Virus record (IMG/VR): IMGVR_UViG_2667527975_000009
Coordinates: 1 to 47,773 of that record
Reading direction: 5' to 3' (one strand)
From: a virus
Lineage: Duplodnaviria; Heunggongvirae; Uroviricota; Caudoviricetes
DNA length: 47,773 nt
In this document: positions 1 through 47,773 of the stretch, one piece after another
How positions within the stretch are numbered: the stretch's first letter is position 1
How the letters are laid out: every line of letters begins with the position of its first letter
Notes under the pieces: generated by a model
What the model saw: only the letters and a program-made list of their open reading frames with translations
What the model was told of the DNA's origin: nothing
The model's database searches: none
Position numbers and translations under genes: made by a program

Positions 1-1158
1 ATGCTCACTGTTAAGCAGATTGAAGCAGCAAAGCCGAAAGAAAAACCATACCGCCTTCTCGATGGTAATGGCCTGTACCTTTATGTCCCTGTATCCGGGA
101 AAAAGGTATGGCAGCTTCGCTACAAGATTGACGGTAAGGAGAAAATCCTGACCGTAGGAAAATATCCGCTAATGACTTTGCAGGAGGCAAGGGATAAGGC
201 ATGGACTGCGAGGAAAGACATCTCGGTTGGCATCGATCCGGTAAAGGCGAAAAAGGCTTCGTCTAACAACAATTCCTTTAGTGCGATTTACAAGGAATGG
301 TACGAGCACAAGAAGCAAGTCTGGTCAGTAGGCTATGCAACTGAACTTGCCAAAATGTTTGATGACGACATTTTACCCATCATCGGCGGTCTTGAGATTC
401 AGGATATTGAGCCGATGCAACTGCTGGAAGTAATCCGCAGATTTGAAGATCGCGGCGCAATGGAGCGAGCCAACAAAGCACGCAGAAGATGCGGCGAGGT
501 TTTCCGTTACGCTATTGTCACTGGTAGGGCTAAATATAACCCGGCACCTGACCTTGCTGACGCCATGAAGGGATACCGCAAGAAGAACTTCCCGTTTCTC
601 CCAGCAGACCAGATCCCTGCATTCAACAAAGCACTGGCAACATTTTCAGGAAGCATCATATCGCTCATTGCGACCAAAGTTTTACGCTACACAGCCCTAA
701 GAACGAAAGAGCTTCGTTCTATGCTATGGAATAACGTCGATTTTGAAAACAGGATTATCACTATCGACGCCAGTGTGATGAAGGGACGCAAGATTCATGT
801 GGTCCCGATGTCGGACCAGGTGGTTGAACTTCTCACTACGTTAAGCTCCATCACCAAACCAGTATCAGAGTTTGTTTTTGCCGGGCGTAACGATAAGAAG
901 AAGCCAATCTGCGAGAACGCGGTATTACTTGTGATCAAACGAATCGGCTATGAGGGTCTGGAAAGCGGTCACGGATTCAGGCATGAATTCAGCACGATTA
1001 TGAACGAGCACGAATGGCCTGCTGACGCTATTGAAGTGCAACTGGCACATGCCAACGGCGGATCTGTGCGCGGAATTTACAACCATGCTCAGTATCTCGA
1101 TAAGCGCAGAGAAATGATGCAGTGGTGGGCGGACTGGTTAGATGATAAGGTGGAGTGA
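1..1158 (+). CDS. int: Tyrosine integrase, P4/IntS type
   Basis: 385-aa ORF whose ATG is the first base of the window. N-terminal KPKEKPYRLLDGNGLYL motif and C-terminal HGFRH...RGIYNHAQY catalytic box are typical of P4-family integrases. Confidence 0.9.
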   Translation: MLTVKQIEAAKPKEKPYRLLDGNGLYLYVPVSGKKVWQLRYKIDGKEKILTVGKYPLMTLQEARDKAWTARKDISVGIDPVKAKKASSNNNSFSAIYKEWYEHKKQVWSVGYATELAKMFDDDILPIIGGLEIQDIEPMQLLEVIRRFEDRGAMERANKARRRCGEVFRYAIVTGRAKYNPAPDLADAMKGYRKKNFPFLPADQIPAFNKALATFSGSIISLIATKVLRYTALRTKELRSMLWNNVDFENRIITIDASVMKGRKIHVVPMSDQVVELLTTLSSITKPVSEFVFAGRNDKKKPICENAVLLVIKRIGYEGLESGHGFRHEFSTIMNEHEWPADAIEVQLAHANGGSVRGIYNHAQYLDKRREMMQWWADWLDDKVE

Positions 1159-1184
1159 ACCATCTTAAAAATCAATGAAAACAT

Positions 1185-1216
1185 GCAAGGCCTGGCACTC
1201 AAGTTACAGGCCTTGC
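1185..1216. terminator. Hairpin between convergent int and tailspike genes
   Basis: 10-bp inverted repeat GCAAGGCCTG / CAGGCCTTGC with a 12-nt loop; a short U-run follows on the minus-strand side. Confidence 0.45.
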
Positions 1217-1266
1217 GCATACAATTTATCAACTAATAATTTAATTTTTTAAAATATCAATTAATT

Positions 1267-3441
1267 CTATCTAATCCTGAACATTACAATTGGAGCAGAG
1301 CCAGAAGATAAAGGGCCTGACCAATGGTATCTAATTCTGAAAGAAGACTCACTTGGAGTTCCGATAATTTCTATTGGACTTAAAGTTGCACCTTCTGCAG
1401 AACCAGCAGGTTGTCTAAACCCCAACACAGCAATCTGGTTTGGTGTTGGGGCATACAGAAAATTATGCTCAATATCAACCTCGTTAGATTCGCTACCTGT
1501 TGGGTTTGGCATATTCCACTCAATATAATCGTCAGTTGATTTCCCATTTATTGAGTTTCCAACTGTTGCCATAATCGTCCACGTACACGTCCTGTTAAGG
1601 GCTGCCATTCTATCACCTAAAAACCTATTATAACCATTTGCGCCTGAAGTGATTAATCTTATATTCTCTGATGCACATGTGCCAATGCTGTTAAATCCAG
1701 TGCAATCAGAAGAAAGCCCCTTCGCAGTTATATCTACGCTGTTCGCAAAACAAATTGTTGTTGAATTTACTGCATCGCGAATAAGAGCAGAACCCGAAAA
1801 CAAATTATCACACGAACCTCTTATATTATTACCACCGCCGGATAAGTAACATAAATTTCCTTTTATCCTCTTGGATGTAAAAGTAACATTGTTATTGTCA
1901 CCAGTAACAGAAAGAAGCGAGGCTTTAATAGGGGCATTGTCACTCTGTAACTGACCAATTTGGTTTATTGTAACTACATTGTTGTTGCCTGATATAGCTA
2001 TCTGATACCCATCATCATCAATTGAAGGTGAATATCTTTGTGCTTTTATATTGATGTTAAGTGTCCAGATTGTACCGTTATCCAGAAGCATGTCGCGGAG
2101 AGGAGAAATTGAATCGCCAGTGTAGTTATCTGGCATTCTTCCGCACGCCCTGGCTTCTGCGATGGCAACAACACCATGTGCCCCGTTGGTAAACCAGTAA
2201 CCACCTAAACTATTATCAACACACACATGCCTCGCATTGAATCGGTTAACACCCAGCGTCTTAAATCCATAGCCATAATACGCAGCATATACATGGATGT
2301 AATTTATATCGACATGTCCTGTATAAGGAGACTGATTATCAAGAACAATTCCATGACATGGTTCTCCGGGATAAAGAAGGCTTTGTTGGCTTGTTGCTGT
2401 TAATCTTGCGCTGTAAGGAGGAAGTCCACACAGGCCAAAAACAATATAATCCATGTTAATATCACCTGGCCCCCTGAACACAACCCCCTCTCTCCCTGAA
2501 ATTCTTCCCGTTATCCTCACTTCAGAGGCGTGTTCCTGATTATCATGAAATGATCCATACCCCTCTGAATAGAGAGCATGTTCTGCAACATTATTAATCT
2601 CAACGTCAATGTGGTACATGCTGCCGAATATTTTAATGGCAGTTCCATAGTCATTGTTAACAGTGTCGCAAGTTCTCCATGAGTTTGTATCTCTTTGCAA
2701 GTCAAGATAATTACCATCAATGGTCATATCTTTTATGCTAAATCCATATGGCGCATCAGACAGATTTTCCACAACGCCAAAGCCATGTGTTTTAAATACA
2801 TCTGTATTACTACCTTTTTTAACATACAGAAATGTTGCTCTCTTTCCAGAGCCTTTATGATGAACGCCTGTATAAAGAATGATAGGAGAATCTATTAAAT
2901 AAACACCTGGAGGGTAAAATATTTCCCCGCCACCATTATTAAAAGCAGCTAATGCTGCGGCATTAATGGCATCAGAATCTGATGTCAATCCATCTGCTTT
3001 AGCTCCATAGTATTGAGGTGTTTTCCTGATTGCATCGTAAACCGTTGAAGCGCCGAAACCGATATATTTACTACCATCTGTACCGCCAATAAGTAATTTA
3101 AACTGATCCGGGTCATACTTCAGCACATTCGGAAAATAGAACTGCTGTGTACCATACGCATCATAAACAGCCATAGAATGGCCTTGCACGGTTACGAATT
3201 TGGCAATCTGTCCGTTATATACCGGATATCCAGCAGCGTTAATGATTATTGGTTGCGAAACAGGAACGTGAGAACCGTCTTCATTCTCCACATAAACCTG
3301 AATCTGGTTTTCAGGATTTACTGGGTCAGTGTCAATTTTACCGATATAAATTTTGCCATTAGCTACGGCTTTAAAAGAGCGGGCCATAGTGAAGAGTTGC
3401 GAAGGCATGCTCACTACAACATTGGCTGTAATGTCTGTCAT
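1267..3441 (-). CDS. Tailspike (P22 gp9 / HK620-type head-binding domain with a divergent receptor-binding domain)
   Basis: 724 aa. The first ~115 aa ([46 protein letters not shown]...) match the conserved head-binding domain of P22-like tailspikes; the remainder is unrelated to the P22 or HK620 sequences I recall. The gene is visibly more AT-rich than its neighbours. Confidence 0.9.
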
Positions 3442-3499
3442 TTAATTTGCTCCAGATACAAGGAATGGCCGCAGTGATGCATTATTAACCAAAAAATAC

Positions 3500-3512
3500 G
3501 ACCACCGTGGTC
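3500..3512. promoter_or_regulatory. Mnt-operator-like palindrome
   Basis: GACCAC-C-GTGGTC, a 13-bp palindrome between the divergent mnt and tailspike starts; it resembles the P22 Omnt core as I recall it. Confidence 0.45.
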
Positions 3513-3576
3513 TTATTGAGGATGCAACCAGCAGATAATAAGATGCCGATCCACTCACAAGAGCGAGGCATCAAGA

Positions 3577-3828
3577 ATGGGAAGAGATGACCCGCAATTT
3601 AATCTGCGGCTACCTTACGAATTAAAGGAAAAACTAAAACAGCGAGCCAAATCCAATGGCCGCTCTCTTAATTCAGAATTAGTTCAGATAGTGACTGATG
3701 CTGTATCAAGGCCATCCAAAATTTCAGGCTATCGAGACGATGCGGAACGCATCGCTGATGAGCAATCAGAGCTTGTTAAGAAGATGGTGTTTGATACGCT
3801 GAAGGATTTGTACAAAAAACCCACCTGA
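3577..3828 (+). CDS. mnt: Mnt repressor (ribbon-helix-helix, Arc/MetJ family)
   Basis: 83 aa, MGRDDPQFNLRLPYELKEKLKQRAKSNGRSLNSELVQIV...DAERIADEQSELVKKMVFDTLKDLYKK; near-colinear with P22 Mnt. Confidence 0.85.
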   Translation: MGRDDPQFNLRLPYELKEKLKQRAKSNGRSLNSELVQIVTDAVSRPSKISGYRDDAERIADEQSELVKKMVFDTLKDLYKKPT

Positions 3829-3844
3829 AGGTGGGTCCTATTTA

Positions 3845-4264
3845 TTAGTCTTGCTTTGTTGATGGTATAAGTGATGCATTTGCCTCTTTTGGCTTCAAGG
3901 TATACATCCCACCATTAAATGGATCTACAGCAAGCCAACCAATTAACCCACCAAACACAAGGTTTCCACCAATATACCAACCATTAGCATTGGCTTTGAT
4001 TGGCAAGGTTACTGGCTCGTACCCATCCTTTTCCATAGTGATCTGATAGCTCTTTTTGCCAAAATAACTACCATCTGACTTGGCAAGAGTTACTCCTTGC
4101 GGGGTCTTACCTTGCGCAACAATCACGCCTGATTCGTCTTTTACCTTAAAGCTCGCACCGGAAGGATTGCTGTTCACTTGCACAAGCTGTGTTTCGTCAC
4201 CAACAATAGTTGCGCACCCAGATAACAATATAGCGCCAGCAACGACGCCGATAATCCTCTTCAT
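3845..4264 (-). CDS. Lipoprotein (moron; possible superinfection exclusion)
   Basis: 139 aa with an N-terminal signal peptide and lipobox (AILLSGC); sits between mnt and the ejection-protein genes. Confidence 0.6.
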   Translation of the reverse strand: MKRIIGVVAGAILLSGCATIVGDETQLVQVNSNPSGASFKVKDESGVIVAQGKTPQGVTLAKSDGSYFGKKSYQITMEKDGYEPVTLPIKANANGWYIGGNLVFGGLIGWLAVDPFNGGMYTLKPKEANASLIPSTKQD

Positions 4265-4398
4265 ATTACTTTCCGTTTTGTTAGAATCAGAAAGATCTTA
4301 ATAATAAAAAGTATTTTCGTGAAGATATTGTCGATTGAGTTAATAACTCATTTACACCCAACAGTGCCATGATGGCAAAGATAAGGAGAGTTAATCAT

Positions 4399-4884
4399 AT
4401 GAAAAAATCACTGTTAATTATCCCGCTTCTGCTGGCAGGGTGTGCAAAGGTTAGCGACTATCAGGCAAGTTGCGAACAACGCTATCCAAAGCTTAGCGAT
4501 ATGGCTAATTGCCTTGATGCTAGCGTGAAGAACGACTCACGCATGGCATCAGCACCAACACCTAAGTTATATGTCCTTGCTGCGAAGATGCTCGGGCAGG
4601 GTGTCGATGATGGCAAGATAAGTGACGCGCAGGCAAGACTTGAGCTTCAGAATCTTTATGTTCAATTACAAAGCCAAGAACAAGCCCAACAAATAGCGCA
4701 AAGCCAAGCATTCCAGCAGGCTTTATTGAATTATCAGGCTGTAAACACAATGCAAGCGATCGAGCAAAAAGCGAGACAGCCTGTTATAACTCAACCCTAT
4801 CCAACACGAGTTGACACTTACACAAACTGCAATTCAGGGTTTGGTAATACAGTCACATGCAACAGTAGCAGTAACATCAGATAA
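4399..4884 (+). CDS. Lipoprotein with Q-rich region (moron)
   Basis: Start taken at MKKSLLIIPLLLAGC (lipobox), with AAGGAG about 9 nt upstream; Q-rich central segment; opposite strand to the structural genes. Confidence 0.6.
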   Translation: MKKSLLIIPLLLAGCAKVSDYQASCEQRYPKLSDMANCLDASVKNDSRMASAPTPKLYVLAAKMLGQGVDDGKISDAQARLELQNLYVQLQSQEQAQQIAQSQAFQQALLNYQAVNTMQAIEQKARQPVITQPYPTRVDTYTNCNSGFGNTVTCNSSSNIR

Positions 4885-4974
4885 CAATCAGCAAAGGTAT
4901 CGCCTATGCAGAGGGATACGATAAACCTCGCGTTCTACATATTTGGTTTTTGCACGTTCCTGGTGTTTGCGAAG

Positions 4975-6972
4975 CTATTCTGACAGCGCATCAGACTTAG
5001 CACCCTGAGTCAGGGCGTTAATGACCTTTTGTGCCTGCTGCATGGCTTTCTCAAACGCTGTTGATCCGCGTGGGGTGTTTGCCATTCGGAGCATTGCATT
5101 CCTGAATGGCTCGCTCTCATAGGCGCGAGTAAGAAGTCCGTAGCTTACTGCTGCACCAGTTGTCGCCGGGTTCATTGCCGTCCCATACCCAATAATGAAC
5201 GGGATGGTTTGCTGCCCTGTGGGTGTTGTTACTGCCGCTTTTGCAGCCTGCTGCGTGGATTGCAGGTAGTTTTTCAATCCTTTCAGATAAGCGGCTTCCT
5301 GACCTTTAAATGTGATGCCAGTCTGGTTTTGCAGGATGTTAAGCTGTCGAAGGAACTGGTCAGGGGATCCGCCAGATTTCTCCATCGCCTTTCCAATGAT
5401 GCCATTGCGCATTTGCGCCCTGCCAACACGACCAACTGAGTTATACAGCGTCTTAATTTCCGATTTGTTCTTGCTGAATAGCATGTTGTTGACAACTTCC
5501 GGCGTCAGGTCGCCTTTCATGAGAACATTCTTCAGCCTGGTATTCTTTAGTTTCGCCGCTTCGTCAGCGTAGACGGCATTGGCCTGCTGATATTTACGGA
5601 GAGTATCGTTGCCAAGATTCTGACCAATGGCACCATTGATATCGTCAGTCATTGCCTTGTAAACGCGCTGAATAGCAGCATCGGAACGGTTTGGTAACAC
5701 TGGTCGCTCACCCTTCACGTCCATTCTGAACTGGCTGCGCAGGTCGCTTAATTGCTTCAAATCCAGATTTACCGGACCATCAGGGCCAGCATTGCGAACA
5801 AGCTCATCACGATATGACTGAAGTTTTGAAATTGTCTCGTTATCAGCTACCTTACCAAGCTTCTGCAGATTAGATATCTCAGTATCAATCTGCTGAATTG
5901 CTCGCGCAGGCTGGATATTGACTCCCGCCATTGCATTCTGAACCTGCTCAAGACGGTTCCCTGCGGCACGACGAATTCCTGATGTTTTCGCTTTAAGGCT
6001 GTCAATAACAACCGCTGGATCATACTCACCGAATTTATCGGCAAATCTCTGCACCAACTGGCTTCTCGCTTCCTGTTGCGTTGCTCTCATTCCGCTTGTG
6101 CCAGCCAGAGGGATATTTTCTGCTGTAGTCTGCGCCATTTTTCCGACGCGGGAAGTGGGTTGTAACAGGTCTGTGGTGTGCAGAGGAACTCCTTCACGCT
6201 CTGCAAATCTGATAGCCTGCTGCGCTTCTGGCGCAATAGCACCACTAACGCCACGATAAGCAGCACCTAATCCACGTCCAGCAGCGTTAATAGCGCCGCC
6301 TGCCAGAACGCCAACACCTAAATCGGTGGCGAGGGCTTCCGCATCATCTTTCGCACTATTTGCAGCAAGTGACCCGACTGCGTTTTCAGCGAGAAGGCGA
6401 GTTGCACCCTGAGCGATTCTACCAGCTAGTGTTGGTGCCTGTGCCGCCGCTCTCTCAACGCCAGCAGGAGTGAGGTAAGGCAATGCTTCAGCAAATACCC
6501 TTCCCTCTGTCGTTTGTGGAGTCAGCGCGCCTTGCTGAAGGCCAAAGTCCTGCTCTAATCCCTGCGTTGTTACTCGTGGCGCTGGTTGATATGTACCATC
6601 GCCAATGCCGAGTTTACCGCCAGCCCAAGCCGCCGCGCTTGTTACAGCATCGGCAACTGATGCGGGTATGTTTGCCACGTTCACGCCAGCCTGCACCAGT
6701 CCGCGACCAGTCTCTTTTACTGCTTCGCCAAGATCAGACATAAATCCACTTTGCTGTGGTTGTTGCTGTGCTACTGGTTGCTGTGTCTCCACTTGCTGCG
6801 CAGATGGCAATGGATAGGCAGCATAGAAAGCTTGCTTGGCCTGCTCTGCATTTTCTCCGGCTTGCGGGGCAACGACTTCATTGAAGTATTGCTCCTGAGC
6901 CTGCGCTTTTTGTTCTGGTGCTAACGCCTGATACTGTGGAGAGGCGATAACATCTTTCCATGCTTTAGCCAT
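4975..6972 (-). CDS. Ejection (internal virion) protein, P22 gp16-like
   Basis: 665 aa, last gene in the gp7-gp20-gp16 order; Ala/Gly/Gln-rich composition. Confidence 0.75.
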   Translation of the reverse strand: MAKAWKDVIASPQYQALAPEQKAQAQEQYFNEVVAPQAGENAEQAKQAFYAAYPLPSAQQVETQQPVAQQQPQQSGFMSDLGEAVKETGRGLVQAGVNVANIPASVADAVTSAAAWAGGKLGIGDGTYQPAPRVTTQGLEQDFGLQQGALTPQTTEGRVFAEALPYLTPAGVERAAAQAPTLAGRIAQGATRLLAENAVGSLAANSAKDDAEALATDLGVGVLAGGAINAAGRGLGAAYRGVSGAIAPEAQQAIRFAEREGVPLHTTDLLQPTSRVGKMAQTTAENIPLAGTSGMRATQQEARSQLVQRFADKFGEYDPAVVIDSLKAKTSGIRRAAGNRLEQVQNAMAGVNIQPARAIQQIDTEISNLQKLGKVADNETISKLQSYRDELVRNAGPDGPVNLDLKQLSDLRSQFRMDVKGERPVLPNRSDAAIQRVYKAMTDDINGAIGQNLGNDTLRKYQQANAVYADEAAKLKNTRLKNVLMKGDLTPEVVNNMLFSKNKSEIKTLYNSVGRVGRAQMRNGIIGKAMEKSGGSPDQFLRQLNILQNQTGITFKGQEAAYLKGLKNYLQSTQQAAKAAVTTPTGQQTIPFIIGYGTAMNPATTGAAVSYGLLTRAYESEPFRNAMLRMANTPRGSTAFEKAMQQAQKVINALTQGAKSDALSE

Positions 6973-8267
6973 TAATCACCCCATAGTGAAGAAAAGTTAC
7001 TGCCAGTAGTAGATTGTTGCCCTGGCATATTCTGCACCGGCTCCTGATAATCAAACTGTTTTTTAACAGTGCTCAACTTGCTTTCAAGCTGATTTCTAAT
7101 CTTTCCGATAGAGTCACGAAAAGCCTTTTCACTCATTTTGGGACTTAGGGCACCAACCGCATCGGATAATTTTTTACCCTCAGCATCTGAAAGAGCGCCC
7201 ATACCCTTCAGGGACTGCACCATAGGAAGGAATGTTTGAGCTTTAAAGGTGTCGAGTCTTGCTTCAAAGTTAGCCGCATCAGATCCAGGAACTGTCGGAA
7301 ACGCTGAGCGAATGCCTACTGCTTTTGAAAGGCCGGGGCTTTGCTCTATCTCGTTGAGAGAATCAAGCGCAGTGCTGAACGTATCAACTGCACCCTGAGC
7401 GGCGGCCTGCCTGTCAGCGCGGGCTATGTCAGCCTTTTGCCTAACATCTGCCTGTTTCTGTTTTAGCTCTTCAAGCTTTAACTGATTGCTTTCTCTGGCT
7501 ATCTGTCTATCCAGAGCCTTCTCCTGTAATTCTGCTCTTTGTATTTCGCGGGAAAGAGCGGCATTCTGTGCGCTGATGTTCTGTCCACGTATCTGGATGT
7601 CCTGACCACGCGCTGTTAGTGCTTCTCCAGCCTGATTGCTGCGGATTGTCTCTGCCAGTCTGCCTCGGTCAATCTCACGACCAGCCATCTTGTCCTGAAC
7701 ATTGAAGTAGTCAATCGGACCGAGAGCAGCCATCCCAAGGTGATCAACAAACTCACCAAATCCTGAAGGGTTCTGCTGATACATCTGAGCAACGCTGTTA
7801 GGGTCAACACCGACGCGAGTCAGTTCCTTGGCGTTGTTTTGCAGCCATGATTGCATTGCTTCTGGAGACGATGACGCAAGGCGGGCGCCAGCCGCTAAGG
7901 TTCCGATAGAATTGCGCTGGTCTTCATCAATGAATCCCATGCCTTTACGAACGGATTCAATCTGGTCTGGATATTGAGTAGCCAACTGACGCAAAGCACC
8001 GCGATCACCAGACGCATAAGCATTAGCGTATGCCTGCTGAAATTCTTTCTGCCGCTGAGCCTGCTTTTCCTGCTGAAACACCCCCGCAATACCTGAAAGG
8101 CCTTGCAAAGCAGTCAGCCCAACATTGTTAGCGCCTGAACGCTCAATATCATTGTTCTGCCTAATAAGTTGAAGCGTATTGCCGATGTCATTTACGCTCG
8201 GAGCGTTTGAGTTGACGCCGCCGATACCAGCCAACAATCCGCCATTTGATCCTTGCCAAGTAGCCAT
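6972..8267 (-). CDS. Ejection protein, P22 gp20-like
   Basis: 431 aa, synteny between the gp7-like and gp16-like genes; coiled-coil-rich. Confidence 0.75.
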   Translation of the reverse strand: MATWQGSNGGLLAGIGGVNSNAPSVNDIGNTLQLIRQNNDIERSGANNVGLTALQGLSGIAGVFQQEKQAQRQKEFQQAYANAYASGDRGALRQLATQYPDQIESVRKGMGFIDEDQRNSIGTLAAGARLASSSPEAMQSWLQNNAKELTRVGVDPNSVAQMYQQNPSGFGEFVDHLGMAALGPIDYFNVQDKMAGREIDRGRLAETIRSNQAGEALTARGQDIQIRGQNISAQNAALSREIQRAELQEKALDRQIARESNQLKLEELKQKQADVRQKADIARADRQAAAQGAVDTFSTALDSLNEIEQSPGLSKAVGIRSAFPTVPGSDAANFEARLDTFKAQTFLPMVQSLKGMGALSDAEGKKLSDAVGALSPKMSEKAFRDSIGKIRNQLESKLSTVKKQFDYQEPVQNMPGQQSTTGSNFSSLWGD

Positions 8268-8276
8268 GATTACCCC

Positions 8277-8969
8277 TTAAAACAACGAGCCAAGCAATCC
8301 GATACCAGCACCAATGCCAGCGCCCCAAGGTGTTGATGTTTCCAAAAGGCTGGCAAGACCTGCACCGGCAATCGCACCGGACGTTCCGCCGCTAATTGCT
8401 GTCTGAAGACTTGATGGTTTGTTAGCATTAGCAGCGGCAAGAGCTGCGCTTTGCTGTGCAATGCTGCTCATGTTGTTGGCGTACGTCTGCCCGGCGTTTG
8501 CCTGACCTTGCAGAGCACCAAGGCCAATGTTTGCCAGATTGTTGTAGTTGCTCATCTGGTTCGACAACCACGACTGACCGAGAGTCGGGGCAATCGTGGC
8601 CAGTTGATTGCTTGTGGCTGTCGAGCCAAGTCCACCCGTCGCCTCCGCAGCAGCAAGACTCTGGTAACGCGCCTGACCTGCAAGGTCTTTATACTGCTGA
8701 GAGTTGTAATACTGATTAAGTGCCTGCCCCTGTCCTTCTAAACTGGAAAGATTCTGAAGCTGGTTAACATACTGCTCCGCAAGCGGCGTGAACGGAGCAA
8801 GGTTTTTCATGATCGTCTGCCACTGTTGATTTTGCAGGTCTGCGGCATACTTCTGAGCTTCTGCGGCATACTTTGCACTTTTATCAGAACTGCCACCTTT
8901 CCCGCCTTTTTCAGGGCAATAAGGTTCCTCGCCGCGCAGTTTTCTGCCCAGCTTAAATGCATATAACAT
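8277..8969 (-). CDS. Ejection protein, P22 gp7-like
   Basis: 230 aa; synteny, with a Gly/Ala-rich C-terminus. Confidence 0.7.
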   Translation of the reverse strand: MLYAFKLGRKLRGEEPYCPEKGGKGGSSDKSAKYAAEAQKYAADLQNQQWQTIMKNLAPFTPLAEQYVNQLQNLSSLEGQGQALNQYYNSQQYKDLAGQARYQSLAAAEATGGLGSTATSNQLATIAPTLGQSWLSNQMSNYNNLANIGLGALQGQANAGQTYANNMSSIAQQSAALAAANANKPSSLQTAISGGTSGAIAGAGLASLLETSTPWGAGIGAGIGLLGSLF

Positions 8970-8971
8970 GG

Positions 8972-9430
8972 CTATCTCCCGTGATTCAGGAAGTCGATTA
9001 GTTCTTCGCGTGTGGCGCTGTAAAACGTCACGTCATCAACGCCTTTGAAGTATTTCTTGATGGTTCCTACACGCTTAAGGCCAATCATTGCGCAGTACAT
9101 CTGACCGTGGCGGAATTTGCGTGCAGCGAACGATGTGACGCACTGAACAGTGGTGTTAGTCAGAATGTATCGCCAGAACGCCAGCCCGATTTCCTTGCTG
9201 AAGCCACGAACCTCTGGCAGGTACATGGCGTGGCAATCGAATGTCAGCGGCTGAATCTCCTGATAGTAAACAATGCCGCCAAACTGACCGTGCACGTTAA
9301 CCTCAAAGTAACGGCATTCAGGCTTGTAGTCGTATCCATCACCGTTGTTGCTCCCGGCAATAATGTCAGGGTGATTTCCGACTGCTTCGATCAGGTCGAT
9401 GTTTCGCGTTGGTTTGAACTGAATCATCAC
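8972..9430 (-). CDS. Virion protein, P22 gp14-like
   Basis: 152 aa between the needle and gp7-like genes (synteny only). Confidence 0.55.
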
Positions 9431-10380
9431 TGCTCCGCGATTATCTTGATGGTTGTGGCAGTAAACGCCGCCCCATTTGACTGGATGGTTAACGCACTGC
9501 CATTTGTGGCAAGAAAGCCGTCTTTATCCACGCTGAAGAACGTAGCTAACAGGATGTTATCGGTTGTTGTCGCCGAGTTGCGACTGCTTACCAGTGTGTC
9601 AGGAACAGAGCTGGAAAAGGTTAGCTGCATTGACCTGTTTGCGGTTCCGCTGGGCCACGTCCCGACGATCGACAGCTTGAAGAACAAGGTTTTGTTCTCG
9701 TTGAACACAACCATCTTGTTGTTAACGGTGTCGAAGAATGGTGCCAACGTGCCGGATGACGGCGTGAGCGTTTTCAGCAGGCTAACAAGGTTGGTCGGCG
9801 CTGTCGGGATGGTTACCGATACTCCTGAGTAAACAACCTCTGATTTCTTGCGCGTGGTGGCATACTCAAGCGCAGATATTCTTGTTGAGTGATCACCAAC
9901 TGTGTTTTGTAGTGTCGGAATACTTCCCTCTGCCGCTGTGAGCCTGGTATCAAGTGCGTCGATATCGGTTGTATTCTGAGTTATTCGCGCATCATGGTTT
10001 GCTAACTCAGATTCATTGGCAGCAATTCGCGTCTCGTGATCAGCCAGCTCTGTTTCGGCAGCCGTAATCCTTGTTTCATGATCTGCAAGAGTGCTTTCCG
10101 CTGCTGCAATTCTATGTTCATGATTGATGAGAGTTGCTTCAGCAGCTTCAATTCTGGATTCATGGTCTGCAAGGGTGACATCCTGCTCATCATTCTTCAC
10201 CTGTGCATCATAAGCCCCCTTCCCTGCTTCGTTGGCCTTGTTAGCCACGTTACCAACATCAGTGCCCTGTGCGATAACGTAAAGCAGATACGACTGCGAG
10301 AAGATATTGCGTGGAAGAACTGATGTATCGAGCCGCGTAGCCTGGATGATTACTGGCTCATTGAGATTCGAATCAGCCAT
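9427..10380 (-). CDS. Tail needle (P22 gp26-like) with extended C-terminal knob
   Basis: N-terminus [43 protein letters not shown]... matches P22 gp26; central 14-residue coiled-coil repeats ([14 protein letters not shown] and variants); 317 aa versus 233 aa for P22 gp26. Confidence 0.85.
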
Positions 10381-11798
10381 TACTCAATCCTTATCTGGCA
10401 GCCAGACAGAGTGACAGGTGACTTCGTGATAACGCGCAATTTGAAGCCAACATTTTTCCTGATGCGCCCGACTCGCTTCCACAAAACGCGTTTGTCGTAA
10501 ACGAACGGTTCATTCTGCTCAATCATCTGCTCACGTCCGTAATTGATGCCGTCAGTGGTTGCAGAGAGAAAAAGGCGGTCGGCGTACTGCGCAACGCCAG
10601 TTGACGATTCAACCTCAAAGTCAAACACCCTGGCGTTATCCGCTTTGAACAACGGAGTAAACAGCAGGTGTTCCTGTTGCTTGTCGTACTGGCTGCTAAT
10701 GTCGAACTGCAATTTCCCGGTCACGGATTCCAGCTTATCTCCGCACGTTATCTGATTGCCTTCGTAAATGAAGTCGATAGCGCGGTACACATCGTCATCC
10801 AGGCCTGTTTTCAGTACACACCATTGCGGACCATTGGCGCTTGAAGATGCGTCGTACACCAGTACATGGCGCGGAAGATGGATAATCAGCAACTCATGCG
10901 CATCAAATCGCAGCGATTCCATTACACCATCAGCCAGTTCATCAGCAGTGTAGGAGCGGAGAATTTTCTCAATGCTCGCGCTGGCGATTGGTGATACCTG
11001 ACCGGAGCCGATGATGTATACAGACGGCGCACCTGTTGCCGGATTGCTGATAAACGCATAGGAATCAGCAAACGGCGTTTTGCAGTAAGTTCCGGCAATG
11101 CCTTTCTGCACCATTAACGATGGCTGGGCGACATACAAAGCAGCACCAACGGTGGTTGCCCCAGTCAGGGAAAAATATTCAATCGTCGATGAACCAAAGC
11201 AGACGATGAAGTCTCGCCATGTTCCGATACCGATGATGCCGTCCGGCTGAGACTCGGCACGATATTGTGCGCTGTAACGGTCAGGATGCGATTCATCTTC
11301 AAGGTCAGTGATAAACCATGAATCAGTGCCGTCTTTTGACCACGCATAACGCCCACGTAAGCGCGTAATGTCGCGGACTGAGCCTAACTCATACTGAGTG
11401 AATCCACTGTCTGTAGGCCAGTTTGAGACGGTTTTAACCGTGCCATCATAGCGATACTCGACCAGTTGACCATTAACGCCTACAGCCTGAGATGTCCGAC
11501 CATGCGCCATTGATACGCGACCACTTCCGGCAACATCACCGACTTCACTTTCTCCTTTGTACAGCTTGCCACCACACACGCGATAAACAGCACTCTGCGC
11601 CATGTTGTACTCGACGCCGCGCGATACGCCGTTCACATCAGAACGTTTGGCAATGCCCGGGAATGAGCGAAGATATCCGCTGCTGTTCAGGATTTCTTTG
11701 GGTGTAGCCAGCATATTCACTGGCAGATAGTCGATATAGTCGGCGTTTCGGAAGTCTTTTCCGACACCTTTCATAAGCGGAAGTTGCTGAATCGGCAT
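10380..11798 (-). CDS. Tail hub protein, P22 gp10-like
   Basis: 472 aa, the same length as P22 gp10, and in the expected position. Confidence 0.8.
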
Positions 11799-12298
11799 TA
11801 TTTGCTCCCGTTATCGCAAGGTTCCTTTCGGTGGAAGTAATTCCACCCGTTCCACTTCGCCAACTGGTTTCCACTGCCAACAGGCATACGGTTTGGATAA
11901 CCGGACTTACATTTTGCGGCTTTTGCTCTGTCCATTGCAGACAGTTTGACGAGTCGCTCTTTCCCGTATCTGGCAGTGGTTATAAGTTTTGCAGACGCTT
12001 CCAGCGCATAATCTGGAGCAATGCGGCAGGCAAGGTTGAAAATGACGGCATTTATAGCGTTATTTGATAAGCCGTGCTCATCGCCCGGATCCGGAGCAAC
12101 ATCTGCATCAGCAAAAATGTAGCCAACGTTGATACCAGGTGACGCATCACCGCCAAGCCATTCAGCCATCATCATTTCAAGGTCGTTGACGCCGTCTTCC
12201 ATAGACTGCGGTTCGACATCGGTTAACGTGGCATTTGATGCCACACCGAGCTTACGTAATGCCGCAAGAACTAAATCACCCTTCGTTGTCAGGTTCAT
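11798..12298 (-). CDS. Head-to-tail adaptor, P22 gp4-like
   Basis: Start taken at the internal ATG ([33 protein letters not shown]...), which matches the P22 gp4 N-terminus; the longer ORF with an (SQ)n leader is probably an artefact. Confidence 0.8.
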
Positions 12299-12518
12299 CT
12301 GCTGCCGCCTTAGGTTTTCGACCAGGCTTTTTACGCTGTTTTTCTTCTGGCTCTGGCTCTGGCTCTGGCTCTGCAACATCCTTCAAAAGGTCATCAGGAT
12401 GTGAAAACCAGCCAGCATCCAGATATTCCTGTAGCTCTTCGGCTTTCACGATTTCAAAGTCGTATCCAACGCCTTTCCATTTCTTCATGTCGCCATGACG
12501 AAAGATCATGTGTGTCAT
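12276..12518 (-). CDS. Small acidic protein with (EP)4 repeat
   Basis: 80-aa ORF from MTHMIF with GGAGA 7 nt upstream; lies between the coat and gp4 genes. Confidence 0.45.
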
Positions 12519-12562
12519 GCTTGTCTCCAGATAAAAAAGGGAGCCGAAGCTCCCTCTGGTTA

Positions 12563-13858
12563 TCACGCGGTCTGGTTAGGCAGACCAACACCAATTGCCT
12601 CTGGTCGTACAGCACATGCTGAATACCACACAGCAATACGGCACTTACCAGACAGAGTATTGATATCACCCTGCGTTGCGAAGATGCCGTTAACACCAAT
12701 ACCAGGAATGCTGAAGGAAGACGTTTTCATGCCAGCAAACAGTTCATGGGTTACCGGAATCGGCTGAGACAGCAGGCGGATTGAGTCATCAGCCCAGAAC
12801 ACGTTAGCGGTGGTTGTTGCCACGTTCAGAACGTTTACCGGAGTGGAATCAGCAAGAGAGGTGTTTACGTTAGCGTAAGCCTTCTCTTCTTTTGTCAGTG
12901 ACGCGTCATCCAGCGCAATCGGCTTCGGCGTGATTTCGATATGAGTACCATCGATCACACGAGTGATTGAGAAAGTCGCATCATCAGTCAGCACGTTCTT
13001 CGCCATCTGAGACAGGAATTTCACACCAGTGAAGCTGATTTTGTCGCCGCGCTTAAATCCGGTGGTGGAGGATACGGTCACCGTTGCAACACGGTTATCG
13101 ACGTTCTCTTTGTTACCATCGGTATCAAGGGTGTATGCCTGCGGCTTAAACTTCTGCGCACCAGAAACAGTTACACCAGTAGCGGTTGACTTGGTAACTG
13201 CCGGAAGTTTCGGTGAGCGAAGAATTTCATCAAAGCCAGCAATCTGACGCTGAATAGTACCGTTGCGATACGCGTCTTCAGGAACGCGCCCAAAGATGTC
13301 ACCATCTACCAGGTTGCGGCCTGCTTTGCGGTAATCGTCCGGGTTCAGGAAGTAACTGATGCCCATATCGCGGTTTAGCTCACGGGAGAACATCAGGCGC
13401 TCTGCATCAGACACAAAATCCCAGCCAGACAGGCCAGTAGATGGACCAATTGCGCGGGTATCGTGAACAACAAGCGAGCCCATTTCAGTTGCCTGTTTGG
13501 CAATCGCTGACTCAATGTTATTCGCCAGTTTTTTGGCGGATGCCTGGATTCGGCGACGGTAAGAACGCTCATCACGCAGGTCATCTGCACGAAGCTCGAA
13601 GAAATCGTTATCCGGATCGCCCATGTTGCATTTCACGGACAGCTCCAGAATCCCGGTTGCGTTGCCAGTTAAATCCCAGCCAGTCTGAGTTGGCGCTTCC
13701 TGCTCAACAGGCATCCACACGGTGTTGCTTGAACGTTGCATGGATTCTGCCGGAGGGGTGTATTTTGTCACTTTTGACGCCATTGGCGTCAGGTTCTGGA
13801 CGGTTTCGATGATTTCATCCAGAGCATACGTGACCAGTTGACCTTCATTTAATGCCAT
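12563..13858 (-). CDS. Major coat protein, P22 gp5-like
   Basis: 431 aa, [29 protein letters not shown]...; colinear with the P22 coat protein along its length. Confidence 0.95.
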
Positions 13859-14769
13859 TATCGAATTCCTTTATTCAGTTGCGCCTTGAGCTTGCGGTAT
13901 GTCTCTACATCCCCTTTGTTTGCTGCCGCTTCCATCTGCTTTTCAATCGCAGAGATATTTGCAGCAACAGCATGTCCCTGAATTGGTTCATCAGGTAACG
14001 GGGCTTCTGAAACAGGCTTGGCTCGAGGCTTGAGAGTTAAACGTTCTGACAGTCGAGTGAGTTCAATAAGCGCGGATTGCCCGTCCATCGCCAGCAACTG
14101 GCGTGTTTTTTCAGGATTAGCACCAAGGTGATACATGAGAGCGGCGGATTTCTCCGGGAAGAGGCGCATGATGTCGGCACCGACTGCTGGCGGCACCAGT
14201 TGCATGAATGCATCCTCTTTCTCCTGATAGTCAGGGATATTGAGCTTTTCCGCTGCGTCGTAGTGCTTACGGGCTGCCTCGACGTATTGCGCTGATTGCT
14301 GGGTGAACTCCTGAGTTTTGCGACCCTGCTCGGCGACAGCCTGGCTTCGTGCGTCCATAGCCTTGATCTGCCATTCACTGTTTGCCTGCTGGAAGGCAGC
14401 CAGTGCGCGGCTCTGGTCATAGTCGTACTTAGCCAGTGCATCTTCGGAAAGATAATCGTTAGGGTCTGGTTGTTTTGGTAACTCAGGGTTCACCCGCAGG
14501 TGCTCCGGCAACTCTCCACGCTTAACCGCTTCCATCTGCTGCTCAAGCTCACGCTGGCGTTTGCGTTCGATGCGGCGACGGGCAAATTCAGCATTAGTTG
14601 CCGGGTCTTGTTTTGGTTTCTCATCGTCTTTCAGGACAATCTCGAAGCCTTCTTCCTGACCTGCGTTGTCGTTGGCATTATCGACAACTAAGCCATCAAC
14701 AGATGCCGCTGCATGATTGCCAGGCAGGGTTAATTCTTCAGAAGCCTGAATGTCGGTGGTTTGGTCCAT
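13858..14769 (-). CDS. Scaffolding protein, P22 gp8-like
   Basis: 303 aa, acidic and helix-rich, immediately upstream of the coat gene. Confidence 0.85.
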
Positions 14770-14782
14770 GATTAACTCTCTC

Positions 14783-16951
14783 TTATTGAGGTGTCTCGGC
14801 TACTCCGCCGGAGGGGATTTGAACTTGACGCATAAGATTCGCGAAATCCATGCGTTGTGAATGAGTCTGGTCTGCATCTTTAAGAAGCAGCTCAGCGTTA
14901 GCACGAGCATCTTTGCTGCGCTGTTGCTGGAATTGACCTACGAGCTTGAGGTACTCACGCAGTTCTGCCTGCTTGTCGAGGTCCATATTGTTGAATATTT
15001 CTGCAATCTTCGCGGCGTTGAGTTGGTTTTGGGCTTCAACCTTGGCGGCTTCAACCTGAATCTGCGCCTGTTGGTTCTCTGCCTTGAGCAATTCAGCCTG
15101 ACCTTGCAGAAGGATACCCTGCGCCTGAATTTGCTCTGCTGATGGCTGCTGCGGCTGTTGTTGTGCCTGCTGTACCATCTCCATCTCTTCAGGTGTTTCT
15201 GGTTTCTTCAGCCCCATCATCACCAGTTGCTTGTTCGCGTACTCTCGCATCATCTCGACGCCTTTACCGTCAAGCAGCGTGAAGTATTGCAGCATCAGCA
15301 TCTGGAACTCTGGAGTACCTTGCGGAACCTTGGTGAGTAACTCCTGAATCTCTGCGCGGTTCTGTTCCTTCATGCTCTGGAAGGATGGCCCAACGTCCGT
15401 ATAGCACTCATATCGACCACGAATGTCGTTGAGTGTGACCACATTGCCGGACTGGTAATCGACAACTTGCGCATAGAGTTGAACGTCTTTCTCGCTTCCA
15501 TCTTCAAGTGTCAGCGTTACATGACGAGGAACGTCATAAATATCGTTGACCATTGAGGCATAAATCTCGCCATCACGTCGCATTGCGGTAGCCAGGTTAT
15601 CCTGAAACACGTATGTCTCAAGGTCTGCCCGCATGTTCAGTTGATTGACGGTATCGAAAGCGACCTGACCATTTGCCGCCTGCGCATCCACGCCAAGACT
15701 AGCCACCTCTTTCACTGCGTTGGTGGCAGCCTCAAGCATGTAAGCGTTGGCTTGCGGCACTTCAGGGTTTTCCATGTAGGAGATTGGACCAATCGGCAGG
15801 TCGTTACCGTTTTCATCGGTCCTGTTCTGCAGATAGTACGGATAGTCATCATTTCCACCGTACATGTATTCGTAGCCTTCGATTTGCTCAGGGAAGAAGG
15901 TCGGTTTCTTCTTCGGTGAACGAGCAACAATATCGGCGTTGAACGACATGATCATGTTACGAAGGCGTTGACCGTCTTTCGTCAGCCTTACCACTCCTTC
16001 GTAGCACTCCTTGTCACCAGCGAATGACCATTCGCCATACACTGGAACGATTGGAATATGCTCTCCGGCTATCTTCTCGCGGTCTTTCAGTATCTGCGTG
16101 CAGGTGATGATCGACTTATACACACGCCGACGCTTGACCTTACGCTCTGCTACCTTAATGAATCCACGATTAGCCAGGTCGTCGATGACGTCTTTGATAT
16201 CCTGCTGGTAATAGCTGACCGGCTCACCTGTCAGCGGGTCGCGGTAGATGAAGACTTTCTCTTTCTTCTCTTCGACCTCGTAATACTCAGCGACGTAGAC
16301 GACATCATTCGATACCCACGGAAACAGCCATGTATCGTTCGGATTCTGGAAAGATGGCAAGGTGTCAGGATCAATACCGTAATCCTCTGCGAACTCTTTC
16401 CAGCCATTGCGTGACAAAGCGTTAATCACCGTGCAGTGCTTAGCGTCGCTCTTATCCATCTGCTTGCTGTTGGCGTCCCATATGACGTGTGAGCAGGCTT
16501 CATGGATTGGCAGGCGTCGGATTACCTGATTGTTGCTTGTTGGGTCGTTGTCTTCGTACTGTGTGACCAGACGCCATGCACCAACGCCGGACTCTATCTG
16601 CTCACGAACGCCAACGTTAACGGCAATCTTTGCCGTGTTATGGCGCATATCAGTACGATACATTCCCATCAACACATCGGCAGCATCAGGATTAGCGCCG
16701 TCTTTGGGTCGGAAGAGAACGTCGATAGGGTTCCGGCGCATCTCTGCGACCAGTTTCCTGACCACCGGGCGAACAACATCGAATTGTCCGCGATATTGCA
16801 GGGTAGTGTAGTTTGATAGCCAGTCATCCCATTGCGACACTCGGCTAAAATACAGGTCATTTGTCGCCTCGGTTCTGGCCTCATCGCTTGCTGCCCAATC
16901 CCTGTCAAACCGAAGGAGAATGGTTCGCAATTTGTCGTCTTGGTCGGCCAT
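14783..16951 (-). CDS. Portal protein, P22 gp1-like
   Basis: 722 aa with a Q/A-rich C-terminal coiled-coil barrel segment; synteny. Confidence 0.9.
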
Positions 16952-18411
16952 TATCTACCTCTGGAAATTGGACGAATTGGAGCCGGTAATGGCTTAGTTG
17001 GTTTGTTTTTGACTACCGGGAATGCAAACGTCAGGGCTAACGCATCAGCGCGGTTTGGTGAAGGAACCCCACGGCGCTTCATGTCATCTTTGGCCTCAAG
17101 GACGATGCGCCCATCGAGCTTAACCCTGTACTCAGGAGCAACGATTTCGTCAGCTGTTTGCTGATCATCGATACTTCCCCCTTCTTTGAGCCATGACTTC
17201 ATTGAGTTCCACATCTCACCGCGCTTGTTCAGCATGCCGGGGTCTTTGGATTCACCCCCAAAGTTAACCAGCTGCCACTTCCTTCCCCACGACCTACCTA
17301 TTGAGTGAATTCCGGTGCCATACCCGAAGTCTATGAACACTGCATCTGCCTTATGCTCATCCTCAAATCCTGCGACGATTTGCGCGAACTTAACGTCGTC
17401 ATCTGTTTTCGGGTAGGTGCCAAGCAGGCGCGCATGAAGACCCTGGCGAAGGTAAATTGATGCCTCATCACTACCTGTGTAAGCAGGGTCAACGCCGATT
17501 ATTTTGGATGCGAATGTGTAAGAGCCGGGTTCAAGCGTGCGAGACATGGCCTCATCCACATATGCCTGAGGTATGAACTGGACTTCTGATGTCGATGGGA
17601 ATAGACCGCGAACACGTACTTTAAAGAAATCGCTGTCTTCACCGTAATCCTTGCGCCACTCTTCGATGAGCTCTTTGTTGGTCATCTTTGCCAGGCGGCT
17701 ATCAATTTGACGTCGACGCCATCGGTGTTTGAACTTGCGGAAGCACTCTCGGAATCGACCGGTGTTACGCGTCGGGTTCCCAAATGCAAACCAGAAAGGC
17801 TCGCCGTCAGTAAGGCCGCCCTCTGCTACTTCCCAAATTTTGTCAGGAACCGCTGAGGCTTCATCGAAGATGTAGAACGGGCTTGAGTTAGCTGCATGCA
17901 GGCCAGCAAATGACTCGCTGTTCTCTTCCCGACACGTCTGGCCGTCACAGCGCCATGATTCCATGTGATCCACATGGTAGATGTTCATGTTGCCTTTGCC
18001 GTTGTTGTACTCAAACCAGTGACCGGTGATGCACCGCTTCTTCCACTTGCCCAGCTCGCCCCATGTTTTGGTGCGAAGCTGTTCAGAGGTATTGGCTGTC
18101 ACGACGCCCTTGCAGAAAGGACGAGTGCTGAGGATGTACAGAATGACCCAGGCAGTTAGAGCACTTTTACCGATACCGTGACCAGAGCTGGTAGCGCAAC
18201 GATAGGCTTCAACAGGTTTAACACCGTCGAAGTTATTAGTCCTGATTGCGTCTCCCCAATCTGTCAGAAACTCTTTCTGCCATTCATCGGGGCCGTCAAA
18301 GCCCTCAAGCTCACCAGTTCCCCAATCAAACGCATACATAACGAAGCCAAGCGGATCGTAAAAGAATCGACCCATATCATCGGCAAGCATTGCCTCGAAT
18401 TCTGACGACAT
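16951..18411 (-). CDS. Terminase large subunit
   Basis: 486 aa with an ATPase N-terminal region and nuclease C-terminal region; sits between the small terminase and portal genes. Confidence 0.9.
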
Positions 18412-18848
18412 TACTCACCTCTCGCGCGTTTTCTGGCCTCCTGAATGCGCTGAATCAGGTTAACCTCTCCGGTGTGTTCAACTTCTTGCTTATCGCGCCA
18501 TTTATCCTTCTGTCGGTTCTTAAGCCAGAAGATGGCGGCCGTTGTATCAGGCGGGTAATACTTCTCAAGCGGAGTTTCGACAATTCTGTTTTCAATAACA
18601 CGAATATCGATGTCTGGAGCCACGAAGCCCATAGCGCGTTGATAAAGACGATCACTAACTTCTGCATCAGCGACGGCCTTACCCTTTTTTATGGACTCCG
18701 AAAACTCAGGATAATCAAGCTTCCACTTGTTAATAGTTGACTCACTGACTTCGAAGAAATCAGCAAGCTCTGCATCGGTGTAGCCCAGCAAGCACAGTTT
18801 GCGTGCCTGTTCGGCGTACGCCTCTTGATACTTTGTTGGGCGCGCCAT
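18411..18848 (-). CDS. Terminase small subunit
   Basis: 145 aa with an N-terminal HTH-like segment (LGYTDAELADFFEVSESTINKWK), directly upstream of the large terminase. Confidence 0.8.
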   Translation of the reverse strand: MARPTKYQEAYAEQARKLCLLGYTDAELADFFEVSESTINKWKLDYPEFSESIKKGKAVADAEVSDRLYQRAMGFVAPDIDIRVIENRIVETPLEKYYPPDTTAAIFWLKNRQKDKWRDKQEVEHTGEVNLIQRIQEARKRARGE

Positions 18849-18850
18849 GT

Positions 18851-19093
18851 TTATGCTCCGGTAGTGAACAGGTCTAACGCTTCCTTCGATTTACGCACTG
18901 CTTCGAATGTGCGGATCGTGATATCCGAATTAGCGCCGCCTGACTGGAAGTGAATTTTGAATAGCTCAAGCTTCAGTTCGTCAGTGCCAATGAACTGAAA
19001 TGCTTCCTCTGCGGCTGCGTTCTGGTTCATGACCAGTTTGTAAATCTCTAGCTGGAATTTCTGTTCTTCAGTCATGGGAATAATCTCTGCCAT
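18851..19093 (-). CDS. Hypothetical protein
   Basis: 80-aa ORF translationally coupled to the small terminase gene. Confidence 0.5.
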   Translation of the reverse strand: MAEIIPMTEEQKFQLEIYKLVMNQNAAAEEAFQFIGTDELKLELFKIHFQSGGANSDITIRTFEAVRKSKEALDLFTTGA

Positions 19094-19196
19094 TGTTGGC
19101 TCCGTTTATCCGTTAAAAGGGATATCAGTTAAGTTATCCCGTGTAGGGTATAAGCCATTATCAAAGCCATTCTGTAGGGAATGGCTTTTGTAATAA

Positions 19197-19553
19197 CTAC
19201 TGTTCGCTTAGCTTCTGCTTCAGCAAGTAACCTTCGAGCATCCAGATTTTGTTTACAGCATTCTGCCGGGCAATCTTCCGACCAATTTCTGCATCAAAGT
19301 TTTCCGGGCTTGCACAGGCACTCTCTCCGGTGACGGTGAAGCCATTCTTCAGCACCAGTACGCAGAAAGTCAGGAGGTCTGTAGATTTATGCGCTGTCCA
19401 TGAATCGCCAACGCCCATATTGGCAGCACGAATGCCGTCATAAGCAGTAAAGAAATGCTCTTCAAGAATGATGCTTTCGATATATTGAGGCGTAACTCGC
19501 GGAGCGGTTTTTCCTTTCTCAACGATTTCTTTTTCGATTTGCTGATCGTTCAT
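19197..19553 (-). CDS. Hypothetical protein
   Basis: 118-aa ORF between the lysis and packaging modules. Confidence 0.5.
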   Translation of the reverse strand: MNDQQIEKEIVEKGKTAPRVTPQYIESIILEEHFFTAYDGIRAANMGVGDSWTAHKSTDLLTFCVLVLKNGFTVTGESACASPENFDAEIGRKIARQNAVNKIWMLEGYLLKQKLSEQ

Positions 19554-19779
19554 AATTATGACCCTGTGGAGTGGTTGCTTGATTAGGATGTCTTTCCATC
19601 AGTCCGCCACCACAAAGAATCTTTTTTGCCATAAGGCAGGAGGTTCATCTTTCAGTGGCTGCCAGTGTTATTTCCCCACTTACTGGCTTGGGTTGTATCG
19701 CTGTACTGCCGTTAATTAGTGACCAGAAATTAACTCCGGTTTCATTATCAAGCCCACCCGTAGGTAGGCTTTGTAATGG

Positions 19780-20037
19780 CTACTTCGCTTTTGCTTCCGC
19801 TCGCTTACGCCGGCGCTCTTCTTTCCTCTCGGCTTTTGCCATGTCCATGAATGCCTGCATGATCGAGTTCCGCATCATGTAGCTAACAAAGTGATGATTG
19901 ACACAGCCGTTGAGGCGCAGCTGCTCGCCAAACTCATCCACCGAGGCCAATGCTTCCATCATGCCCTTCTCGCCTTTCATGAACTCTGAGAAGTCGCGCC
20001 CCGCTCTGGAGGCGCATTCAATGACACGATCACTCAT
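19780..20037 (-). CDS. Hypothetical basic protein (coupled to KilA-N gene)
   Basis: 85 aa with a K/R/E-rich C-terminus; its start overlaps the KilA-N stop by 4 nt (ATGA). Confidence 0.5.
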   Translation of the reverse strand: MSDRVIECASRAGRDFSEFMKGEKGMMEALASVDEFGEQLRLNGCVNHHFVSYMMRNSIMQAFMDMAKAERKEERRRKRAEAKAK

Positions 20038-20531
20038 CCCGGAAGCCCGGGGATCGTAATCTGCAGCTGGTTAGCCAGGGAGTTAATCTCAGCGACCAAC
20101 ACTGGCTTCGTATAGCGCCATGCCGCCAGTCCTTGTCCGCAGAAGCTCGCCATGTCTTTCTTCTGGTCAAACTCATGACATTTCATGTTGAGCTGCGCAC
20201 TTAAGCTGTTGCGATGCTGAAGTTCTCCGGTGAAGTAGTCATCGAGGACTTTATAGGCCGCGTACTTGAACCCGGGGTTTAACCAAGCCGCATAATCGTA
20301 AGCAACAAACTTCCCGCCATATGTTCCACCGTGTACACCGCGCTCAGTAAAAACCACAGATTCGTGGTTTTTCTCCAGCTCGGCTAAGAACTCTTTGGTC
20401 TGCTTGTTTCGCAGGTAGTGGTACGGAGATTCAGATTCACTTTTACCACTGGCTTTCCACATATCAGTGAGGCAGATCATGCCATCTTCACCGATACGAA
20501 TTGGTTGATTGAAGAGGGTTAATGATTTCAT
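20034..20531 (-). CDS. KilA-N domain protein
   Basis: 165 aa with a KilA-N-like N-terminus (IRIGEDGMICLTDMWKASGK...). Confidence 0.7.
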   Translation of the reverse strand: MKSLTLFNQPIRIGEDGMICLTDMWKASGKSESESPYHYLRNKQTKEFLAELEKNHESVVFTERGVHGGTYGGKFVAYDYAAWLNPGFKYAAYKVLDDYFTGELQHRNSLSAQLNMKCHEFDQKKDMASFCGQGLAAWRYTKPVLVAEINSLANQLQITIPGLPG

Positions 20532-20731
20532 AGCGTGTACCTACTCTTTGAAATGAACCTTTGCCGCACAGGAAACCAGCCCACCGAGGCTCGCCAGCAC
20601 TAACTGGTATCCTCAAAGGCCCATTCCAAAGGGGCAGGTTCGGTGTAAAAACATGCGTTGCGGTACGCATTTATTGCAAAAAGCCCCGCATCGCGAGGCT
20701 CATTAAATTGACTTTGTGATTTGCAAAAAAA

Positions 20732-21169
20732 TTATTTCAGGCACTGAGTCCTGATGTACTCCTGCAGGTAGTTAACCTGCGCGGTTATCTTGTCGATTCC
20801 ACTTCGGAGACGGTAATAATTGAGTTCAGCATCTGCTGTAAGTCTTGGGCTTTCTCCATCGCCCATGCTGCTGGCTCCGGTCGTTGACTTTGCACAGGTG
20901 GCGGCGACTTGCAGGCGCTTACGCCCAGCAGAAACATCAGCACGAAGGCTTTCGATAGTAGCGTTAGCATCAGCAAGCTCCTTTGTGTATCTGGCGTCGA
21001 GTTCTGCTACATCACGTTGACGCTTCTGCATATCAGCGATGATGGATGTGGCTTTGTCGCGCTGGTCTTTATAGGCGATGGCGTTATCACGGTAATGATT
21101 AACCGCCCATGAAAGGCAGACGATGACGCAGATAACCAGAGCGGAGATAATCGCGGTTATTCTGCTCAT
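20732..21169 (-). CDS. Rz: i-spanin Rz
   Basis: 145 aa, [31 protein letters not shown]...; near-identical to lambda Rz at the N-terminus. Confidence 0.9.
20785..20976 (-). CDS. Rz1: o-spanin Rz1 (embedded in Rz, alternative frame)
   Basis: Lipobox LLGVSAC followed by a Pro-rich segment, nested inside Rz. Confidence 0.75.
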
Positions 21170-21642
21170 ACCTCACTCTCTCTGAGCGTTCCGCCAGCTT
21201 CTTTGAATTTTGCAATCAGGCTGTCAGCCTTATGCTCGAACTGACCATAACCAGCGCCCGGCAGTGAAGCCCAGATATTGCTGCAACGGTCGATTGCCTG
21301 ACGGATATCACCGCGATCAATCATCGGTAAGGCGCCACGCTCTTTAATCTGCTGCAATGCCACAGCGTCCTGGCTTTTCGGAGAGAAGTCTTTCAGGCCA
21401 AGCTGCTTACGGTAGGCATCCCACCAACGGGAAAGAAGCTGGTAACGTCCGGCTGCTGTTGATTTGAGTTTTGGGTTTAGCGTGACAAGTTTGCGAGGGT
21501 GATCGGAGTAATCAGTGAATAGCTCTCCACCAACAATGACGTCATAACCATGATTTCTGGTTTTCTGTCGTCCGTTATCTGTTCCCTCTGACCACGCCAG
21601 CATATCGAGGAACGCCTTACGTTGATTATTGATTTCCACCAT
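21166..21642 (-). CDS. R: Endolysin R (lytic transglycosylase)
   Basis: 158 aa, [39 protein letters not shown]...; essentially the lambda R sequence. Confidence 0.95.
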
Positions 21643-21949
21643 CTTCTACTCCGGCTTTTTTAGCAGCGAAGCGTTTGATAAGCGAACCAATCGAGTCAGT
21701 ACCGATGTAGCCGATGAACACGCTCGTTATATAAGCGAGGTTGCTACTTAGTCCGGCGAAGTCGAGAAGGTCACGAATGAACCAGGCGATAATGGCGCAC
21801 ATCGTTGCGTCGATTACTGTTTTTGTAAACGCACCGCCATTATATCTGCCGCGAAGGTACGCCATTGCAAACGCAAGGATTGCCCCGATGCCTTGTTCCT
21901 TTGCCGCGAGAATGGCGGCTAACAGGTCATGTTTTTCTGGCATCTTCAT
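21626..21949 (-). CDS. S: Holin S (dual-start S107/S105)
   Basis: 107 aa beginning [10 protein letters not shown], as in lambda S. Confidence 0.95.
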
Positions 21950-22346
21950 GTCTTACCCCCAATAAGGGGATTTGCTCTATTTAATTAGGAATAAGGTCGA
22001 TTACTGATAGAACAAATCCAGGCTACTGTGTTTAGTAATCAGATTTGTTCGTGACCGATATGCACGGGCAAAACGGCAGGAGGTTGTTAGCGCAGCCTCT
22101 TGCTACCCGCTTTCACGAAGGTCATGTGTAGAAGGCCGCAGCATAACTATCACTGATGAATCTAGGATAGCCAGTGGCTACGGCTCAGTTTGGGTTGTGC
22201 TGTTGCTGGGCGGCGATGACGCCTGTACGCATTTGGTGATCCGGTTCTGCTTCCGGTATTCGCTTAATTCAGCACAACGGAAAGAGCACTCAATGCATTT
22301 AAGCCAAGACCCATAAGGGAGAATGCTCTTACCTGTTACACAGATA

Positions 22347-22406
22347 TAAAAAATCCCGAAACCGTTATGCAGGCTCTAACTATTACCTGCGAACTGTTTC
22401 GGGATT
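22347..22406 (-). terminator. tR'-like intrinsic terminator ending the short pR' transcript
   Basis: Stem ATCCCGAAAC...GTTTCGGGAT followed by a T-run on the minus strand. Confidence 0.8.
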
Positions 22407-22576
22407 GCATTTTGCAGACCTCTCAGCCTGCGATGGTTGGAGTTCCAGACGATACGTCGAAGTGACCAACTAGGCGGAATCGGTAGTAAGCACCGCCTCT
22501 TTTCATCTCACTACCACAACGAGCGAATTAACCCATCGTTGGGTCAAATTTACCCAACTTTATTCAAAAAGTCAAT
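22407..22576 (-). promoter_or_regulatory. Late promoter pR' with qut site and 6S-RNA-like leader
   Basis: On the minus strand, TTGACT (-35), then 17 nt, then TAAATT (-10), then ...ACGATGGGTTAATTCG; this matches the lambda pR'/qut region I recall and lies directly downstream of Q. Confidence 0.8.
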
Positions 22577-22617
22577 ATTATGCCGTTAATATGTTGCCAT
22601 CCGTGGCAATCATGCTG

Positions 22618-23241
22618 CTAACGTGTGACCGCGTTCAAAATGTTGTCTGCGATTGACTCTTCCTTGTGGCATTGCACCACTAGAGCGTCATACAGCGGCT
22701 TAACAGTGCGTGACCAGGTGGGTTGGGTAAGGTTTGGGATTAGCATCGTTACAGCGCGATATGCGGCGCTTGCTGGCATCCTGGAATAGCCGACGCCTTT
22801 GCATCTTCCGCACTCTTTCTCAACAACTCTCCCCCACTGCTCTGTTTTTGCTATATCAACCGCACGGCCTGTACCGTGACAATCTCTGCATCTTGCGCCA
22901 GGCGTCGCGGCACTACGGCAATAATCCGCATAAGCGAATGTTGCGAGCACTTGCAGTACCTTTGCCTTAGTATTTCCTTCGAGCTTTGCCACACCACGGT
23001 ATTTCCCCGATACCTTGTGTGCAAATTGCATCAGATAGTTGATAGCCTTTTGTTTGTCGTTCTGGCTGAGTTCGTGCTTACCACAGAATGCAGCCATTCC
23101 GAATCCGGCTTGTGATTGCGCCATCCCCATAGCAGCCATCACATCAGTACCGGAAAGAGAGTCAGAAGCCGTAGCCCGTGGTGAGTCGCTCATCATCGGG
23201 CTTTTTGGCGAATGAAATTTAGCTACGCTTTCGAGTCTCAT
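22618..23241 (-). CDS. Q: Late antiterminator Q
   Basis: 207 aa, [31 protein letters not shown]...; lambda Q. Confidence 0.95.
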
Positions 23242-23903
23242 GCGCCTTCTCCCTGTACCTGAATCAATGTGAGGTTTCCGCAGAACACTGCGCCGGTATC
23301 GATATACATCTGGTTGGCAAATTTGAGTGGTTTCACTGCTGGCGTATGACCAAAGATAAACGTGTCCGCGCCTTTAATTTCTTTCACGATCCCGTCTTGT
23401 GAGTTGCTGATTCGTTCGCGGTTCCAGATTACCTGCTGATGATCAACTGGCTTTCCAAACTCGTATTCGTCACAAGGATAATCGGCGTGGCAGATGACAT
23501 ATTTTTTATCTTTGCTCACCAGTTCGATGATTAACGGAAGTTCATCTGCTTTATGGGCAAGAGCTTTAGCCAGAATTTCTTTGTCGTAATCGAGATTAAA
23601 GAACCAGCCACCGCCATTAAACAGCCAGTGATTGACGTTTCCACGCTCTGATAAGCCATCAATCATCATTTGCTCATGGTTTCCACGTACAGCTCTGAAC
23701 CAGGGGAATGTGATTAATTCCAGGCATTCGACGTTCTCTGCACCACGATCGACCAAATCGCCAACCGAGATAAGCAGGTCTTTTTGGGTGTCGAATCCAA
23801 TCGTATCCAGTTTTCTCATCAGGTTCGTGTAGCATCCGTGCAGGTCGCCAACTACCCAAATATTTCGGTATTTGCTGCCATCAATTCTTTCGTAATAGCG
23901 CAT
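23238..23903 (-). CDS. Ser/Thr protein phosphatase (lambda NinI/ORF221-like)
   Basis: Metallophosphatase motifs GDLHG...GDLVDRG...GNHE; 221 aa from the internal start MRYYERIDG. Confidence 0.9.
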
Positions 23904-24087
23904 CTCTTTCACTCCATCCGCGATGAACCATGAGAACGTCGTTGACGATGGCGTGCATTTTCCCGTCTTTATCATCAACGTATTTTCTGACCGTACCGCG
24001 ACTACATTTCAGTCTGCGTGCTACTTCTGTCTGGTTTCCGTATGCTTCAACGAGCATGTCTGGAATGGTTTTTACTGAGAACGTCAT
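23881..24087 (-). CDS. ninH: NinH
   Basis: 68 aa, [36 protein letters not shown]... Confidence 0.85.
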
Positions 24088-24695
24088 GCGGCCTCACTTC
24101 TGCTGTTTCGCAGGTCTTTGAGTTTCTGCTGATACTCCGCCTTGATGGCCCTGCACTCTTCGACAGTCCAGCGATGGCGGCTATGGTTTGATTCGATTTC
24201 GTCTACTGCTTCCTGCCCGATGCGGCTAATCAGTTCGACGCGATACGGAACGAGATTTCCGCTTTTGTGCTGGTTGCACACCACGCATTGCTTGTGAATA
24301 TTGCGTTCATCAAATCGGAGTTGAGGTGCCGCAGCAGTTGTCCGGTAATGTCCGGCATCCCACTGAGCAGACGTGAGCGTTCCGCACGAGATACATGGTA
24401 AGTCGCGGTCTCTTTCTCTGATGAAGGCGTTTACGGCTTGTTGGGCTTGTTTAATCCAGTAACTGCGGGGCTTTAAGGCGAGTTTTCGAATCTTAAGTTT
24501 ATCTTTCTGTTTCTGCTCCTCTCGTCGTCGTTTCTTCTCTGCTGCTTTTTCCGCTTTTTCGCGTTCTTTGCTTCGTCGTTCCAGTGCTATCTTTGTTCCA
24601 CACTCTGGAGAGCACCACCACTGATTAGCGAATGCAGGGTGAAACCATTCCCGACATTCATCGTTTTTACATCGTCTTCGCGCTGGTTTAGCCAT
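24084..24695 (-). CDS. ninG: NinG (Rap-like recombination endonuclease)
   Basis: 203 aa, [22 protein letters not shown]..., Cys-rich. Confidence 0.9.
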
Positions 24696-24864
24696 CGTCT
24701 TCTTCCTCGTGCATTGAGCTATTCGGATCGCTCATCAGTTCTGCGCAGCAGTGCTCACACACGTGAACTTCCAGCACATGCAGCTTCTGGCCGCAGTTAG
24801 CGCACGTTAAAGCTCGCTCGACGCTTTCTTTCTGGTATTGAAGGGATTGGGATGGGCTAAGCAT
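24688..24864 (-). CDS. ninF: NinF
   Basis: 58-aa ORF found by hand (below the ORF-track cutoff): [58 protein letters not shown]. Confidence 0.8.
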
Positions 24865-25247
24865 TATTGGATTCTCCGCATCATGAGAAAGACAATCATG
24901 GCGGCACGGAGTGGATTGTCATATGCGACACCAACATTCGGTCCGGCATCATCAAACAAGTCCCTTGCGTTGTCTGTAGCGCACGGCATTGAGGGATTGT
25001 CTAAAATTATGCTGATGTTGTTTTCAGTGATAATCGGCCATGCGTCTGCTGGGTTTGCGCATGGGTTAAAGGATCCGCGCTCAACTTCTACTTCAACTGC
25101 GTCTCCGTTTACAATGTCTCCCTCAAATGAGATAAACACCATCGCGCCATTCTCACCTTCTTTGTAATCCGGTGATCCGTTATGAATGGCTTCGAATACT
25201 GCCACGTTAATTTCAAAATCACTTAACTGTGAATAATCCATTGTCAT
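24864..25247 (-). CDS. Hypothetical nin-region protein
   Basis: 127 aa from [24 protein letters not shown]...; its ATG overlaps the ninE stop (ATGA). Confidence 0.6.
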
Positions 25248-25420
25248 TTCCTCGCACGATGTCTTAGCCACCGGATATCCCACAGGTGAGCCGTGTAATT
25301 GAAGGTTTTTACGTCAGATTCTTTCGGGATTGGCTTGCGTTTATTTCTGGAGCGTTTCGTTGGAAGGTATTTGCAGTTTTCGCAGATGATGTCGGTGATA
25401 CTTCGTCGCTGTCGTCTCAT
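25244..25420 (-). CDS. ninE: NinE
   Basis: [51 protein letters not shown]... Confidence 0.85.
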
Positions 25421-25944
25421 GCCGCCCTCCTGACGCCCTGCCCGATCGCCATCAATGCCGCTTTGGATACGGTAGTAAACATCCGTCGAGGACTGATGAA
25501 CGGTCGCCAAATCAGCAGCATTGAGCCTTTGCTGTTTCCCTTCTTCTCCAGCCCTGTCGATGGTTCGATAAAATTAATCCGTCCATCAGTGATAATACGA
25601 ACTTCGTCAACACTCTCCAGAGCCTTGCTGAACCATCCGACAGACATATCCTCTGGCACAAGCATCACTACCGTCTGTCGTTGTTGTATGCACTGCTCAG
25701 CGGCTTTTTCCACCCACGGCCTGATATTGCTGTACGGTGGGTTATTCCAGATTGCACCGTGGCTTACCCACTCAGAATTGAGCGCGTCGTCGGCCTCAGT
25801 TAGCCAGTGAGCACACAGAGCATTTTTGTCGCTCGCTGCCGAATCCAGCCAGAATCCAAACTCAATATCCAGTGCATCAAAAAGCCAAAGCGGCGTTTGC
25901 CAGCAGTCCTTGTCGTGTGCTGGCGTATTTGATTTGATAGTCAT
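25417..25944 (-). CDS. DNA N6-adenine methyltransferase (phage Dam-like)
   Basis: NPPY motif (IWNNPPYSN) with a conserved N-terminal [12 protein letters not shown] segment; internal start at MTIKSNTP. Confidence 0.8.
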
Positions 25945-26381
25945 GCAGCCCGATCTCCCCATCTCGCTTTCCACTCCAGAGCCAGTCGCGCTTCGTCTGA
26001 CCACTTAACGCCACGCTCTGTACCGAATGCCTGTATAAGCTCTAATAGCTCCGCAAATTCGCTTACACGCATCCTGCTGGTTGACTGGCCTATTACCACA
26101 AAGCCATTCCCGGCAAGGTTAGGAACAACATCCTGCTGCTTTAAGGCTGCGGTAAAAACGCACTTCCAGCTTTCTGCATCCAGCCAGCGACCATGCCATT
26201 CAACCTGACGCGAAACGTCGCCAAGGCAAGCCCAAAGCTTCCGATTTTGGTCTAAGCTGCGGTTGCGCTCCTGAATGGTTACTACGATTGGTTTGGTTGG
26301 GTCCGGAAGGATTTTCTGGATGGCTTGAATGGCGTTCTGCTGATGGATGGGGCTTCTTAGTTCAAACGTTAGTTTCCTCAT
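25941..26381 (-). CDS. ninB: NinB (Orf-family recombination mediator)
   Basis: 146 aa, MRKLTFELRSPIHQQNAIQAIQKILPDPTKPIVVTIQERNRSLDQNRKLWA... Confidence 0.9.
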   Translation of the reverse strand: MRKLTFELRSPIHQQNAIQAIQKILPDPTKPIVVTIQERNRSLDQNRKLWACLGDVSRQVEWHGRWLDAESWKCVFTAALKQQDVVPNLAGNGFVVIGQSTSRMRVSEFAELLELIQAFGTERGVKWSDEARLALEWKARWGDRAA

Positions 26382-26598
26382 GGGATGAACTCCAGTGTGT
26401 GATGTTAAATTCCCATTTAATTACCTTTGCATACCCAATTTTGAACCCATCAATACCTATCCACCGGTTGCCACTCCAATAAGCTGTACCACTTTGCTTG
26501 AAATGATGTGGATGCCTAGATTTAGTGGTCACTGTTACAGGTAAATATGGCTTCGGGTATTCCCCATTTCCTGGATAACCAGATTTAATTCTGCTCAT
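26362..26598 (-). CDS. Hypothetical protein
   Basis: 78-aa ORF, translationally coupled to its neighbours. Confidence 0.4.
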   Translation of the reverse strand: MSRIKSGYPGNGEYPKPYLPVTVTTKSRHPHHFKQSGTAYWSGNRWIGIDGFKIGYAKVIKWEFNITHWSSSHEETNV

Positions 26599-26921
26599 TG
26601 ATACCCTCTCTCACTTAATCGCCTCCACGCTTCGTTAAACTCTTCTCGAGTTGCGCCGGATTTTCTTTCTTCAAACATCATGCATTCGCTGATGTCTCCC
26701 CATGACTTTGGTCGCTTTTCAGCGAACAGATCATCCCATTCGAATACCCAGCGGCCTGATTTTCGGTAGTGGTAAATGGTCAGCCATGTTGTGCTGTTCG
26801 CTGGATACCCATAGAGAACTTCGACTTTTTGATCACGGTCTTTATGCTTCTTCAGCAGGATAAAGCCAGCAACCAGCGAAGTTCCGGCAAGAATGATGAT
26901 TGGAATTTGCCAGTCAGCCAC
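26595..26921 (-). CDS. Hypothetical membrane protein
   Basis: 108 aa with an N-terminal transmembrane segment (IPIIILAGTSLVAGFILL). Confidence 0.5.
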   Translation of the reverse strand: MADWQIPIIILAGTSLVAGFILLKKHKDRDQKVEVLYGYPANSTTWLTIYHYRKSGRWVFEWDDLFAEKRPKSWGDISECMMFEERKSGATREEFNEAWRRLSERGYQ

Positions 26922-26996
26922 ACTTCCCTCTCCCCCAAATAAAAAGGCCTGCGATTACCAGCAGGCCTGTTATTAGCTCAGTGATGTAGATGGTCA

Positions 26997-28448
26997 TCAG
27001 AATCCTCCTTTCTTCTTGGACTGCGGTTCCTCGCGTTCACGTCGGCGCATTTCAGCAGACTGTTGGTCTGTGTCATAAATAGCGCCATTTGCCTGAATGC
27101 AATACACCGTGCCGGTATTGCCATGACGATTGAGACGAAGGATTAGTTCGGTTTCACCAGGTGGAACACTGTCATCAAAAGCGCCTTCACGATGGATCCC
27201 AACCCAATAATCGCAATCCTGTTCAATCTGCCCTGTATCTCGTGAGTCACTTGGTAATGGGCGTTTATTGGTTCGGCTTTCCAGTGCGCGGTTAAGCTGT
27301 GTCAGAAGCACAACAACGCAATCAAGCTCTTTGGCAAGGTTCTTCAGTCCTTTGGTGATCATGCCGTAAGCAAGGTCGTTGCGATCGGCCTTCTCAGCGG
27401 TCATTAGTGTCAGGTAATCGACCAGAATCATGCCAACACATCCTTTTTCTCGCTTGATTCGACGGCTTTCGCTGACGATTTGAGCCAGAGATAATCCCGG
27501 CGTGTCGTCGATGTAAAGCATGTCGATTTCACTCAAGCGATTAGCTGTTTCGATCGCCCTGTTGAAGTCACCATCGTAATCACCCTGATAGCCGTCATCA
27601 GCGTCATTTGTCGCCGGAAGGTAAAAAATATTCGGGTTAACACCTGACTTCTGTCCCACCAGTTTTTCCAGTATCTGGTCACCTGGCATTTCAAGGCTGA
27701 ACATCAGAGCGGGCTTTTTCTCATGCACTGCGCAGTTGATTGCCATCTGGCTGTATAGCGTCGTTTTCCCCATCTTAGGGCGAGCGCCAATGACAAACAG
27801 AGAGCCTTTCACCAGACCTTTCGGTGACAGCATCCTGTCCAGCGATGGGATCCCTGTGCTCATTCCTCGTTGTTCGCCTGACGGGTCAAATCGCTTCTCA
27901 AGGTCGCTAACCCAGTCTTCCATGACCTCACCAAATGAGCGAAGGCCGCGACGCGATCCGGTTTTTGCATGGTCTGTCAGTTGCGTGAAAATCGCCTGAA
28001 TAGCTTCGTACTTCTGCGTTGCAGTCATTCCGTTGCGGGAATAGAGAAATTCCGTCGCTTCAGTCATGCGGTTGATGGCGTAGCGTTCCATTGCGGTTTC
28101 ACGAACCTGCATTGCATAGGCAACAATGTTTGCTACGCTTGGCGTGTTCTTTGCGAGCTCAGCGATATAAGCAAAACCGCCAACAGACGCCGTTAACGAT
28201 TTACGCTCCAGTTCATCGAAAAGCGTCAGGCCATCTACTGGCTTTTGCTCCCGGTGCATTCTGGTTATTTCTTCGAAAAGGATTTTGTGTGGTCGGCCGT
28301 AAAATGAATCAGGCTTCAGCATCGCCAGAACTTTCTGGACGCGCTCACTGCTGTCATCATCCAGAAGCAATCCACCAATCACCGCCTGCTCTGCCTCGAT
28401 GCTATGGGGCGGCGCATAAAAATTATCGGTCATCGTGTTCACCCTCAC
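26997..28448 (-). CDS. Replicative DNA helicase (DnaB family)
   Basis: 483 aa with a DnaB N-terminal domain (HSIEAEQAVIGGLLLD) and Walker A motif GARPKMGKTT. Confidence 0.9.
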   Translation of the reverse strand: MRVNTMTDNFYAPPHSIEAEQAVIGGLLLDDDSSERVQKVLAMLKPDSFYGRPHKILFEEITRMHREQKPVDGLTLFDELERKSLTASVGGFAYIAELAKNTPSVANIVAYAMQVRETAMERYAINRMTEATEFLYSRNGMTATQKYEAIQAIFTQLTDHAKTGSRRGLRSFGEVMEDWVSDLEKRFDPSGEQRGMSTGIPSLDRMLSPKGLVKGSLFVIGARPKMGKTTLYSQMAINCAVHEKKPALMFSLEMPGDQILEKLVGQKSGVNPNIFYLPATNDADDGYQGDYDGDFNRAIETANRLSEIDMLYIDDTPGLSLAQIVSESRRIKREKGCVGMILVDYLTLMTAEKADRNDLAYGMITKGLKNLAKELDCVVVLLTQLNRALESRTNKRPLPSDSRDTGQIEQDCDYWVGIHREGAFDDSVPPGETELILRLNRHGNTGTVYCIQANGAIYDTDQQSAEMRRREREEPQSKKKGGF

Positions 28449-29313
28449 GAACTTTCAGGTAGGTATTATCGTTAAGCAGGAAATCAAATCCCTTTTTGTG
28501 CCAGACAGTTCCGCGTTGATGGTTTGGACGCTCTTCGAACATCCATCGGCAATTTTCGCCTACGTAGCTCAAATAATTTCTCCAGTCCTGCATCGTGAAC
28601 CCATGCCCGTCAAGCTGGCGGGTTATCACTCCGGCTTTGCGCCAGAACGTTCGGATCTGGTTTTTACGCTTGTCATTCAGTGCGCGGATTTTTGGCGCTT
28701 CAGGAAGGATTTCGTGGTAAGCATCGACAACATCCTGACAGCTAACGGAAGGTTTTTTCTTGTCAGACTTTTTGTCTGCTGTGGCACTCTCTAATACGTC
28801 AGTATTAGAGATATTATTTATATTATTGTTTATGGACAACCGTTGGACAACCGTTGGACAATCTCCGCTGAGAGCCGCGCCATTACTGGTGTTTGCGTTG
28901 GACAACCGTTGGACAACCGTTGGACAATTTTTTGCCTGAAAATCGTCATATTTAACGATTGTAAACAGGCTAAATTTCTTCCCCATCGAGCAAATATTAA
29001 GCATCCCTTTCGACTCAAAAGTCCGTAATAAGCTCCTAACTTTGTTGTCGGGGATGAATGTTTCTCTGACCAGCGACGGGCGTCCAGTTATCATCTGACC
29101 GCGATCAACAGTTATCGGACCGATATCAGTATTGACGACAGTAGATTCGTGATTAGCCTTGAGGATTAAGTGAAGCCAAAGATGTACTGCCTGAGAGTCC
29201 TTATAGAGCCTGCTGTCCATAAACTGGCGGTGTATAGAGACATACCCCATACTGGATGCCTCCTGATGTTGTACAGGGTTATGCCTGTAATCAGCTAACT
29301 TAACGACGCCCAT
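28423..29313 (-). CDS. Replication initiation protein (lambda O-like) containing the origin
   Basis: 296 aa; the iteron array lies inside the coding sequence, so the peptide CPTVVQRLS is encoded twice. The true start may be an internal Met. Confidence 0.8.
   Translation of the reverse strand: MGVVKLADYRHNPVQHQEASSMGYVSIHRQFMDSRLYKDSQAVHLWLHLILKANHESTVVNTDIGPITVDRGQMITGRPSLVRETFIPDNKVRSLLRTFESKGMLNICSMGKKFSLFTIVKYDDFQAKNCPTVVQRLSNANTSNGAALSGDCPTVVQRLSINNNINNISNTDVLESATADKKSDKKKPSVSCQDVVDAYHEILPEAPKIRALNDKRKNQIRTFWRKAGVITRQLDGHGFTMQDWRNYLSYVGENCRWMFEERPNHQRGTVWHKKGFDFLLNDNTYLKVREGEHDDR
28834..28927. repeat. Origin iterons (GGACAACCGTT in two clusters of three) beside an AT-rich tract
   Basis: Direct repeats at 28834-28861 and 28898-28927, with an AT-rich stretch at 28809-28833. 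Confidence 0.8.
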
Positions 29314-29461
29314 GTTTCACTCCTGCTTTGGCTAGTCTGTAAACACCAACAAGGCGCTCTGCGAACGCCCTGTTATTTGCTGCGGCTACCACTAATCCCT
29401 CAGGTGAATCAGGGTGTCGAATCTCTTCTTTTTCCTGGTATTTCTTACGACGTTTTGTCAT
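29300..29461 (-). CDS. Small basic ORF between cII and the replication gene
   Basis: 53-aa ORF found by hand (MTKRRKKYQEKEEIRHPDS...); no homology recognised. Confidence 0.25.
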   Translation of the reverse strand: MTKRRKKYQEKEEIRHPDSPEGLVVAAANNRAFAERLVGVYRLAKAGVKHGRR

Positions 29462-29495
29462 AATTACTCCTGTGGATTGATCCAGTCTTTCTACA

Positions 29496-29774
29496 TCAGG
29501 CCTCGAAGAATTCGCCGTTCTTCGGGGCTTTTTCTTTTGTCAGCATTCTGGCTACTTTCTTAGCCAGTTCCGCCAATTCCTCGTCTTCAACACCCCATTC
29601 AAGAACAGCCAGAAGCATTCCCATTTTTGGGATAAAGCTGTCTTTCCATCGCGAAATTTGCGATTCATTGATCCCTAATGCATCAGCAACCTTTCGCTGA
29701 CCACGTACAGCAATTCGATTCAGGATGTTGCTTGTAATTGCATTCGCTTTCTTGCGAGTACTTGTAAGTTGCAT
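29496..29774 (-). CDS. cII: CII-like transcriptional activator
   Basis: Internal start MQLTSTRKKANAITSNILNRIAVRGQRKVADALGINESQISRWK...MLLAVLEWGV; resembles lambda CII. Confidence 0.85.
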   Translation of the reverse strand: MQLTSTRKKANAITSNILNRIAVRGQRKVADALGINESQISRWKDSFIPKMGMLLAVLEWGVEDEELAELAKKVARMLTKEKAPKNGEFFEA

Positions 29775-29893
29775 ATGTAAGTATTTCCTTAGATAACAAT
29801 TGATTGAATGTATGCAAATAAATGCATACACCATAGGTGTGGTTTAATTTGATGCCCTTTTTCAGGGCTGGGATGTGTAAGAGCGTTGATAAC

Positions 29894-30124
29894 TTAAGCA
29901 GCCATTAATTCAGGCCAGATGCTTTCCCAATCAACCGGATGAAGGTCTTTGCGAGTCACTTCACCATTGCTGAACTTCTCAATCAGAACACAAAGTGCTG
30001 CGCCCAATTCATGATTACGGCTAAGTGCTTTCCTCAAATAGCCGATAGAAGTTCCGCACTTGGTGGCAAATTCTCTCTGCTCTTCCAGTGAAAGGGAGTT
30101 CAGATACAAGCGGAGTTCTTCCAT
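29894..30124 (-). CDS. cro: Cro-like repressor
   Basis: 76-aa HTH protein, divergent from cI across the operator region. Confidence 0.75.
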   Translation of the reverse strand: MEELRLYLNSLSLEEQREFATKCGTSIGYLRKALSRNHELGAALCVLIEKFSNGEVTRKDLHPVDWESIWPELMAA

Positions 30125-30157
30125 TTGCTATCTCCTTCCCGTTGTTGAATAAGGTAA

Positions 30158-30213
30158 GTTTACCTGCAGGTAAAAAACAAATCAATACCCACAGGTTATT
30201 TACCGATAGGTAA
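30158..30213. promoter_or_regulatory. OR operators with pRM/pR
   Basis: Perfect 16-bp palindrome TTTACCTGCAGGTAAA (30159-30174) and a second site TTTACCGATAGGTAA (30199-30213) between cro and cI. Confidence 0.7.
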
Positions 30214-30232
30214 TCAAAGATAGAATTAAATC

Positions 30233-30919
30233 ATGGATAAATACGAACAAAGACGACTAAGGCTGATAGAGATAAGAGACCGATTCTGTAATGGAAAGGC
30301 CTCAGAGTTGGCTCGTCGAATAGAAAGGGAACCATCATACGTTTCCAGGATGCTGTATCCGGAAGGAAAAAGCGGAAAAAAACGCATTGCTGACGATATG
30401 ATGGAACTAATTGAAAAATCTTTTAATCTCCCACGCGGATGGATGGACATGCTTGCAGATGGTAAAGCTGGAGCTACGGACCATCTTGAGTTTGCGGGTA
30501 ACGTTCGTGCGGGTTTTGTTCCGGTAATTGGTGAAGCCGTTTTGGGAGTTGATGGCTCAGTGGATATGATTGAATTCAGATCCGGTTGGTTAAGCATCTA
30601 CAGCGGCGATAAAGATGCTTACGGTCTGAAGGTTAAGGGTGACAGCATGTGGCCAAGGATTCAGTCAGGAGAATATGTTGTTATTGAACCAAATACGCCA
30701 GTACATCCAGGTGATGAAGTCTTTGTAAGGACAAAAGACGGTCACAACATGATAAAGATCATGAACAAAACAAGAGACGGTGATTATCAGTTTAGTAGCA
30801 TAAACAGTGATCACCGCCCAATCACTCTTCCTGTTGAAGAAGTTGATAAAATGCATTTTGTTTCAGCTATTGTGAAACACACCAGGTACGTAGACCAGGA
30901 CGATCTGCCAAAAGTTTGA
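30233..30919 (+). CDS. cI: CI-type prophage repressor (HTH plus S24 LexA-like peptidase domain)
   Basis: 228 aa; the C-terminal GDSMWPRIQSGEYVVIE region is an S24 autocleavage domain. Confidence 0.9.
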   Translation: MDKYEQRRLRLIEIRDRFCNGKASELARRIEREPSYVSRMLYPEGKSGKKRIADDMMELIEKSFNLPRGWMDMLADGKAGATDHLEFAGNVRAGFVPVIGEAVLGVDGSVDMIEFRSGWLSIYSGDKDAYGLKVKGDSMWPRIQSGEYVVIEPNTPVHPGDEVFVRTKDGHNMIKIMNKTRDGDYQFSSINSDHRPITLPVEEVDKMHFVSAIVKHTRYVDQDDLPKV

Positions 30920-31230
30920 GGATAAAGCAGCAAATGTTTATACCCGGCATAGTAGTCGCTGTTGTAATCATCTGCTTCATATGGGCAAAGTTATCTCCTG
31001 TAAGCTCTAAGCATACAGCTGAACTCATGAGGAAGAAGCATCTTATACATGAGGCAGAATCGATAATTAAAAAGTTCAAAGGCATGTCATACGACGACAT
31101 GTCATCAGAGCAGATTGCTATGTATAAATGCGCCATTAAGCGCCTTGACTACTTAAACGGACTCAAACCCAAACACACCCCAGTAGAATCAAAATTGCCG
31201 CAATGGCCAAGCAATCCAAATAGCTTCTGA
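30916..31230 (+). CDS. Small membrane protein co-transcribed with cI
   Basis: 104 aa with an N-terminal transmembrane helix (IPGIVVAVVIICFIWA); overlaps the cI stop and is followed by a terminator. Confidence 0.6.
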   Translation: MRIKQQMFIPGIVVAVVIICFIWAKLSPVSSKHTAELMRKKHLIHEAESIIKKFKGMSYDDMSSEQIAMYKCAIKRLDYLNGLKPKHTPVESKLPQWPSNPNSF

Positions 31231-31241
31231 CATCTCCTTTC

Positions 31242-31266
31242 AGCCCGCAAAGCGGGCTTTTTTATA
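31242..31266 (+). terminator. Intrinsic terminator after the cI operon
   Basis: AGCCCGC-AAA-GCGGGCT followed by TTTTTTAT. Confidence 0.8.
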
Positions 31267-31283
31267 TCAATCCAAAAAATTAA

Positions 31284-31366
31284 TTACCTGAAAATTCAAG
31301 CAGGTAAACTCTCACATCAATTTTATTTACCTACAGGTATAGACAGAGGTTTTACCTGTAGGTATA
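31284..31366. promoter_or_regulatory. OL operators with pL
   Basis: TTTACCTACAGGTAT (31326-31340), TTTACCTGTAGGTAT (31351-31365) and TTACCTG...CAGGTAA (31284-31307), the same half-sites as OR. Confidence 0.65.
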
Positions 31367-31409
31367 TTTTAAGCCATCAGCAGGACGCACTGACCACCAT
31401 GAAGGTGAG

Positions 31410-31439
31410 GCTCTTAAAAATTAAGCCCTGAAGAAGGGC
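31410..31439 (+). promoter_or_regulatory. nutL (boxA plus boxB hairpin)
   Basis: GCTCTTAAAAATTAA GCCCTGAAGAAGGGC; the boxB stem-loop matches lambda nutL. Confidence 0.85.
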
Positions 31440-31637
31440 GGCATTCAAAGCAGAAGGCTTTGGGATTGGATGAATGAGCAGGCTGATGCTCGACCAATGT
31501 ATAAACAGCGCTCATGGCAAGCAGTAACCAATCTGCGCCTCAAGACAGCGTCACTGGTAGTGCGGGCGCTCTAACCAGTAAGCCGGGGTTCAGCGCCGGC
31601 CATCCAATCACCAAAGCTAACTGACAGGAGAATCCAG

Positions 31638-31964
31638 ATGGATGCACAAACACGCCGCCGCGAACGTCGCGCAGAGAAACAGGCTCAATGGAAAGCAGCA
31701 AATCCCCTGTTGGTTGGGGTAAGCGCAAAACCAGTTAACCGCCCTATTCTCTCGCTGAATCGCAAACCGAAATCACGAGTAGAAAGCGCACTGAATCCGA
31801 TAGACCTTACGGTGCTGGCTGAATACCACGAACAGATTGAAAGCAACCTGCAGCGTATTGAGCGCAAGAATCAGCGCACATGGTACAGCAAGCCACGCAG
31901 TGAAATGGGTGTGACTTGTGTTGGTCGACAGAAAATGAAATTAGGCAGCAAACCACTTATTTGA
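31638..31964 (+). CDS. N: Antiterminator N
   Basis: 108 aa, MDAQTRRRERRAEKQAQWKAANPLLVGVSAKPVNRPILSL...; lambda N with an Arg-rich motif. Confidence 0.95.
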   Translation: MDAQTRRRERRAEKQAQWKAANPLLVGVSAKPVNRPILSLNRKPKSRVESALNPIDLTVLAEYHEQIESNLQRIERKNQRTWYSKPRSEMGVTCVGRQKMKLGSKPLI

Positions 31965-31972
31965 GGTGATAT

Positions 31973-32296
31973 ATGGAAGCATTAGTAGTAGAGCGAAGCG
32001 AGGATGGCTACTGGACGCACCCAGAATACGCCAACCTGTTTGGGGATAGAGAGGTAATTTCAGCTGATGAGTTCAGATCTTTCTGCAAGCAGCATGGCAT
32101 TGAATCATCAATTGTTGAAATGGAAAACGACAACAATCAAACGGTAATTGACGCGTATTTTGAAGATGGGAATCAAAACATCAGTGGATGGGAGCCAAGC
32201 ATGCCAGATGGAGAAGGATGGTTTGTCGGTTCGATTCACGATACAGAAGACGGTCCGATCTGCGTTTGGTTCAGGAATGTAGATAAGGACGAATAG
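31973..32296 (+). CDS. Acidic hypothetical protein directly downstream of N
   Basis: 107 aa with a high Asp/Glu content; no recognisable homology. Confidence 0.55.
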   Translation: MEALVVERSEDGYWTHPEYANLFGDREVISADEFRSFCKQHGIESSIVEMENDNNQTVIDAYFEDGNQNISGWEPSMPDGEGWFVGSIHDTEDGPICVWFRNVDKDE

Positions 32297-32430
32297 TCGG
32301 CCTTTATTTTTGGCATAAACAACAGAATAAACATTGCACTGTGTATTCATTCCAACGAGTGAATACACGGAGCAATGTCGCTCGTAACTAAACAGGAGCC
32401 GACTTGTTCTGATTATTGGAAATCTTCTTT

Positions 32431-32456
32431 GCCCTCCAGTGTGAGGGCCTTTTTAT
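32431..32456 (+). terminator. Intrinsic terminator (tL-like)
   Basis: GCCCTC-CAGTGT-GAGGGC followed by CTTTTTAT. Confidence 0.6.
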
Positions 32457-32520
32457 ATGCATACCAATAACGCTTCACTCGAGGCGTTTTCGTTATGCAA
32501 TCAAACAGAAGGAGCATCCT

Positions 32521-32691
32521 ATGCAACAGTTCGCTATTGCAGGGGCGGCATCGGTTCGCCCTTTCAACCCGATTTTATCGGTACAGCATTCACGAAAAAA
32601 TATTTTAACCGGAGCAGACTTTAAACAACCAAGAATGAAAAGCTTGCTCGAAAAGCTTTGGGATATTTTGAAACAACAAGGCCGTCCATGA
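32521..32691 (+). CDS. Small hypothetical protein
   Basis: 56-aa ORF with AAGGAG 7 nt upstream, coupled by an ATGA overlap to the next ORF. Confidence 0.35.
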   Translation: MQQFAIAGAASVRPFNPILSVQHSRKNILTGADFKQPRMKSLLEKLWDILKQQGRP

Positions 32692-32846
32692 GTTTTACAG
32701 ATAACTGGTCAGACGAAGAGTTCATTCGTCAGATGAAAGAATTAATCGGTAACGAAGGAGATATTCATGTCACTTGCAACCACAGTGAAGGAGAGCAAGT
32801 TACAGAGACGCATGTACACGCAGAAAGCTCTCTGGTATCGCCATAA
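32688..32846 (+). CDS. Small acidic hypothetical protein
   Basis: 52-aa ORF from MSFTDNW, translationally coupled. Confidence 0.3.
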   Translation: MSFTDNWSDEEFIRQMKELIGNEGDIHVTCNHSEGEQVTETHVHAESSLVSP

Positions 32847-32945
32847 TGGTGACCGCGAAGGAATGCGGGTATGCCTTAATTTGTCCCGAGTCGAAGTATT
32901 AAATCAGCGTTATTTCCTTGGGCCGTGTCCATTCTGAGGTGAATT

Positions 32946-33653
32946 ATGGATTTGAACAAATTCGATGAGCCATTCAGCCCTGAAGATATCGAATGGCGAA
33001 TACAGCAAAGCGGTAAAACACGCGATGGCAAAGTGTGGGCTATGGTGCTGGCTTATGTCACGAACCGGGCAATCATGAAACGCCTGGACGATGTTTGCGG
33101 CAAAGCAGGATGGAGCAATGAATACCGCGATATTCCCAACAACGGCGGCGTTGAATGCGGCATATCAATAAAGATTGATTCCGAATGGGTAACCAAATGG
33201 GATGCTGCTGAAAACACGCAGGTAGAAGCCGTCAAAGGTGGTCGTTCCGGTGCAATGAAGCGCGCTGCCGTTCAGTGGGGAATCGGTCGGTATCTGTATA
33301 ACCTTGAGGAAGGTTTCGCACAAACATCTCTCGATAAAAAGCAGGGGTGGCACAGGGCAAAACTGAAGGATGGAACAGGATTTTACTGGCTCCCTCCATC
33401 ACTGCCGGGATGGGCAATCCCAGCATCAGATAACAAACCATCACCAGAAAATACCAACCAGAAATCTCCATCGGTTGACTGCGAACAAATCCTGAAAGAC
33501 TTCAGCGATTATGCGTCAACAGAAACTGACAAGAAAAAACTCATCGAGCGTTATCAGCGTGACTGGCAATTAATGGCTGGAAACGAGGAGGCGCAGGCTA
33601 AATGCGTTCAGGTAATGAACATCAGAGTTAACGAGCTAAAACAGGCGGCATAA
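32946..33653 (+). CDS. Rad52-like single-strand annealing protein
   Basis: 235 aa; the N-terminal motifs GWSNEYRDIPNNGGVECGISIKID...AAVQWGIGRYLY resemble Rad52/Sak-type recombinases; followed by ssb. Confidence 0.75.
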   Translation: MDLNKFDEPFSPEDIEWRIQQSGKTRDGKVWAMVLAYVTNRAIMKRLDDVCGKAGWSNEYRDIPNNGGVECGISIKIDSEWVTKWDAAENTQVEAVKGGRSGAMKRAAVQWGIGRYLYNLEEGFAQTSLDKKQGWHRAKLKDGTGFYWLPPSLPGWAIPASDNKPSPENTNQKSPSVDCEQILKDFSDYASTETDKKKLIERYQRDWQLMAGNEEAQAKCVQVMNIRVNELKQAA

Positions 33654-34169
33654 ATGGCAAGCAGAGGCGTAAATAAGGTGATCATTATTGGTCGCCTTGG
33701 GCATGATCCAGAAATCAGATATTCACCATCTGGAACGGCATTTGCAAACCTTACCGTTGCTACGTCAGAACAATGGCGTGATAAGCAAACTGGAGAGCAA
33801 AAGGAGCAGACGGAGTGGCACCGCGTGGTAATGAGCGGGAAACTGGCAGAAATTGCCAGCGAATATCTGCGAAAAGGCTCTGAGGTTTATCTTGAAGGCA
33901 AATTGCGGACAAGAAAATGGCAGGATCAAAGCGGACAGGATCGGTTCACTACCGAAGTCATCGTGGGCGTTGGTGGAACCATGCAAATGCTTGGTGGCAA
34001 GCAAGGAGGCAATGAACAGTCTTCACCTCAGCGAAATAATGGTCAGCAACAAAGACAGCAACCTCAGCAGCAGGGAAATCACAGCGAACCACCTATGGAT
34101 TTTGACGACGATATCCCCTTTGCACCAGTAACTCTCCCTTTCCCTCGTCACGCTATTCACGCAATTTAA
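33654..34169 (+). CDS. ssb: Single-stranded DNA-binding protein
   Basis: OB-fold N-terminus, Gly/Gln-rich linker and acidic DFDDDIPF tail, followed by 15 extra residues. Confidence 0.9.
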
Positions 34170-34177
34170 GGACTTAC

Positions 34178-34726
34178 ATGAATCACTTGATGGTTGACCT
34201 TGAAACAATGGGCAACGGGCCATACGCGCCAGTTATTTCTATTGGGGCGGTATTCTTTGACCCGAATACCGGAGAAACAGGAGAAGAGTTCTCGGTAAAT
34301 ATCTCGCTTGAGTCATCAATGCGATATCGAGCGCGTCCTGACGCTTCAACGATTTTATGGTGGATGGAACAGAGTGAAGAAGCCAGAAAATCGCTAACCA
34401 GCAACACTCAGGAGCTTTCAACGGCTCTTTCATGGTTATCTGAATTCATCATAAAGAACGCTAACCACAAATTCGTTCAGGTTTGGGGGAATGGAGCATC
34501 ATTTGACTGCGTTATTCTCCGAAACAGTTATTCGCTGACAGGGCAGCCAGTTCCGTGGCAGTGGTGGAATGACCGCGACGTAAGAACAATCGTCGAGCTT
34601 GGAAAGGTAATAGGATTCGACCCTAAGCGAGATATGCCATTCAAAGGAACTCGCCACAACGCGCTTGATGATGCCATCCACCAAGCCAAATACGTTTCAG
34701 CGATCTGGAAAAAGTTAGCTAAATAA
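34178..34726 (+). CDS. 3'-5' exonuclease (DnaQ-like DEDD family)
   Basis: 182 aa with Exo motifs (DLETMG...; HNALDDAIHQAKY). Confidence 0.75.
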   Translation: MNHLMVDLETMGNGPYAPVISIGAVFFDPNTGETGEEFSVNISLESSMRYRARPDASTILWWMEQSEEARKSLTSNTQELSTALSWLSEFIIKNANHKFVQVWGNGASFDCVILRNSYSLTGQPVPWQWWNDRDVRTIVELGKVIGFDPKRDMPFKGTRHNALDDAIHQAKYVSAIWKKLAK

Positions 34727-34742
34727 TCAACAGGAGAAAACC

Positions 34743-35036
34743 ATGCCAGCGCCTCTGTATGGTGCGGATAACGCGCGCCGCTGTTCCGGCAATTCCGTAT
34801 CGGAGGTGCTGGATAAATTCAGGAAAAACTACGATCGGATAATGTCGCTACCGCAGGAAACGAAAGAGGAAAAGGAATTTCGCCACTGTATATGGCTTGC
34901 AGAGAAAGAAGAACGAGAGCGAATTTACCAGACATCAATCCGACCATTCCGCAAAGCCACATACACCCACTTCCCTGAAATTGACCCGCGCCTGCGTAAT
35001 TACCGCTCACGCTATGGCGCTATCAGTAATGACTGA
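34743..35036 (+). CDS. Abc2-like anti-RecBCD protein (tentative)
   Basis: 97 aa beginning MPAPLYGADNARRCSGNSVSEVLDKF...; the size, position and N-terminus agree with P22 Abc2 as I recall it. Confidence 0.5.
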   Translation: MPAPLYGADNARRCSGNSVSEVLDKFRKNYDRIMSLPQETKEEKEFRHCIWLAEKEERERIYQTSIRPFRKATYTHFPEIDPRLRNYRSRYGAISND

Positions 35037-35046
35037 GGAATTAACA

Positions 35047-35337
35047 ATGAAAACAATGAAGCTAAACATCGACCTCGGAAAATACGTTATTACCGGAACC
35101 AAACACGACCTGATTCTTAGTGAAAGAGGAATTATCAAAGAAGGTGAGAATGCAGGGAAAGAAACACTAAGCCGTATCGGTTATTACAGCAAGTTTGAGC
35201 ATCTGGTTAAAGAGTTATGCAACCGTGAAATTCTGTTATCTCAGGCGCAGACGCTACAGGATATTCAGCAGAATATCGAGACTTTGGGTGTGTCACTTAG
35301 CATGGCTATTGACCAGTTAGTGGAGAGTAAATCATGA
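35047..35337 (+). CDS. Hypothetical protein
   Basis: 96 aa from [13 protein letters not shown], with GAGGAA upstream. Confidence 0.5.
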
Positions 35338-35501
35338 GAGGACTTGCATACAATCCCGGCATTCTTCCGGCAGAAATGATTATTCGCCAACGCGTAAAGC
35401 CAATGCCATCGAGAGAGGAATTGCTTAAGAGAAATTCTTTTCCATCAGTGAATCAAAACAAATATCTGAATGCGATGTGGCGCAAAGGAGGCAAGCAGTG
35501 A
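35334..35501 (+). CDS. Small hypothetical protein
   Basis: 55-aa ORF ([24 protein letters not shown]...), coupled at both ends. Confidence 0.35.
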
Positions 35502-35797
35502 GTGTATATCTCATTGATAAACGTCGACGTGGGCAACAAATACCACCTGTAGGAATTCCGAATCACACATGGTTTTGCGTACTTGATATCGATGGTATGG
35601 ATGCGTTGGTTGACACTCGTCATTACTGCGATACCGCAACAGCTACTCCGGCGAAAGCAAAGAAAATGGCTGCTCTGATAGAAAACTGGACTCCACCTGA
35701 TGGTTGGTGCAATGGGAATGATCGAGATTGGCATGAAAAAATGAAGGGCTATATCTGCGATTTCTTACGTAAATGCAACGGATTCAGGGTGATGTGA
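35498..35797 (+). CDS. Hypothetical Cys-rich protein
   Basis: GTG start with AAAGGAGG 6 nt upstream ([14 protein letters not shown]...). Confidence 0.45.
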
Positions 35798-35798
35798 C

Positions 35799-36437
35799 AT
35801 GAGCAAGATTGACTATCAGGCACTGCGTGAAGCGGCAGAGAAAGCAACGTGTGGTGTGTGGTCGCTCGAATATGGAGAGGGCCGATTTGATGGTGATGAT
35901 GCACTAATTCATCGCGAGGCTGCTGGATATATTCCCATTTGCAGAATTGAAGGAGCGCATCCTGAAAGCGGTTTCGATGAAGATTTCCAAATAGAACAGC
36001 AGGCCAATGCTGAATTCATCGCCGCAGCCAATCCAGCTACCGTCTTGGCGCTGCTGGGCGAGCTGGAAACAGCAAAAAAGCGCATAGCAGAACTGGAAGC
36101 CGAACCTGTAAGCCAAACTTGCAAGTTGAACGAGCCATCGGGCAACTCTCCGGTAATTCCGGATGGTTGGATAAGCTGTAGTGAGCAGATGCCTGTAATC
36201 GGCGAGCTAAATTGGAGAACTAGTTTTCCTTTACTGGTTACGTGTGAGATCGGCGTTATACCTGCTTATTACGGCTTTGTGAGCGTTAATGGTGATAGAC
36301 ATTATGGCTTTATGGAGAGTCTTAAATACGGAGACGATAACGGCAACCATCCTCAAACTAATGAATATGGTCTGATTAGCAATGTCACACACTGGATGCC
36401 TCTACCAGAACCGCCTCAGGAGGTTAACCGTGGCTAA
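35799..36437 (+). CDS. Ead/Ea22-like protein (DUF551-type C-terminus)
   Basis: 212 aa with a C-terminal THWMPLPEPP motif. Confidence 0.65.
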   Translation: MSKIDYQALREAAEKATCGVWSLEYGEGRFDGDDALIHREAAGYIPICRIEGAHPESGFDEDFQIEQQANAEFIAAANPATVLALLGELETAKKRIAELEAEPVSQTCKLNEPSGNSPVIPDGWISCSEQMPVIGELNWRTSFPLLVTCEIGVIPAYYGFVSVNGDRHYGFMESLKYGDDNGNHPQTNEYGLISNVTHWMPLPEPPQEVNRG

Positions 36438-36714
36438 TCTGCAACTTGCCGTTAAAGGTGAATACTTCGATGCCATGATTCGCGGGGAGAAAACGGAAGA
36501 GTATCGCTTGTGTAATAACTACTGGAATAAGCGAATTATGTTCCGGGAGTATGACCGCCTGATTATCACGAAGGGATATCCGAAGCGCGACGATTCCAGC
36601 CGAAGAATTGACGTCCCGTATGACGGATATGAAATCAAGACAATCACACATCCGCACTTCGGTGATAAACCGGTAAAGGTGTTCGCGATAAAAGTGAATA
36701 TCGGCAATGAATAA
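36430..36714 (+). CDS. ASCH-domain protein
   Basis: GTG start after GGAGG; motif KGEYFDAMIRGEKTEEYR. Confidence 0.5.
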   Translation: MANLQLAVKGEYFDAMIRGEKTEEYRLCNNYWNKRIMFREYDRLIITKGYPKRDDSSRRIDVPYDGYEIKTITHPHFGDKPVKVFAIKVNIGNE

Positions 36715-36773
36715 CAATCCTCGCACTCGCGGGGATTTCTTTTATCTGAACTCGCTACGGCGAGTTTTGTTTT

Positions 36774-37085
36774 ATGGAGATGATTATGGCCTGTTCAACA
36801 TTCAACCCTCTAACGTTACAGAAATACCAGCCAAACCCTGAAGATTTATGCTCACTGCGTGGCGGAAATCATGGTAAATCCGCCATGATCGAATGTAAGG
36901 ACAAAATCCACATTTGCCTTAATTGCGTTGATGTCCTCGTTGATATCAAAAATGAGAGAGAAGATAAAAAGCGTAGCGAGGCTGTTCGCGCCTTAGATTC
37001 ATGGATGCGGGATGGATATAGTGCCGCGCAAATTTATGACTTAGCAATATCAAAAGGTGAAATACCAGGAGTGCGTATCGAATAA
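36774..37085 (+). CDS. Hypothetical protein (last gene of the early-left operon)
   Basis: 103-aa ORF followed by a strong terminator. Confidence 0.5.
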   Translation: MEMIMACSTFNPLTLQKYQPNPEDLCSLRGGNHGKSAMIECKDKIHICLNCVDVLVDIKNEREDKKRSEAVRALDSWMRDGYSAAQIYDLAISKGEIPGVRIE

Positions 37086-37127
37086 GACGTAACCAATATT
37101 CGAATTGAAGAACTGAAAGAACACCAA

Positions 37128-37150
37128 GCCGCCTGATGGCGGTTTTTTAT
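37128..37150 (+). terminator. Intrinsic terminator at the end of the early-left operon
   Basis: GCCGCC-TGAT-GGCGGT followed by TTTTTTAT. Confidence 0.8.
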
Positions 37151-37158
37151 TGCCTGAT

Positions 37159-37174
37159 TTGCAGGTTCGATTCC
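37159..37174 (+). other. tRNA T-arm-like motif (candidate att core / junction of the two elements)
   Basis: TTGCAGGTTCGATTCC contains the canonical GGTTCGAnTCC T-loop motif, but the flanks do not fold into a tRNA; it lies between the prophage terminator and the alpA-int module. Confidence 0.5.
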
Positions 37175-37193
37175 CTATTCGGAGATAGCACTC

Positions 37194-37394
37194 ATGCAAC
37201 ACGAACTACAGCCTGATTCACTGGTTGATTTGAAATTCATCATGGCCGATACTGGCTTCGGTAAAACCTTCATCTATGACCGGATTAAGTCCGGCGACCT
37301 GCCAAAAGCCAAAGTTATCCACGGGCGAGCAAGATGGTTATATCGTGACCATTGTGAATTCAAAAATAAGCTCTTAAGCCGCGCCAATGGGTAA
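37194..37394 (+). CDS. AlpA/Vis-like excisionase or regulator (MerR-like HTH)
   Basis: 66 aa; the pattern ...IMADTGFGKTFIYDRIKSGDLPKAKVIHGRARWLYRDHCEF... fits AlpA-family proteins. Confidence 0.7.
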   Translation: MQHELQPDSLVDLKFIMADTGFGKTFIYDRIKSGDLPKAKVIHGRARWLYRDHCEFKNKLLSRANG

Positions 37395-37642
37395 AATAGC
37401 GGGTAAAACATTTCTCACATCTAAAAAATACCATTCCAATCAATCCCCTGCCGCTTCAAGTAGATGTCTGCAGGGGACACCATGAACACTTCTCACTAAG
37501 TTCAATTAATTCCATAACTCACTGTTTTAACTGATATCATCTCCTTATACTCGTCCAGCAAAGTACCATTATTTCTAATGGAATCTATACATCTTTGCGT
37601 ATAACATTGTGTATAACTGAGTTCGATCTTTTTTCTATACAC

Positions 37643-38818
37643 ATGCTGCTATCTGACATCCAAATAAAAAGAGCAAAACCGAAGGACAAACCCTATACGC
37701 TTAACGATGGTATGGGGCTATCACTCCTGATCGACACAGCGGGCAGTAAAGGCTGGCGTTTTCGCTATCGCTTTGCAGGTAAGCCTAAGATGATTTCCTT
37801 TGGCGTATATGGCGATGTGTCGTTGGCACAGGCACGTACCAAACGTGATGAAGCGCGTTCGATGTTAGCCAACGGGATAAACCCAAGTGAAGCCAGAAAA
37901 GCAGATAAGATTGCTTTGCAGTTCGCGCATGAGAACAGCTTTGAGTCTGTGGCCAGAGAATGGCACTCATCGAAAAAAGCCACCTGGTCAGAGGGTTATG
38001 CAAAAGAGGTTCTCAATTGTATGGAAAAGGATATTTTTCCTTTTATCGGCCAGCGCCCAATTGAGCAGATTGAACCATTAGAACTGCTAACCGTCCTGCA
38101 AAAAATAGAGAAAAGAGGTGCGCTAGAGCAAACCAGTAAGATCCGCCGCCGCTGTGGTGAAGTGCTTCGTTATGCTGTTGCCACTGGTAGAGCAAAGTAT
38201 AATTTTGCACCCGATTTAGCTATCGCACTCAACAAACCTAAAACCCAACACTTCCCGTTCCTGACTGAAAGCGAGTTGCCCGAGTTCGTTAATGCTCTGG
38301 ATAACTATCAGGGCAGTTTAGTTACCAAATACGCCACGCAGCTGTTGATGCTAACAGGCGTGCGAACAATTGAACTACGTGCAGCGGAATGGGCTGAGTT
38401 TGATTTAGATAATGCCTTATGGGAGATCCCCAAAGAACGGATGAAGAAACGCCGCCCCCATCTGGTTCCGTTATCAACTCAGGCGATCAATATCCTGAAA
38501 AAGCTGCAAGAAATAACAGGGAATTACAGCCTCGTTTTCCCTGGCCGGAATGACGTCAGTAAACCAATGAGCGAAGCCAGCATCAACAAAGTGATAAAAC
38601 TACTGGGTTATCACGGTCGGTTAACGGGTCACGGTTTCAGGCATACCATGAGCACCATCTTGCATGAGCATGGGTTTGAAAGTGCCTGGATTGAAATGCA
38701 GCTTGCGCATGTTGATAAGAACTCTATTCGAGGTACTTACAATCATGCGCAATATATTAAAGATCGACAAGTAATGATGGAATGGTACGCTAGCTTATTA
38801 AATACGACCTGCTATTAA
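37643..38818 (+). CDS. int: Tyrosine integrase, P4 type (second integrase)
   Basis: Start taken at the internal Met (MLLSDIQIKRAKPKDKPYTLNDGMGL...); homologous to but clearly distinct from the integrase at 1..1158. Confidence 0.9.
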   Translation: MLLSDIQIKRAKPKDKPYTLNDGMGLSLLIDTAGSKGWRFRYRFAGKPKMISFGVYGDVSLAQARTKRDEARSMLANGINPSEARKADKIALQFAHENSFESVAREWHSSKKATWSEGYAKEVLNCMEKDIFPFIGQRPIEQIEPLELLTVLQKIEKRGALEQTSKIRRRCGEVLRYAVATGRAKYNFAPDLAIALNKPKTQHFPFLTESELPEFVNALDNYQGSLVTKYATQLLMLTGVRTIELRAAEWAEFDLDNALWEIPKERMKKRRPHLVPLSTQAINILKKLQEITGNYSLVFPGRNDVSKPMSEASINKVIKLLGYHGRLTGHGFRHTMSTILHEHGFESAWIEMQLAHVDKNSIRGTYNHAQYIKDRQVMMEWYASLLNTTCY

Positions 38819-39748
38819 ATCCAGCATGAAACAAATATGGTGAGTAATTTGATACTGTTTGTTTTTTGGCAACCCAGGGAAATGCCTTACAGTTGGTTGA
38901 CTATTGTAATAATAATAGTTAAGACCAATGTTGCTGCCAAACTGGGTTGGATGTTGGGGAACAAGATTTGTAATTTGATCTGAAACATCTAAAAATTTTG
39001 CAGTAACATTTGAACTTCCTCGTTGCGTGTTGCTTGATACAAAATGACGAATCCAAACTGTATTCGCTTGTAAATTCTTGAACACCAAATGTGCGGCAAC
39101 AGCAGAAGGTTGACCACCTCCAAGATCTAGTACCTGGCCAGTAATTGTATAATCGCCAAATCCTAAGTAATTTTGTCCCACGAATTGATGTGCGTGCGTG
39201 AAAAGTTCCGGCCCATTATAATCAGCATTTTTTGCTAACTTTCTAAAGTTATCGCTAATAATAATTAACTTCGACAAAGGAAGAAGAGCGCACTGATTAG
39301 GAAGCATTTTATTATTTAAAACAACATGATAACTAATCAATTGATTTGTCGCCAACAACTGAATATCAGAGTTGGATAATGATGGATTATCATATAGAAG
39401 TGCAACTCGTCTATTTAAGTTAGCATTCAACCAATTATTAATATCATTAATCGTTGTATTGGGCTGAATAAGATATCCAGAGATGATATTATTTTTATTT
39501 GTTAATACACTTGATAAATTTTGATTTAAAGTTAAGACGTTATTGTGTGAAGAAAAATCTTCCTGATAAGGATTAAGGATAACAATTATGTCAGAATTCC
39601 AAACATTTAAACATGTTAATAAATTTCTCGTATTGACGTTAATTGGTTCTAAAATTGGTAGCAGACCATTTAGGCTAACTCCCTTCGCAACGAGGTCCCT
39701 AAGGCATAATAACTCTGTACTTCTCGCATACAAATATGGGCTATACAT
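38798..39748 (-). CDS. Cargo protein B (unknown function; AT-rich accessory gene)
   Basis: 316 aa, Asn/Leu/Ser-rich, low GC; second gene of a two-gene operon, and its 3' end overlaps the 3' end of int by 21 bp. Confidence 0.7.
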   Translation of the reverse strand: MYSPYLYARSTELLCLRDLVAKGVSLNGLLPILEPINVNTRNLLTCLNVWNSDIIVILNPYQEDFSSHNNVLTLNQNLSSVLTNKNNIISGYLIQPNTTINDINNWLNANLNRRVALLYDNPSLSNSDIQLLATNQLISYHVVLNNKMLPNQCALLPLSKLIIISDNFRKLAKNADYNGPELFTHAHQFVGQNYLGFGDYTITGQVLDLGGGQPSAVAAHLVFKNLQANTVWIRHFVSSNTQRGSSNVTAKFLDVSDQITNLVPQHPTQFGSNIGLNYYYYNSQPTVRHFPGLPKNKQYQITHHICFMLDLIAGRI

Positions 39749-39769
39749 AACTTACAACTCCTGAGGATA

Positions 39770-40651
39770 TCAACAAATTTTAATTTTTACATCCATCAAA
39801 TTCATGATGAATTCTTTTTGCTTTCTTGATAATGGTGTTGCATAACCTAAAACACGTAAACATGCTGGAAGAGAATAAATATAATCCAAAAAAACTTTAT
39901 CGTTACATCTTTTTTTCATAGCAGAGATAAAGTATTTATTTGCTATGTTTAATGGCATCTGCATGAATATCTCTTTACAATATTCATAAACCAATCCGTT
40001 AGGCATATTTATTTTAGTTGAAGTGTAATCTTCTATTATAGCTAAGAACTCTTCCTTTCTAAGAACTGAAAACAAGCTGTCACTTTTAATATAATCAATA
40101 TTTGAATCTGCCTCCTTAATGACACTCAATTGATCTTTTTTATTCAAAACCATAACTCCCACTCTGGGGAGATTTAAAGCACAATATTTACTTGCATACT
40201 CTGGATGTGTAACTATATACACTTTATCAAAAACATCCAAATAATCAGGGGCTTGAGTAATCAACCTTTTTGGTGAATCATACTCTGTCTTAATCTCGTA
40301 AGCTGTAGACGTACCATTAAACACCGCAACATCCACTATAGAGTTTTTAATTGGTAACTCTATGGACGACGAACTTGTTTTTGGGCTGTGCTTACCGAAT
40401 ATTATTTTATTGACAAGTGCTGTCTTATAAACATATTCATTTCTATAATTCAGACGCAAAAAATCATATAATGATGTAAATAAATCCCTTAGTGAAATCT
40501 CATGTTCATTATTATCATTGTTTGAAAACAGTGTTTCATAGCAGTAAGAATCAAAACTCCCAAATAAATCCGAAATATCCTTACCTTTTGCTAAGGATGA
40601 AAAAATGGGGCGACGGAAAAATTTAGCATATTCCTTTTTATTATGACTCAT
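39770..40651 (-). CDS. Cargo protein A (unknown function; possible PD-(D/E)xK nuclease-like motif)
   Basis: 293 aa, AT-rich; contains ...SIVDVAVFNGTSTAYEIKTEYD..., which resembles a D...E-x-K nuclease core. Confidence 0.7.
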   Translation of the reverse strand: MSHNKKEYAKFFRRPIFSSLAKGKDISDLFGSFDSYCYETLFSNNDNNEHEISLRDLFTSLYDFLRLNYRNEYVYKTALVNKIIFGKHSPKTSSSSIELPIKNSIVDVAVFNGTSTAYEIKTEYDSPKRLITQAPDYLDVFDKVYIVTHPEYASKYCALNLPRVGVMVLNKKDQLSVIKEADSNIDYIKSDSLFSVLRKEEFLAIIEDYTSTKINMPNGLVYEYCKEIFMQMPLNIANKYFISAMKKRCNDKVFLDYIYSLPACLRVLGYATPLSRKQKEFIMNLMDVKIKIC

Positions 40652-41332
40652 TACTCATACTCTATAAACATCATGCAATTTGATAAGTTATGACGAATTC
40701 TCACCATCCAGTTACTACCTGTATACATACTAATCAAAAAAAACGAGTACGCAAGATACGAAAGTACTTTTCTTGTTCACCAGTTAGCTTACCTTGATCC
40801 TCACCAGCGACTGGAAGATAGGTAGCAGTATATGTGGAAACCTTCCCCTAGCTAGGTCTACAAACGTAGTTTGGGCATTTAGGCTCCACGATTCACGGTT
40901 TGACACGGCCTGATATCTGCACATTCGTTTTGATATGCAGCAATCGTGAAAAAGGAAAATATACGCTCGACAGACCAAAACGGCACTACACCGCACCCGC
41001 CTGCGGTTTTCATATCACTAAAAATTTTCAGCCTGGATTTTTTACAAACGATACCGCCAGTCCGTGCCAGTCCTCGAGATGTACTGCGATACAGGAACTG
41101 AAAAGAATGAAAAGAAATTCATTTTTTTTCAGTTTTACTGTCCGTCGAATCTATGGCCTGAATACGCAACTCTATGATATTAAATGGATAATTAATTTTA
41201 GGTGTGTGATTTTATGAAGGTTTGTGAAACATGAAGAAGATAACCAGTTGAAAAATAATAATTTTATGACCGTATAAACTGAAATCCTGTGTTCAGGTTC
41301 CGGGAACAGATCGGCCATTCCCGACGCATACT

Positions 41333-41605
41333 TTACCCATTCTTTTGCGCAGCCAGCAGCAACTTTAAAGCCTTTTCCCGTTCCTCGGGTGGAATTGCAT
41401 CAATCAGCTCTTTAACCCTTCCCTGCCCGTTCAGCGCGCTTGGACTAACGGAATGGGAGAAAGCAACATTCATCACAAACGAGTGACCGCACTCCACATT
41501 AGAGCAATAGCAGTACACATCGTACAGTTGTGGGTGTTTCCTGTTTGTTTTACCTATCCGTGCTACTGCCTGACATGTGGGGCAGTACATTCTCATCATC
41601 TTCAT
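41333..41605 (-). CDS. Ogr/Delta-family zinc-finger transcriptional activator
   Basis: 90 aa with C-x2-C...C-x4-C (MYCPTCQAVARIG...CYCSNVECGHSF). Confidence 0.8.
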   Translation of the reverse strand: MKMMRMYCPTCQAVARIGKTNRKHPQLYDVYCYCSNVECGHSFVMNVAFSHSVSPSALNGQGRVKELIDAIPPEEREKALKLLLAAQKNG

Positions 41606-41679
41606 CGTTCTGTGCCCTATACTGTTGCCCGCCAGAAGAAGGGATTTGGATCCCTACCTCTTGTTCTGAACGTGTAACA

Positions 41680-41862
41680 CTGGTAACACGTGTAACGCTA
41701 TTGATTTAAAAGGATTTAATCTGTTACCAGTTAGCAAAATCAAGAGGTAACGCGTGGTAACACACCATTTTTTGTTACCTCTGTTACCAGTCAGTATTTT
41801 TGACTGGTAACACTGAAGAACCGCATCAGTAACGGGTGTTACCTCTGTTACCAGTGTTACCT
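41680..41862. repeat. Iteron array (TGTTACC / GGTAACA, at least 10 copies in both orientations); putative satellite ori
   Basis: Visible directly, for example CTGTTACCAG four times, GGTAACAC and GTGTTACCTC, immediately downstream of the primase gene. Confidence 0.65.
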
Positions 41863-41887
41863 CATAAAAATAAGACTCACGCGATAA

Positions 41888-44575
41888 TCACTCAGGTTCA
41901 GCGCTTCCCAGTACCTGTGTATTGAACTGGTACACACGTTTAAGCCCTATTTCTGGCAGGCGAATGCTGTTTTGCGTCCGGCCATCTTCACCGGGTTTCA
42001 GCCAGCCCGCGTCCACACACAACCTGGCCACCTTACGCGAGTCAAATCCCTTACAGATCTCCTTCCAGCCTGACGGGAGAACGTAGAACGTCACAACCGG
42101 CTCTGTCACGTTGTCTCCTTTATCGACTTTTCTGAATCCCATCATTGAAACAGGCCGGTTCCTGTCGTCATTCCAGTCAGCAAACCGACTGAACTGATTA
42201 CGCGTCATGAAGTCCCGAACCTGTTCAAGTGCCGCTTTATCTTCCTGATTAGCTGTATGGCCCCGGTCAGCCATCCATGCAGCCAGACAGCTTTGAGCGG
42301 CACGAAAGGCCTCTCCCTCCGGCCATCCTGTGATGCCCGCTTTTGTGGCCAGCTCCCCGGCCATCGCAACCAGAGCAAAACGGGTAACAGCCCGGCCAAC
42401 CTGATTCCCGGCATTTTCCGGCGTCAGCCTTCGGGTATACTCTTTCAATAAGGCTTTCGCCTGACTGGTCAGTTCCGGCAGATCAGCGGTCAGGCAATAC
42501 AGCCAGTCGCGGAATGGTGCACCATGATAATGCGCTACGTGCTGCTCAAGATGCTCAGCCAGGGTTTTCCCGCTACTGAAGCCATGAAGTTCTTCAAACA
42601 CGCCATACTTGCCCGAATCGCTTGGGATCTGGATCATTCTGACCTCAACCCCGGCATACGTACGTTCCCCGGCGCTTGCCGCATGCTCTACCAGTGACAG
42701 TTCCCCGGTAGACAGAAACAACAGATTCCAGCGGTTGGTTTCCCTTACCGAACCATCTGTTCTGGCTCTGGCTTTGCCCTGCCCGTTAGCCAGCATATAA
42801 GCGATATTTCCCGCCTCCCTGCCGTCAACCTCCCGGATTTCATCCAGCATCAGCGTGGCATCATTGCGGCGGCTCGCCGTTCCTTCTAAGGCATTCCCCG
42901 TCGCCCGCCACGTATGCCAGAAATCTGTTCCACCACATACTGATGCAGCCACTTTCATCGTCGTGGTTTTACCGTCTGTGGATTCCCCTTTGAGGTGATA
43001 ACCTCCACCGCCGATACCAACCAGTTTCAGAAGGGGGGCAGCAAATGCCAGACTCACCGCAAAGGCAAGACGGGCATTCTTTATGCAATAACGGCCTATA
43101 TTTTCACGCCAGCCCTCTGATGTGCCGCTGACACGAAAATCACGCCCCTGCACACTCGATGTTTGTAAGATGACTGACTGGGCTTCGCGCCCTATCACTT
43201 CATCCTGGAGAACGTAAACCCCGCCGTGCCAGCCAGTTTTATTCACACAGGTTACTTTTCTGTCCGGTTTACACAGCGAGATATATTCCATCAGGAATGC
43301 TCTGGCCATGCCGTTAATGTTGATGTAAGAAAGCCCGTTAACCAGCAGAACGCGGCGCAGTTCTTCCCCGCTACCGCCCAGCATCTCCATCGGCATTGCC
43401 CATTTACGGCTGTTTCCGTTGGTATCTTCCCATTCCAGCAAACGCCCGTAATTACTTCCATCAGCATCACTGGTGATTGCCGTCACCCGCAACGGACTGC
43501 AAATTTTGATATTACGTATCTCTGTATCACCATCAGACTTATTAACCAGCTTGTCGTACCACAAATATTCTTTTGTCAGCCGGAACCCTTCTGGTAAACG
43601 GGTCTGCCCTTTGCCATGCAGCGTCATTTCTTCACGAAAGGCATCTCTCGCCCGTTCTTTCCCCACTTCCTGCCGATAATCATCCCAGTCAGCCTTATGG
43701 CGTACCGGAGGGAGCGTTACCCAGCCATCCACCGCTTTGGCGGCTTTCTCTGCCTGAATACGCCCGGTGTTTTCTTTGCCGTCAGCCAGATCATTATCTC
43801 CGGCCAGAATGATCCGGGTTTCCGGCCAGCGTTTTCGGATCTGCTCCGTCACCTTCAGTAAATTGGTGGCAGCGACAGCCGCCACGATCCATCCTTCAGT
43901 CAGCAGACTGACGGTAAGCGCCGTGGCAAAACCCTCAGTGATAATCACCTGTTCAGGTGTTTCAGCGGGTATATCGGTCAGGGCAATGAATGCGCCAGAC
44001 AGCTGGCTACCGGGCAGCAGACTTTTATCCCCGTCAGGATTGATAAGCTGGCCACCAGTAATATTCCCGGAAATATCCGTCAAAGGCAGCAGTAATGAAC
44101 CGGTGGAAAATGTTATTCCGGCCAGATTCAAAGGCTGTGACAGCAAGGGAAGTGAATACCCGTGTAAGCTCTTATTTGTCAGATAGACCGGCTCACCATT
44201 GCAGGACTGCTGTCTGAGTCTGGTATATCGCTCCGCGCCCGCTTCTTTTCCTGCGGCCTTTTTCCTGGCTGGCAATGCGGGCTTCTCCTGTATTTCTGGT
44301 AATGCAAGCGCCTCAGATACCATCCCGGCGACTTCTTTTATCTTTCTTCCTGTCACCAGACGAACCAGATCAAGACCATCGCCATGACCGCACTGATTAC
44401 AAAACCACGTCCCTCGCCCCGCTTTATCGTCCAGTCGAAAACGATCTTTTCCACCACAGGCAGGGCAAGCCCCATGATGTCCTGCGGACGGTACTTTAAT
44501 ACCTAATGCTGACAGGATATAAGGCCAGCGCCCAATTGCAGCTCCGGAAATCGTGGATACAGACGGTGTTTTCAC
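41888..44575 (-). CDS. Primase-helicase (P4 alpha-like)
   Basis: 895 aa with an N-terminal Zn-ribbon (CPACGGKDRF...CNQCGHGDG), a TOPRIM-like region (IITEGFATAL...AGDNDLADG) and Walker A motif GESTDGKTT. Confidence 0.9.
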   Translation of the reverse strand: MKTPSVSTISGAAIGRWPYILSALGIKVPSAGHHGACPACGGKDRFRLDDKAGRGTWFCNQCGHGDGLDLVRLVTGRKIKEVAGMVSEALALPEIQEKPALPARKKAAGKEAGAERYTRLRQQSCNGEPVYLTNKSLHGYSLPLLSQPLNLAGITFSTGSLLLPLTDISGNITGGQLINPDGDKSLLPGSQLSGAFIALTDIPAETPEQVIITEGFATALTVSLLTEGWIVAAVAATNLLKVTEQIRKRWPETRIILAGDNDLADGKENTGRIQAEKAAKAVDGWVTLPPVRHKADWDDYRQEVGKERARDAFREEMTLHGKGQTRLPEGFRLTKEYLWYDKLVNKSDGDTEIRNIKICSPLRVTAITSDADGSNYGRLLEWEDTNGNSRKWAMPMEMLGGSGEELRRVLLVNGLSYININGMARAFLMEYISLCKPDRKVTCVNKTGWHGGVYVLQDEVIGREAQSVILQTSSVQGRDFRVSGTSEGWRENIGRYCIKNARLAFAVSLAFAAPLLKLVGIGGGGYHLKGESTDGKTTTMKVAASVCGGTDFWHTWRATGNALEGTASRRNDATLMLDEIREVDGREAGNIAYMLANGQGKARARTDGSVRETNRWNLLFLSTGELSLVEHAASAGERTYAGVEVRMIQIPSDSGKYGVFEELHGFSSGKTLAEHLEQHVAHYHGAPFRDWLYCLTADLPELTSQAKALLKEYTRRLTPENAGNQVGRAVTRFALVAMAGELATKAGITGWPEGEAFRAAQSCLAAWMADRGHTANQEDKAALEQVRDFMTRNQFSRFADWNDDRNRPVSMMGFRKVDKGDNVTEPVVTFYVLPSGWKEICKGFDSRKVARLCVDAGWLKPGEDGRTQNSIRLPEIGLKRVYQFNTQVLGSAEPE

Positions 44576-44982
44576 AGCAGCACCTCCTGACCTTCCGGCT
44601 TCACAAATTCAAAACCTTCGGGTAGTTCGCCATCAGGTGCTCCGAAAATAATATCCCGGTAAACCTCACGCATCTCTGTGACACCAAAAACTGACAGGCG
44701 AATATTTTCTGACATAAAGCCTGGTTTAAGCATTTTTTCCAGTTTCTCTGCGGCCAGTATGCAACCAGCATCAGCCCCAAACTCATTCACCCACGGCATT
44801 TCAATATGGTAAATAATATTACTCACCACTTTTTCGTGGGAGAGTTCTATTCGTTCGCCATCTTCAATATAAACAGGTTCATTATGAACACGCACCATTA
44901 AGGAAATGAATGCATCAGCAATGTAGTAGCGTAAGACTGCTGTTCGTAAAGCATGCGCCTTTAAATTTTGATTATTATTCAT
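44572..44982 (-). CDS. Hypothetical protein (primase operon)
   Basis: 136-aa ORF overlapping the primase start by 4 nt. Confidence 0.55.
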   Translation of the reverse strand: MNNNQNLKAHALRTAVLRYYIADAFISLMVRVHNEPVYIEDGERIELSHEKVVSNIIYHIEMPWVNEFGADAGCILAAEKLEKMLKPGFMSENIRLSVFGVTEMREVYRDIIFGAPDGELPEGFEFVKPEGQEVLL

Positions 44983-45211
44983 CGCGCATCACTCCCTTAA
45001 TTGTGCTGGTTTCCTTAACAACGCCATCCAGTTGTTCGGCAATACAGGCCACTAAAGCCGCAGCGCCTTCCGCTGAAACAGTTCTCGCTCCATTCACTGT
45101 GGGCACGGACAAGACCTCTGCAAGAAACTCACTGGCCAGTGCCGCCCGTAACAGACGACTCTCCCCCTGTTCACTCAATATGCAGCCTTGCTTAAAATTC
45201 ATGGATTTCAT
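44975..45211 (-). CDS. Hypothetical protein (primase operon)
   Basis: 78-aa ORF, coupled. Confidence 0.5.
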   Translation of the reverse strand: MKSMNFKQGCILSEQGESRLLRAALASEFLAEVLSVPTVNGARTVSAEGAAALVACIAEQLDGVVKETSTIKGVMRDE

Positions 45212-45411
45212 GCAACCACCTCCCCGGCTCTTTTCACAGGGATACGGGCAGCAAAGCTCAGGATAAATTCAGTGGCAAGTTTAAGGCGTGCAGCATGCTC
45301 GCATTCTGCGATTACACGCACAGGGCGTGGACGGGCATCACGGTCTGTACGGCGGACAGCCAGAAAGACAAAGGTAAATTCAGGGTGAGATAAAGCAGGG
45401 ACTGTAGCCAT
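45208..45411 (-). CDS. Hypothetical protein (first gene of the primase operon)
   Basis: About 67 aa from MATVPALSHPEF with GAAGGAGG 8 nt upstream; the longer 196-aa ORF upstream is low-complexity. Confidence 0.45.
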   Translation of the reverse strand: MATVPALSHPEFTFVFLAVRRTDRDARPRPVRVIAECEHAARLKLATEFILSFAARIPVKRAGEVVA

Positions 45412-45630
45412 AATGGCAACCTCCTTCAGATAGCGGGTAACGCTACCACCGGAGTTCCTACGCTCATGGGTGGTAGCCCAGACGGGGGTAGGAATACCGG
45501 CTCTGAAGGATACCGGCCAGCCCGAAAGCTGCCCCGCCTGGACTACCATAATTCTGATGATGTGGCGTAAAAAATAAAAAAATACAATCAGCCACCACAC
45601 CATAAATTTTAGGTGAGTCAAAGCTGCGAC

Positions 45631-45655
45631 ACAAAAAAACACGCCTAGCGCGTGT
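45631..45655 (-). terminator. Intrinsic terminator or attenuator in the leader upstream of the primase operon
   Basis: On the minus strand, ACACGC-GCTAG-GCGTGT followed by UUUUUU. Confidence 0.6.
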
Positions 45656-45848
45656 AGTATCGCCTTCAGATAACACGGGTTCCTACGCCCGGCTGCCGAT
45701 TTTGCGGCAACCTTTAAACTATATCCCGCGCATTCCTGGTGAGGCAAGAAATTTATAACCGAAAACTGATCATTGCCTGGATTAATTAACGCTGGCATGC
45801 TTAAGCCTCTGCTTAAAAATAGTTCTTCATTTTTCCTGATGCTGTAAA

Positions 45849-45875
45849 CGAGACCCGCCTCTGAGCGGGTCTTTC
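45849..45875 (-). terminator. Hairpin after the 334-aa gene
   Basis: GACCCGC-TCAGA-GCGGGTC followed by a weakly T-rich tail. Confidence 0.4.
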
Positions 45876-45885
45876 TGTCGCTAAG

Positions 45886-46890
45886 TCAATCCGCAAACGT
45901 CAGGGTGCACTCATCAACAGCCGCGTACAGTTCAGGTTCACCGAGTGCATAACCTTCATTGCGCAGGTAGGAATGCACGTATTCACTGCTTTCATCATCA
46001 AACTCAGCACGAAACCAGCGTGTTATCGCCTGAGTGTAAATATGCAGATTATCCAGCGTCGTTACTGCCAGACGCTTACCCGGCATAAACGGGGGAATAA
46101 ACGCAAAGCGGCCAGCAACAGAACTTGTAGCCATCTGTGCCGCATTCACATCAGACGGGCGGTCTGCGGCATTAAATAACTTCAGGCGTTGATGTGCTGC
46201 CAGCTCTGCCCCAACCAGTACAACCAGACGAGGATCTTCACGAAACTGCTCAGCAATAAGCTCTGTAATCAGATGGTTGGCCAGAGCATCAATATTTTTC
46301 CAGGTGCCAGTCTCTCCCAGAGTGACAGGCTCAGAGATGATTTGCTTTCCGTTCCCGTAGGCTTTCGCCAGTGCATGCCAGCCAATATTGACATCCTCGC
46401 CTTTTTTATTGATTTCCGGGTTTGTAGTATTTGCAATCGACACACCGTTGAAACCGACCCGCAGCATGTCCAGCGCATATGCCTGGGCAAAAAAGCTCTC
46501 AACCGTTTTCTCAAACTCATCCGGCACGCCGGTATGGTAAATATGAGACATATCGGAATAGCTGATCCGGGCGCAGGTATCCGTCTCTGTCAGAAAGAAC
46601 TCCGTACCATTGATTGCCATTTTTTTGTGGAAACGGCCACCATCCACACGTCCGGTATACAGTTCACTGGCACCAATATTGACGGCATTACCTGACACGG
46701 CGTTAACATCACGTAGGGTAATATTTTTAATAAGCCACCCGGATTCCAGAATTGAGGTACGCAGTATATTTTCAGTAGGTTCGCTTAATGCAAAGCGTCT
46801 GTTTGATTCTTCCTGATAGTTAGTGCCAGTGACGAATTTATTATGATAACGACGTGCTGCGTCCGGCCTTTCAGTTTTGAAGGCATACAT
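45886..46890 (-). CDS. Putative P2-family major-capsid-like protein (uncertain)
   Basis: 334 aa; the segments GFNGV..., EDPRLVVLVGAELAA and TLDNLHIYT resemble P2 GpN as I recall it. Not verified. Confidence 0.35.
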   Translation of the reverse strand: MYAFKTERPDAARRYHNKFVTGTNYQEESNRRFALSEPTENILRTSILESGWLIKNITLRDVNAVSGNAVNIGASELYTGRVDGGRFHKKMAINGTEFFLTETDTCARISYSDMSHIYHTGVPDEFEKTVESFFAQAYALDMLRVGFNGVSIANTTNPEINKKGEDVNIGWHALAKAYGNGKQIISEPVTLGETGTWKNIDALANHLITELIAEQFREDPRLVVLVGAELAAHQRLKLFNAADRPSDVNAAQMATSSVAGRFAFIPPFMPGKRLAVTTLDNLHIYTQAITRWFRAEFDDESSEYVHSYLRNEGYALGEPELYAAVDECTLTFAD

Positions 46891-46912
46891 AGTTTTTCAC
46901 CTTTTTAAGTAT

Positions 46913-47773
46913 TTAAGAAAAGATTTTATTTTTGTACTCAGTAACCAGATTGTATTTCATTACATGCTCAACATAATCCCGGTCACTTACGACTGAACGT
47001 AATACATAATTATCTGCTCGATAGTACTCCCTGTAAGCCATAGCTCTTGCCATTCCACCGTTATTTAATACATAACGATCAGTTGGAACGCTACAACGAC
47101 TAATAATTTCACTCACGGAATCAGATAAAGACTTGAGTGCATCAGTAATAAATTTAATATCACGGACAACGTCACTGTCATTAAATACAGAAATAAAATC
47201 AGCAGGGATCTGGCCGGATTGAGGAAATATATTCAGTAAACGCTTATCGATTCCCTTCCCAATGTAGTTTCCTTCATCGGCCAGTACTCCCGGCAAAAGC
47301 TTGATCGTGCTCAATCGACTATGTTGTTCATTCAACCGGGAAACAGCCAGATGGTAATACCGTTCAGCATCCGCTCGTTCAGCATGCCCCATTTTATTCG
47401 TTTTGGCTTCAGCAATGCTACTGACGCCGTTTTTTGAGAATGTGCTTTTCCATGCAACTTCCGCATTTGTCACTTCACGCTGCCGGAAAGATAACTCTTC
47501 CTCTTCCTGACGACACAACTGGGCATAACGGCTCAGGAGCAGGTTGATCTCATTCGCCACAGTTTCCGTATCAGGTACTGTTAACCCCGTAAGTGAATAC
47601 AGCTTTTCACCTTTAGCTCGCAGCTTATTCAGTGAATATATTTCAATAATACGCACAATACAGGCCGTGTCGCTATGAGTCTCTTTAAATGATCTTACTT
47701 TGTAACTATCTAACACCGACACATGTTCGTTCTTAATTGATGCCAATTTCTTCTTAAAAACATTGTCAACCAT
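46913..47773 (-). CDS. Hypothetical protein
   Basis: 286-aa ORF whose ATG sits at the window edge; coiled-coil-like central region. Confidence 0.5.
   Translation of the reverse strand: MVDNVFKKKLASIKNEHVSVLDSYKVRSFKETHSDTACIVRIIEIYSLNKLRAKGEKLYSLTGLTVPDTETVANEINLLLSRYAQLCRQEEEELSFRQREVTNAEVAWKSTFSKNGVSSIAEAKTNKMGHAERADAERYYHLAVSRLNEQHSRLSTIKLLPGVLADEGNYIGKGIDKRLLNIFPQSGQIPADFISVFNDSDVVRDIKFITDALKSLSDSVSEIISRCSVPTDRYVLNNGGMARAMAYREYYRADNYVLRSVVSDRDYVEHVMKYNLVTEYKNKIFS

Follow-up and report, generated by a model that had tools for sequence, protein, structure and literature searches.

The window analysed here, a stretch of 47,773 nucleotides, holds two distinct mobile elements (Table 1). Positions 1-37467 form a complete-looking Sf6/IME10-like prophage of the P22 type, and from 37468 to the end runs most of an 11.0-kb satellite, about 0.7 kb of which lies beyond the window. 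An earlier note on this DNA had described it as a satellite-type element beside a P22/lambda-type prophage, a description that our Pfam, Rfam and identity comparisons bear out. The prophage is 95-96% nucleotide-identical to phages IME10 and Sf6 over the matching parts, and it has the features of a P22-like temperate phage, namely a P22 portal, a P22 coat, a head-binding tailspike and lambda-type control by Q and N; the lambda-type Q and P22-type morphogenesis attributed to it in the note correspond to the four Pfam matches listed for these proteins in Table 1. In the RefSeq annotation of an identical prophage copy, CI, Cro, CII, N and nin genes are named. Its integrase adjoins the tRNA-Arg gene argW, the 3' end of which lies about 160 bp left of the window, and in identical genomes it is labelled by RefSeq as "prophage integrase IntS", directly after tRNA-Arg.

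The satellite carries, in order from 37468, an integrase, an sce7725/sce7726 cargo pair, an Ogr_Delta zinc finger, an 895-aa primase, two small ORFs, an Ash/Icd region with a C4 antisense RNA, a P2-family capsid homologue and a 286-aa protein. An AlpA/Vis-like gene and the right att copy follow about 20-725 bp past position 47773, where the window cuts the element.

Table 1. Features of the prophage and the satellite, in window positions
Feature	Position	Strand	Basis or remark
intS-type tyrosine integrase of the P22-like prophage	1..1158	+	Pfam Arm-DNA-bind_3, Phage_int_M, Phage_integrase
Body of the Sf6/IME10-like P22-type prophage	1267..37394	- unless marked	identity, RefSeq, Pfam
Tailspike, head-binding (PF09008)	1267-3441	-	Pfam
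P22 coat (PF11651)	12563-13858	-	Pfam
P22 portal (PF16510)	14783-16951	-	Pfam
Large terminase of the prophage	16951-18411	-	
Lambda-type Q antiterminator (PF03589)	22618-23241	-	Pfam
Prophage lysis genes, nin region, replication genes	within 1267..37394	-	
Prophage cI/cro	near 30 kb		
Prophage N and recombination genes	right of cI/cro	+	
TorI-like excisionase	37194-37394	+	
Middle copy of the 16-bp argW attachment core CTGCAGGGGACACCAT	37468..37483	+	right end of prophage and left end of satellite
Satellite tyrosine integrase, 391 aa	37643..38818	+	Pfam integrase domains
Variable cargo slot, sce7725/sce7726 pair	38798..40651	-	NCBIfam NF033831, NF033832
cos packaging site, ESSI-2 type	40960..41135	-	alignment to phage genome ends
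Ogr/Delta-type zinc-finger late-gene activator, 90 aa	41333..41605	-	PF04606, E 5e-14
Iteron cluster (GGTAACA/TGTTACC)	41682..41861	.	immediately 3' of the primase gene
Primase-helicase, 895 aa	41888..44575	-	primase Zn ribbon, Toprim, DUF927
Two small conserved ORFs, 136 aa and 78 aa	44572..45211	-	PHROG matches
P4/P1-type RNA immunity region	45208..45798	-	Rfam, PF10554, NF033153
C4 antisense RNA	45466-45553	-	Rfam RF01695, 81 bits, above gathering score
isrK-like RNA	45634-45711	-	Rfam RF01394, 69 bits, above gathering score
Full-length P2-family major capsid homologue, 334 aa	45886..46890	-	PF05125, E 1e-66
286-aa all-helical protein, no recognised family	46913..47773	-	always directly upstream of the capsid gene

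Tandem integration in argW

The 16-bp core occurs three times, at the 3' end of the tRNA-Arg gene left of the window, at 37468, and 11,032 bp further right, before dsdC. Because this same core bounds both elements, they are two independent mobile elements integrated in tandem in the 3' end of argW. The IntS-TorI recombination module of the KplE1/Sf6/HK620 type is a known module of the argW site, and the prophage follows it, its intS lying beside the tRNA, its torI-like excisionase at the opposite end and its core being CTGCAGGGGACACCAT. The satellite has the same core and the same layout (int at one end, the AlpA/Vis gene at the other), but its integrase is just 45% identical to IntS and for directionality it has an AlpA/Vis-like factor that resembles TorI only weakly (27% over 51 aa).

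Each element also occurs without the other. In strain CAVp367 the prophage adjoins dsdC with no satellite, and in strain SA186 the satellite integrase directly follows tRNA-Arg with no prophage. Across 5,426 complete genomes, the tandem junction was found in 13 and the satellite in about 440; in the same survey, the satellite int lay directly at tRNA-Arg in about 425 genomes, and a torI-type end without a satellite was present in about 1,400. The adjacency of prophage and satellite is therefore incidental, their side-by-side position arising because both insert into the same tRNA-Arg gene. This removes the apparent paradox of a satellite beside the "wrong" prophage, since a shared tRNA attachment site suffices and no new helper biology is required. 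The satellite is present in about 8% of complete E. coli genomes, many of them ST131. Most of the E. coli copies are at least 99% identical (421 genomes, again with many from ST131), and such near-clonal copies fit the vertical inheritance of a possibly idle element.

Backbone and helper-type genes of the satellite

The backbone of the satellite is related to that of P4. It shares with the P4-like family (Moura de Sousa & Rocha 2021, PMC8628076) a size of about 11 kb, insertion in a tRNA gene and a related integrase (40% identical to P4 Int over 405 aa), together with two ORFs ahead of the primase, one of 75 aa and one cnr-like, an activator of the Ogr/Delta family, cII-like cargo and the order cos, variable cargo slot, int. 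The AlpA-type regulator, a 75-aa HTH protein whose gene lies a little beyond the window, shares 46% identity with P4 ORF88/Vis, and its counterparts in sister elements match PF05930 (Phage_AlpA). The C4/CI RNA immunity region is 71% nucleotide-identical to P4 8285-8707. Within it, the 196-aa "Ash" ORF matches PF10554 (Phage_ASH), but the corresponding match in P4 spans the cI/immunity region (8189-8728) and not the epsilon gene; part of this ORF consists of RNA genes according to Rfam, and its 3' end is the Icd-like coding part (NF033153, residues 141-188). The 136-aa ORF occupies the place of a P4 ORF106 (cnr) homologue; the window protein itself has no Pfam match, and genes of the same size and position in relatives match PF17345 (DUF5375), the family of P4 ORF106.

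The primase shares 38% identity with P4 alpha along its first 320 aa or so, which hold the zinc ribbon and Toprim, whereas the other roughly 570 aa, the helicase part, are DUF927 and do not match alpha. The iteron cluster beside it contains nine of the 12 copies of the motif in the whole window, for which four would be expected by chance, and it is conserved across four genera; it is probably the replication origin of the satellite. The cargo region has a low GC content (0.33-0.35). Its sce7726 gene is related to P4 cII (PADLOC "cll", E 1e-18; P4 cII is itself annotated as sce7726 family), and in relatives the same slot holds retron Ec48, a DprA-like gene with a hydrolase, or DUF5343.

The packaging site, the late-gene activator and the capsid gene are of another type. 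Positions 40986-41000, CTACACCGCACCCGC, are the exact reverse complement of the 15-nt terminal redundancy of phage ESSI-2, a 27-nt block from 40978 matches the uncut phage junction almost exactly, and the region aligns over about 190 bp with the genome-end junction of ESSI-2, ev015, ev040, YenM_324 and one Salmonella relative, the 15-nt cohesive end being deduced from the terminal repeat of one GenBank record and the adapter-marked ends of two others. This 15-mer is present once in the window and nowhere in the P22-type prophage, and together with a 26-nt block it is invariant in sister satellites of Enterobacter, Klebsiella and Cronobacter. The P2/P4 cos 19-mer, GGCGAGGCGGGGAAAGCAC, has no match in the satellite even when as many as 5 mismatches are tolerated. 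The Ogr-type activator is 52-62% identical to ESSI-2-type Ogr proteins (52% to the Ogr-like protein of ESSI2_ev015), compared with 28% to P2 Ogr (over 39 aa) and 21% to P4 delta. The capsid homologue, which covers positions 16-326 of the 327-position PF05125 profile, is 48-52% identical to the capsids of ESSI-2-like phages and 23-27% to P2 gpN; with the capsids of sister satellites it shares 73-84%.

The 286-aa protein has 105 homologue clusters, none with a Pfam domain and nearly all the named ones from Enterobacteriaceae. Its AlphaFold model (pLDDT 88.5) consists of helices only, and fold and profile comparisons gave no specific match. A scan of representative genomes with this protein returned just three Citrobacter loci, and look-ups of exact homologues were far more informative. 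Neither sid nor psu was found in the satellite (for psu, no tblastn match and a profile-comparison probability of 0.3%). Pfam, PHROGs and NCBIfam detected no terminase-like family, including terS and Rpp types, among its ORFs, and Pfam and PHROGs no head or packaging family besides the capsid homologue. The "P4-like" label of the earlier note is thus only partly right. It fits the related backbone, but it does not extend to sid, psu and the P2/P4 cos, which are missing, or to the capsid gene that the element has of its own.

A search for Ogr-responsive promoters with the pattern TGT-N12-ACA gave two exact dyads alone, one overlapping an iteron (41662) and the other the -10 of the conserved alpA promoter outside the window. 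We do not use them as evidence, because chance alone would give about 2.7 such dyads in 11 kb and the late promoters of P2 itself also miss the strict pattern. The Salmonella "phage S.Kent 1-2-1" contigs, considered as a possible case of the satellite sequenced from particles, were rejected as pieces of an ESSI-2-like phage. These contigs show an uncut cos junction.

Helper and proposed life cycle

Based on these results, we think it probable that the locus is a tandem of a P22-type prophage and a satellite that bears an ESSI-2-like helper kit on a P4 chassis, with the neighbour playing no part. The cos, the Ogr-type activator and the capsid gene all match the ESSI-2-like peduoviruses (genera Seongnamvirus, Quadragintavirus and Tresduoquattuorvirus), a group distantly related to P2 and unlike P22, and for this reason an incoming phage of this group is the most likely helper. 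The convergence of these three features on one phage group means that the helper may be read from sequence alone. The note had held that a P22/lambda-type neighbour is not the kind of helper expected and had offered two ways out, a different helper relationship or a helper elsewhere in the genome; the features just named agree with its doubt about the neighbour and favour a relationship other than the classical one of P4 with P2, and the second way out found no support, as no P2-like or ESSI-2-like large terminase was detected in the source chromosome. Among about 445 E. coli genomes with the satellite, no more than 9 also have an ESSI-2-like terL, and no enrichment for co-occurrence was seen.

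In the cycle that we propose, the satellite would remain silent under its RNA immunity until infection by, or induction of, an ESSI-2-like phage, upon which it would be excised by Int and AlpA/Vis and would replicate from its own origin. Its Ogr-like protein would cross-activate late genes, the capsid protein with the 286-aa protein would build or redirect small heads sized for 11 kb, and the helper terminase would cut and package the satellite at the shared cos, all without a role for the P22-like neighbour. With only a capsid gene and one further protein on the satellite, portal, scaffold-protease, terminase and tail would have to come from the helper. Relative to the helper genome these 11 kb amount to 36-38%, a proportion similar to the 35% of P4 relative to P2. 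We infer that the satellite is induced, that it redirects capsid size and that it is in fact mobilised, and the redirection step is a conjecture, because the 286-aa protein has no recognisable fold relative.

Could the neighbouring prophage nevertheless be the helper, by a route other than that of P4, such as PICI-like redirection of its headful terminase or lateral transduction? The physical adjacency, the common att core, the 45% identity of the integrases and the PICI-like layout of the satellite (alpA, primase then origin, capsid homologue) would speak for it. In the satellite, however, Pfam and PHROGs revealed neither terS nor an Rpp-type gene, the capsid is of the P2 family and not the P22 coat family, and the cos matches another phage group and is missing from the prophage. 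The two elements also lie apart in nearly every genome, and the 13 tandem cases among about 440 satellites are fewer than independence predicts. Headful packaging in P22 starts at pac and moves across the late genes in the direction of the tailspike; here this course would lead away from the satellite, which lateral transduction would therefore not carry. We give this explanation almost no credence. An ordinary P4-like satellite served by a classical P2/186-type phage, resident elsewhere or arriving by infection, would account for the P4-type integrase, RNA immunity, AlpA/Vis, cnr-like gene, primase N-terminus, cII-like cargo and Ogr_Delta domain, and for the placing of the capsid homologue in the P2 family by Pfam. 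It is nonetheless quite improbable, given the absence of sid, psu and, even with 5 mismatches, of a P2/P4 cos, the lack of a P2-like terL in the source chromosome, and identities to P2 proteins of about 28% (Ogr) and 23-27% (capsid) versus 48-62% to the ESSI-2-like ones.

The satellite might also be an immobile relic or a domesticated island that persists on account of its cargo or its RNA/Icd functions, and in which the capsid gene and cos are leftovers or the capsid serves in defence by poisoning the assembly of incoming ESSI-2-like phages. The near-clonal E. coli copies, almost never with a helper prophage alongside, are in line with this, as are the defence-type genes (e.g., retron Ec48) in the cargo slot of relatives and the fact that interference with helpers is common among satellites (PMC6092414, PMC9122126). 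On the other hand, the ORFs are intact and in identical order in at least five genera, the unit is precisely bounded by att sites and polymorphic for presence and absence, its size stays near 11 kb while the cargo changes, and interference is compatible with mobilisation. Such a relic or defence island seems unlikely to us, and a satellite mobilised by ESSI-2-like phages is the reading that we prefer.

Relation to known satellites and to relatives in other genera

Of the seven core components of P4, the satellite possesses the integrase, the AlpA-type regulator and Delta, but lacks Sid and Psu. It further departs from P4 in its ESSI-2-type cos, in a single-domain activator of the Ogr type located after the primase instead of within a sid-delta-psu operon, in the DUF927 helicase part, and in having, between alpA and the immunity region, a major capsid gene and the gene of the novel 286-aa protein; the matches to ESSI-2-like phages lie in cos, Ogr and capsid. 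Homologues of the helper major capsid protein are known from the PICIs SaPIbov5 (Ccm) and PmCI172 of Pasteurella, where they are linked to small capsids; SaPIbov5 relies on cos-based packaging without its own terminase, and the helper of PmCI172 is contractile-tailed (Fillol-Salom 2018, PMC6092414). The satellite likewise combines a helper capsid homologue with cos, alpA, a primase followed by the origin, and one-directional transcription, a likeness of gene content and layout; its backbone, unlike theirs, is P4-related (RNA immunity, Ogr/Delta, P4-type int and hotspot).

Compared with Gram-negative PICIs (Fillol-Salom 2018; SatelliteFinder model), the satellite has int and alpA together with a primase-replicase that has the probable origin just 3' of it, transcribed in one direction, and the PF05125 homologue would be a putative capsid morphogenesis gene, but there is no small terminase or Rpp-type redirection gene. 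The att site of a PICI is by definition never used by temperate prophages, whereas the argW core here is also used by the P22-like prophage. The cfPICIs (e.g., EcCIEDL933; PMC10085698) have genes for a complete head and for packaging (portal, protease, connectors, terminase), and tails are all that they take from elsewhere. The satellite resembles them in bringing a capsid protein of its own, beyond remodelling that of the helper, but beside the capsid gene it has one uncharacterised protein alone, and none of the portal, protease, connector and terminase genes.

A literature search for this lineage, or for satellites of ESSI-2-like phages, returned nothing specific, and screens of the SatelliteFinder type may have counted it as partial P4-like or as type-B PICI. 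We tentatively suggest, with the balance of our judgement slightly against, that it is a distinct and seemingly undescribed P4-related lineage across Enterobacteriaceae, in which the Sid/Psu external scaffold was swapped for a helper-derived capsid and a helical partner, and in which cos and Ogr were re-tuned to ESSI-2-like peduoviruses. The lineage is conserved and widespread, and it joins to a P4 chassis a different set of genes for putative capsid hijacking. If the suggestion is right, its strategy would be intermediate between that of P4, which remodels the helper capsid, and that of cfPICIs, which build their own head. If the lineage is mobile, its defence cargo (sce7725/7726, retron Ec48 and others) would travel with ESSI-2-like phages from one enterobacterial genus to another.

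Relatives were found in Klebsiella, Enterobacter, Salmonella, Citrobacter and Cronobacter. In the sister satellites of Enterobacter, Klebsiella and Cronobacter, gene order is identical and the ORFs are intact, with different cargo, and size stays near 11 kb despite this turnover. The maintenance of the intact kit in the same order over at least five genera, at 70-84% protein identity and with the 26-nt cos block invariant, argues for purifying selection on the whole kit, cos included.

Two elements at one attachment site

The earlier note had placed a satellite-type element beside a P22/lambda-type prophage, and the gene content of the two parts of the window bears this out (see table). The annotation of the prophage also gives CI/Cro/CII, N and nin genes, and phages IME10 and Sf6 share 95-96% nucleotide identity with it over the matching parts. 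The window opens with the intS start codon, with the tRNA-Arg gene argW about 160 bp to its left. The 16-mer CTGCAGGGGACACCAT, which is the 3' end of argW, has three copies at the locus; prophage and satellite are a tandem insertion into one attachment site, and their integrases share 45% identity. All three possible states are found in natural genomes: both elements together (the window), the prophage only (in strain CAVp367, dsdC directly follows the same prophage) and the satellite only (in strain SA186, the order is tRNA-Arg, satellite, dsdC, with nothing in between). Using a 701-nt probe spanning the prophage/satellite junction on 5,426 complete E. coli genomes, we counted 13 with the tandem junction (torI end, core, satellite int), about 425 with the satellite int directly at tRNA-Arg, and about 1,400 with a torI-type prophage end but no satellite. 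From these counts, the adjacency is incidental and, if anything, the tandem arrangement is rarer than independent assortment would predict. The puzzle of a "wrong helper next door" has an ordinary answer, namely a common tRNA attachment site, and it is the satellite, rather than its adjacency to the prophage, that is the more interesting object.

The window is a piece of E. coli chromosome; NZ_OZ039045.1 is 100% identical to it over both stretches tested (1-5000 and 37000-47773), and strain CH4794 is likewise identical to the right 10.8 kb. At this site, CH4794 has another P22-type mosaic as its prophage (8215-10383 of L001, the locus of that strain), with a replication gene interrupted by an ISVsa5 insertion; the neighbour thus varies, and is defective in some cases, beside an unchanged satellite. 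In this mosaic, a gene for a BstA C-terminal domain adjoins the repressor. In the window, the torI-like gene is closely preceded by a stretch similar to the argW T-arm; this stretch may have been left behind by an earlier tRNA-targeted insertion.

Coordinates of features in the window and of the cargo slot (between cos and int) in sister satellites
Feature	Position	Content or setting
P22-type prophage	1-37467	P22 portal, P22 coat, head-binding tailspike, lambda-type Q antiterminator
T-arm-like stretch	37160-37176	TGCAGGTTCGATTCCCT
TorI-like excisionase gene	37194-37394	P22-type prophage
Satellite	37468 to end	
CTGCAGGGGACACCAT, copy 1		within argW
CTGCAGGGGACACCAT, copy 2	37468-37483	between torI-like gene and satellite int
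CTGCAGGGGACACCAT, copy 3	11,032 bp beyond copy 2	just before dsdC
cos-type sequence	40986-41000	exact reverse complement of GCGGGTGCGGTGTAG
Iteron cluster	41682-41861	directly 3' of primase gene
Capsid homologue	45886-46890	RefSeq name "P2 family phage major capsid protein"
Sister cargo slot, L014/L015	17085-19309	
Sister cargo slot, L016/L017	17226-19446	
Sister cargo slot, L018	16980-17615	

Backbone of the satellite and the missing P4 module

From its left end, the satellite carries int, the sce7725/sce7726 pair, an Ogr_Delta zinc-finger protein, an 895-aa primase (zinc ribbon, Toprim and DUF927 domains), ORFs of 136 and 78 aa, an Ash/Icd region, a P2-family major capsid homologue and a 286-aa protein, all on the minus strand except the integrase. 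The window cuts the element; the next 725 bp or so past the window end hold the remainder, with a gene for a 75-aa AlpA/Vis-like protein and the attachment site on the right. Homology relates this backbone to P4: identity is 40% between Int and its P4 counterpart, 46% between the AlpA/Vis-like protein and P4 ORF88, and 38% between the N-terminal 320 aa of the primase and P4 alpha. Similarly, sce7726 resembles P4 cII, which itself carries the sce7726-family annotation, and the PADLOC "cll" model matches sce7726. The Ash/Icd region has 71% DNA identity to P4 8285-8707. Two RNAs in it exceed their Rfam gathering scores, a C4 antisense RNA at 81 bits and an isrK-like RNA at 69 bits, which makes it an RNA immunity region of the P4/P1 type. 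According to PMC8628076, a "75-aa protein plus cnr" pair is typical for P4-like elements. The two ORFs that precede the primase here (78 and 136 aa) correspond to this pair; their counterparts in sister elements match DUF5375, the family of P4 ORF106. The dense cluster of GGTAACA/TGTTACC iterons, which contains 9 of the 12 window copies of GGTAACA and is kept in four genera, is the probable replication origin of the satellite.

The helper-exploitation module of P4 (sid, psu and the P2 cos) is missing. Neither sid nor psu was found in the satellite by homology and profile comparison, the epsilon gene of P4 has no match there, and the 19-nt cos of P2/P4 was not found with up to five mismatches allowed. 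The stretch between alpA and the immunity region is instead occupied by the 286-aa protein and the full-length capsid homologue (E 1e-66 to PF05125). Homologues of the 286-aa protein form 105 clusters, the named ones almost entirely from Enterobacteriaceae and none with a Pfam domain; the structural model of the protein is confident and all-helical (pLDDT 88.5), and comparisons that included Sid, Psu and the helper scaffold gave no specific structural or profile relative. By analogy with SaPIbov5 Ccm and PmCI172, which are precedents for a capsid homologue and small heads, the latter with a contractile-tailed helper (PMC6092414), these two proteins would make small heads. The capsid homologue is well over the threshold of Pfam, but with NCBIfam TIGR01551, an equivalog model for P2-family major capsids, its 204.6 bits fall slightly short of the curated cut-off (219.65). 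Its RefSeq name could make the satellite island look like a prophage remnant.

Candidate helpers

Three independent features, the capsid, Ogr and cos, point to the ESSI-2-like peduoviruses (Cronobacter ESSI-2, Escherichia ESSI2_ev015, ev040, ev129 and ev239, Yersinia vB_YenM_324 and a Salmonella relative). The satellite capsid is 48-52% identical to the capsids of these phages and 23-27% to P2 gpN, the sister-satellite capsids forming their own group at 73-84% identity. The satellite Ogr is 52-62% identical to their Ogr-like protein, against about 28% for P2 Ogr and 21% for P4 delta. In the 680 non-coding bp between sce7726 and ogr, about 190 bp align to the genome-end junction of ESSI-2-like phages. 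The ESSI-2 record has an identical 15 nt, GCGGGTGCGGTGTAG, at its start and end, which we read as the filled-in cohesive end; the satellite sequence around the reverse complement, AAACGGCACTACACCGCACCCGCCTGC, matches the uncut junction of the Yersinia and Salmonella phages. For ev015 and ev040, the records are interrupted inside this cos stretch and carry sequencing-adapter remnants at the breaks, which is consistent with a physical genome end there; the Nextera adapter stretches themselves, exactly at or inside the cos region (1-47 of NC_049395.1 and around 29,550 of NC_049393.1, respectively), are assembly artefacts. Among 50,697 phage records, the cos-type sequence gave 11 matches, in the ESSI-2-like group only; it has one copy in the window and none in the P22-like prophage. 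At 11,032 bp, the satellite is 36-38% of the length of ESSI-2-like genomes (28.8-30.6 kb), the P4:P2 ratio being 35%. No Ogr-responsive promoters were located, both exact TGT-N12-ACA dyads overlapping an iteron or a -10 region and their number being at chance level. Judging by these sequence comparisons, the satellite appears to combine a P4-type chassis with a hijacking kit unlike that of P4 and directed at ESSI-2-like peduoviruses, and such a phage would induce, package and transfer it.

Several results speak against the P22-like neighbour as the helper: the satellite has no terS/Rpp-type gene, its capsid family differs from the P22 coat family, its cos belongs to another phage group, and the distribution of each element is independent of the other. 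In P22, headful packaging starts at pac and proceeds via the late genes to the tailspike end; because this direction leads away from the satellite here, lateral transduction would not be expected to carry it. The earlier note had also offered a helper elsewhere in the genome. Two composite probes, in which a window-specific stretch was joined either to ev015 terL (1.4 kb) or to P2 gene P (1.7 kb), were run with sensitive blastn. NZ_OZ039045.1 gave a single match place with each; the source chromosome is therefore without an ESSI-2-like or P2-like large terminase detectable at roughly 65-70% nucleotide identity or above, and neither candidate was found in it. In other E. coli, ESSI-2-like terL is present at about 98% identity but is rare: a probe of capsid, 286-aa gene and terL matched 501 places in 492 genomes, so that at most 9 genomes have both the satellite and this terL. 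A search with 37000-47773 as query found satellite copies of at least 99% identity in 421 complete E. coli genomes, many labelled O25b:H4-ST131; in this pandemic lineage, the argW-dsdC region thus seems to carry the element stably. It looks mostly vertically inherited in E. coli, awaiting an incoming ESSI-2-like helper; alternatively, it may be idle in this species.

A family across genera and its cargo slot

The same neighbourhood order is conserved in Enterobacter hormaechei, Klebsiella pneumoniae and Cronobacter sakazakii, with gene sizes within a few residues: AlpA, the 286-aa protein, capsid, Ash, 79 aa, DUF5375, the 895-aa primase, a 90-aa Ogr, a spacer of 565-820 bp, a variable cargo and the integrase. 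Beyond the integrase lies the yfdC side of the chromosome, as seen in Enterobacter, whose locus extends that far; the Cronobacter contig stops inside the cargo, and its order covers AlpA to cargo. In all these sister satellites, the spacer contains the 15-mer without mismatch, together with a block of 26 invariant nt. The sister cargo consists of a retron Ec48 reverse transcriptase with its effector, a DprA-like gene with a hydrolase, or DUF5343, the counterpart here being sce7725/sce7726. P4-like satellites have a variable defence slot between cos and int (PMC9122126), a design that the cargo slot of this satellite repeats. In literature searches we found no description of the satellite, which may nevertheless have been registered by automated screens, either as a type-B PICI or as a partial element of the P4-like kind.

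GC content falls to 33-35% in the cargo region (about 39-41 kb), against about 50% in the remaining satellite, and the integrase and sce7725 genes converge with a 21-bp overlap (38798-38818). A tandem repeat, (GGGCTG)x11, lies in the interval from the alpA-like gene to the right attachment site (L001 30290-30358, about 500 bp past the window end); in the Enterobacter and Klebsiella relatives (L014, L016), this position is taken by a repeat with a 7-nt unit, (CCAGCCT)n.

Follow-up and report, generated by a model that had tools for sequence, protein, structure and literature searches.

A P22-like prophage tailspike with an exchanged beta-helix domain confined to the KL112 sublineage of Escherichia coli ST131, a candidate capsule depolymerase

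The exchange of domains between tailspikes is textbook knowledge, and an architecture of this kind is by itself ordinary. The best described relatives of the tailspike analyzed here are those of phages Sf6 (gp14; PDB 7sg7 and 2vbk) and HK620, which consist of an anchor, a neck, a right-handed beta-helix and a C-terminal beta domain, and which act as an endorhamnosidase on the Shigella Y-type O-antigen and as an endo-N-acetylglucosaminidase on the O18A1 O-antigen, respectively. The CUS-3 prophage, which belongs to the same phage type, carries an endosialidase tailspike specific for the K1 capsule and sets the precedent of a Lederbergvirus whose receptor is a group-2 capsule and not the O-antigen (PMC11990801). 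The phage CurroJimenez (Bas106) strictly requires the O16 antigen (PMC11990801), and no O25 subtype is described among the serogroup subtypes of PMC10408124 and PMC11990801. In the literature that was searched, we found no description of the tailspike domain reported below, nor of a comparable tailspike specific for ST131 or O25.

The gene under study is located in the virus record IMGVR_UViG_2667527975_000009 of IMG/VR, which was analyzed over its whole stretch of 47,773 nucleotides (hereafter, the window; Table 1). The element is a Lederbergvirus (P22-like) prophage integrated at argW, which we take to be the integration site of CUS-3 as well. As annotated in the identical prophage of CAVp367, its P22-type module comprises the terminase, portal, scaffold, coat, gp4, gp10, tail needle and ejection proteins, an Arc-type repressor and the tailspike, and its structural genes are about 96% identical at the nucleotide level to those of phage IME10. 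Over its first 23.4 kb, the window shares 99.97% identity with a prophage of E. coli CAVp367; its tailspike and right end share 100% identity with isolate 30224_1#201 (NZ_OZ039045.1), which is probably the isolate of origin or a sister of it. Copies of the tailspike protein (WP_053062320.1) that are 100% identical are found in both strains. The integrase and argW found at the end of the prophage fix the tailspike as the last late gene, a gene position that it shares with the tailspikes of Sf6 and HK620.

Table 1. Position and basis of the features described in the tailspike region of the window
Feature	Position in the window	Strand	Basis
IntS-type integrase, prophage end next to tRNA-Arg (argW)	1..1158	+	Annotation of the identical CAVp367 locus
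Intergenic spacer (108 bp) between the convergent integrase and tailspike stops, within the exchanged cassette	1159..1266	.	BLAST, ORF list
Tailspike gene (724 aa and stop)	1267..3441	-	ORF list; identical to WP_053062320.1, "phage tailspike protein"
Predicted C-terminal all-beta domain (about aa 616-724)	1270..1596	-	Secondary structure of the model, alignment
Predicted right-handed parallel beta-helix core (aa 154-677)	1409..2982	-	94.5% nucleotide identity to the core of the NR379 tailspike
Candidate active-site rungs	2227..2565	-	Conservation in 50 homologues
Linker/neck (aa 115-153)	2983..3099	-	Present in the P22-type version only; low model confidence
Head-binding (virion anchor) domain (aa 1-114)	3100..3441	-	Pfam PF09008, PDB matches, megablast

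An earlier note, made from the sequence of the window, had recognized the head-binding domain of P22 and HK620 in the first ~115 residues of the protein, and this assignment was confirmed by a full-length match to Pfam PF09008 (Head_binding) over residues 1-113 (E 3.9e-67, 224 bits compared to a cutoff of 24). PDB sequences matching this anchor were 7sg7 (Sf6 gp14), 2vky and 8tvr. The head-binding domain of Sf6 gp14 (7sg7) is about 93% identical to residues 1-114 (counted by hand from the alignment), and the alignments to the Sf6 and P22 tailspikes end at residue ~116, that of Sf6 gp14 reaching residue 216 weakly. A megablast search of phage genomes gave matches in 30 records, restricted to nucleotides 1-341 of the gene; these records include HK620, Sf6, CUS-3 (whose head-binding DNA is 94% identical to that of the window), IME10 and the BASEL phages CurroJimenez, Huey, Dewey and Louie. 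The neck that follows the anchor is modelled with a pLDDT below 50 (model residues 1-22) and is absent from the homologue of E. coli NR379 described below.

Homology to IME10 and CurroJimenez breaks sharply at two places, around positions 1153-1170 and 3101-3103 of the window (BLAST), the lower break falling within the 3′-terminal part of the integrase gene. The gap between these breaks therefore delimits an exchanged cassette of ~1.93 kb (window ~1171-3100), which holds the receptor-binding part of the tailspike and the spacer that separates it from the integrase. The GC content of the receptor-binding part is 40.3% (GC3 30.3%), compared to 47.3% for the whole window, 48.0% for the integrase and 50.2% for the structural genes, and its AT-richness, which had been considered as a sign of exchange, is therefore real. 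However, the head-binding part (42.3% GC) and the adjacent 3.4-4.9 kb (about 42-44%) are also AT-rich, so that the low GC content is shared by the anchor and the neighbouring 1.5 kb and goes beyond the swapped part.

Direct evidence of modular exchange came from the same beta-helix core being found behind different anchors. The tailspike of the KL112-positive ST131 strain NR379 (WP_074158656.1; P0002) has a core that is 87% identical in amino acids to that of the window but carries a ~180-aa anchor of the epsilon15/phiV10/T7-gp17 type. It is encoded by a Uetakevirus-type prophage integrated near yfgI, and its last ~47 residues are divergent, the DNA homology stopping at position 1409 of the window. 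More generally, the sequence family of the domain is modest (35 cluster representatives at E <1e-30; 148 sequences in cluster P0001 and 23 in P0002) and its members have various anchors (epsilon15/T7-gp17-like, PF18668 or PF03906); the closest homologues in other genera, from Atlantibacter (73% identity) and Pseudomonas putida (about 50%), also have different N-termini. Furthermore, nearly identical domains are carried by P22-like prophages that have different backbones (see below). The proposal of a host-range exchange by domain swapping made in the earlier note is thus well founded, and we consider it practically certain that the protein is a modular P22-like tailspike made of a conserved anchor and a swapped receptor-binding part.

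The AlphaFold2 model of the monomer, obtained with 20 homologues (pLDDT 89.8, pTM 0.85), predicts a long right-handed beta-helix that leads into a small C-terminal domain composed entirely of beta strands. The beta-helix was thus predicted with confidence, while the catalytic residues are candidates designated by their conservation. The most conserved polar residues (E293, R313, E318, R323, D327, D368, H383, Y385, R400 and H405; conservation ≥0.88 in a MAFFT alignment of 50 homologues with identities down to about 28%) lie on successive rungs, and these acidic, histidine, tyrosine and arginine rungs likely form the active-site groove, with a putative catalytic role. Membership of the domain in the pectate-lyase-like/GH28-related superfamily is borne out by a match to PF12708 (Pect-lyase_RHGA_epim) at residues 145-258 (42.4 bits compared to a cutoff of 27) and by the fold searches. 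The top-conserved polar residues depart from the GH28 pattern (NTD, DD, GHG, RIK), of which an NTD motif is partly conserved at residues 212-214 (0.84 for D214). Past PF12708, the Pfam search returned just a sub-threshold match to PF21300 and no PF09251 endorhamnosidase domain, and the NCBIfam search returned a rhamnogalacturonidase match alone, far below threshold.

The remainder of the protein had been described as unrelated to known receptor-binding domains, and searches for its closest relatives agree with this. The identity of the receptor-binding domain to solved structures is at most 17%, and the closest phage isolate is at 28-30%. Structural alignment with the Sf6 and HK620 tailspikes gave 10-14% identity for this part, and their catalytic residues could not be mapped onto it. 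Neither sequence nor structure searches gave a match between the receptor-binding part and CUS-3 or another endosialidase. The A-module of the mannuronan C-5 epimerase AlgE4 (2pyg), a non-phage epimerase and not a depolymerase, is 16% identical, a likeness that may reflect the generic beta-helix scaffold only. The best relative from a phage isolate is QBQ76612.1, the product of gene 49 of the Vectrevirus vB_EcoP_R4596, and among predicted viral structures this tailspike is the only one that matches the whole domain (TM 0.84, 28% identity). It is an uncharacterised protein that has a different anchor and occupies the second tailspike slot of a K1-5/SP6-like phage; this phage forms plaques on one of 64 test strains, its receptor not being given (PMC6563267). 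Full-length copies that are identical or nearly identical to the tailspike of the window were found solely in 10 E. coli genomes, as unstudied entries annotated "phage tailspike protein", so that no characterised tailspike or depolymerase was found among its close relatives. Overall, the protein belongs to the P22-like class by its anchor, genomic position and predicted fold, and its receptor-binding part is placed by sequence comparison outside the receptor-domain families of the P22, Sf6, HK620, CUS-3 and O16-type tailspikes.

The domain is carried by 11 of the 5426 complete E. coli genomes searched. The P22-type gene, 98-100% identical, is present in ten of them, and the Uetakevirus-type version in the remaining one, NR379. 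All 11 carriers trace to the cluster of ST131 clade C that possesses the KL112 capsule locus: six by the presence of region 2 of this locus (CAVp367, MNCRE44, EC32, OZ040950, EC20 and NR379), three by the IS1 scars that they carry and two by sister relationship. The latter pair, 875 and GN04171, seem closely related to Ecol_276 and AR_0058, as judged from matching tailspike alleles and, for 875, also from a similar position of the gene. The KL112 cluster was previously reported to be monophyletic within clade C and to include 152 of 3033 ST131 genomes, its rearranged kps genes being still transcribed (10.64898/2025.12.15.689991). The most recent common ancestor of the KL112 genomes of CC131 was dated to about 1994, with five later events of fragmentation or loss of the locus, and KL112-positive genomes were also reported in CC73 (PMC13171598). 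Genomes positive for KL112 exist in ST104, ST6131 and ST4353 as well.

The kps locus of CAVp367 is an atypical group-2 locus in which kpsFEDUCS is followed by kpsMT in the same orientation and then by region 2, composed of a gene encoding a 1103-aa protein and of a gene encoding a CatB-like O-acetyltransferase (OAT); an IS1 adjoins glcB and the gsp genes are missing. This organization matches KL112 exactly as described for the cluster of ST131 clade C. The 1103-aa protein shows similarity to KrkA, the Kdo transferase of K13 (E 4e-76), as well as to the ribofuranosyltransferase/phosphatase portion of Bcs3. It is in keeping with the large ORFs that have been attributed to Ribf-Kdo capsules (PMC13171606), and PMC12887879 is consistent with this assignment. 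The predicted KL112 capsule is an O-acetylated polymer of ribofuranose and Kdo, similar in kind to those of K13/K20/K23.

Co-occurrence was counted with chimeric queries that associate the domain and a marker. KL112 region 2 was detected in 31 of the 5426 genomes and in six of the 11 carriers, and Fisher tests gave p values of 9e-12 over all genomes and of 2e-5 within the 461 O25-like genomes; since the carriers are all members of a single clonal cluster, shared descent confounds the association and these values overstate the independence of the observations. The same confounding applies to the finding that all the carriers that have a recognizable kps locus (six out of six, including the O16 strain) have the KL112 type. 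Five carriers are devoid of region 2, and the three that were inspected all show IS1-mediated deletions of kps. In AR_0058 and OZ039045, IS1 is located directly beside glcB and the gsp genes are missing, which corresponds to the KL112-type junction, whereas a larger, IS1B-scarred deletion has also removed glc in Ecol_276. The KL112 locus is fully intact in MNCRE44 and EC32, with identical scars, which shows that strains with an intact capsule locus are lysogenised.

As the domain is confined to a single KL112 sublineage of ST131, its target is probably the capsule of this sublineage rather than the O-antigen. The O-antigen is constant within ST131 clade C and, on the present evidence, KL112 is the feature that sets the cluster of carriers apart; in the 5426-genome collection, no genome with an O25 wzx outside the KL112 cluster carries the domain. 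The genomics of the hosts thus leads us to propose, as an evenly balanced judgement, that the receptor is the KL112 capsule and that the domain is a candidate capsule depolymerase, the likelihood of a capsule receptor being no lower than that of an O-antigen receptor. With a pI of 5.7, the domain is mildly acidic; its pI and net charge gave no sign of a polyanion-binding surface and are uninformative on the choice between an acidic capsule and a neutral O-antigen. According to the mechanism that we propose, six tailspike trimers would attach to the tail hub by their conserved N-terminal head-binding domain, and the swapped beta-helix would bind and cleave a surface polysaccharide, most likely the KL112 capsule, by means of groove residues E293, E318, D327, D368, H383, Y385, R400 and H405. 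In this way the virion would reach the outer membrane, the site of action of the tail needle and the ejection proteins. Such a phage would be the functional counterpart of CUS-3, the P22-like phage specific for K1.

The main rival explanation is that the domain is a hydrolase of the O25b O-antigen, its restriction to the KL112 cluster being due to a capsule that is weak or often lost in these strains. An O-antigen target was the premise of the earlier note, which had proposed a comparison with the O-antigen locus of the host. This comparison revealed an O25 wzx in nine of the ten P22-type carriers (EC20 being counted by inference from record and genome counts) and a complete O16 locus in the tenth, EC32. 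The premise is not secured, as about 450 of the 5426 genomes have an O25 wzx but are devoid of the domain, as one carrier is O16 and as every carrier traces to the KL112 cluster. EC32 shows 97.7% identity in its O-antigen region, compared to 3 SNPs in 17.8 kb elsewhere; since this strain has an intact KL112 locus with identical scars, it is a member of the cluster whose O-antigen region has been exchanged. The O25b and O16 antigens share the trisaccharide alpha-Glc-(1-3)-alpha-L-Rha2Ac-(1-3)-GlcNAc (PMC8260533), on which the enzyme could possibly act, and an O-antigen target therefore keeps part of its probability. It would also agree with the specificity of most characterised Lederbergvirus tailspikes, which target O-antigens (PMC11990801, PMC10408124), and with the top PDB match obtained with Foldseek, the endorhamnosidase tailspike of Sf6 (13% identity). 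Furthermore, functional kps genes are gone in at least seven of the 11 carriers, including the host of the window itself (eight if the putative truncation of the OAT gene in OZ040950 is counted), as would be expected for a phage that infects unmasked cells.

However, several results speak against an O-antigen hydrolase. Besides the many O25-wzx genomes that lack the domain, the lytic O25b-specific phage LM33_P1 reportedly covers, as cited in PMC11670814, about 70% of such strains. Lysogens with an intact KL112 locus exist, and EC32 has kept KL112 although it has an O16 locus. NR379 harbors a related domain despite the deletion of rmlD-A-C-wzx from its O25b locus. According to the ORF list, no O-antigen-modifying gene (gtr/oac) is adjacent to the tailspike gene. 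Lastly, the similarity to the O16-type spike of CurroJimenez ends at residue ~188 in BLASTP, and an hhalign comparison of this spike with the family profile aligned 110 columns that correspond to the beta-helix cap only. A tailspike of the CurroJimenez O16-targeting subtype is therefore ruled out, the homology not extending past this cap. Taking both sets of observations into account, we regard the hydrolysis of O25b as doubtful, although it is the best of the alternatives to the KL112 capsule.

The restriction to one sublineage could also be uninformative about the receptor, if it resulted from a single ancestral lysogenisation followed by vertical inheritance and later recombination; the receptor would then be another glycan or a non-enzymatic target. 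The location of all carriers in one young monophyletic cluster (10.64898/2025.12.15.689991) and of 10 of the 11 copies at the same argW site is consistent with this scenario. However, alleles of the domain differ by up to 0.5% within the KL112 cluster, whose age is ~30 years, and the prophages of EC32 and of the window, whose domains are 99.6% identical, diverge by 3% in their structural genes and have different terminase and needle genes. According to our estimate, this diversity of alleles and backbones exceeds what mutation in situ would generate in ~30 years and therefore indicates repeated entry from an outside phage pool. The NR379 version belongs to another phage type and to a separate integration site. 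In addition, a P22-like prophage integrated at the bio locus (sequencing run SRR24919012, found in Logan) encodes a tailspike that is 99% identical, in a host whose lineage is not confirmed, the best matches of its bio-uvrB flank being 99.7-99.9% identical. Altogether, the phage backbones that carry the domain number at least three or four, and clonal inheritance alone is by this estimate insufficient to explain its distribution, which makes the scenario of vertical inheritance improbable.

The degradation of colanic acid or of another widely shared exopolysaccharide, suggested by the best PHROG match (phrog_8280, "tail spike protein with colonic acid degradation activity", E 1.5e-110), is very improbable and was rejected. 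The label is unreliable, as it also matches the non-homologous O16-dependent spike of CurroJimenez, and a shared substrate would predict a broad range of hosts, whereas the distribution is as narrow as one ST131 cluster. No homology to a tailspike of demonstrated colanidase activity (Phi92 gp150) was found, and the solved colanidase is no specific relative.

Coming back to the KL112 capsule as the receptor, a wider proposal can be made tentatively, with somewhat less than an even chance of being right as a whole: the domain would be the first sequence-defined depolymerase of a ribofuranose-Kdo group-2 (KL112) capsule, diverse temperate phages would have repeatedly lysogenised the sublineage that emerged around 1994, and such phages would be the selective force behind its unusually frequent IS1-mediated losses of the capsule. 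Since the architecture of the tailspike is ordinary, the value of this module would lie in its specificity. It is restricted to a recently emerged multidrug-resistant sublineage of ST131 that includes the KPC-era isolates MNCRE44 and Ecol_276. If the domain cuts the KL112 capsule, the losses of the capsule reported repeatedly in this clade could be linked, in a concrete and testable way, to depolymerases carried by prophages; the domain would also serve as a reagent and as a probe for typing a K type devoid of antiserum, and as a ready-made module for retargeting phages or tailocins to this sublineage. If it cuts O25b/O16 instead, it would be a candidate enzyme against the dominant O-antigen of ExPEC.

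Two additional features of the surface polysaccharide loci were met during this work. The O25b wzy gene shows a frameshift in a poly-G run (G8 compared to G9), which could be either a mark of phage resistance or, equally, a homopolymer sequencing error and was left unused. The rearrangements encountered around the kps loci include an inversion of the pheV-leuX island and large IS1 deletions.

Among the ten lysogens of P22-type prophages, KL112, the atypical group-2 capsule (kps) locus of the ST131 clade C cluster, shows four IS1-mediated lesions that are apparently different from one another: (i) insertion of IS1 in kpsT, (ii) a kps loss extending through the Ag43 region, (iii) loss of the entire pheV island together with kps and (iv) a still larger deletion extending through glc. 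This set of lesions was seen in CAVp367 (L013), Ecol_276 (L015), AR_0058 (L017) and OZ039045 (L022). The kps locus is absent from the window's own host. In CAVp367, about 1.5 Mb of the chromosome is also inverted, with breakpoints within the pheV and leuX genomic islands (L009-L013; 1.845-1.890 Mb and 3.339-3.392 Mb), and the kps locus therefore lies far from pheV. This inversion is not found in OZ039045, whose tailspike is identical to that of CAVp367.

The KL112 locus of EC32 (NZ_CP085619.1; L007, L027) shares the IS1B-glcB junction, an IS110 remnant and an AbiEii pseudogene with clade C strains, and this strain harbors a complete O16 O-antigen locus within an imported segment of 97.7% identity. 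This combination looks like an O25b-to-O16 switch inside the KL112 cluster. In NR379 (NZ_AP040229.1), the host of the Uetakevirus-type form of the tailspike receptor-binding domain, a deletion in the O25b locus eliminates rfbD, rfbA, rfbC and wzx entirely and cuts into both rfbB and the next glycosyltransferase gene. NR379 is therefore predicted to be O-antigen-negative while retaining KL112. Furthermore, the poly-G tract of the O25b wzy gene has eight residues in CAVp367, causing a frameshift, versus nine in NR379, where the frame is open; PGAP marks wzy as frameshifted in both. This difference could reflect phase variation or a phage-resistance mutation, or else a homopolymer sequencing error.

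The PHROG label of the tailspike domain deserves caution, since phrog_8280 ("tail spike protein with colonic acid degradation activity") strongly matches two receptor-binding domains that have no detectable homology to each other (L008, 2505-4499). This label has been carried over into GenBank annotations; the O16-dependent CurroJimenez is one phage annotated in this way.

The part of the window that separates the tailspike gene from the DNA-ejection genes encodes an Arc-family repressor and two small predicted lipoproteins, without DNA homology to the P22-like phage IME10 at that position. These could be superinfection-exclusion or moron genes. Directly after the torI/xis end of the P22-like prophage, a P4-like satellite follows in tandem, and a 16-bp att-like repeat, CTGCAGGGGACACCAT, lies between the two. 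Besides genes for an integrase, an ogr/delta protein and a DUF927 primase, the satellite has an Icd-like gene, one for a "P2 family major capsid protein" and a sce7725/sce7726 pair that is possibly defence cargo. At least 80% of the 10.5-kb satellite stretch is found in 421 complete E. coli genomes.

Positions of features in the window and in host loci
Feature	Sequence	Position	Strand	Remark
Arc-family repressor gene	window	3577-3828	+	
Lipoprotein gene	window	3845-4264	-	signal ends LLSGC
Lipoprotein gene	window	4369-4884	+	signal ends LLAGC
att-like repeat	window	37468		
P4-like satellite	window	37643-47773		
sce7725/sce7726 pair	window	~38798-40651		
Capsule (kps) region	CAVp367, L013	3339600-3354894		
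wzy	CAVp367, L003	36059-37120		
wzy	NR379, L006	4690-5752		
O25b-locus deletion site	NR379, L006	7635-8003		
phrog_8280 match	L008	2505-4499

Follow-up and report, generated by a model that had tools for sequence, protein, structure and literature searches.

The window, that is, the whole stretch of viral DNA analysed here (47,773 nucleotides, 47.8 kb), contains a divergent pair formed by a tailspike gene and a small repressor gene, mnt, separated by a spacer of 135 bp (3442-3576). The tailspike gene (1267-3441, minus strand) encodes 724 aa, comprising a P22-type head-binding N-terminal domain (PF09008, 3.9e-67; 75% identity to P22 gp9 residues 1-116) and a pectate-lyase-like receptor domain (PF12708, 9.1e-11). 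mnt (3577-3828, plus strand), preceded by the ribosome-binding site (RBS) GAGG at 3565-3568, encodes an 83-aa ribbon-helix-helix (RHH) repressor with a C-terminal tetramerisation helix, as recognised from its ORF and from Pfam and PDB matches. Overlapping the last mnt codons is a predicted, strong bidirectional intrinsic terminator (3819-3836, both strands), which folds with -12.9 kcal/mol on the plus and -14.5 kcal/mol on the minus strand (z about -2.3 and -2.5) and has a T-run after the hairpin on either strand. It is predicted to close the mnt transcript on the plus strand and that of gene 3845-4264 on the minus strand. The rest of the "ant moron" (3845-4884) consists of two divergent small genes, both with lipoprotein-like signal sequences, at 3845-4264 (minus strand; matching epsilon34 gene 15) and 4369-4884 (plus strand); they correspond to PHROG 6823 and PHROG 6067, neither with an assigned function. 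The gene-16 homologue, gp16-like, follows at 4975-6972 (minus strand). The P22 immI slot is kept, with the mnt locus flanked by homologues of gene 16 and gene 9 within the late operon.

Missing is the P22 segment of approximately 1.3 kb with arc, sar, ant and the terminator of ant. By tblastn, P22 Arc found only mnt itself in the 47.8-kb window and P22 Ant found nothing in the whole window better than E = 0.76; the sar-bearing segment of P22 has no counterpart in the window. The description in the initial annotation, mnt without arc or ant beside a divergent tailspike gene, is borne out by ORFs, Pfam and tblastn of the window, and mnt directly adjoins the tailspike gene without arc or ant in each of the 66 loci with this type of Mnt, the window included. 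The arc and ant remnants that the annotation proposed seeking were found neither in the spacer nor in related loci. Spacers of about 425 bp in some relatives, considered as arc/ant debris, proved to be tailspike-module swaps, made up of the first four codons of the old tailspike gene, an AT-rich insert and a new start. The source can be described with high confidence as an Sf6/HK620-like E. coli prophage at argW, in which a P22-type immunity-I ("ant moron") region is without arc, sar, ant and a functional Pant, leaving a self-contained cassette of Pmnt, 17-bp dyad operator, mnt and terminator.

The Mnt protein and its operator

Mnt aligns with P22 Mnt without gaps over residues 1-83 at 74.7% identity. 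The RHH domain matches Pfam Arc (PF03869, 1.1e-21, residues 3-50) and PDB 1MNT (7e-34, residues 3-77), and the C-terminal tetramerisation helix matches Pfam Repressor_Mnt (PF11423, 1.4e-18, residues 53-80) and PDB 1QEY (3e-12, 28 of 31 residues identical). RefSeq lists the product as "Arc family DNA-binding protein" (WP_021560234.1). The RHH domain, the C-terminal helix and full-length collinear similarity place the protein in the P22 Mnt family. The P22-type contact residue and operator, His6 with half-site GTGGACC, are absent; the beta-strand PQFNLR carries Gln6 where P22 has His6 and the half-site reads GTGGTCT, a difference concerning specificity and not family membership.

A putative Mnt operator homologue of 17 bp (ACGACCACCGTGGTCTT, 3498-3514) lines up, without a shift, with the mnt operator annotated in P22. 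Its core palindrome, GACCAC-C-GTGGTC (GACCACCGTGGTC, 3500-3512), is centred on 3506, 65 bp from the tailspike ATG (3441), just where the initial annotation had put it, and the gap from operator to ATG is only 57 bp. By itself a perfect 6-1-6 palindrome is unremarkable, as the window contains 20 against about 11.7 expected; this one is meaningful because of its P22-operator register, its near-invariant arms and its co-occurrence with mnt homologues. When conservation was counted per column over 31 distinct in-register related upstream sequences, the arms were near-invariant and the central base was freely G, C, A or T, the mean minor-allele count being 0.67 in the core arms, 22 at the central base and 3.06 at other positions. 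When IMG/VR was scanned blind for AAGACCACNGTGGTCTT, an mnt homologue adjoined 36 of the 39 perfect sites. The element at 3498-3514 probably corresponds, in the Gln6 class, to P22 Omnt (AGGTCCACGGTGGACCT) and would be bound by Mnt.

That the palindrome acts in RNA instead, as a hairpin or intrinsic terminator in the tailspike-sense direction, and is not a protein-binding site, is scarcely credible. On the minus strand a consensus scan does pick out GACCACGGTGGTC, with GTATTTTTTG after it, as resembling a terminator, but the stem has little stability (-6.9 kcal/mol, z = -0.68; equalled or bettered by 49 of 200 shuffles), and the T-run is missing in Salmonella and other lineages although the palindrome there is perfect. 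The palindrome's location at the P22 Mnt operator position, next to mnt homologues, also argues against it. The terminator reading was rejected, there being neither a stable GC-rich hairpin nor a conserved U-run.

Additional operator-like sites were sought in the 47.8-kb window with up to three mismatches, giving 2 matches against 1.0 expected and none beyond one chance-level match. A candidate second operator upstream of the KilA-N/Rha-like gene (20034-20531) was discarded, being only a three-mismatch, chance-level match within coding sequence. In a relaxed IMG/VR scan for AGACCACNGTGGTCT, all 74 of the non-Mnt sites among the matches listed fall within ORFs of at least 80 codons, on unrelated contigs.

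Promoters of the spacer

Putative Pmnt (3516-3544, plus strand) is comprised of a -35 TTGAGG (3516-3521), a 17-bp spacer and a -10 TAAGAT (3539-3544), the -35 being 1 bp from the end of the operator, a spacing identical in P22. It scores 10.0 by position weight matrix (PWM), within the top 7e-5 of window positions; P22 Pmnt, in the same register (TTGAGA-17-TATCAT), scores 12.7, and in the Salmonella orphans Pmnt is conserved as TTGTGG-17-TATGAT. On the opposite strand, facing the tailspike gene, a degenerate Pant equivalent (3521-3549, minus strand; TCGGCA at 3549-3544, 17 bp, TGCATC at 3526-3521) scores -4.2, compared with 16.7 for P22 Pant (TTGACA-17-TATATT) and 14.2 for that of L117 (TTGACA-17-TATCTT), a Gln6-class full immI in which Pant is in register with the degenerate equivalent of the window. 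The final T of the Pant -10 is missing in every orphan lineage examined, and the strong Pant overlapping Pmnt is predicted to have been lost here. No other sigma-70-like promoter facing the tailspike gene rises above background by PWM (best 3.7, top 0.4% of window positions), a matrix whose hexamer frequencies are approximate and which a weak or non-sigma-70 tailspike promoter could escape.

A Gln6 specificity class

In P22 the consensus half-site is GTGGACC (PMC2726951), and PMC1184061 describes residue 6 as governing specificity at two adjacent operator positions. Among distinct combinations, Gln6 pairs with GACCAC/GTGGTC in 51 of 54 and His6 with GTCCAC/GTGGAC in 5 of 7, cross-combinations numbering 0. 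RHH-adjacent AGACCACNGTGGTCT sites in IMG/VR give the same picture, with Gln6 in 59/59 among the matches listed. Gln6 Mnt with GTGGTCT would appear to be a natural specificity class distinct from the His6/GTGGACC of P22, and therefore no cross-reaction with P22-type immI is expected. The link between residue 6 and operator is a correlation; other RHH proteins with DPQFN(L/V)R have quite different operators, and therefore Gln6 alone does not set specificity.

Four viral contigs (L117/L223, L128, L170 and L179) carry mnt(Gln6) and this operator together with a strong Pant, arc and ant, at least one of them on an ES18/SPN3UB-like siphovirus backbone. Pant with the AAGACCAC-N-GTGGTCTT operator, followed by arc and ant, is seen for example in IMG/VR contig 2795385501_000005. 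Full immI of the Gln6 class is rare in the sample, at 4 contigs vs about 55 orphans, and L117-type DNA had no match above approximately 65% nucleotide identity in 5,426 complete E. coli genomes. Full immI regions of E. coli were considered as cognate ant modules and set aside, as they are either P22-class (His6, GGTCCAC; L126) or N7-class with another operator (L127, L125). The RHH/ant module of SPN3UB was likewise set aside, being of another type.

Expression of the locus and control of the tailspike gene

Expression data are available for Gally, a prophage of E. coli strain LF82 carrying the same locus, from the transcriptome and delta-mnt mutant of Misson et al. 2023 (PMC9928086). Lysogens of Gally contain measurable mnt RNA, whose level goes up 40-fold in macrophages, where mnt is the most strongly induced prophage regulator. 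The moron gene homologues GALLYPH_14 and GALLYPH_13 are the highest-expressed genes at this end of the prophage. The delta-mnt lysogen is viable, as expected because there is no ant to derepress, and its survival in macrophages, the sole assay reported, was unchanged. Tailspike RNA in Gally lysogens within macrophages is up 6- to 20-fold with upstream late genes at background; therefore some late-independent transcription enters the tailspike gene. Read-through does not fully account for this tailspike RNA.

The initial annotation had left two readings side by side, an immI remnant and an Mnt re-wired to control tailspike expression. The former is supported by the gene 16/gene 9 slot, by mnt, Pmnt and operator in P22 geometry, and by the loss of the arc/sar/ant segment; the latter finds no support in the sequence, given the degenerate Pant, the lack of a tailspike-facing promoter above background, the terminator upstream and the joint rise of mnt and tailspike RNA in Gally. 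Regulation of tailspike transcription by Mnt, whether by repression of a residual promoter overlapping the operator or by a roadblock to transcripts from the late operon or the upstream moron gene, is regarded as unlikely. It is favoured by the position of the operator so near the tailspike ATG, on the sole transcriptional path into the gene, by the speculation of Villafane 2008 that Mnt and Arc may affect Plate read-through into gene 9, and by the late-independent tailspike RNA of Gally. No credible sigma-70 promoter faces the tailspike gene by the approximate PWM, however, and the sequence between operator and tailspike RBS is unconserved between E. coli and Salmonella orphans. A repressor and its target would be expected to behave otherwise than mnt and tailspike RNA do in Gally. 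In addition, many tailspike receptor domains unrelated to one another are found with this same mnt-operator cassette, which argues against a tailspike-specific function. The P22 tailspike relies on antiterminated late transcription (Villafane 2008), and by analogy the tailspike gene here should likewise depend on it.

Retention of mnt

Loss of arc and ant has not been accompanied by decay of mnt. Between E. coli and Salmonella orphan alleles dN/dS is 0.07-0.10 at dS of about 0.55, and by this comparison orphan mnt is under strong purifying selection. mnt is intact in 64 of the 66 loci of this type; the other two (L064, L065) have an in-frame stop, and in L064 an operator arm is mutated as well. 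The Pmnt hexamers, the RBS and the operator arms are conserved, in contrast to the operator centre and distal flank, which vary freely. From these patterns the cassette appears functional, and "remnant" should not be read as "dead", because of the purifying selection on mnt.

As a whole, the best explanation, given about an even chance, is that of an immI remnant persisting as a self-regulated Gln6-class cassette kept as a trans-acting repressor. The lysogen would make Mnt from Pmnt, and the Mnt tetramer would use its Gln6 beta-ribbon to bind AAGACCAC-N-GTGGTCTT, immediately ahead of the -35 of Pmnt. The local operator would serve autoregulation, and the tailspike gene, without an Mnt-controlled promoter, would be served by antiterminated late transcription passing through the terminator at 3819-3836. 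In trans, Mnt could silence the cognate Pant-ant of phages that share its operator class, be they superinfecting or co-resident, and this repression would shield the prophage from antirepressor-driven induction. Retention by selection as a trans-acting repressor of cognate Pant-ant modules, taken as a separate claim, is plausible while falling somewhat short of an even chance. Possible targets in trans exist in the form of the four Gln6 full-immI viral contigs. Points that tell against the overall explanation are the scarcity of such contigs in the sample, with no match above about 65% nucleotide identity in the 5,426 E. coli genomes, the unchanged macrophage survival of the Gally delta-mnt mutant, and the Gally tailspike RNA that arises in macrophages while late-gene RNA is lacking. 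More tentatively, Gln6 Mnt and AAGACCAC-N-GTGGTCTT could represent a second natural immunity-I class, with orphan cassettes being either stand-alone "anti-antirepressor" immunity genes, kept by ant-less prophages solely against the ant promoters of same-class phages, or condition-induced regulators with a new target, the latter alternative being raised because of the 40-fold induction of Gally mnt in macrophages.

Two other accounts bear on why mnt is kept. Mnt could be maintained for a different target, in a host gene or another mobile element, perhaps within a programme specific to certain conditions, for instance growth inside macrophages. The strong purifying selection on mnt, which persists although arc and ant are gone, would suit this, as would the top rank of Gally mnt among the prophage regulators induced in macrophages, but the window offers no second operator-like site beyond chance, the non-Mnt sites among the IMG/VR matches listed all lie within ORFs, and deletion of Gally mnt left macrophage survival unchanged; such a target is considered improbable. 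A functionless, decaying immI leftover might be suspected from the disappearance of the classical targets Pant, arc and ant, from the viable Gally delta-mnt lysogen with no phenotype reported, and from the stops in L064 and L065 with the mutated arm in the former. The low dN/dS, the intact mnt of nearly all loci, the conserved arms, Pmnt hexamers and RBS beside freely varying positions, and the persistence of the cassette in phages of both E. coli and Salmonella whose tailspikes differ speak against decay, which is very unlikely.

If Mnt does act as a trans-acting guard, a simple, widespread type of prophage-against-phage immunity would be added, together with a natural case, in the much-studied Arc/Mnt system, of a repressor and its operator diverging in step. 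Apart from this, a handle is gained on the question posed in the literature for phage L mnt, "another function or a remnant" (PMC8022706): orphan mnt is, as judged above, selected and has its own operator class, and the promoter that would couple it to the tailspike has apparently been lost.

Comparison with known systems

The layout described here is already known, published, annotated in GenBank/RefSeq and common, as in phages L, ST64T, ST160 and Gally. mnt-only "ant morons" have been described in ST64T, ST104 and phage L (Villafane 2008; Zaworski 2020; PMC2629481, PMC8022706), and both readings of the initial annotation were raised in print earlier, by Zaworski 2020 for phage L and by Villafane 2008. 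Of 5,426 complete E. coli genomes approximately 104 have the same locus, one of them being LF82 with its Gally prophage. The window shares the traits of such mnt-only morons, namely a divergent mnt adjoining the tailspike gene, no arc or ant, a AAGACCAC-N-GTGGTCTT operator and a Gln6 Mnt.

The immI of Salmonella phage P22 resembles the region in this Sf6-like E. coli prophage in its gene 16/gene 9 slot, divergent 83-aa mnt, 17-bp dyad operator, and 17-bp spacer and register of Pmnt. The window differs in being without arc, sar, ant and the ant terminator, in its degenerate Pant hexamers, in a half-site of GTGGTCT and not GTGGACC, and in Gln6, Leu9 and Leu11 of Mnt as against His6, Phe9 and Met11 in P22. 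P22 Arc is of the same RHH fold family (PF03869) and its beta-strand PQFNLR is identical to that of orphan Mnt. However, Arc has 53 aa, forms a dimer-of-dimers and is without the C-terminal tetramerisation helix of Mnt; it also recognises a different operator, one that lies within Pant, between -35 and -10. Identity of the window Mnt to Arc is only 42%, and the protein has the C-terminal domain of Mnt.

Closest in E. coli are Gally and phage vB_EcoP-720R6, with 94.9% nucleotide identity over the tailspike start, spacer, mnt and downstream region. Gally also agrees in gene order, with both moron genes in place, and has a gene annotated "Mnt repressor". Both differ in a spacer of 146 bp (135 bp in the window), in the tailspike receptor domain and in the outer operator flank (GAGACCAC against ACGACCAC).

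Among Salmonella phages, L, ST64T, ST104, ST160 and SE1 have mnt adjoining and diverging from gene 9 without arc or ant, and share the operator AAGACCAC-N-GTGGTCTT, the Gln6 N-terminus MGRDDPQFNLRLPYELK and the Pmnt layout. The ST160/SE1 Mnt allele is 90-92% identical in protein to that of the window, whereas identity falls to only 67% for the L/ST64T allele, in which the C-terminal helix is a different one. Flanking moron genes are orf59a/orf62 in the Salmonella phages and epsilon34 gene-15-like in the window, and the window further differs by a brief run of T-rich sequence that follows the operator and by a deletion of 11 bp, located upstream of its tailspike RBS. Phage L carries a Gln6-class operator and is without functional immI against P22 (PMC8022706); its classical genetics fits the explanation favoured here.

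Genomic context of the mnt-tailspike locus

The window is a piece of E. coli chromosome in which tRNA-Arg (argW) is occupied by an Sf6/HK620-like prophage (Lederbergvirus) whose two ends carry IntS and a TorI-type excisionase, respectively. The tailspike gene (1267-3441, minus strand) ends 108 bp from intS (1-1158, plus strand), and gtr/oac O-antigen modification genes are absent between the two (window 1-3441). The TorI-like excisionase, at about 37194-37394, is at the far prophage end from intS, which is the KplE1/HK620-type layout at argW. A 135-bp spacer separates the tailspike gene from mnt (3577-3828, plus strand, 83 aa) and holds the palindrome GACCAC-C-GTGGTC (3500-3512), its centre 65 bp from the tailspike ATG. 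The initial annotation, an orphan mnt divergent from the tailspike gene with a palindrome about 65 bp upstream of the latter and with arc and ant missing, is thus accurate in every particular; homologues of P22 Arc and Ant were found nowhere in the window.

Past mnt lie two small divergent moron genes of unknown function, at 3845-4264 (minus strand, PHROG 6823) and 4369-4884 (plus strand, PHROG 6067), with lipoprotein-like signals (...LLSGC... and ...LLAGC..., respectively), followed by a gene-16 homologue. In the E. coli LF82 prophage Gally, homologues of both have the top expression at that prophage end, higher still in macrophages (PMC9928086, S1 Table). A KilA-N/Rha-like regulator gene (20034-20531, minus strand; PHROG 129 and PHROG 518), situated between the genes for lysis and terminase, may have an alternative antirepressor-type function; no Mnt operator is found upstream of it.

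The mnt product is 75% identical end to end to P22 Mnt, carries an Arc-type RHH domain and the Mnt tetramerisation domain (Pfam), and is matched by the solved structures 1MNT and 1QEY. Its beta-strand, PQFNLR, is identical in Arc. A recent structure, PDB 9pio chain G, named "Arc family DNA-binding protein", also matches the RHH domain (E = 2.5e-6). PHROG 795, PHROG 2685 and many RefSeq phage records (NC_002371, NC_014900, NC_011802 and others) label Mnt "partition protein ATPase", evidently a propagated annotation error.

The mnt-tailspike junction is found in phage vB_EcoP-720R6 and Gally at 95% identity, in ST160, SE1 and several ST-xx phages at 81%, and in about 104 of 5,426 complete E. coli genomes; strains CAVp367 and OZ039045 match a 601-bp query covering the locus at 100%. 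Phages L, ST64T, ST104, SPN9CC and others carry a more divergent mnt allele. The layout is therefore already known in kind and in exact sequence, and public records annotate it. Passages in Villafane et al. and Zaworski et al. mean that both the remnant and the re-wiring readings have already been published. What is new here is modest: the clean division of operator classes by Mnt residue 6 (Gln6 or His6), the accompanying loss of Pant, and how strongly purifying selection acts on orphan mnt.

Putative operator, promoters and terminator in and around the spacer

Palindromes of this 6-1-6 form number 20 in the window against about 12 expected, so the palindrome is not improbable alone and takes its meaning from homology and conservation. 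In an alignment of the spacer to the annotated control region of P22 immI, the P22 mnt operator coincides exactly with the palindrome (P22, AGGTCCACGGTGGACCT; window, AAGACCACGGTGGTCGT; tailspike-sense strand). The 17-bp putative operator (3498-3514) ends, on the mnt-sense strand, 1 bp short of the -35 of a putative Pmnt (plus strand; TTGAGG at 3516-3521, 17-bp spacer, TAAGAT at 3539-3544) in the register of P22 Pmnt (TTGAGA-17-TATCAT). On a simple sigma-70 weight matrix, with approximate hexamer frequencies, Pmnt scores 10.0 in the window (top 0.007% of all window positions) and 12.7 in P22. By the same approximate matrix the strong P22 Pant (TTGACA-17-TATATT) scores 16.7 and the equivalent window positions (TCGGCA-17-TGCATC) -4.2; the best tailspike-facing match of any kind reaches 3.7, ordinary background. 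Past the operator only "gtatt" is common to P22 and the window until homology restarts some 35 nt before the tailspike ATG, and hence a stretch of about 1.3 kb with arc, sar, ant and the ant terminator has been cleanly lost.

A strong bidirectional terminator (3819-3836; -12.9 kcal/mol on the plus and -14.5 kcal/mol on the minus strand, with T-runs on both) overlaps the last mnt codons and separates mnt from the convergent moron gene; mnt is therefore predicted to be monocistronic. Tailspike-bound transcripts from upstream must pass this terminator by read-through, the route that antiterminated late transcription takes in P22 (Villafane 2008). Taken together, the immI region has very probably been reduced to Pmnt, operator, mnt and terminator, with no recognisable tailspike-facing promoter, and the remnant half of the initial proposal holds.

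A consensus scan flags the palindrome itself as terminator-like on the minus strand because a T-run comes after it. However, its hairpin is weak (-6.9 kcal/mol, z = -0.68) and the T-run is absent in Salmonella and other lineages whose palindrome stays perfect; a terminator here is hardly credible and was rejected on these two grounds.

P22, which has two copies of the motif, and most relatives carry an imperfect inverted repeat (such as GCCGTAGC-CAC-GCTGCGGC) immediately ahead of the tailspike RBS; this repeat may form an RNA structure acting on tailspike translation or processing. In a comparison with two other loci, L002 (4143-4200) and L001 (5040-5175), the 11 bp that read CTGTGGCAATG in Gally-type phages are missing from the window at about 3455-3480, and the left arm is lost with them.

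Selection on orphan mnt and its putative operator

The sample comprised 80 IMG/VR loci coding close Mnt relatives, with the window and two GenBank phage loci also counted. The window-type N-terminus MGRDDPQFNLR occurs in 66 loci, these three included, and in all 66 mnt directly adjoins the tailspike gene and arc and ant are absent. The P22-type N-terminus MARDDPHFNFR is accompanied by arc and ant at every such locus.

A dead remnant is very improbable: E. coli and Salmonella orphan mnt alleles differ with dS about 0.55 and dN about 0.04-0.05 (dN/dS 0.07-0.10), and L064 and L065, whose mnt lies at 4001-4249, are the only 2 of 66 loci with an in-frame stop. The L064 operator is itself mutated in one arm (GTGATC), which suggests that gene and operator decay together once function is lost. 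In a comparison of 31 distinct upstream sequences aligned in register, the minor-allele count averages 0.67 over the 12 core arm positions, which show rare singletons only, and 3.06 over the remaining positions; the central base, at 22, is fully degenerate, and the distal flank is highly variable. Constrained arms with a free centre are the signature of a dyad protein-binding site, here a putative one. Purifying selection on orphan mnt is established from sequence, and the locus reads as a remnant yet not as a dead one. In L122, at about 10730-10860, the operator and adjacent sequence are tandemly duplicated upstream of an L-type mnt.

Tailspike expression and possible module exchange

Strand-specific RNAseq is available for Gally, 95% identical at the locus (PMC9928086; log2 values). 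From overnight LB to macrophages, mnt RNA goes from about 3.7 (background) to about 9 (reported as 40-fold up), tailspike RNA from about 3.9 to 6.7-7.8, and the neighbouring moron genes from about 5-6 to 8.5-11; the injection-protein gene GALLYPH_12, which lies just ahead of the moron on its upstream side, goes from 3.6-3.9 to 4.0-4.1. Some late-independent transcription thus enters the Gally tailspike gene, not fully assignable to moron-gene read-through. Tailspike RNA (Gally, LF82 1034308-1036707) rises in macrophages without late-operon RNA (PMC9928086, S1 Table). Relative to the upstream moron transcript, tailspike RNA amounts to about 5% at 1 h and about 30% at 6 h (PMC9928086), a change for which simple terminator read-through is not an obvious explanation.

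Most sequenced phages match only the first ~175 nt of the window tailspike gene. The receptor-binding part (1267-3090, residues about 120-724) resembles pectate lyases (PF12708), has no other match among the phage records listed and probably differs in O-antigen specificity. Relatives L029, L041, L051-L055, L060, L064 and L065 have spacers of ~420-430 bp containing the first four tailspike codons (ATGACAGATATT), a ~280-bp AT-rich insert and a new, unrelated tailspike start, which resembles a scar left where the tailspike module was replaced, just within the old gene.

Retention of the cassette and operator specificity

Local control of tailspike transcription by Mnt, the re-wiring put forward initially, is unlikely: the Pant equivalent is lost, no tailspike-facing match exceeds background, and a repressor and its target would not be expected to rise jointly, as Gally mnt and tailspike RNA do. 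Retention of Mnt for a new target is somewhat less likely still; the window has no second operator-like site and, among the IMG/VR matches listed, none of the 74 non-Mnt sites lies outside ORFs of at least 80 codons. Mnt would bind its own operator and autoregulate, and the cassette may be kept for repression in trans of cognate Pant-ant modules of other phages, which would shield the prophage from antirepressor-driven induction. This trans-immunity rationale is offered tentatively. A Gally delta-mnt lysogen was built, is viable and survives in macrophages like wild type (PMC9928086); its viability fits a prophage having no ant to derepress. Candidate targets of such trans repression exist in four viral contigs (L117/L223, L128, L170, L179) with the full module of Gln6 mnt, AAGACCAC-N-GTGGTCTT operator, arc and ant, at least one on an ES18/SPN3UB-like siphovirus backbone. 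A reading of the L117 control region places a strong Pant (TTGACA-17-TATCTT; 14.2 on the approximate matrix) next to the operator. A full Gln6-class module was not found in complete E. coli genomes, where full immI regions are P22-class or N7-class.

In a blind IMG/VR scan for AAGACCACNGTGGTCTT, 36 of 39 sites adjoin an mnt homologue; these are as low as 47-57% identical to the window protein and all have DPQFNLR. A relaxed scan gave at least 59 RHH-adjacent sites, and among the matches listed all are Gln6 and none His6. Gln6 goes with GACCAC/GTGGTC in 51 of 54 distinct protein-upstream combinations (the other three being single-base variants) and His6 with GTCCAC/GTGGAC in five of seven (the other two having a replaced upstream region); among all these combinations neither residue occurs with the opposite operator. 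Position 6 is reportedly the "master residue" of Mnt, the preference-shifting residue described by Silbaq et al. in 2002. Quite different operators are used by other DPQFN(L/V)R RHH proteins (phage N7, E. coli E2865, loci L225-L231), so within the Mnt family proper residue and operator are linked by correlation rather than by proven causation. Membership of the window locus in the Gln6/GTGGTCT class is established at the level of sequence.

One Mnt residue can shift preference at two adjacent operator positions (PMC1184061). For P22 Mnt the optimal half-site has been measured as GTGGACC (Fields et al. 1997, cited in PMC2726951); the window class has GTGGTCT. Phage L, of the window operator class, classically has no functional immI against P22, which fits the proposed repression of cognate modules in trans; the two operator classes differ.

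Follow-up and report, generated by a model that had tools for sequence, protein, structure and literature searches.

Two unrelated lipoprotein genes at a known hot spot, the ant moron, in a P22-like prophage of E. coli

Two lipoprotein genes, ORF-A and ORF-B, lie between mnt and the ejection-protein gene in a P22-like (Lederbergvirus) prophage of E. coli. They are separately acquired and mutually unrelated cassettes, since each is found without the other in prophages that are otherwise syntenic. They occupy the ant moron hot spot, and both are expressed in the lysogen of a closely related prophage. As for their functions, we tentatively propose that ORF-B may exclude P22-like phages and that ORF-A may contribute to the envelope fitness of the lysogen. 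Taken as a whole, with these functions included, this reading is given somewhat less than an even chance. In what follows, the window is the whole stretch of DNA that was analysed (47,773 nucleotides).

Over the 1.6 kb around the two genes, identity is 100% with E. coli CAVp367 and 97% with phage Gally, an active prophage of the adherent-invasive E. coli (AIEC) strain LF82. The left edge of the cassette region is mnt (3577-3828, + strand), which encodes an Arc/Mnt-family maintenance repressor (Pfam Arc, 1e-21; Repressor_Mnt, 1e-18) and is also labelled Mnt in the annotations of Gally and epsilon34. Neither arc nor ant follows mnt in the window prophage. The right edge is the gene for a gp16-type ejection (DNA transfer) protein (4975-6972, - strand; phrog_770, 4e-238), whose counterpart in Gally is annotated as an injection protein. 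The late operon is on the - strand here, as gp16, gp20 (6972-8267), and the tailspike gene (1267-3441) all read in this direction. ORF-A (3845-4264, - strand) encodes 139 aa and ORF-B (4399-4884, + strand) encodes 161 aa. They are arranged head-to-head, and each is convergent with its outer neighbour: ORF-A with mnt and ORF-B with gp16. An earlier note on this DNA had described ORF-A and ORF-B as convergent. They are divergent, with starts at 4264 and 4399 that point apart over a 134-bp spacer. The same note placed the two genes between mnt and the ejection gene, which is where they are found. Apart from gene orientation and one start codon, its observation is sound.

Judged from their sequences, ORF-A and ORF-B are real lipoprotein genes. 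The N-terminus of the ORF-A protein is MKRIIGVVAGAILLSGC, and the + strand ORF that ends at 4884, ORF-B, contains MKKSLLIIPLLLAGC. The lipobox rule applied was of the PROSITE PS51257 type: an n-region with K or R, an uncharged h-region, and the motif [LVI][ASTVI][GAS]C with its Cys at position 15-35. ORF-A fits the rule with MKR, IIGVVAGAIL, and L-S-G-C17, and ORF-B with MKK, SLLIIPLL, and L-A-G-C15. Among 1251 possible starts in the 47.8-kb window, the only real genes that fit are these two and the Rz1-like spanin gene. Among the aligned homologues (68 for ORF-A and 58 for ORF-B), substitutions of the lipobox Cys or of the preceding Gly are absent or very rare, and the signal peptides with lipoboxes reported earlier for both ORFs are thereby borne out. 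For both genes dN/dS is 0.03-0.06 against the copies in epsilon34, VSe13, O104:H4, and Gally, indicating strong purifying selection. The residue at +2 after the lipobox Cys is Ala in both proteins. Under the Lol sorting (avoidance) rule of E. coli, lipoproteins with Ala at +2 are delivered to the inner leaflet of the outer membrane, and from this rule both proteins are predicted to be sorted there. ORF-A could instead be retained in the inner membrane through its hydrophobic helix.

An in-frame ATG exists upstream of ORF-B at 4369, and it is used as the start in the Gally record and in the earlier note. The true start is most likely 4399. This position is preferred because AAGGAG lies 8 nt upstream of it, because the phrog_6067 profile starts only at residue 11 of the long form, and because it is the start in the PGAP annotation (4399-4884). 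The divergent intergenic region (4265-4398) is 134 bp long and AT-rich, and the promoters of both genes must lie within it. Similarity to prophages without ORF-A begins only at the ribosome-binding site of ORF-B. A putative sigma-70 promoter of ORF-A (4295-4323, - strand) was read by eye from a four-way alignment of the intergenic region. It consists of a -35 element TTCACG (4323..4318), a 17-nt spacer, and a -10 element TAAGAT (4300..4295). The same architecture (TTCACA-17-TAGGAT) is found in the epsilon34/O111 arrangement despite a different second neighbour. Note that this candidate scores below the threshold of the promoter scanner, and that consensus scans return sites in numbers expected by chance. 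The promoter-like sites on the + strand at 4260-4287 and 4278-4305 are likewise no more frequent than chance. Between the stops of mnt and ORF-A, a terminator scan and folding identified a bidirectional hairpin (3819-3836). On the - strand a U6 tract comes after it and the fold z-score is -3.0; on the + strand, the mnt side, the U-tract is weaker and z is -2.15. The hairpin is the predicted intrinsic terminator of ORF-A and would also terminate mnt, and the annotation of epsilon34 has a Rho-independent terminator at this site. In the spacer between ORF-B and gp16, folding was indistinguishable from that of shuffled sequence, and no terminator was identified there.

Between gene 16 and the tailspike gene, P22-like phages have a variable region that has been described as the "ant moron" (PMC2629481). 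Genes with no link to exclusion, such as ant, arc, and hkcB, are also found in it. Among 80 IMG/VR prophage loci with ORF-B, 15 also carry ORF-A. In 32 of the 80, mnt is followed after 94-95 bp directly by ORF-B, and the remaining loci have other inserts. In 5426 complete E. coli genomes, ORF-A is present in 129, ORF-B in 186, and both in 24. The partner of ORF-A in epsilon34 and in an O111:H8 prophage is an hkcB-like gene and not ORF-B. ORF-B occurs without ORF-A in VSe13, in Proteus phage Brookers, and in the O104:H4 outbreak strain, and many P22-like phages lack one or both genes. GC content is 0.41-0.46 over 3600-4999 versus 0.48-0.555 in gp16 and gp20; it is low in the tailspike gene too. 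The two genes had been called morons in the earlier note, and the name is appropriate given their patchy presence in syntenic prophages, their lower GC, the terminator of ORF-A, and their expression in the Gally lysogen.

Expression was read from RNA-seq of LF82 (S1 Table of PMC9928086; units of log2(fpkm+5)). These data were obtained for a related prophage in a different strain, and samples B1 and B6 were taken as DMEM from the caption. The Gally gene GALLYPH_14 encodes a protein identical to ORF-A (WP_000821222.1), and the product of GALLYPH_13 is 99% identical to that of ORF-B. The ORF-A counterpart is at 4.8-6.2 in stationary phase in LB, 9.8-10.5 in DMEM, and 9.4-11.0 in macrophages; the ORF-B counterpart is at 6.0-6.3, 7.9-8.2, and 8.5-10.3, respectively (PMC9928086). 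The gp16 gene stays at 3.6-4.1 in LB, DMEM, and macrophages, which is background, and the c2 repressor gene is at 8.9-12 over all conditions (PMC9928086). In each of the five conditions both genes clearly exceed the silent gp16, and they are transcribed while the virion genes are at background. They are among the most highly transcribed Gally genes in DMEM and macrophages, and in DMEM only the c2 repressor gene exceeds them. The rise on going from LB to DMEM amounts to 10- to 60-fold. The mnt and tailspike genes are induced alongside them, and the authors reported a 6- to 40-fold induction of the five rightmost genes of Gally in macrophages (PMC9928086). The earlier note had named absence of expression in the lysogen as evidence against its proposal; in the near-identical Gally both genes are transcribed with gp16 silent (PMC9928086).

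It is reported that Gally has no morons, a statement based on a cut-off of five times the prophage median in LB only (PMC9928086). In LB the two genes are at 3.3 and 4.5 times the median, so that both just miss this cut-off, which accounts for the statement. The table in the same paper speaks for a correction of this statement (PMC9928086).

The ORF-A protein matches phrog_6823 over its full length (residues 1-139; 6e-86). It is predicted to consist of the lipobox (LLSG|C17), a PEGA/transthyretin-like beta-sandwich (approximately residues 25-93), and an invariant Gly-rich helix, NGWYIGGNLVFGGLIGWLAV (94-113), which is followed by DPFNGGMY. The segment NGWYIGGNLVFGGLIGWLAVDPFNGGMY is almost invariant, and G95, G99, G106, and G109 lie on one face of the helix. 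This glycine zipper suggests helix-helix packing at the membrane. The AF2 model has a beta-sandwich plus a helix, compatible with PEGA. The PEGA family (PF08308) itself scores 17.6 bits for ORF-A and 17.9 bits for a distant homologue versus a gathering threshold of 20.8. All NCBIfam matches of ORF-A are below threshold: the LEPBI_I2678 family (22.9 bits; cut-off 240), NGK_0946, and Cor. In structure searches neither ORF-A nor ORF-B returned an informative fold match.

Homologues of ORF-A at 51-80% identity are found in Gamma-, Beta-, Delta-, and Zetaproteobacteria and in one Bacteroidota metagenome-assembled genome. A conserved-neighbour analysis of 80 genome loci found no universal neighbour of the family; EAL-domain genes are adjacent in 11 of them. 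Within genera the family is syntenic (e.g., beside MurJ, EAL-domain proteins, and an outer-membrane protein), which implies that in many lineages the gene is a standing part of the chromosome. Prophages of Enterobacterales also carry it often, at several positions in lambda-like tail modules. Paralogues 68-71% identical to ORF-A are located between the tail chaperone gene T and the tape measure gene in HK97-like prophages of E. coli, a species in which one of them, at 68% identity, is very widespread. In HK97 this place is taken by gene 15, the original "moron", which is derived from YebO and acts in superinfection exclusion (PMC3594210). The presence of the ORF-A family in exclusion slots of two unrelated phage types is suggestive.

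We infer that ORF-A is a captured copy of a Proteobacteria-wide lipoprotein gene. The breadth of its conservation on chromosomes suggests that its partner is a conserved envelope component and not a phage receptor, and a purely phage-directed role is disfavoured because the family is mostly chromosomal across Proteobacteria. In the mechanism that we propose, ORF-A would form oligomers at the outer membrane by way of the invariant glycine-zipper helix and alter envelope properties. It may benefit the lysogen under host-like stress, a possibility that we hold at just under even. By analogy with its positional analogues HK97 gp15 and P22 SieA, ORF-A might also block delivery of phage DNA, although we regard this as somewhat unlikely. 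For ORF-A, a role in envelope fitness is at least as likely as exclusion. An uncharacterised protein with at least 50% identity across classes and a presence in several prophage types is worth studying, as its function would inform both envelope biology and lysogenic conversion.

ORF-B matches phrog_6067 over its full length (profile positions 1-161; 4e-110). Its parts are the lipobox (LLAG|C15), a helical N-domain with conserved Cys25 and Cys38, a Gln-rich spacer of variable length (approximately residues 84-125), and a C-terminal hairpin with Cys144 and Cys154 in the motif TNCxxxGNxVxCNS. The AF2 model has an overall pLDDT of 67.6, with 83-90 for residues 20-100 and low confidence in the Gln-rich segment. 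A match to GspK (NCBIfam) lies on the Gln-rich helix and was rejected as spurious. A profile search of 1.84 billion representatives recovered approximately 260 relatives, which have no Pfam annotation. Most of them are lipoproteins of roughly 128 aa that share the four Cys but have a short linker; the Gln-rich part of ORF-B is thus a lineage-specific spacer. Sequence and structure searches found no relative of known function for ORF-B in sequence or fold. The contexts recovered for the wider family are one viral contig and seven short metagenome contigs. On the viral contig, which is unrelated, a remote family member is located directly downstream of a CI-like repressor gene.

In all contexts read, the full-length homologues of ORF-B are in P22-like prophages, in the gap between the tailspike gene or mnt and gp16, and convergent with gp16. 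The slot is kept in Escherichia, Salmonella, Proteus, Morganella, Yersinia, and Serratia, and the homologue is the sole gene in the gap in Yersinia and in Morganella. Such long confinement to one lineage and one slot suggests that the function of ORF-B is tied to the biology of P22-like phages. Superinfection exclusion is plausible for ORF-B, and the more specific proposal that it excludes P22-like phages from the periplasmic side, drawn from position and analogy, is given close to an even chance. In this proposal, the protein would be anchored in the outer membrane and would hold a disulfide-bonded C-terminal hairpin out on its long Gln-rich spacer, and the hairpin would interfere with the needle or the E-protein channel of an incoming P22-like phage. 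If this is true, ORF-B would be another occupant of the sieA locus, with a mechanism different from that of SieA, and a tool to probe how the gp7/gp20/gp16 conduit crosses the periplasm. For both genes, the arguments for exclusion are positional, and the superinfection exclusion or surface modification suggested in the earlier note is likewise based on position and analogy. A stronger version, in which ORF-B founds a new class of exclusion lipoprotein, disulfide-bonded and anchored in the outer membrane, that replaces SieA at its locus and blocks the conduit from the periplasmic side, and ORF-A is a generic barrier to DNA entry that unrelated phages have recruited repeatedly into their exclusion slots, is considered quite unlikely.

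Other explanations have to be weighed against this one. Both genes could be conversion genes for host fitness or virulence, like Bor and Lom of lambda; they would then be outer-membrane lipoproteins that aid survival of host-associated stress (serum, macrophages, or envelope stress) and have no anti-phage role. Both transcripts rise sharply from LB to DMEM and macrophages and come near the level of c2. Because the same induction is seen for mnt and for the tailspike gene, it may be a regional effect and not gene-specific. The carriers include AIEC LF82 and EHEC/EAEC strains of O104:H4, O26, and O111. However, deletion of the whole Gally prophage left the survival of LF82 in macrophages unchanged (PMC9928086), and a CRISPRi screen of LF82 in the gut did not highlight either gene. 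The ORF-A family, being chromosomal and syntenic in genera without phage genes nearby, argues for a cellular envelope function of that gene, whereas restriction to one lineage and one slot would be odd for a generic fitness gene such as ORF-B would have to be. As an account of both genes, host fitness without any anti-phage role is somewhat unlikely, although it is a serious rival.

The head-to-head arrangement over a 134-bp spacer raises the question of whether ORF-A and ORF-B form one two-component envelope system with a shared divergent promoter region. They are induced under the same conditions in LF82, and both are predicted outer-membrane lipoproteins. Their distribution largely refutes such a unit, as co-occurrence is rare (15 of 80 ORF-B loci; 24 of 5426 genomes versus 129 and 186 for the single genes), ORF-A has an unrelated partner in epsilon34 and O111, ORF-B often directly follows mnt, and ORF-A stands alone in siphovirus tail modules and in chromosomes. 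The idea is hardly credible. Only a little less improbable is a role in the lytic cycle instead of the lysogen, be it in lysis, in egress, or in regulating read-through to the tailspike gene. The ant moron is inside the late operon, and for the one in P22 a modulating effect on transcription of the tailspike gene has been proposed (PMC2629481). Yet ORF-B is antisense to this - strand operon, and ORF-A, although on the late-operon strand, has its own promoter-like element and terminator. The siphovirus paralogues of ORF-A are co-oriented with tail genes, and lipoproteins do act in lysis as o-spanins, but the window has a complete Rz/Rz1 spanin pair elsewhere, and many P22-like phages do without one or both genes. 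Moreover, ORF-A and ORF-B are transcribed when gp16 and all virion genes are at background. The preferred reading remains that of two independent lysogen genes, ORF-B as a candidate exclusion factor and ORF-A as a candidate envelope-fitness factor.

Among known systems, the closest in position is SieA. In P22, gene 16 is followed by the convergent sieA, downstream of mnt, and it had been noted earlier that the two lipoprotein genes are located where P22 carries sieA. ORF-B agrees with this slot also in orientation, being the last gene downstream of mnt, convergent with gene 16, and on the mnt strand. SieA is an envelope protein of approximately 160 aa that is expressed from the prophage and found only in P22-like prophages of several enterobacterial genera (PMC10883804). 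SieA is polytopic in the inner membrane and has three strongly hydrophobic segments, while ORF-B has no hydrophobic segment beyond its cleavable lipoprotein signal and lacks a transmembrane segment. BLASTP gave no alignment between them at E <= 100, and with the lack of polytopic topology this rules out ORF-B as a SieA homologue. SieA type A, the one screened for among types A, B, and C, occurs neither in the 80 ORF-B loci nor in the window. Between 41 phage records that bear sieA and the five phages that bear ORF-B there is no overlap. In the data examined, ORF-B and SieA type A are mutually exclusive, positional alternatives.

ORF-A can be compared with HK97 gp15 (YebO family). Both have mostly non-prophage bacterial homologues, which suggests the capture of a host envelope gene. 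They differ in that HK97 gp15 is a small inner-membrane protein, whereas ORF-A is a 139-aa lipoprotein with a beta-sandwich, and we know of no sequence relationship between them. Cor (phi80, N15, and HK022) and Llp of T5 are phage-encoded outer-membrane lipoproteins that shield the cell from infection, and cor adjoins tail genes, as do the ORF-A paralogues. The match to Cor is confined to the signal peptide (residues 1-20 or 1-30; phrog_1119, E 0.003). The NCBIfam model of Cor (NF047972) scores 11.7 bits versus a cut-off of 31, with the mature protein unmatched. The mature proteins of Cor and Llp differ from those of ORF-A and ORF-B in size and predicted fold, and to our knowledge neither ORF-A nor ORF-B is linked to FhuA. 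Sequence comparison gave no resemblance of either protein to SieA, Cor, or Llp. Bor/Iss of lambda is another small outer-membrane lipoprotein of a prophage, expressed in the lysogen and beneficial to the host (PMC3594210); the Pfam scan returned no match of ORF-A or ORF-B to Bor (PF06291). Neither gene matched the defence models of PADLOC-DB at E <= 1, and searches of PDB sequences with single sequences and profiles returned nothing meaningful for either. The close known types are the PEGA domain (PF08308) and outer-membrane lipoproteins with a glycine zipper (e.g., SlyB).

Both genes are another copy of genes that are already sequenced and present in databases without characterisation (PHROGs 6823 and 6067). 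ORF-A is 98% identical to epsilon34 gp15 and 100% to GALLYPH_14, and ORF-B is 99% identical to GALLYPH_13; a literature search by accession or locus tag returned no paper on these proteins. Accessory lipoprotein genes are expected at the ant moron hot spot, and the current understanding of this region is not contradicted. What is new here is ORF-B as a positional alternative to SieA, the recurrence of the ORF-A family in exclusion slots, and the expression and induction of both genes in the lysogen as recorded by RNA-seq.

Gally, the active prophage of AIEC strain LF82, carries orthologues of both predicted lipoprotein genes of the window, GALLYPH_14 for ORF-A (3845-4264, minus strand) and GALLYPH_13 for ORF-B (4399-4884, plus strand; phrog_6067). 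Gally is reported to be without morons (PMC9928086). The values in S1 Table of the same paper are at odds with this statement. While GALLYPH_13 and GALLYPH_14 lie slightly below the cut-off in LB, both reach high expression in macrophages and in DMEM, where only c2 ranks above them among Gally genes. The annotation of GALLYPH_13 begins at an upstream ATG, giving 516 nt (Gally, OV696608, 3981-4496); the true start is likely 30 nt downstream of it. Apart from ORF-A and ORF-B, the only genuine lipobox ORF in the window is of the Rz1 type (o-spanin lipoprotein, 20785-20970, minus strand), nested within the Rz-like lysis gene (20732-21169, minus strand).

No terminator-like structure is found in the 90 bp that separate ORF-B from gp16 (4885-4974; z about 0 on both strands), and therefore transcription of ORF-B may continue into gene 16 in the antisense direction. 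An unrelated temperate-phage contig (IMG/VR 3300004202_000003, 5427-6348) encodes a remote relative of ORF-B (126 aa; phrog_6067, 7e-17) with a CI-like repressor gene directly upstream. Genes expressed from prophages typically also occupy the slot 3' of such a repressor.

Relatives of ORF-A are found in other settings. In HK97-like E. coli prophages (L184-L187, e.g., ED1a, CU928162.2), a paralogue occupies the HK97 gene-15 slot (7001-7414) and a porin gene (Porin_1/Porin_4; 11261-12424) is inserted between M and L, two minor tail genes. Two envelope morons are thus present in the tail operon of these prophages. Chromosomal homologues of ORF-A adjoin genes for EAL-domain c-di-GMP phosphodiesterases in 11 of the 80 loci, including those of Lonsdalea (L024, L027, L028, L030, and L032) and Chromohalobacter (L049, L055, and L061). 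The architecture of these neighbours varies (CSS-EAL or PAS-GGDEF-EAL). Their adjacency may reflect a functional link, or it may be due to chance, which is conceivable because EAL genes are common.

The window matches E. coli strain CAVp367 at 99.96% over 1-25428 only. Its early region is mosaic relative to CAVp367 (25429-47773 compared), and the right-hand end past ~37.5 kb has no match. The window therefore derives from a different genome with the same late region.

mnt (3577-3828) is the sole remaining immI gene in the window. The gap that separates mnt from the tailspike gene (3442-3576) contains neither arc nor ant, in contrast to P22, epsilon34, and the prophages of O111 and O104:H4. In LF82 within macrophages, mnt (~40-fold) and the tailspike gene are co-induced (PMC9928086). 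The tailspike of the window (1267-3441, minus strand) consists of a P22-type head-binding domain and a pectate-lyase-like receptor domain, and the PHROG that it matches best bears the label colanic-acid-degrading tailspike. It is unlike the 799-aa tailspike of Gally; thus one moron region accompanies different receptor specificities.

Follow-up and report, generated by a model that had tools for sequence, protein, structure and literature searches.

A known lambdoid recombination module of Rad52-type annealase, SSB, predicted DEDDh exonuclease and Abc2 in the early-left operon of an Sf6/P22-like Escherichia coli prophage

In a 2025 survey of lambdoid phages, modules combining an anti-RecBCD protein, an SSB, a nuclease and a SAP form one functional type, found in 25 phages; the DnaQ gene of epsilon34 is judged there to be a likely member of the recombination (Rec) module, and 3'-5' DnaQ-like nucleases are reported usually to inhibit recombination (PMC12315714). 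The anti-RecBCD component is best described in P22, for which a cryoEM structure of Abc2 with RecBCD and a hijack model are available (PMC9836394). Abc2 binds RecC at the Chi-recognition domains and not where DNA enters, the site that Gam and gp5.9 use; residues 3-66 form the RecC-bound helices and P68 enters the active site of PpiB, while the helicase of RecBCD is not substantially affected in vitro and exonuclease activity is kept in cells (PMC9836394). The loading of phage annealases by Abc2-RecBCD is a hypothesis even for P22 (PMC9836394). Absence or avoidance of Chi is reported for Abc2-encoding phages (PMC3784561). [quoted passage not shown]

The window investigated here, a single stretch of 47,773 nucleotides, contains a complete prophage that extends from int to xis and includes virion, lysis-control, replication and Nin genes. 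The prophage adjoins a second mobile element. Four contiguous genes in an early-left operon had been proposed at 32946-35036 from the letters alone, and ORFs were found at exactly those coordinates, placed between N and xis, all on the + strand and separated by 0, 8 and 16 nt (Table 1). None is interrupted, and each has a start codon and a ribosome-binding site. The operon assignment holds as well, with a repressor, an N-type antiterminator and a hairpin on the same strand upstream and Ead/Ea22-type genes downstream, the gene directly after abc2 encoding a DUF5405 protein; the Cro-like, CII, replication, Nin and Q genes have the opposite orientation. We conclude that the block is a known Rec module of an Sf6/P22-like E. 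coli prophage, located in the early-left (PL) operon. It corresponds to the ES18 functional type of lambdoid Rec module, with all four members present and contiguous (PMC12315714). No Chi site was found in the 47.8-kb window, but the expectation from composition is only 1.36 and the absence is not significant.

Table 1. Coordinates of the Rec module, its parts and the neighbouring features (nt positions in the window; aa positions in the protein)
Feature	Position	Strand	Size	Remarks
S24 repressor	30233-30919	+		Upstream of module
Lambda-N-type antiterminator	31638-31964	+		Upstream of module; PF11438, E 1.5e-26
Terminator-like hairpin	32431-32448	+		Upstream of module
Small acidic ORF	32688-32846	+	52 aa	P22 arf position, directly upstream of annealase; phrog_2123, E 1e-41
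Small ORF	32767-32937	+	56 aa	80 nt overlap with the 52-aa ORF, different frame
Rad52/Rad22-family annealase ORF	32946-33653	+	235 aa	Predicted
Annealase, Rad52-type core	aa 4-136
Annealase, small beta unit	aa 126-149
Annealase, disordered linker	aa 162-175
Annealase, Erf-type C-terminal three-helix domain	aa 179-234
Bacterial-type SSB ORF	33654-34169	+	171 aa	OB fold, Gln-rich linker, tip, extension
SSB, acidic tip MDFDDDIPF	aa 148-156
SSB, C-terminal extension	34122-34166		15 aa
DEDDh 3'-5' exonuclease ORF	34178-34726	+	182 aa	Polarity predicted
Abc2 ORF	34743-35036	+	97 aa
TorI-like excisionase ORF	37194-37394			Beyond the Ead/Ea22-type genes; named by synteny with torI of the E. coli E21845 prophage; no family match

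The 97-aa protein, which the earlier note had called Abc2-like, matches the family Anti-RecBCD_p2 over its entire length (PF11043, E 2.7e-62, 207.4 bits, cut-off 25; residues 1-97 cover all 97 profile positions), as well as phrog_656, 'abc2 anti-RecBCD' (E 2e-54), and the P22 Abc2 chain 8b1t_A of PDB 8B1T, end to end over 1-97 (E 1.4e-56). The comparison that the note proposed, with Abc2 of P22 (NC_002371), gives 92% identity (89 of 97 residues) at equal length and the same position after the annealase; the Sf6 and mEp235 copies are 96-98% identical. Within residues 3-66, the only differences from P22 are D10N, P11A, L32R and A65S, and P68 is kept. Judged by sequence, the protein is the orthologue of P22 Abc2 and a predicted RecC-binding modifier of host RecBCD. 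The family behind the note's term "anti-RecBCD factor" is thus confirmed, but a modifier or hijacker of RecBCD fits the published structure better than an inhibitor (PMC9836394).

The other three labels of the earlier note also agree with profile searches, and for all four proteins the PHROGs assignments coincide with those of Pfam. The annealase matches Rad52_Rad22 (PF04098, E 2.3e-26, 93 bits, cut-off 20.3), and a Pfam scan at E <= 0.01 gave no match to ERF (PF04404), the N-terminal annealing domain of Erf-type proteins. Its AlphaFold model (mean pLDDT 83) has a beta-beta-alpha-beta-beta-beta-alpha core, and Foldseek ranks yeast Mgm101 and human RAD52 highest (probability 0.99-1.0, E 1e-4 to 9e-4). 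The protein is classified on these predictions as a putative single-strand annealing protein of the Rad52/Rad22 (Sak) type. Residues 157-235 are 63% identical to residues 134-205 of P22 Erf, this being the sole region aligned by BLASTP. The annealase is therefore a predicted chimera of a Rad52-type core and an Erf-type C-terminal domain, and the shared domain explains database labels such as 'Erf-like' or 'similar to P22 Erf'. In 35 homologues the motif W148/P151/W156/P159 does not vary. Residues 129-164 were considered as WW-domain-like from a match to Prp40, which is not significant (E 0.1-0.14).

The last 84 residues of the annealase are 100% identical to those of Sf6 gene 28 and mEp235 gp32. 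Alone, the C-terminal domain is predicted as a three-helix bundle (pLDDT 95.6); against the PDB, Foldseek returned no solved counterpart, only generic helical bundles (best E 1.6), and a relationship to the C-terminal domain of Redbeta or to another solved partner-binding domain was rejected for want of Foldseek support. We also rejected the domain as a strict Abc2-specific adaptor, since each occurs without the other. Abc2 is present in 225 phage records and the domain in 125; Abc2 accompanies Sak4 in HK620 and about 68 Stx-phage records, no Stx-phage name appearing in the organism tally of records that hold the domain, and the domain sits on ERF cores in Klebsiella and Erwinia phages with no adjacent Pfam Abc2.

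The SSB is a clear member of its family (PF00436, E 2.1e-38; TIGR00621, 184.7 bits, cut-off 53.95), with 64 of the 102 variable sites of the OB fold at third codon positions. In E. coli SSB, the acidic tip DDDIPF lies at the extreme C-terminus, and partner proteins bind the free carboxylate of its Phe. Here the same tip (residues 151-156) is followed by 15 additional residues, and the NCBIfam models stop at residue 156. Of 33 related SSBs, 25 carry this extension, and it is identical in mEp235, epsilon34 and one E. coli prophage, although the whole SSBs are 73-74% identical. Its conservation could be an effect of a recombination boundary at the DNA level.

The exonuclease covers the full Rv2179c-like DEDDh profile (PF16473, E 2.8e-73, 245.8 bits, cut-off 27) and has all the catalytic motif residues (D7, E9, D110, H160 and D165). 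Its closest solved structure is 8kel, a 227-aa 'Exodeoxyribonuclease' (E 6.8e-14); its length and the S87A/D90A variant 8ken lead us to regard it as T4 DexA. A 3'-5' polarity and a DNA substrate are expected from T4 DexA and the family name only. This refines the DnaQ-like label: with 3'-5' polarity by family, the protein would not be the counterpart of the lambda-Exo-type nuclease that carries out resection in classical two-component recombinases. No lambda Exo/YqaJ- or RecE-type nuclease was found by Pfam and PHROGs in the four-gene block or the flanking ORFs (31638-36714), and the adjacent 5'-3' dsDNA exonuclease of a Lambda Red/RecET-type recombinase is missing from this region. The exonuclease gene occurs in 15 of the 33 Rad52-type modules sampled, the slot between ssb and abc2 being empty in 18; the slot holds an HNH endonuclease in Sf6 and ES18, and HNH endonuclease and exonuclease together in some E. 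coli prophages. From this distribution, the exonuclease is an optional cassette and seems dispensable for the module. Its absence from about half of otherwise identical modules counts against a role in recombination.

Two small ORFs precede the annealase. The start of the 52-aa ORF overlaps the stop of the preceding cIII-like ORF (ATGA); it is annotated as gene 30 in Sf6 and is annotated in mEp235 too. Among 46 distinct relatives, 10 of the 13 variable sites in 32688-32766 fall at codon position 3 of its frame. It is possibly an accessory factor. Its identification as P22 Arf was rejected because homology is not established: the match is limited to 6 of 7 residues around an N-terminal SDEEFI motif (WSDEEFI versus FSDEEFI; pairwise E 0.013). 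The 56-aa ORF has a good Shine-Dalgarno sequence (AAGGAG) 7 nt upstream and an excess of variation at codon position 3 of its own frame, which accounts for 10 of 15 variable sites within the overlap and 20 of 34 outside it. In Sf6 it is annotated as gene 29; it is conserved 5' of both Rad52-type and Erf-type annealases and was found in 75 of 80 Abc2 loci among the matches listed, and pairwise comparison with P22 Arf revealed no similarity.

Neither the module nor its gene order nor any of its protein families is new: several sequenced phages have them annotated, hundreds of E. coli and Salmonella genomes contain them, and the 2025 survey covers them. Annotated copies of the four-gene block occur in mEp235, mEpX2, epsilon34, g341c and 132 complete E. 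coli genomes. Public databases already contain each of the four proteins, with identical sequence, under these names, and exact sequences of module proteins recur on up to at least 1000 contigs. The searches gave at most 60-80 matches each, so the co-occurrence counts reported here are partial.

We suggest, with a probability of roughly 0.85, that this is an Sf6-like lambdoid Rec module in which RecBCD modified by Abc2 resects DNA ends and the SSB and annealase pair the resulting strands. The genes would be expressed in the lytic phase, from PL and with antitermination by N. By analogy with P22, RecBCD bound by Abc2 would lose its response to Chi and its ability to promote RecA-dependent recombination, keeping its helicase and its nuclease on the 5' strand. 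Since the module has no 5'-3' nuclease and Abc2 leaves RecBCD active, the host enzyme would serve as the missing resection nuclease and produce 3' single-stranded tails. These tails would be coated by the phage SSB, as suggested by the Sak4-SSB pair of HK620, and paired by the annealase with complementary DNA; annealing would close the injected, terminally redundant genome into a circle and would also feed recombination-dependent replication. The least certain step of the proposal concerns the exonuclease, whose most likely task is to trim 3' ends or flaps that lack homology from annealed intermediates; the model is T4 DexA, whose 3'-5' exonuclease activity is reported to contribute to intron homing (PMC12153337). 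For the proteins of this module, binding of Abc2 to RecC, annealing and nuclease polarity are predicted from relatives.

The resection step could be read differently if Abc2 acts as a Gam-like inhibitor that shields phage ends and rolling-circle replication, with ssDNA coming from replication forks or from host nucleases such as RecJ. Abc2 and Gam have been treated as equivalent 'RecBCD inhibitors', both tied to Chi avoidance (PMC3784561), and the company that Abc2 keeps, with Erf, Rad52-type and Sak4 annealases, argues against a specific physical hand-off; abc2 also had no effect on Sak4 oligonucleotide recombineering. [quoted passage not shown] That the module is a decaying remnant of a cryptic prophage, with no current function, seems extremely improbable. 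Prophage genes often decay, and this one is integrated next to another mobile element; but every ORF keeps its start codon and ribosome-binding site, the prophage runs unbroken from int to xis, the same proteins are 91-100% conserved in plaque-forming Sf6 and mEp235, and substitutions are concentrated at third codon positions.

For the exonuclease, the alternative is an accessory or defence cassette outside recombination, a DexA-like 'HREX' nuclease degrading the 5hmC DNA of superinfecting T-even phages. This has a precedent in EcD, an E. coli homologue of DexA that digests T4 DNA, spares unmodified DNA and protects against T4; DexA homologues are most abundant in Escherichia (PMC12153337). 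The closest solved relative of our exonuclease being DexA, the variable content of the slot, a Trp aligned with DexA W152 and the lack of a D90 equivalent, as in EcD, all point in the same direction. Even so, the protein is not the published EcD, belonging to the same family only (the marker alanine is A83 here and A78 in EcD; the EcD accession is not among the listed cluster members), and DexA D169 aligns with F147, an Asp following one residue later. Expression in a lysogen, where the PL operon is repressed, is unsupported: the search for an internal promoter gave one weak match nearby (34013-34040), and promoter-like matches are rarer than in shuffled sequence (8 versus 16.3). No PADLOC defence model matched beyond a weak generic DEDDh hit (E 2e-4), and the lambdoid survey counts the tightly packed DnaQ gene as part of the Rec module (PMC12315714). 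A defence function is therefore rather unlikely in our view.

A further proposal, speculative and quite improbable as a whole, is that the SSB extension and the annealase C-terminal domain jointly form the partner-recognition code of the module. The 15 residues would bury the C-terminal Phe, so that the host SSB interactome (ExoI, RecQ, RecO and others) would not be recruited, and the tailed SSB would be read specifically by the phage annealase. The three-helix domain, swapped as a unit between Erf-type and Rad52-type cores, would be the part through which the annealase attaches to ssDNA coated by SSB, or else to Abc2-RecBCD. The identical tail on diverged SSBs and the sharing of the domain between core families are compatible with this proposal; the separate occurrence of the domain and Abc2, and a recombination boundary as the source of the tail's conservation, speak against it.

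The locus raises the questions of why a 3'-5' exonuclease lies beside an annealase, why an SSB hides its C-terminal tip and what the partner of the portable Erf-type C-terminal domain is. These questions concern a very common module and bear on whether Abc2-modified RecBCD hands ssDNA to phage annealases, and on the design of better recombineering cassettes.

Among described systems, coliphages mEp235 and mEpX2 and the Salmonella phages epsilon34 and g341c, whose Rec modules belong to the ES18 functional type, share all four genes with this module, in identical order and spacing, together with the 15-aa SSB tail. The DNA of the block is 91.5% identical to mEp235 (98% in the exonuclease region) and 86% to epsilon34. 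Differences from mEp235 are only allelic: the SSB belongs with that of Sf6 (98% identity), not with that of mEp235 (73%), and DUF5405 follows abc2 as in Sf6. These differences from mEp235-type modules are ordinary lambdoid mosaicism. In Sf6 (genes 28-27-26-25), the SSB is 98% and Abc2 96% identical, in addition to the fully identical annealase C-terminus; the same small ORFs lie upstream and the same DUF5405 gene downstream, and the integrase is identical over the 55 residues compared. On the other hand, Sf6 carries the HNH endonuclease (gene 26) where our module has the DEDDh exonuclease. Its SSB stops at DIPF and gene 26 ends with sequence coding for 21 residues, which shows that the HNH gene was inserted into the 3' end of ssb.

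The P22 arrangement arf-erf-abc1-abc2 occupies the same operon position and likewise joins an annealase to Abc2 with no 5'-3' exonuclease, but the core of its annealase is ERF (PF04404) and not Rad52/Rad22 (PF04098), and the place of abc1 is taken here by the SSB and exonuclease genes, an Abc1 homologue being found in 0 of 80 loci among the matches listed. HK620 (hkaM-sak4-ssb-abc2) shares the order of annealase, cognate SSB and Abc2, the latter about 95% identical, whereas its annealase is the RecA-like Sak4, its SSB, a DUF669 protein that ends in NDYPPF, is non-canonical, and the module has no nuclease. Lambda Red (gam-bet-exo) has the same operon position and the same overall task, in that it neutralises RecBCD and uses a Rad52-superfamily protein to anneal ssDNA. 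However, lambda uses the DNA mimic Gam, which fully blocks RecBCD, together with its own 5'-3' exonuclease, whereas the module described here would rely on an Abc2 that leaves RecBCD active, an SSB and a nuclease of predicted opposite polarity.

Four genes encoding a Rad52-type annealase, an SSB, a DEDDh 3'-5' exonuclease and Abc2 were confirmed in the window where the earlier note had placed them, all on the + strand, separated by gaps of 0, 8 and 16 nt and followed by the next gene after 10 nt. Pfam and PHROGs assign the same functions to 4/4 proteins, supporting the labels proposed in that note, and chance is excluded as a source of these matches. The placement in the early-left (PL) operon was also right, judging from the + strand order of repressor, N-type antiterminator, hairpin, small ORFs, block and Ea-type genes; a cIII-like ORF lies on the same strand.

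Coordinates of the features in the window
Feature	Position	Strand	Remarks
Integrase	1-1158		
Tailspike, P22-type	1267-3441		virion genes also between int and xis
PR-side genes		-	Q, NinG, NinX, NinB, DnaB-like helicase, CII, Cro-like gene
NinG	24084-24695	-	Rap-type junction endonuclease, E 2e-91
NinB	25941-26381	-	Orf-family recombination mediator, E 4e-54
S24 repressor	30233-30919	+	
Lambda-N-type antiterminator	31638-31964	+	
Terminator-like hairpin	32431-32448	+	
First small ORF	32688-32846	+	precedes annealase; arf position
Second small ORF	32767-32937	+	overlaps first by 80 nt, different frame
Annealase	32946-33653	+	235 aa; Pfam Rad52_Rad22, E 2.3e-26
Annealase beta unit	33330-33425		residues ~129-160
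Annealase three-helix C-terminal domain	33480-33650		residues 179-235
SSB	33654-34169	+	171 aa; Pfam SSB, E 2.1e-38
SSB extension	34122-34166		residues 157-171
Exonuclease	34178-34726	+	182 aa; Pfam Rv2179c-like DEDDh 3'-5' exonuclease, E 2.8e-73
Abc2	34743-35036	+	97 aa; Pfam Anti-RecBCD_p2, E 2.7e-62, residues 1-97 on 97/97 profile positions
TorI-like xis	37194-37394		prophage's own excisionase
P4-like element	37595-47773		
Second integrase	37595-38818		starts P4-like element
Cargo ORF	38798-39748		phrog_34524; low GC (0.33-0.35)
Cargo ORF	39770-40651		PADLOC candidate-defence model 'cll', E 1e-18; low GC (0.33-0.35)
DUF927/Toprim primase	41888-44575		P4-like element
P2-family major capsid gene	45886-46890		P4-like element

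The window represents an integrated Sf6-like prophage (P22-like, Lederbergvirus). The integrase has 100% identity to Sf6 Int over the available 55 residues, and since attP is annotated between xis and int in Sf6, these two genes are expected at opposite prophage ends, where they lie here. No tRNA gene was found in the window. NinB and NinG belong to the PR operon, so the phage recombination toolkit extends past the PL module. The neighbouring P4-like element, which also has a regulator and an Ash-family gene, is outside the module finding; its integrase shows 47% identity to the Sf6 Int N-terminus.

The likeness of the 97-aa protein to P22 Abc2 proposed in the earlier note holds. The two proteins share 92% identity (P22 NC_002371) and the same length, and both genes follow the annealase in the PL operon. 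The alignment with the solved P22 chain (8b1t_A; E 1.4e-56) spans the full length. Identity with the copies of Sf6, mEp235 and E. coli prophages is 96-98%. A cryoEM structure of Abc2 on RecBCD exists, in which residues 3-66 are the part ordered on RecC and host PpiB holds P68 in its active site (PMC9836394). Only four positions differ from P22 within residues 3-66, and P68 is kept. Abc2 is also found beside Sak4 and in many Stx phages.

The annealase is a chimera of a Rad52-type core and an Erf-type C-terminal domain. Its N-terminal 136 residues correspond to the core, and a PDB comparison of the AlphaFold model (mean pLDDT 83) finds yeast Mgm101 and human RAD52 at probability 0.99-1.0. Between residues 157-235 and the C-terminal domain of P22 Erf, the core of which belongs to a different Pfam family, identity is 63%, and this resemblance explains the 'Erf-like' database label. 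Modelled alone, the domain forms a three-helix bundle (pLDDT 95.6), with no significant match among solved structures. In the 80 viral contigs whose Abc2 genes are closest to that of the window, it accompanies an ERF core in 36 and a Rad52 core in 33, and therefore moves between cores. It is not tied to Abc2, being also found on ERF cores of Klebsiella and Erwinia phages without Pfam Abc2 beside them. Between core and linker there is a small beta unit with W148, P151, L153, P154, W156 and P159 invariant in 35 homologues; its match to the Prp40 WW domain is weak and non-significant (E 0.1).

Bacterial SSBs usually end in a DDDIPF tip. The phage SSB has this canonical acidic tip (MDFDDDIPF) followed by 15 further residues, whereas curated SSB models stop at residue 156. 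The extension occurs in 25 of 33 related SSBs and is identical between proteins otherwise 73-74% identical overall. It may mask the tip or bind a phage partner. Only 4 sites vary in its 48 nt, compared with 102 in the 315 nt of the OB fold; such low variation would be expected from selection on the peptide and equally from a conserved recombination boundary. The SSBs without it are Sf6-type genes with an HNH endonuclease gene at the 3' end of ssb, and the extension-coding sequence is now at the end of the HNH gene. In Sf6 itself (L002 3467-4429 compared with window 34124-34169), HNH gene 26 terminates in sequence coding 21 residues in the tail region of the window SSB, while Sf6 ssb closes with a regenerated DDSDIPF. 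This arrangement points to insertion of the HNH gene into the 3' end of Sf6 ssb with duplication of the tip, which explains the old annotation '14 residues identical to E. coli SSB'. Some E. coli prophages have the HNH and exonuclease genes together.

Both small ORFs are found upstream of the annealase in Rad52-type and Erf-type modules. Codon-position variation supports the first frame to 32766 only and the second from 32767 on. The first shares with P22 Arf only a 6/7-residue match (WSDEEFI/FSDEEFI). The C-terminal helix-turn-helix of P22 Abc1 (P22 locus L003, 26970-27254) matches Sigma70_r4_2 (E 3.4e-6), and a similar one is found in Klebsiella phage RCIP0034, in a protein of 101 aa encoded two genes after the Erf-type annealase.

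The identities and arrangement of the four proteins come directly from this analysis; their mechanism would follow from precedents. With Abc2 bound to RecC, as in the P22 work (PMC9836394), RecBCD would still unwind and degrade the 5' strand, with no response to Chi and no support of RecA-dependent recombination, and would thereby become the resection nuclease of a phage module without one of the right polarity. By analogy with HK620, Rad52/RPA and RecO/SSB (PMC5928155), the phage SSB would coat the 3' tails and help the annealase, which would pair them with complementary DNA. Such pairing would close the terminally redundant genome into a circle and give concatemers. The Chi octamer (GCTGGTGG) is absent from both strands of the 47.8 kb, with 1.36 expected by composition; alone this is not significant, and it agrees with the Chi avoidance reported for Abc2-encoding phages (PMC3784561).

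The role of the exonuclease is the least secure part of this mechanism. Present in 15 and absent from 18 of 33 Rad52-type modules, it is an optional component. It has the DEDDh residues D7, E9, D110, H160 and D165, and its closest solved relative (E 6.8e-14) is taken as T4 DexA, for which 3'-5' trimming of non-homologous ends during intron homing is a precedent (PMC12153337). DnaQ-type nucleases mostly antagonise recombination (PMC12315714). The exonuclease could instead be a defence protein against 5hmC phages rather than a recombination component, as proposed for E. coli DexA homologues (PMC12153337), but we consider this unlikely, mainly because its gene lies inside a repressed operon and lacks a convincing separate promoter.

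The masked SSB tip, the portable Erf-type C-terminal domain and the 3'-5' exonuclease function are the sole parts that might repay work, and new biology is established in none of them. The block itself is a widespread Rec module that was already known. The records of coliphages mEp235 and mEpX2 name its genes 'Rad52/22 family double-strand break repair protein', 'single-strand binding protein', 'exonuclease' and 'Abc2 protein', and it is also annotated in the Salmonella phages epsilon34, g341c and NM-3. Among 5426 complete E. coli genomes, 1386 match part of the region and 132 match 80% or more of it; RefSeq annotates the four products there. Public databases already contain the exact sequences of all four proteins with those names, some of them on at least 1000 contigs. 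The genetics and biochemistry of the related HK620 Sak4-SSB-Abc2 module are published (PMC5928155). Functional types of Rec modules were defined in 2025 in a survey that covered 325 lambdoid phages (PMC12315714). One type, with ES18 as prototype and 25 phages, combines anti-RecBCD, SSB, nuclease and annealase. The survey also finds DnaQ-like 3'-5' nucleases in Rec modules and regards the epsilon34 gene, which is tightly packed, as probably a true member.

Follow-up and report, generated by a model that had tools for sequence, protein, structure and literature searches.

Integrative elements of the argW locus

The tRNA gene argW is the target of a group of elements that includes KplE1 (CPS-53), Sf6, HK620, and Kapi1, and the core sequence has been published for all four (PMC2951348; PMC8787464). 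For KplE1, excision at this core was shown experimentally to depend on IntS and TorI, and torI is experimentally established as the recombination directionality factor (RDF) of the integrase IntS (PMC2951348 and PMC3509656). The arm-type sites of IntS share the motif TAAA, and the torI promoter, PtorI, has been called "non-characterized" (PMC2951348). In vitro, a 135-bp attR is enough for excision, and the primer on its phage side is placed at the 3' end of torI (PMC3509656). The argW-dsdCXA variable island is described as a hypervariable locus in a reference cited in PMC8787464.

We analyzed a 47,773-nucleotide viral record from IMG/VR (IMGVR_UViG_2667527975_000009), referred to below as the window. 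It lies in the argW-dsdC hotspot of Escherichia coli and contains two independent integrative elements in tandem. From sequence comparison, we read these as an Sf6/P22-like prophage and a P4-like satellite that follow one another at argW and share a junction core at 37468-37483, with a probability of about 0.9. Taken as a whole, this arrangement is ordinary and for the most part known. A preliminary description of the same DNA had proposed two tandem elements targeting one tRNA gene, and this gene proved to be argW. The prophage extends from intS to torI, and the satellite extends from int2 onward, past the end of the window. The features that define the two elements and their junction are the following.

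1-1158, plus strand: intS, integrase gene of the Sf6/P22-like prophage, paired with torI at the opposite prophage end
37194-37394, plus strand: torI, excisionase (RDF) of the Sf6/KplE1-type prophage, 66 amino acids, phrog_66
37468-37483, plus strand: hybrid att site with the 16-bp core CTGCAGGGGACACCAT, attR of the prophage and attL of the satellite
37643-38818, plus strand: int2, encoding the satellite's P4-type integrase (Arm-DNA-bind_3, Phage_int_M, and Phage_integrase domains)

Like other tandem arrays of the argW-dsdCXA island, the locus combines several elements with one tRNA-derived core repeated at each junction. Every occupancy state of argW was found among E. coli genomes, including the satellite alone in strain SK1144 and KplE1 alone in K-12. 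The pairing of prophage and satellite is rare: 13 of 5,426 complete E. coli genomes harbor the phage followed by the satellite, and 6 (for instance strain D6) harbor the reverse order, with the satellite preceding an intS element. Since the prophage occupies the tRNA side, it was probably the later arrival and the satellite was probably resident first, an order suggested by position only.

Position of the junction between prophage and satellite

The core CTGCAGGGGACACCAT corresponds to argW nucleotides 61-75 plus a T. Homology to Sf6 and other argW phages runs up to position 37483, and the Sf6 record has its attP core annotated at the equivalent position. Conversely, genomes that carry the satellite and no prophage match the window from 37468 onward, with a tRNA-Arg gene directly upstream. 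Because the phage-side and satellite-only matches overlap by 16 bp, and because this overlap is the published core, we place the junction there. One genome matches the window perfectly over the queried interval (36700-39000); in it, the core occurs in argW upstream of intS, at the hybrid site, and just before dsdC. The first of these copies shows that the core is duplicated at both ends of the prophage; argW lies 161 bp upstream of intS, so that attL and argW are found just upstream of window position 1. The third copy, outside the window, marks the end of the satellite.

The preliminary description had put the junction elsewhere, at a 16-mer resembling a tRNA T-arm (37159-37174), and had regarded the AlpA-like gene and the integrase that follow it as the recombination module of the second element. 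The 16-mer is indeed an exact match to the T-arm of argW, and it directly follows a terminator and the mosaic boundary at which 933W-type homology ends (around 37151). However, in the free phage Sf6 the 16-mer and torI run without a break into the attP core and intS, KplE1 of K-12 carries the 16-mer without any satellite, and satellite-only genomes, which match from 37468, lack both torI and that copy of the 16-mer. In addition, the 16-mer is not repeated at the right border of the satellite, and torI is the established RDF of IntS (PMC2951348 and PMC3509656). These comparative data already refute the earlier placement, to which we now attach next to no probability. Across the loci that cover the borders, argW itself and the stretch ahead of torI were the only places with the 16-mer; it is CTGCAGGGGACACCA(T) that recurs at the borders, with its window copy at 37468-37483. 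By sequence comparison, the junction is therefore located about 300 bases (approximately 310 bp) downstream of the T-arm-like motif, past the small gene; the earlier position was too far left by this distance.

On either side of the shared core, both elements have retained arms of their own, so separate excision is expected: the phage is predicted to leave by means of IntS and TorI, and the satellite by means of int2.

Recombination module of the prophage

IntS has Arm-DNA-bind_3, Phage_int_M, and Phage_integrase domains and is 98% identical to the integrase of Sf6 (gene 16, gp16). TorI is 100% identical to TorI of K-12 and matches PDB entry 1Z4H, the Tor inhibition protein; RefSeq labels 37194-37394 as torI in the genome identical to the window over 36700-39000. 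The prophage thus possesses both an IntS-type integrase and a TorI-type RDF. In free Sf6, the order is the 16-mer, gene 18 (the torI homologue), the attP core, and the integrase, without interruption. As attP sits between the excisionase and integrase genes, integration leaves intS on the argW side and torI at the distal end of the prophage, and the two genes are accordingly found at opposite ends here.

Downstream of torI, the P arm contains a pair of short repeats.

37389-37396 and 37401-37408, plus strand: two direct repeats of GGGTAAAA, candidate IntS arm-type sites

Distant relatives have conserved these repeats downstream of the torI stop codon. Overall, the module is the one described for KplE1, Sf6, HK620, and Kapi1: the core and TorI are identical, IntS is 98% identical to that of Sf6, and the gene order, the P-arm sequence, and the 16-mer upstream of torI are all the same. 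No difference was seen within the module. What differs is the host-side flank of attR, which here is a P4-like satellite, so that the right junction is a phage/satellite hybrid, whereas it is a phage/host junction in the described elements. The body of the prophage is a mosaic and differs from that of Sf6 beyond the recombination module.

The preliminary description was right that a small gene and a P4-type integrase follow the 16-mer. The small AlpA-like gene is torI, however, and on the sequence comparison it belongs to the P22/Sf6-like prophage and not to the second element; of the two genes, only int2 belongs to the satellite. Hence, the alternative raised in that description, in which both genes go with the P22-like element, holds for torI and not for int2.

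The P4-like satellite

The remainder of the window is made up of satellite sequence, with the following features in addition to int2.

37484-37642, plus strand: left arm of the satellite upstream of int2, identical to the sequence after argW in SK1144
37598-37605 and 37610-37617, plus strand: (C/T)GTATAAC repeats in the left arm, candidate arm-type sites
38798-47773, minus strand: satellite body with sce7725, sce7726, ogr/Delta, a DUF927 primase-helicase gene, an Icd-like gene, a P2-type capsid gene, and a 286-amino-acid ORF

The genes of the body were assigned from protein family matches and RefSeq annotation. Int2 is 45% identical to IntS, and its gene directly adjoins argW in many prophage-free E. 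coli genomes. Repeats similar to those of the left arm (GTGTATAAC and GTGTATAG) are present at the right end of the satellite, which continues past the end of the window as far as a 20-bp repeat ahead of dsdC. This repeat, ATTCCTGCAGGGGACACCAT, is found at both ends of the satellite in SK1144 and in locus L001, where the right-end copy is at 31809-31828.

The element shares several traits with P4-like satellites. It has a P4-type tyrosine integrase beside a flanking, tRNA-derived direct repeat and is an element of about 11 kb between 20-bp direct repeats. Its 895-amino-acid protein combines Zn_Ribbon_Prim, Toprim_3, and DUF927 domains, as in the alpha primase-helicase of P4, and its 90-amino-acid protein has an Ogr_Delta domain, giving an alpha-type primase-helicase together with a Delta/Ogr zinc-finger regulator and an Icd-like protein. 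The variable low-GC gene pair beside the integrase is reminiscent of the P4-like satellites that carry a defense-gene hotspot. In contrast to P4-like satellites, this one encodes a P2 gpN-type major capsid protein. No match to Sid or Psu was obtained among the satellite ORFs scanned, which were part of all its ORFs.

A second argW-derived sequence upstream of torI

The left edge of the recombination module, where the 16-mer is located, was analyzed together with the end of the preceding operon.

36774-37085, plus strand: last gene of the early-left operon, homologue of Sf6 gene 19 and 933W L0063, phrog_3680
37126-37151, plus strand: intrinsic terminator that closes the early-left operon, with an 8-bp stem (5 G-C pairs), a 4-nucleotide loop, and a T-run
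37159-37174, plus strand: T-arm-like 16-mer TTGCAGGTTCGATTCC, identical to argW nucleotides 46-61
37164-37174, plus strand: central 11-mer GGTTCGATTCC, which includes the pentamer GTTCG (37165-37169)
37181-37184, plus strand: GGAG, Shine-Dalgarno sequence of torI, 6 nucleotides past the 11-mer and 9 nucleotides ahead of the ATG

A strong terminator closing this operon had been noted before (at 37128-37150), and its hairpin is the first helix of the minimum-free-energy RNA fold. Homology with 933W and other Stx phages stops at its end, at about 37151, so a mosaic boundary falls there. In other phages with torI, the terminator hairpin found at this position is a different one. Given the presence of an N gene and the logic of lambdoid phages, the terminator upstream of torI probably silences the excisionase during lysogeny, until it is passed by N-antiterminated transcription from PL.

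The 16-mer ends 19 nucleotides before the torI start codon. Its resemblance to the T-arm of argW, which the preliminary description had suggested, is exact when compared to the annotated tRNA-Arg of strain SK1144. A chance match would be conceivable in that genomes contain many T-loop sequences and these are short. Nevertheless, only about 0.001 exact matches of at least 16 bases are expected per whole window, and in 200 shuffles the longest match was usually 10 to 12 bases and never reached 16. Moreover, the match is to the phage's own target tRNA, in the same orientation, ends in tRNA coordinates at the exact point where the core begins, and is conserved in many related phages. A chance origin is thus effectively refuted, and we regard its probability as negligible. 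Within the window, TTGCAGGTTCGATTCC is present once, and the only other resemblance, a 3-mismatch match at 32223, is within chance expectation.

No tRNA gene was detected by ARAGORN in the whole window, in line with the earlier remark that no tRNA can be folded at this site, and no Rfam tRNA match was found for the region at E values up to 10. The 3' half of the T-stem is missing at 37140-37200, where CCCTA stands in place of the CCTGC of argW. A tRNA gene or pseudogene at 37140-37200 was rejected on the ARAGORN and Rfam results, and the weak Rfam matches to STnc130 (25 bits, compared to a gathering score of 55), STnc420, and isrK were set aside as driven by the terminator.

The 16-mer is carried by the DNA of Sf6 and Kapi1 and by KplE1 of K-12, which adjoins no satellite, and IMG/VR yielded 26 distinct upstream contexts, every one of which contains it. 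Since it occurs in these elements, it is not a product of tandem integration, and we conclude from its distribution that it is a phage-borne part of the recombination module and not an att core. It is also unnecessary for recombination in vitro, where the 135-bp attR suffices (PMC3509656). Among the 5,426 E. coli genomes, no argW 5' sequence was fused through the 16-mer to torI; the 16-mer was therefore rejected as an active site of recombination or deletion.

[quoted passage not shown] The difference here is a second, nonadjacent argW piece beyond the RDF gene: the 16-mer (nucleotides 46-61) and the core (61-75) abut in tRNA coordinates and are 293 bp apart in the window. An origin solely by insertion of torI into a 30-bp attP was not adopted because, in relatives, the left copy reaches CCTG, the left flank of the core is itself T-loop-like, and the copies overlap. 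No description of a second argW piece upstream of an RDF gene was found in the literature searched, and the 16-mer as an unbroken string was absent from the papers searched. The motif may nevertheless have been described already, since the KplE1 att papers (JBC 2007, Virology 2010, and PNAS 2013) were outside this search.

Conservation of the 11-mer and its possible role

The 11-mer in the center of this region is near-invariant in Escherichia, Citrobacter, Enterobacter, Serratia, Pantoea, Edwardsiella, Hafnia, and a Cedecea-type torI allele. Its pairwise identity is 0.96, an estimate biased by the anchoring of the sequences on the motif, compared to 0.38 to 0.43 for the flanks and 0.58 for the third-codon positions of torI. 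The spacing between the 11-mer and GGAG is 5 to 7 nucleotides (6 in most) and is kept in 7 of 8 aligned motif-bearing relatives. Across Enterobacterales, the 11-mer was found in about 11 of about 24 torI lineages sampled; as about half of the lineages do without it, it is dispensable. A pattern scan of viral contigs for the motif followed by a Shine-Dalgarno sequence and an ATG mostly returned true phage tRNA genes and contributed two extra torI lineages.

We read the 16-mer as a tRNA-derived fossil that may have been retained as a cis-element. That its 11-mer acts in cis on torI expression, for example as a binding site of TorI or IntS, is a tentative proposal, which we would sooner bet against than for. 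The broader version appears doubtful to us; here, argW-targeting phages throughout Enterobacterales would have co-opted a piece of their target tRNA gene, the 11-mer before the Shine-Dalgarno sequence, as a conserved cis-regulatory element that controls the excisionase. The 11-mer might be an operator for TorI or IntS, as it resembles their known sites and the attB half-site; alternatively, it might be a leader RNA element. TorI sites have been inactivated by mutating the pentamers GTTCG, GATCG, and GTCCG (PMC2951348), and the 11-mer contains one GTTCG. This single copy is weak evidence for TorI binding because the G[TA][TC]CG class is common (4.8 per kb, counting both strands). In one lineage (L127), the leader is nearly the same and the RDF is only weakly TorI-like (phmmer E value, 4.5e-15), so a mosaic boundary sequence fits better than an RDF-specific operator.

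Another explanation is that the 16-mer is a neutral, functionless fossil, either of an ancestral attP tRNA segment (argW 46-75) or of an old att duplication, and that its apparent conservation stems from recent horizontal spread of a boundary sequence. We consider this a real possibility, though short of even odds. It accounts for the exact abutment of 16-mer and core in tRNA coordinates, and in relatives the sequence to the left of the core is T-loop-like (TTCGATGTaTGCAGG); torI would therefore lie between two incomplete direct copies of the tRNA 3' region, as after an old att duplication. Loss of the motif in about half of the lineages, the label "boundary sequence" given to the region in the Sf6 record, and the common leader before a very different RDF in L127, which indicates recombination at the boundary, all agree with it. 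On the other hand, the 11-mer has stayed 0.96 identical while the adjoining bases and the synonymous sites of torI diverged (0.38 to 0.58), the spacing to the Shine-Dalgarno sequence has been kept as well, and decay should not spare exactly these 11 bases across so many lineages.

It is unlikely, in our view, that the region is instead a CII-dependent, pI-type promoter reading through torI and attP into intS, or an RNA leader that masks the Shine-Dalgarno sequence of torI. CII half-sites have the form TTGC-N6-TTGC. The prophage encodes a CII-family protein, a pI-type promoter is annotated in the Sf6 and HK620 records, with the 28 bp equivalent to this region marked "pI; possible integrase expression promoter" in Sf6, and TTGC-N5-TTGC at 37150-37162 resembles the CII half-sites. 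However, the TTGC spacing is 5 and not 6, the repeat is absent from several motif-bearing lineages (L093, L096, and L099), and a consensus scan detected no sigma-70-type promoter in 36700-37750, so that such a promoter near the motif was rejected. As for an RNA leader, in the minimum-free-energy fold UUCGA from the motif is base-paired with UCGGA, which overlaps the Shine-Dalgarno sequence, and UUCC:GGAG is the only consensus helix obtained with RNAalifold. Yet this helix of 4 bp amounts to only -0.68 kcal/mol over 8 lineages and shows no compensatory changes, and Rfam returned no match above threshold; a conserved RNA structure around the motif is thus unsupported by the 8-lineage alignment.

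Implications for the argW locus and the IntS/TorI family

The main result of this analysis is a correction: the boundary between phage and satellite is repositioned, and torI is reassigned to the right element. This bears on how prophage and satellite boundaries are called at the hypervariable argW-dsdC locus. For the IntS/TorI family, it means that a neighboring excisionase and integrase can come from different elements, and adjacency of the two genes is therefore no evidence that they belong together. The sole point that goes past the literature covered is the second argW piece upstream of torI, which is carried by the phage and selectively conserved. If the 11-mer is functional, it bears on the control of torI expression and hence on the switch that decides excision in this family; as an operator or a leader element, it would couple the synthesis of the RDF to the state of the recombination proteins.

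The prophage-satellite junction lies at the argW attachment core

The junction was located by two BLAST searches with positions 36700-39000 as the query. In Sf6 and many argW prophages, the match to the window stops at 37483. In many E. coli genomes, it begins at 37468, with a tRNA-Arg gene directly to the left. The bases common to both sets of matches, 37468-37483 (CTGCAGGGGACACCAT), have been published as the KplE1, Sf6, and HK620 core (PMC2951348), and the core of Kapi1 is the identical sequence plus one base (PMC8787464). An attP core is annotated at the equivalent position in the Sf6 record. In E. coli SK1144, argW leads directly into the sequence that the window has from 37484 on; the same integrase gene and those behind it come next. 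A genome identical to the window over 36700-39000 harbors three copies of the core: one inside argW, upstream of intS; a second at the site equivalent to 37468-37483; and a third 11 kb beyond the second, just before dsdC. The second element is thus bracketed by copies 2 and 3 and has a 20-bp direct repeat of its own (ATTCCTGCAGGGGACACCAT). The preliminary description had correctly recognized two elements in tandem but had misplaced their junction at a T-arm-like 16-mer upstream of this core; the biology of such arrays is already known.

Features of the region 36800-38000 (all on the plus strand; from sequence reading unless stated otherwise)
ending at 37085: 103-aa gene
37126-37151: G+C-rich hairpin (8 pairs, 5 of them G-C) and T-run (terminator scan)
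37159-37174: 16-mer TTGCAGGTTCGATTCC
37181-37184: GGAG
37194-37394: 66-codon open reading frame (torI)
between the 66-codon and integrase frames: AT-rich spacer
from 37643 (likely start ATG): integrase open reading frame (int2)

As described before, a terminator precedes the 16-mer and the site harbors no tRNA, ARAGORN detecting no tRNA gene in the entire window. The 16-mer is present in a single copy in the window, the sole other match having 3 mismatches and being within chance expectation. The enterobacterial small RNA family STnc130 gave a weak Rfam match on the minus strand at 37117-37244 (25 bits versus a gathering score of 55; E value, 0.07 to 0.2), which covers the full model length in antisense orientation to the 16-mer and the torI start and stops at the terminator hairpin. 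This match is probably driven by the hairpin.

torI belongs to the prophage and int2 to a P4-like satellite

The 66-aa protein is 100% identical to K-12 TorI (structure, PDB 1Z4H), the experimentally established recombination directionality factor (RDF) of the KplE1 integrase IntS (PMC2951348, PMC3509656), and the integrase at 1-1158 is 98% identical to that of Sf6. In free Sf6 DNA, the 16-mer, gene 18 (the torI homolog), the attP core, and the integrase gene are contiguous. The KplE1 family has an unusual module in which attP lies between the RDF and integrase genes, and after integration these genes are found at opposite prophage ends (PMC2951348; PMC8787464 for Kapi1). Because of this identity, the Sf6 integrase match, and the shared organization, torI is the last gene of the P22/Sf6-like prophage and not, as had been proposed for this small AlpA/Vis-like gene, the first gene of the next element. 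The recombination module of the window is the same as that of KplE1, Sf6, and HK620 in all sequence-level defining features examined. Just after intS, the region 1001-5000 has a GC content of 0.40 to 0.44 versus about 0.5 in the rest of the prophage and contains a tailspike gene (1267-3441). In Sf6-like phages, this region is the usual place of O-antigen-modification or host-range cargo.

The second integrase, Int2 (37643-38818), is 45% identical to IntS. After its gene come sce7725 and sce7726, genes for an Ogr/Delta zinc-finger protein and for a primase-helicase (Zn-ribbon, Toprim, and DUF927 domains), an Icd-like gene, and a P2-type capsid gene. Together, int2 and the genes behind it constitute a P4-like satellite, to which the element corresponds in its integrase, alpha-type primase, and Delta/Ogr protein. 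In the region 45886-47773 (minus strand), the product of the capsid gene is a major capsid protein of the P2 gpN type (Phage_cap_P2; E value, 1e-66). The adjoining 286-aa open reading frame had no NCBIfam or PHROG match, and neither Sid nor Psu was recognized among the open reading frames scanned. With a capsid gene of its own, a P4-like satellite may carry out capsid remodeling differently from P4.

The sce7725/sce7726 pair (38798-40651, minus strand), directly after the satellite integrase gene, has a low GC content (0.33 to 0.35 versus about 0.5 in the prophage). The sce7726 protein matched the PADLOC model 'cll' (E value, 1e-18), and the sce7725 protein had no PADLOC match. P4-like satellites have a variable defense hotspot, and the position of the pair agrees with it. 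The sequence GTTCGATC (37621-37628), 15 to 22 nt ahead of the satellite integrase ATG, has the 7-mer GTTCGAT in common with the motif upstream of torI and holds GTTCG on one strand, with GATCG on the opposite strand. Either an RDF-type site or chance could account for it.

Based on the sequence and the work on KplE1, IntS and TorI would recombine the core at 37468-37483 with the one on the argW side, which lies beyond the window. Both the phage P arm (37395-37467, with two GGGTAAAA repeats) and the P' arm are intact, and the 16-bp core would preserve the right half-site although satellite DNA replaces host DNA beyond it. Phage excision would then bring argW and int2 together in the SK1144 configuration. 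The terminator ahead of torI and the N gene encoded by the prophage suggest that torI could be expressed upon induction by antiterminated read-through.

The 16-mer derives from argW but is not a product of tandem integration

Using the annotated tRNA-Arg of SK1144 as the argW reference, we found that the 16-mer is identical to nucleotides 46 to 61. It starts in the last part of the variable loop, takes in the 5' T-stem and the T-loop, and stops two bases into the 3' T-stem. Exact matches to argW in 200 shuffled windows usually peaked at 10 to 12 bases and never reached 16. The T-arm match proposed earlier is thus real. In tRNA coordinates the 16-mer (46-61) and the core (61-75) abut, so the phage carries the last 30 nt of argW in two parts separated by 293 bp that include torI and the P arm. 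In relatives, the left copy continues to CCTG and the left flank of the core is T-loop-like (TTCGATGTaTGCAGG). Judged by sequence, the arrangement resembles an old att duplication, with direct copies of the tRNA 3' region that overlap, more than a clean split. The piece upstream of torI is the sole aspect that we did not find described in the literature searched, a scope outside which the primary KplE1 att papers fell, and we do not claim novelty for it.

The 16-mer had been proposed to be a hybrid att core. This is ruled out by its presence in Sf6 DNA, Kapi1 DNA, and K-12 KplE1; tandem integration did not create it. Among torI loci in IMG/VR, it occurs in 26 of 26 distinct upstream contexts, always just after a terminator T-run. 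Excision of KplE1 in vitro was carried out with a 135-bp attR substrate that begins at the torI 3' end (PMC3509656), so the 16-mer is dispensable for recombination in vitro. Furthermore, argW fused via the 16-mer to torI was found in none of 5426 E. coli genomes, indicating that the 16-mer does not act as a live recombination site in these genomes. The KplE1 attL-KpnI primer ends in ...GCTAATTGCAGGTTCGATTCC (PMC3509656, methods), and its last 16 bases match perfectly upstream of torI (37159-37174), a second priming site in any strain carrying the module.

A conserved 11-mer upstream of torI

Upstream of their torI homologs, about 11 of about 24 lineages retain the central 11-mer of this motif (GGTTCGATTCC); they come from Escherichia, Citrobacter, Enterobacter, Serratia, Pantoea, Edwardsiella, Hafnia, and contigs with a Cedecea-type torI allele. 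Among motif-bearing sequences, its pairwise identity is 0.96, an estimate biased by the anchoring on the motif through which they were picked, versus 0.38 to 0.43 for the adjoining flanks and 0.58 for torI third-codon positions. The spacing to the Shine-Dalgarno sequence is likewise preserved, which, together with the divergence around the 11-mer, argues for selection on it. Two contigs labeled as Actinomycetes (L092) and Parachlamydiaceae (L109) MAGs carry enterobacterial-type torI modules (85 to 92% identity, argW core) and are probably mis-binned or contaminating.

Several roles can be considered. The 11-mer might bind TorI, since it contains GTTCG, a pentamer belonging to those whose mutation served to inactivate TorI sites (PMC2951348), but this pentamer class is common (4.8 per kb). 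It also has the same sequence as the attB half-site to the left of TGCAGGG, the presumed overlap, and might be a core-type half-site for IntS, although the overlap itself is inferred from an imperfect inverted repeat (GATGTC/GACACC) on either side. A CII-dependent pI promoter, as annotated in the Sf6 record, is a further candidate, but a sigma-70 promoter scan found none and the TTGC repeat is not conserved. Finally, a leader RNA could mask the torI Shine-Dalgarno sequence, a pairing visible in RNA folds, albeit with negligible energy and no covariation.

A regulatory role of the 11-mer, to which we give roughly one chance in three, has to be weighed against a functionless fossil. In locus L127 (IMG/VR 3300011892_000028, reverse strand), an argW-core module encodes an RDF only weakly matching TorI (phmmer E value, 4.5e-15), with P-arm repeats GGGCATA instead of GGGTAAAA, whereas its leader (TTGCCTGGCTTCCAGGTTCGATTCCCAAACCGGAGATAAAACCC) is nearly equal to those of Citrobacter-type modules. 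A far more divergent RDF behind an almost unchanged leader indicates, at the sequence level, a mosaic joint formed by recombination right at the RDF start codon, in agreement with the label 'boundary sequence' in the Sf6 record. Because of this, we consider the fossil about as probable as the regulatory role.

The two elements occupy argW independently

The argW-dsdC locus is variable in tandem occupation (reference cited in PMC8787464). Among complete E. coli genomes, every occupancy state was found, and the two elements are independent: the satellite alone beside argW (SK1144 and many others), KplE1 alone (K-12), the order of the window with the phage before the satellite (13 of 5426 genomes), and satellite then intS element (6 of 5426). 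In strain D6, checked for the last order (L239, 2024-23463), argW is followed by the satellite, core, intS, a degraded KplE1-like prophage, torI, core, and dsdC. In both arrays inspected closely, that of D6 and that of the genome identical to the window over 36700-39000 (L001), the tRNA-side element is the more intact one, which fits with newcomers using the tRNA-proximal site. If so, the prophage of the window would have arrived after the satellite.
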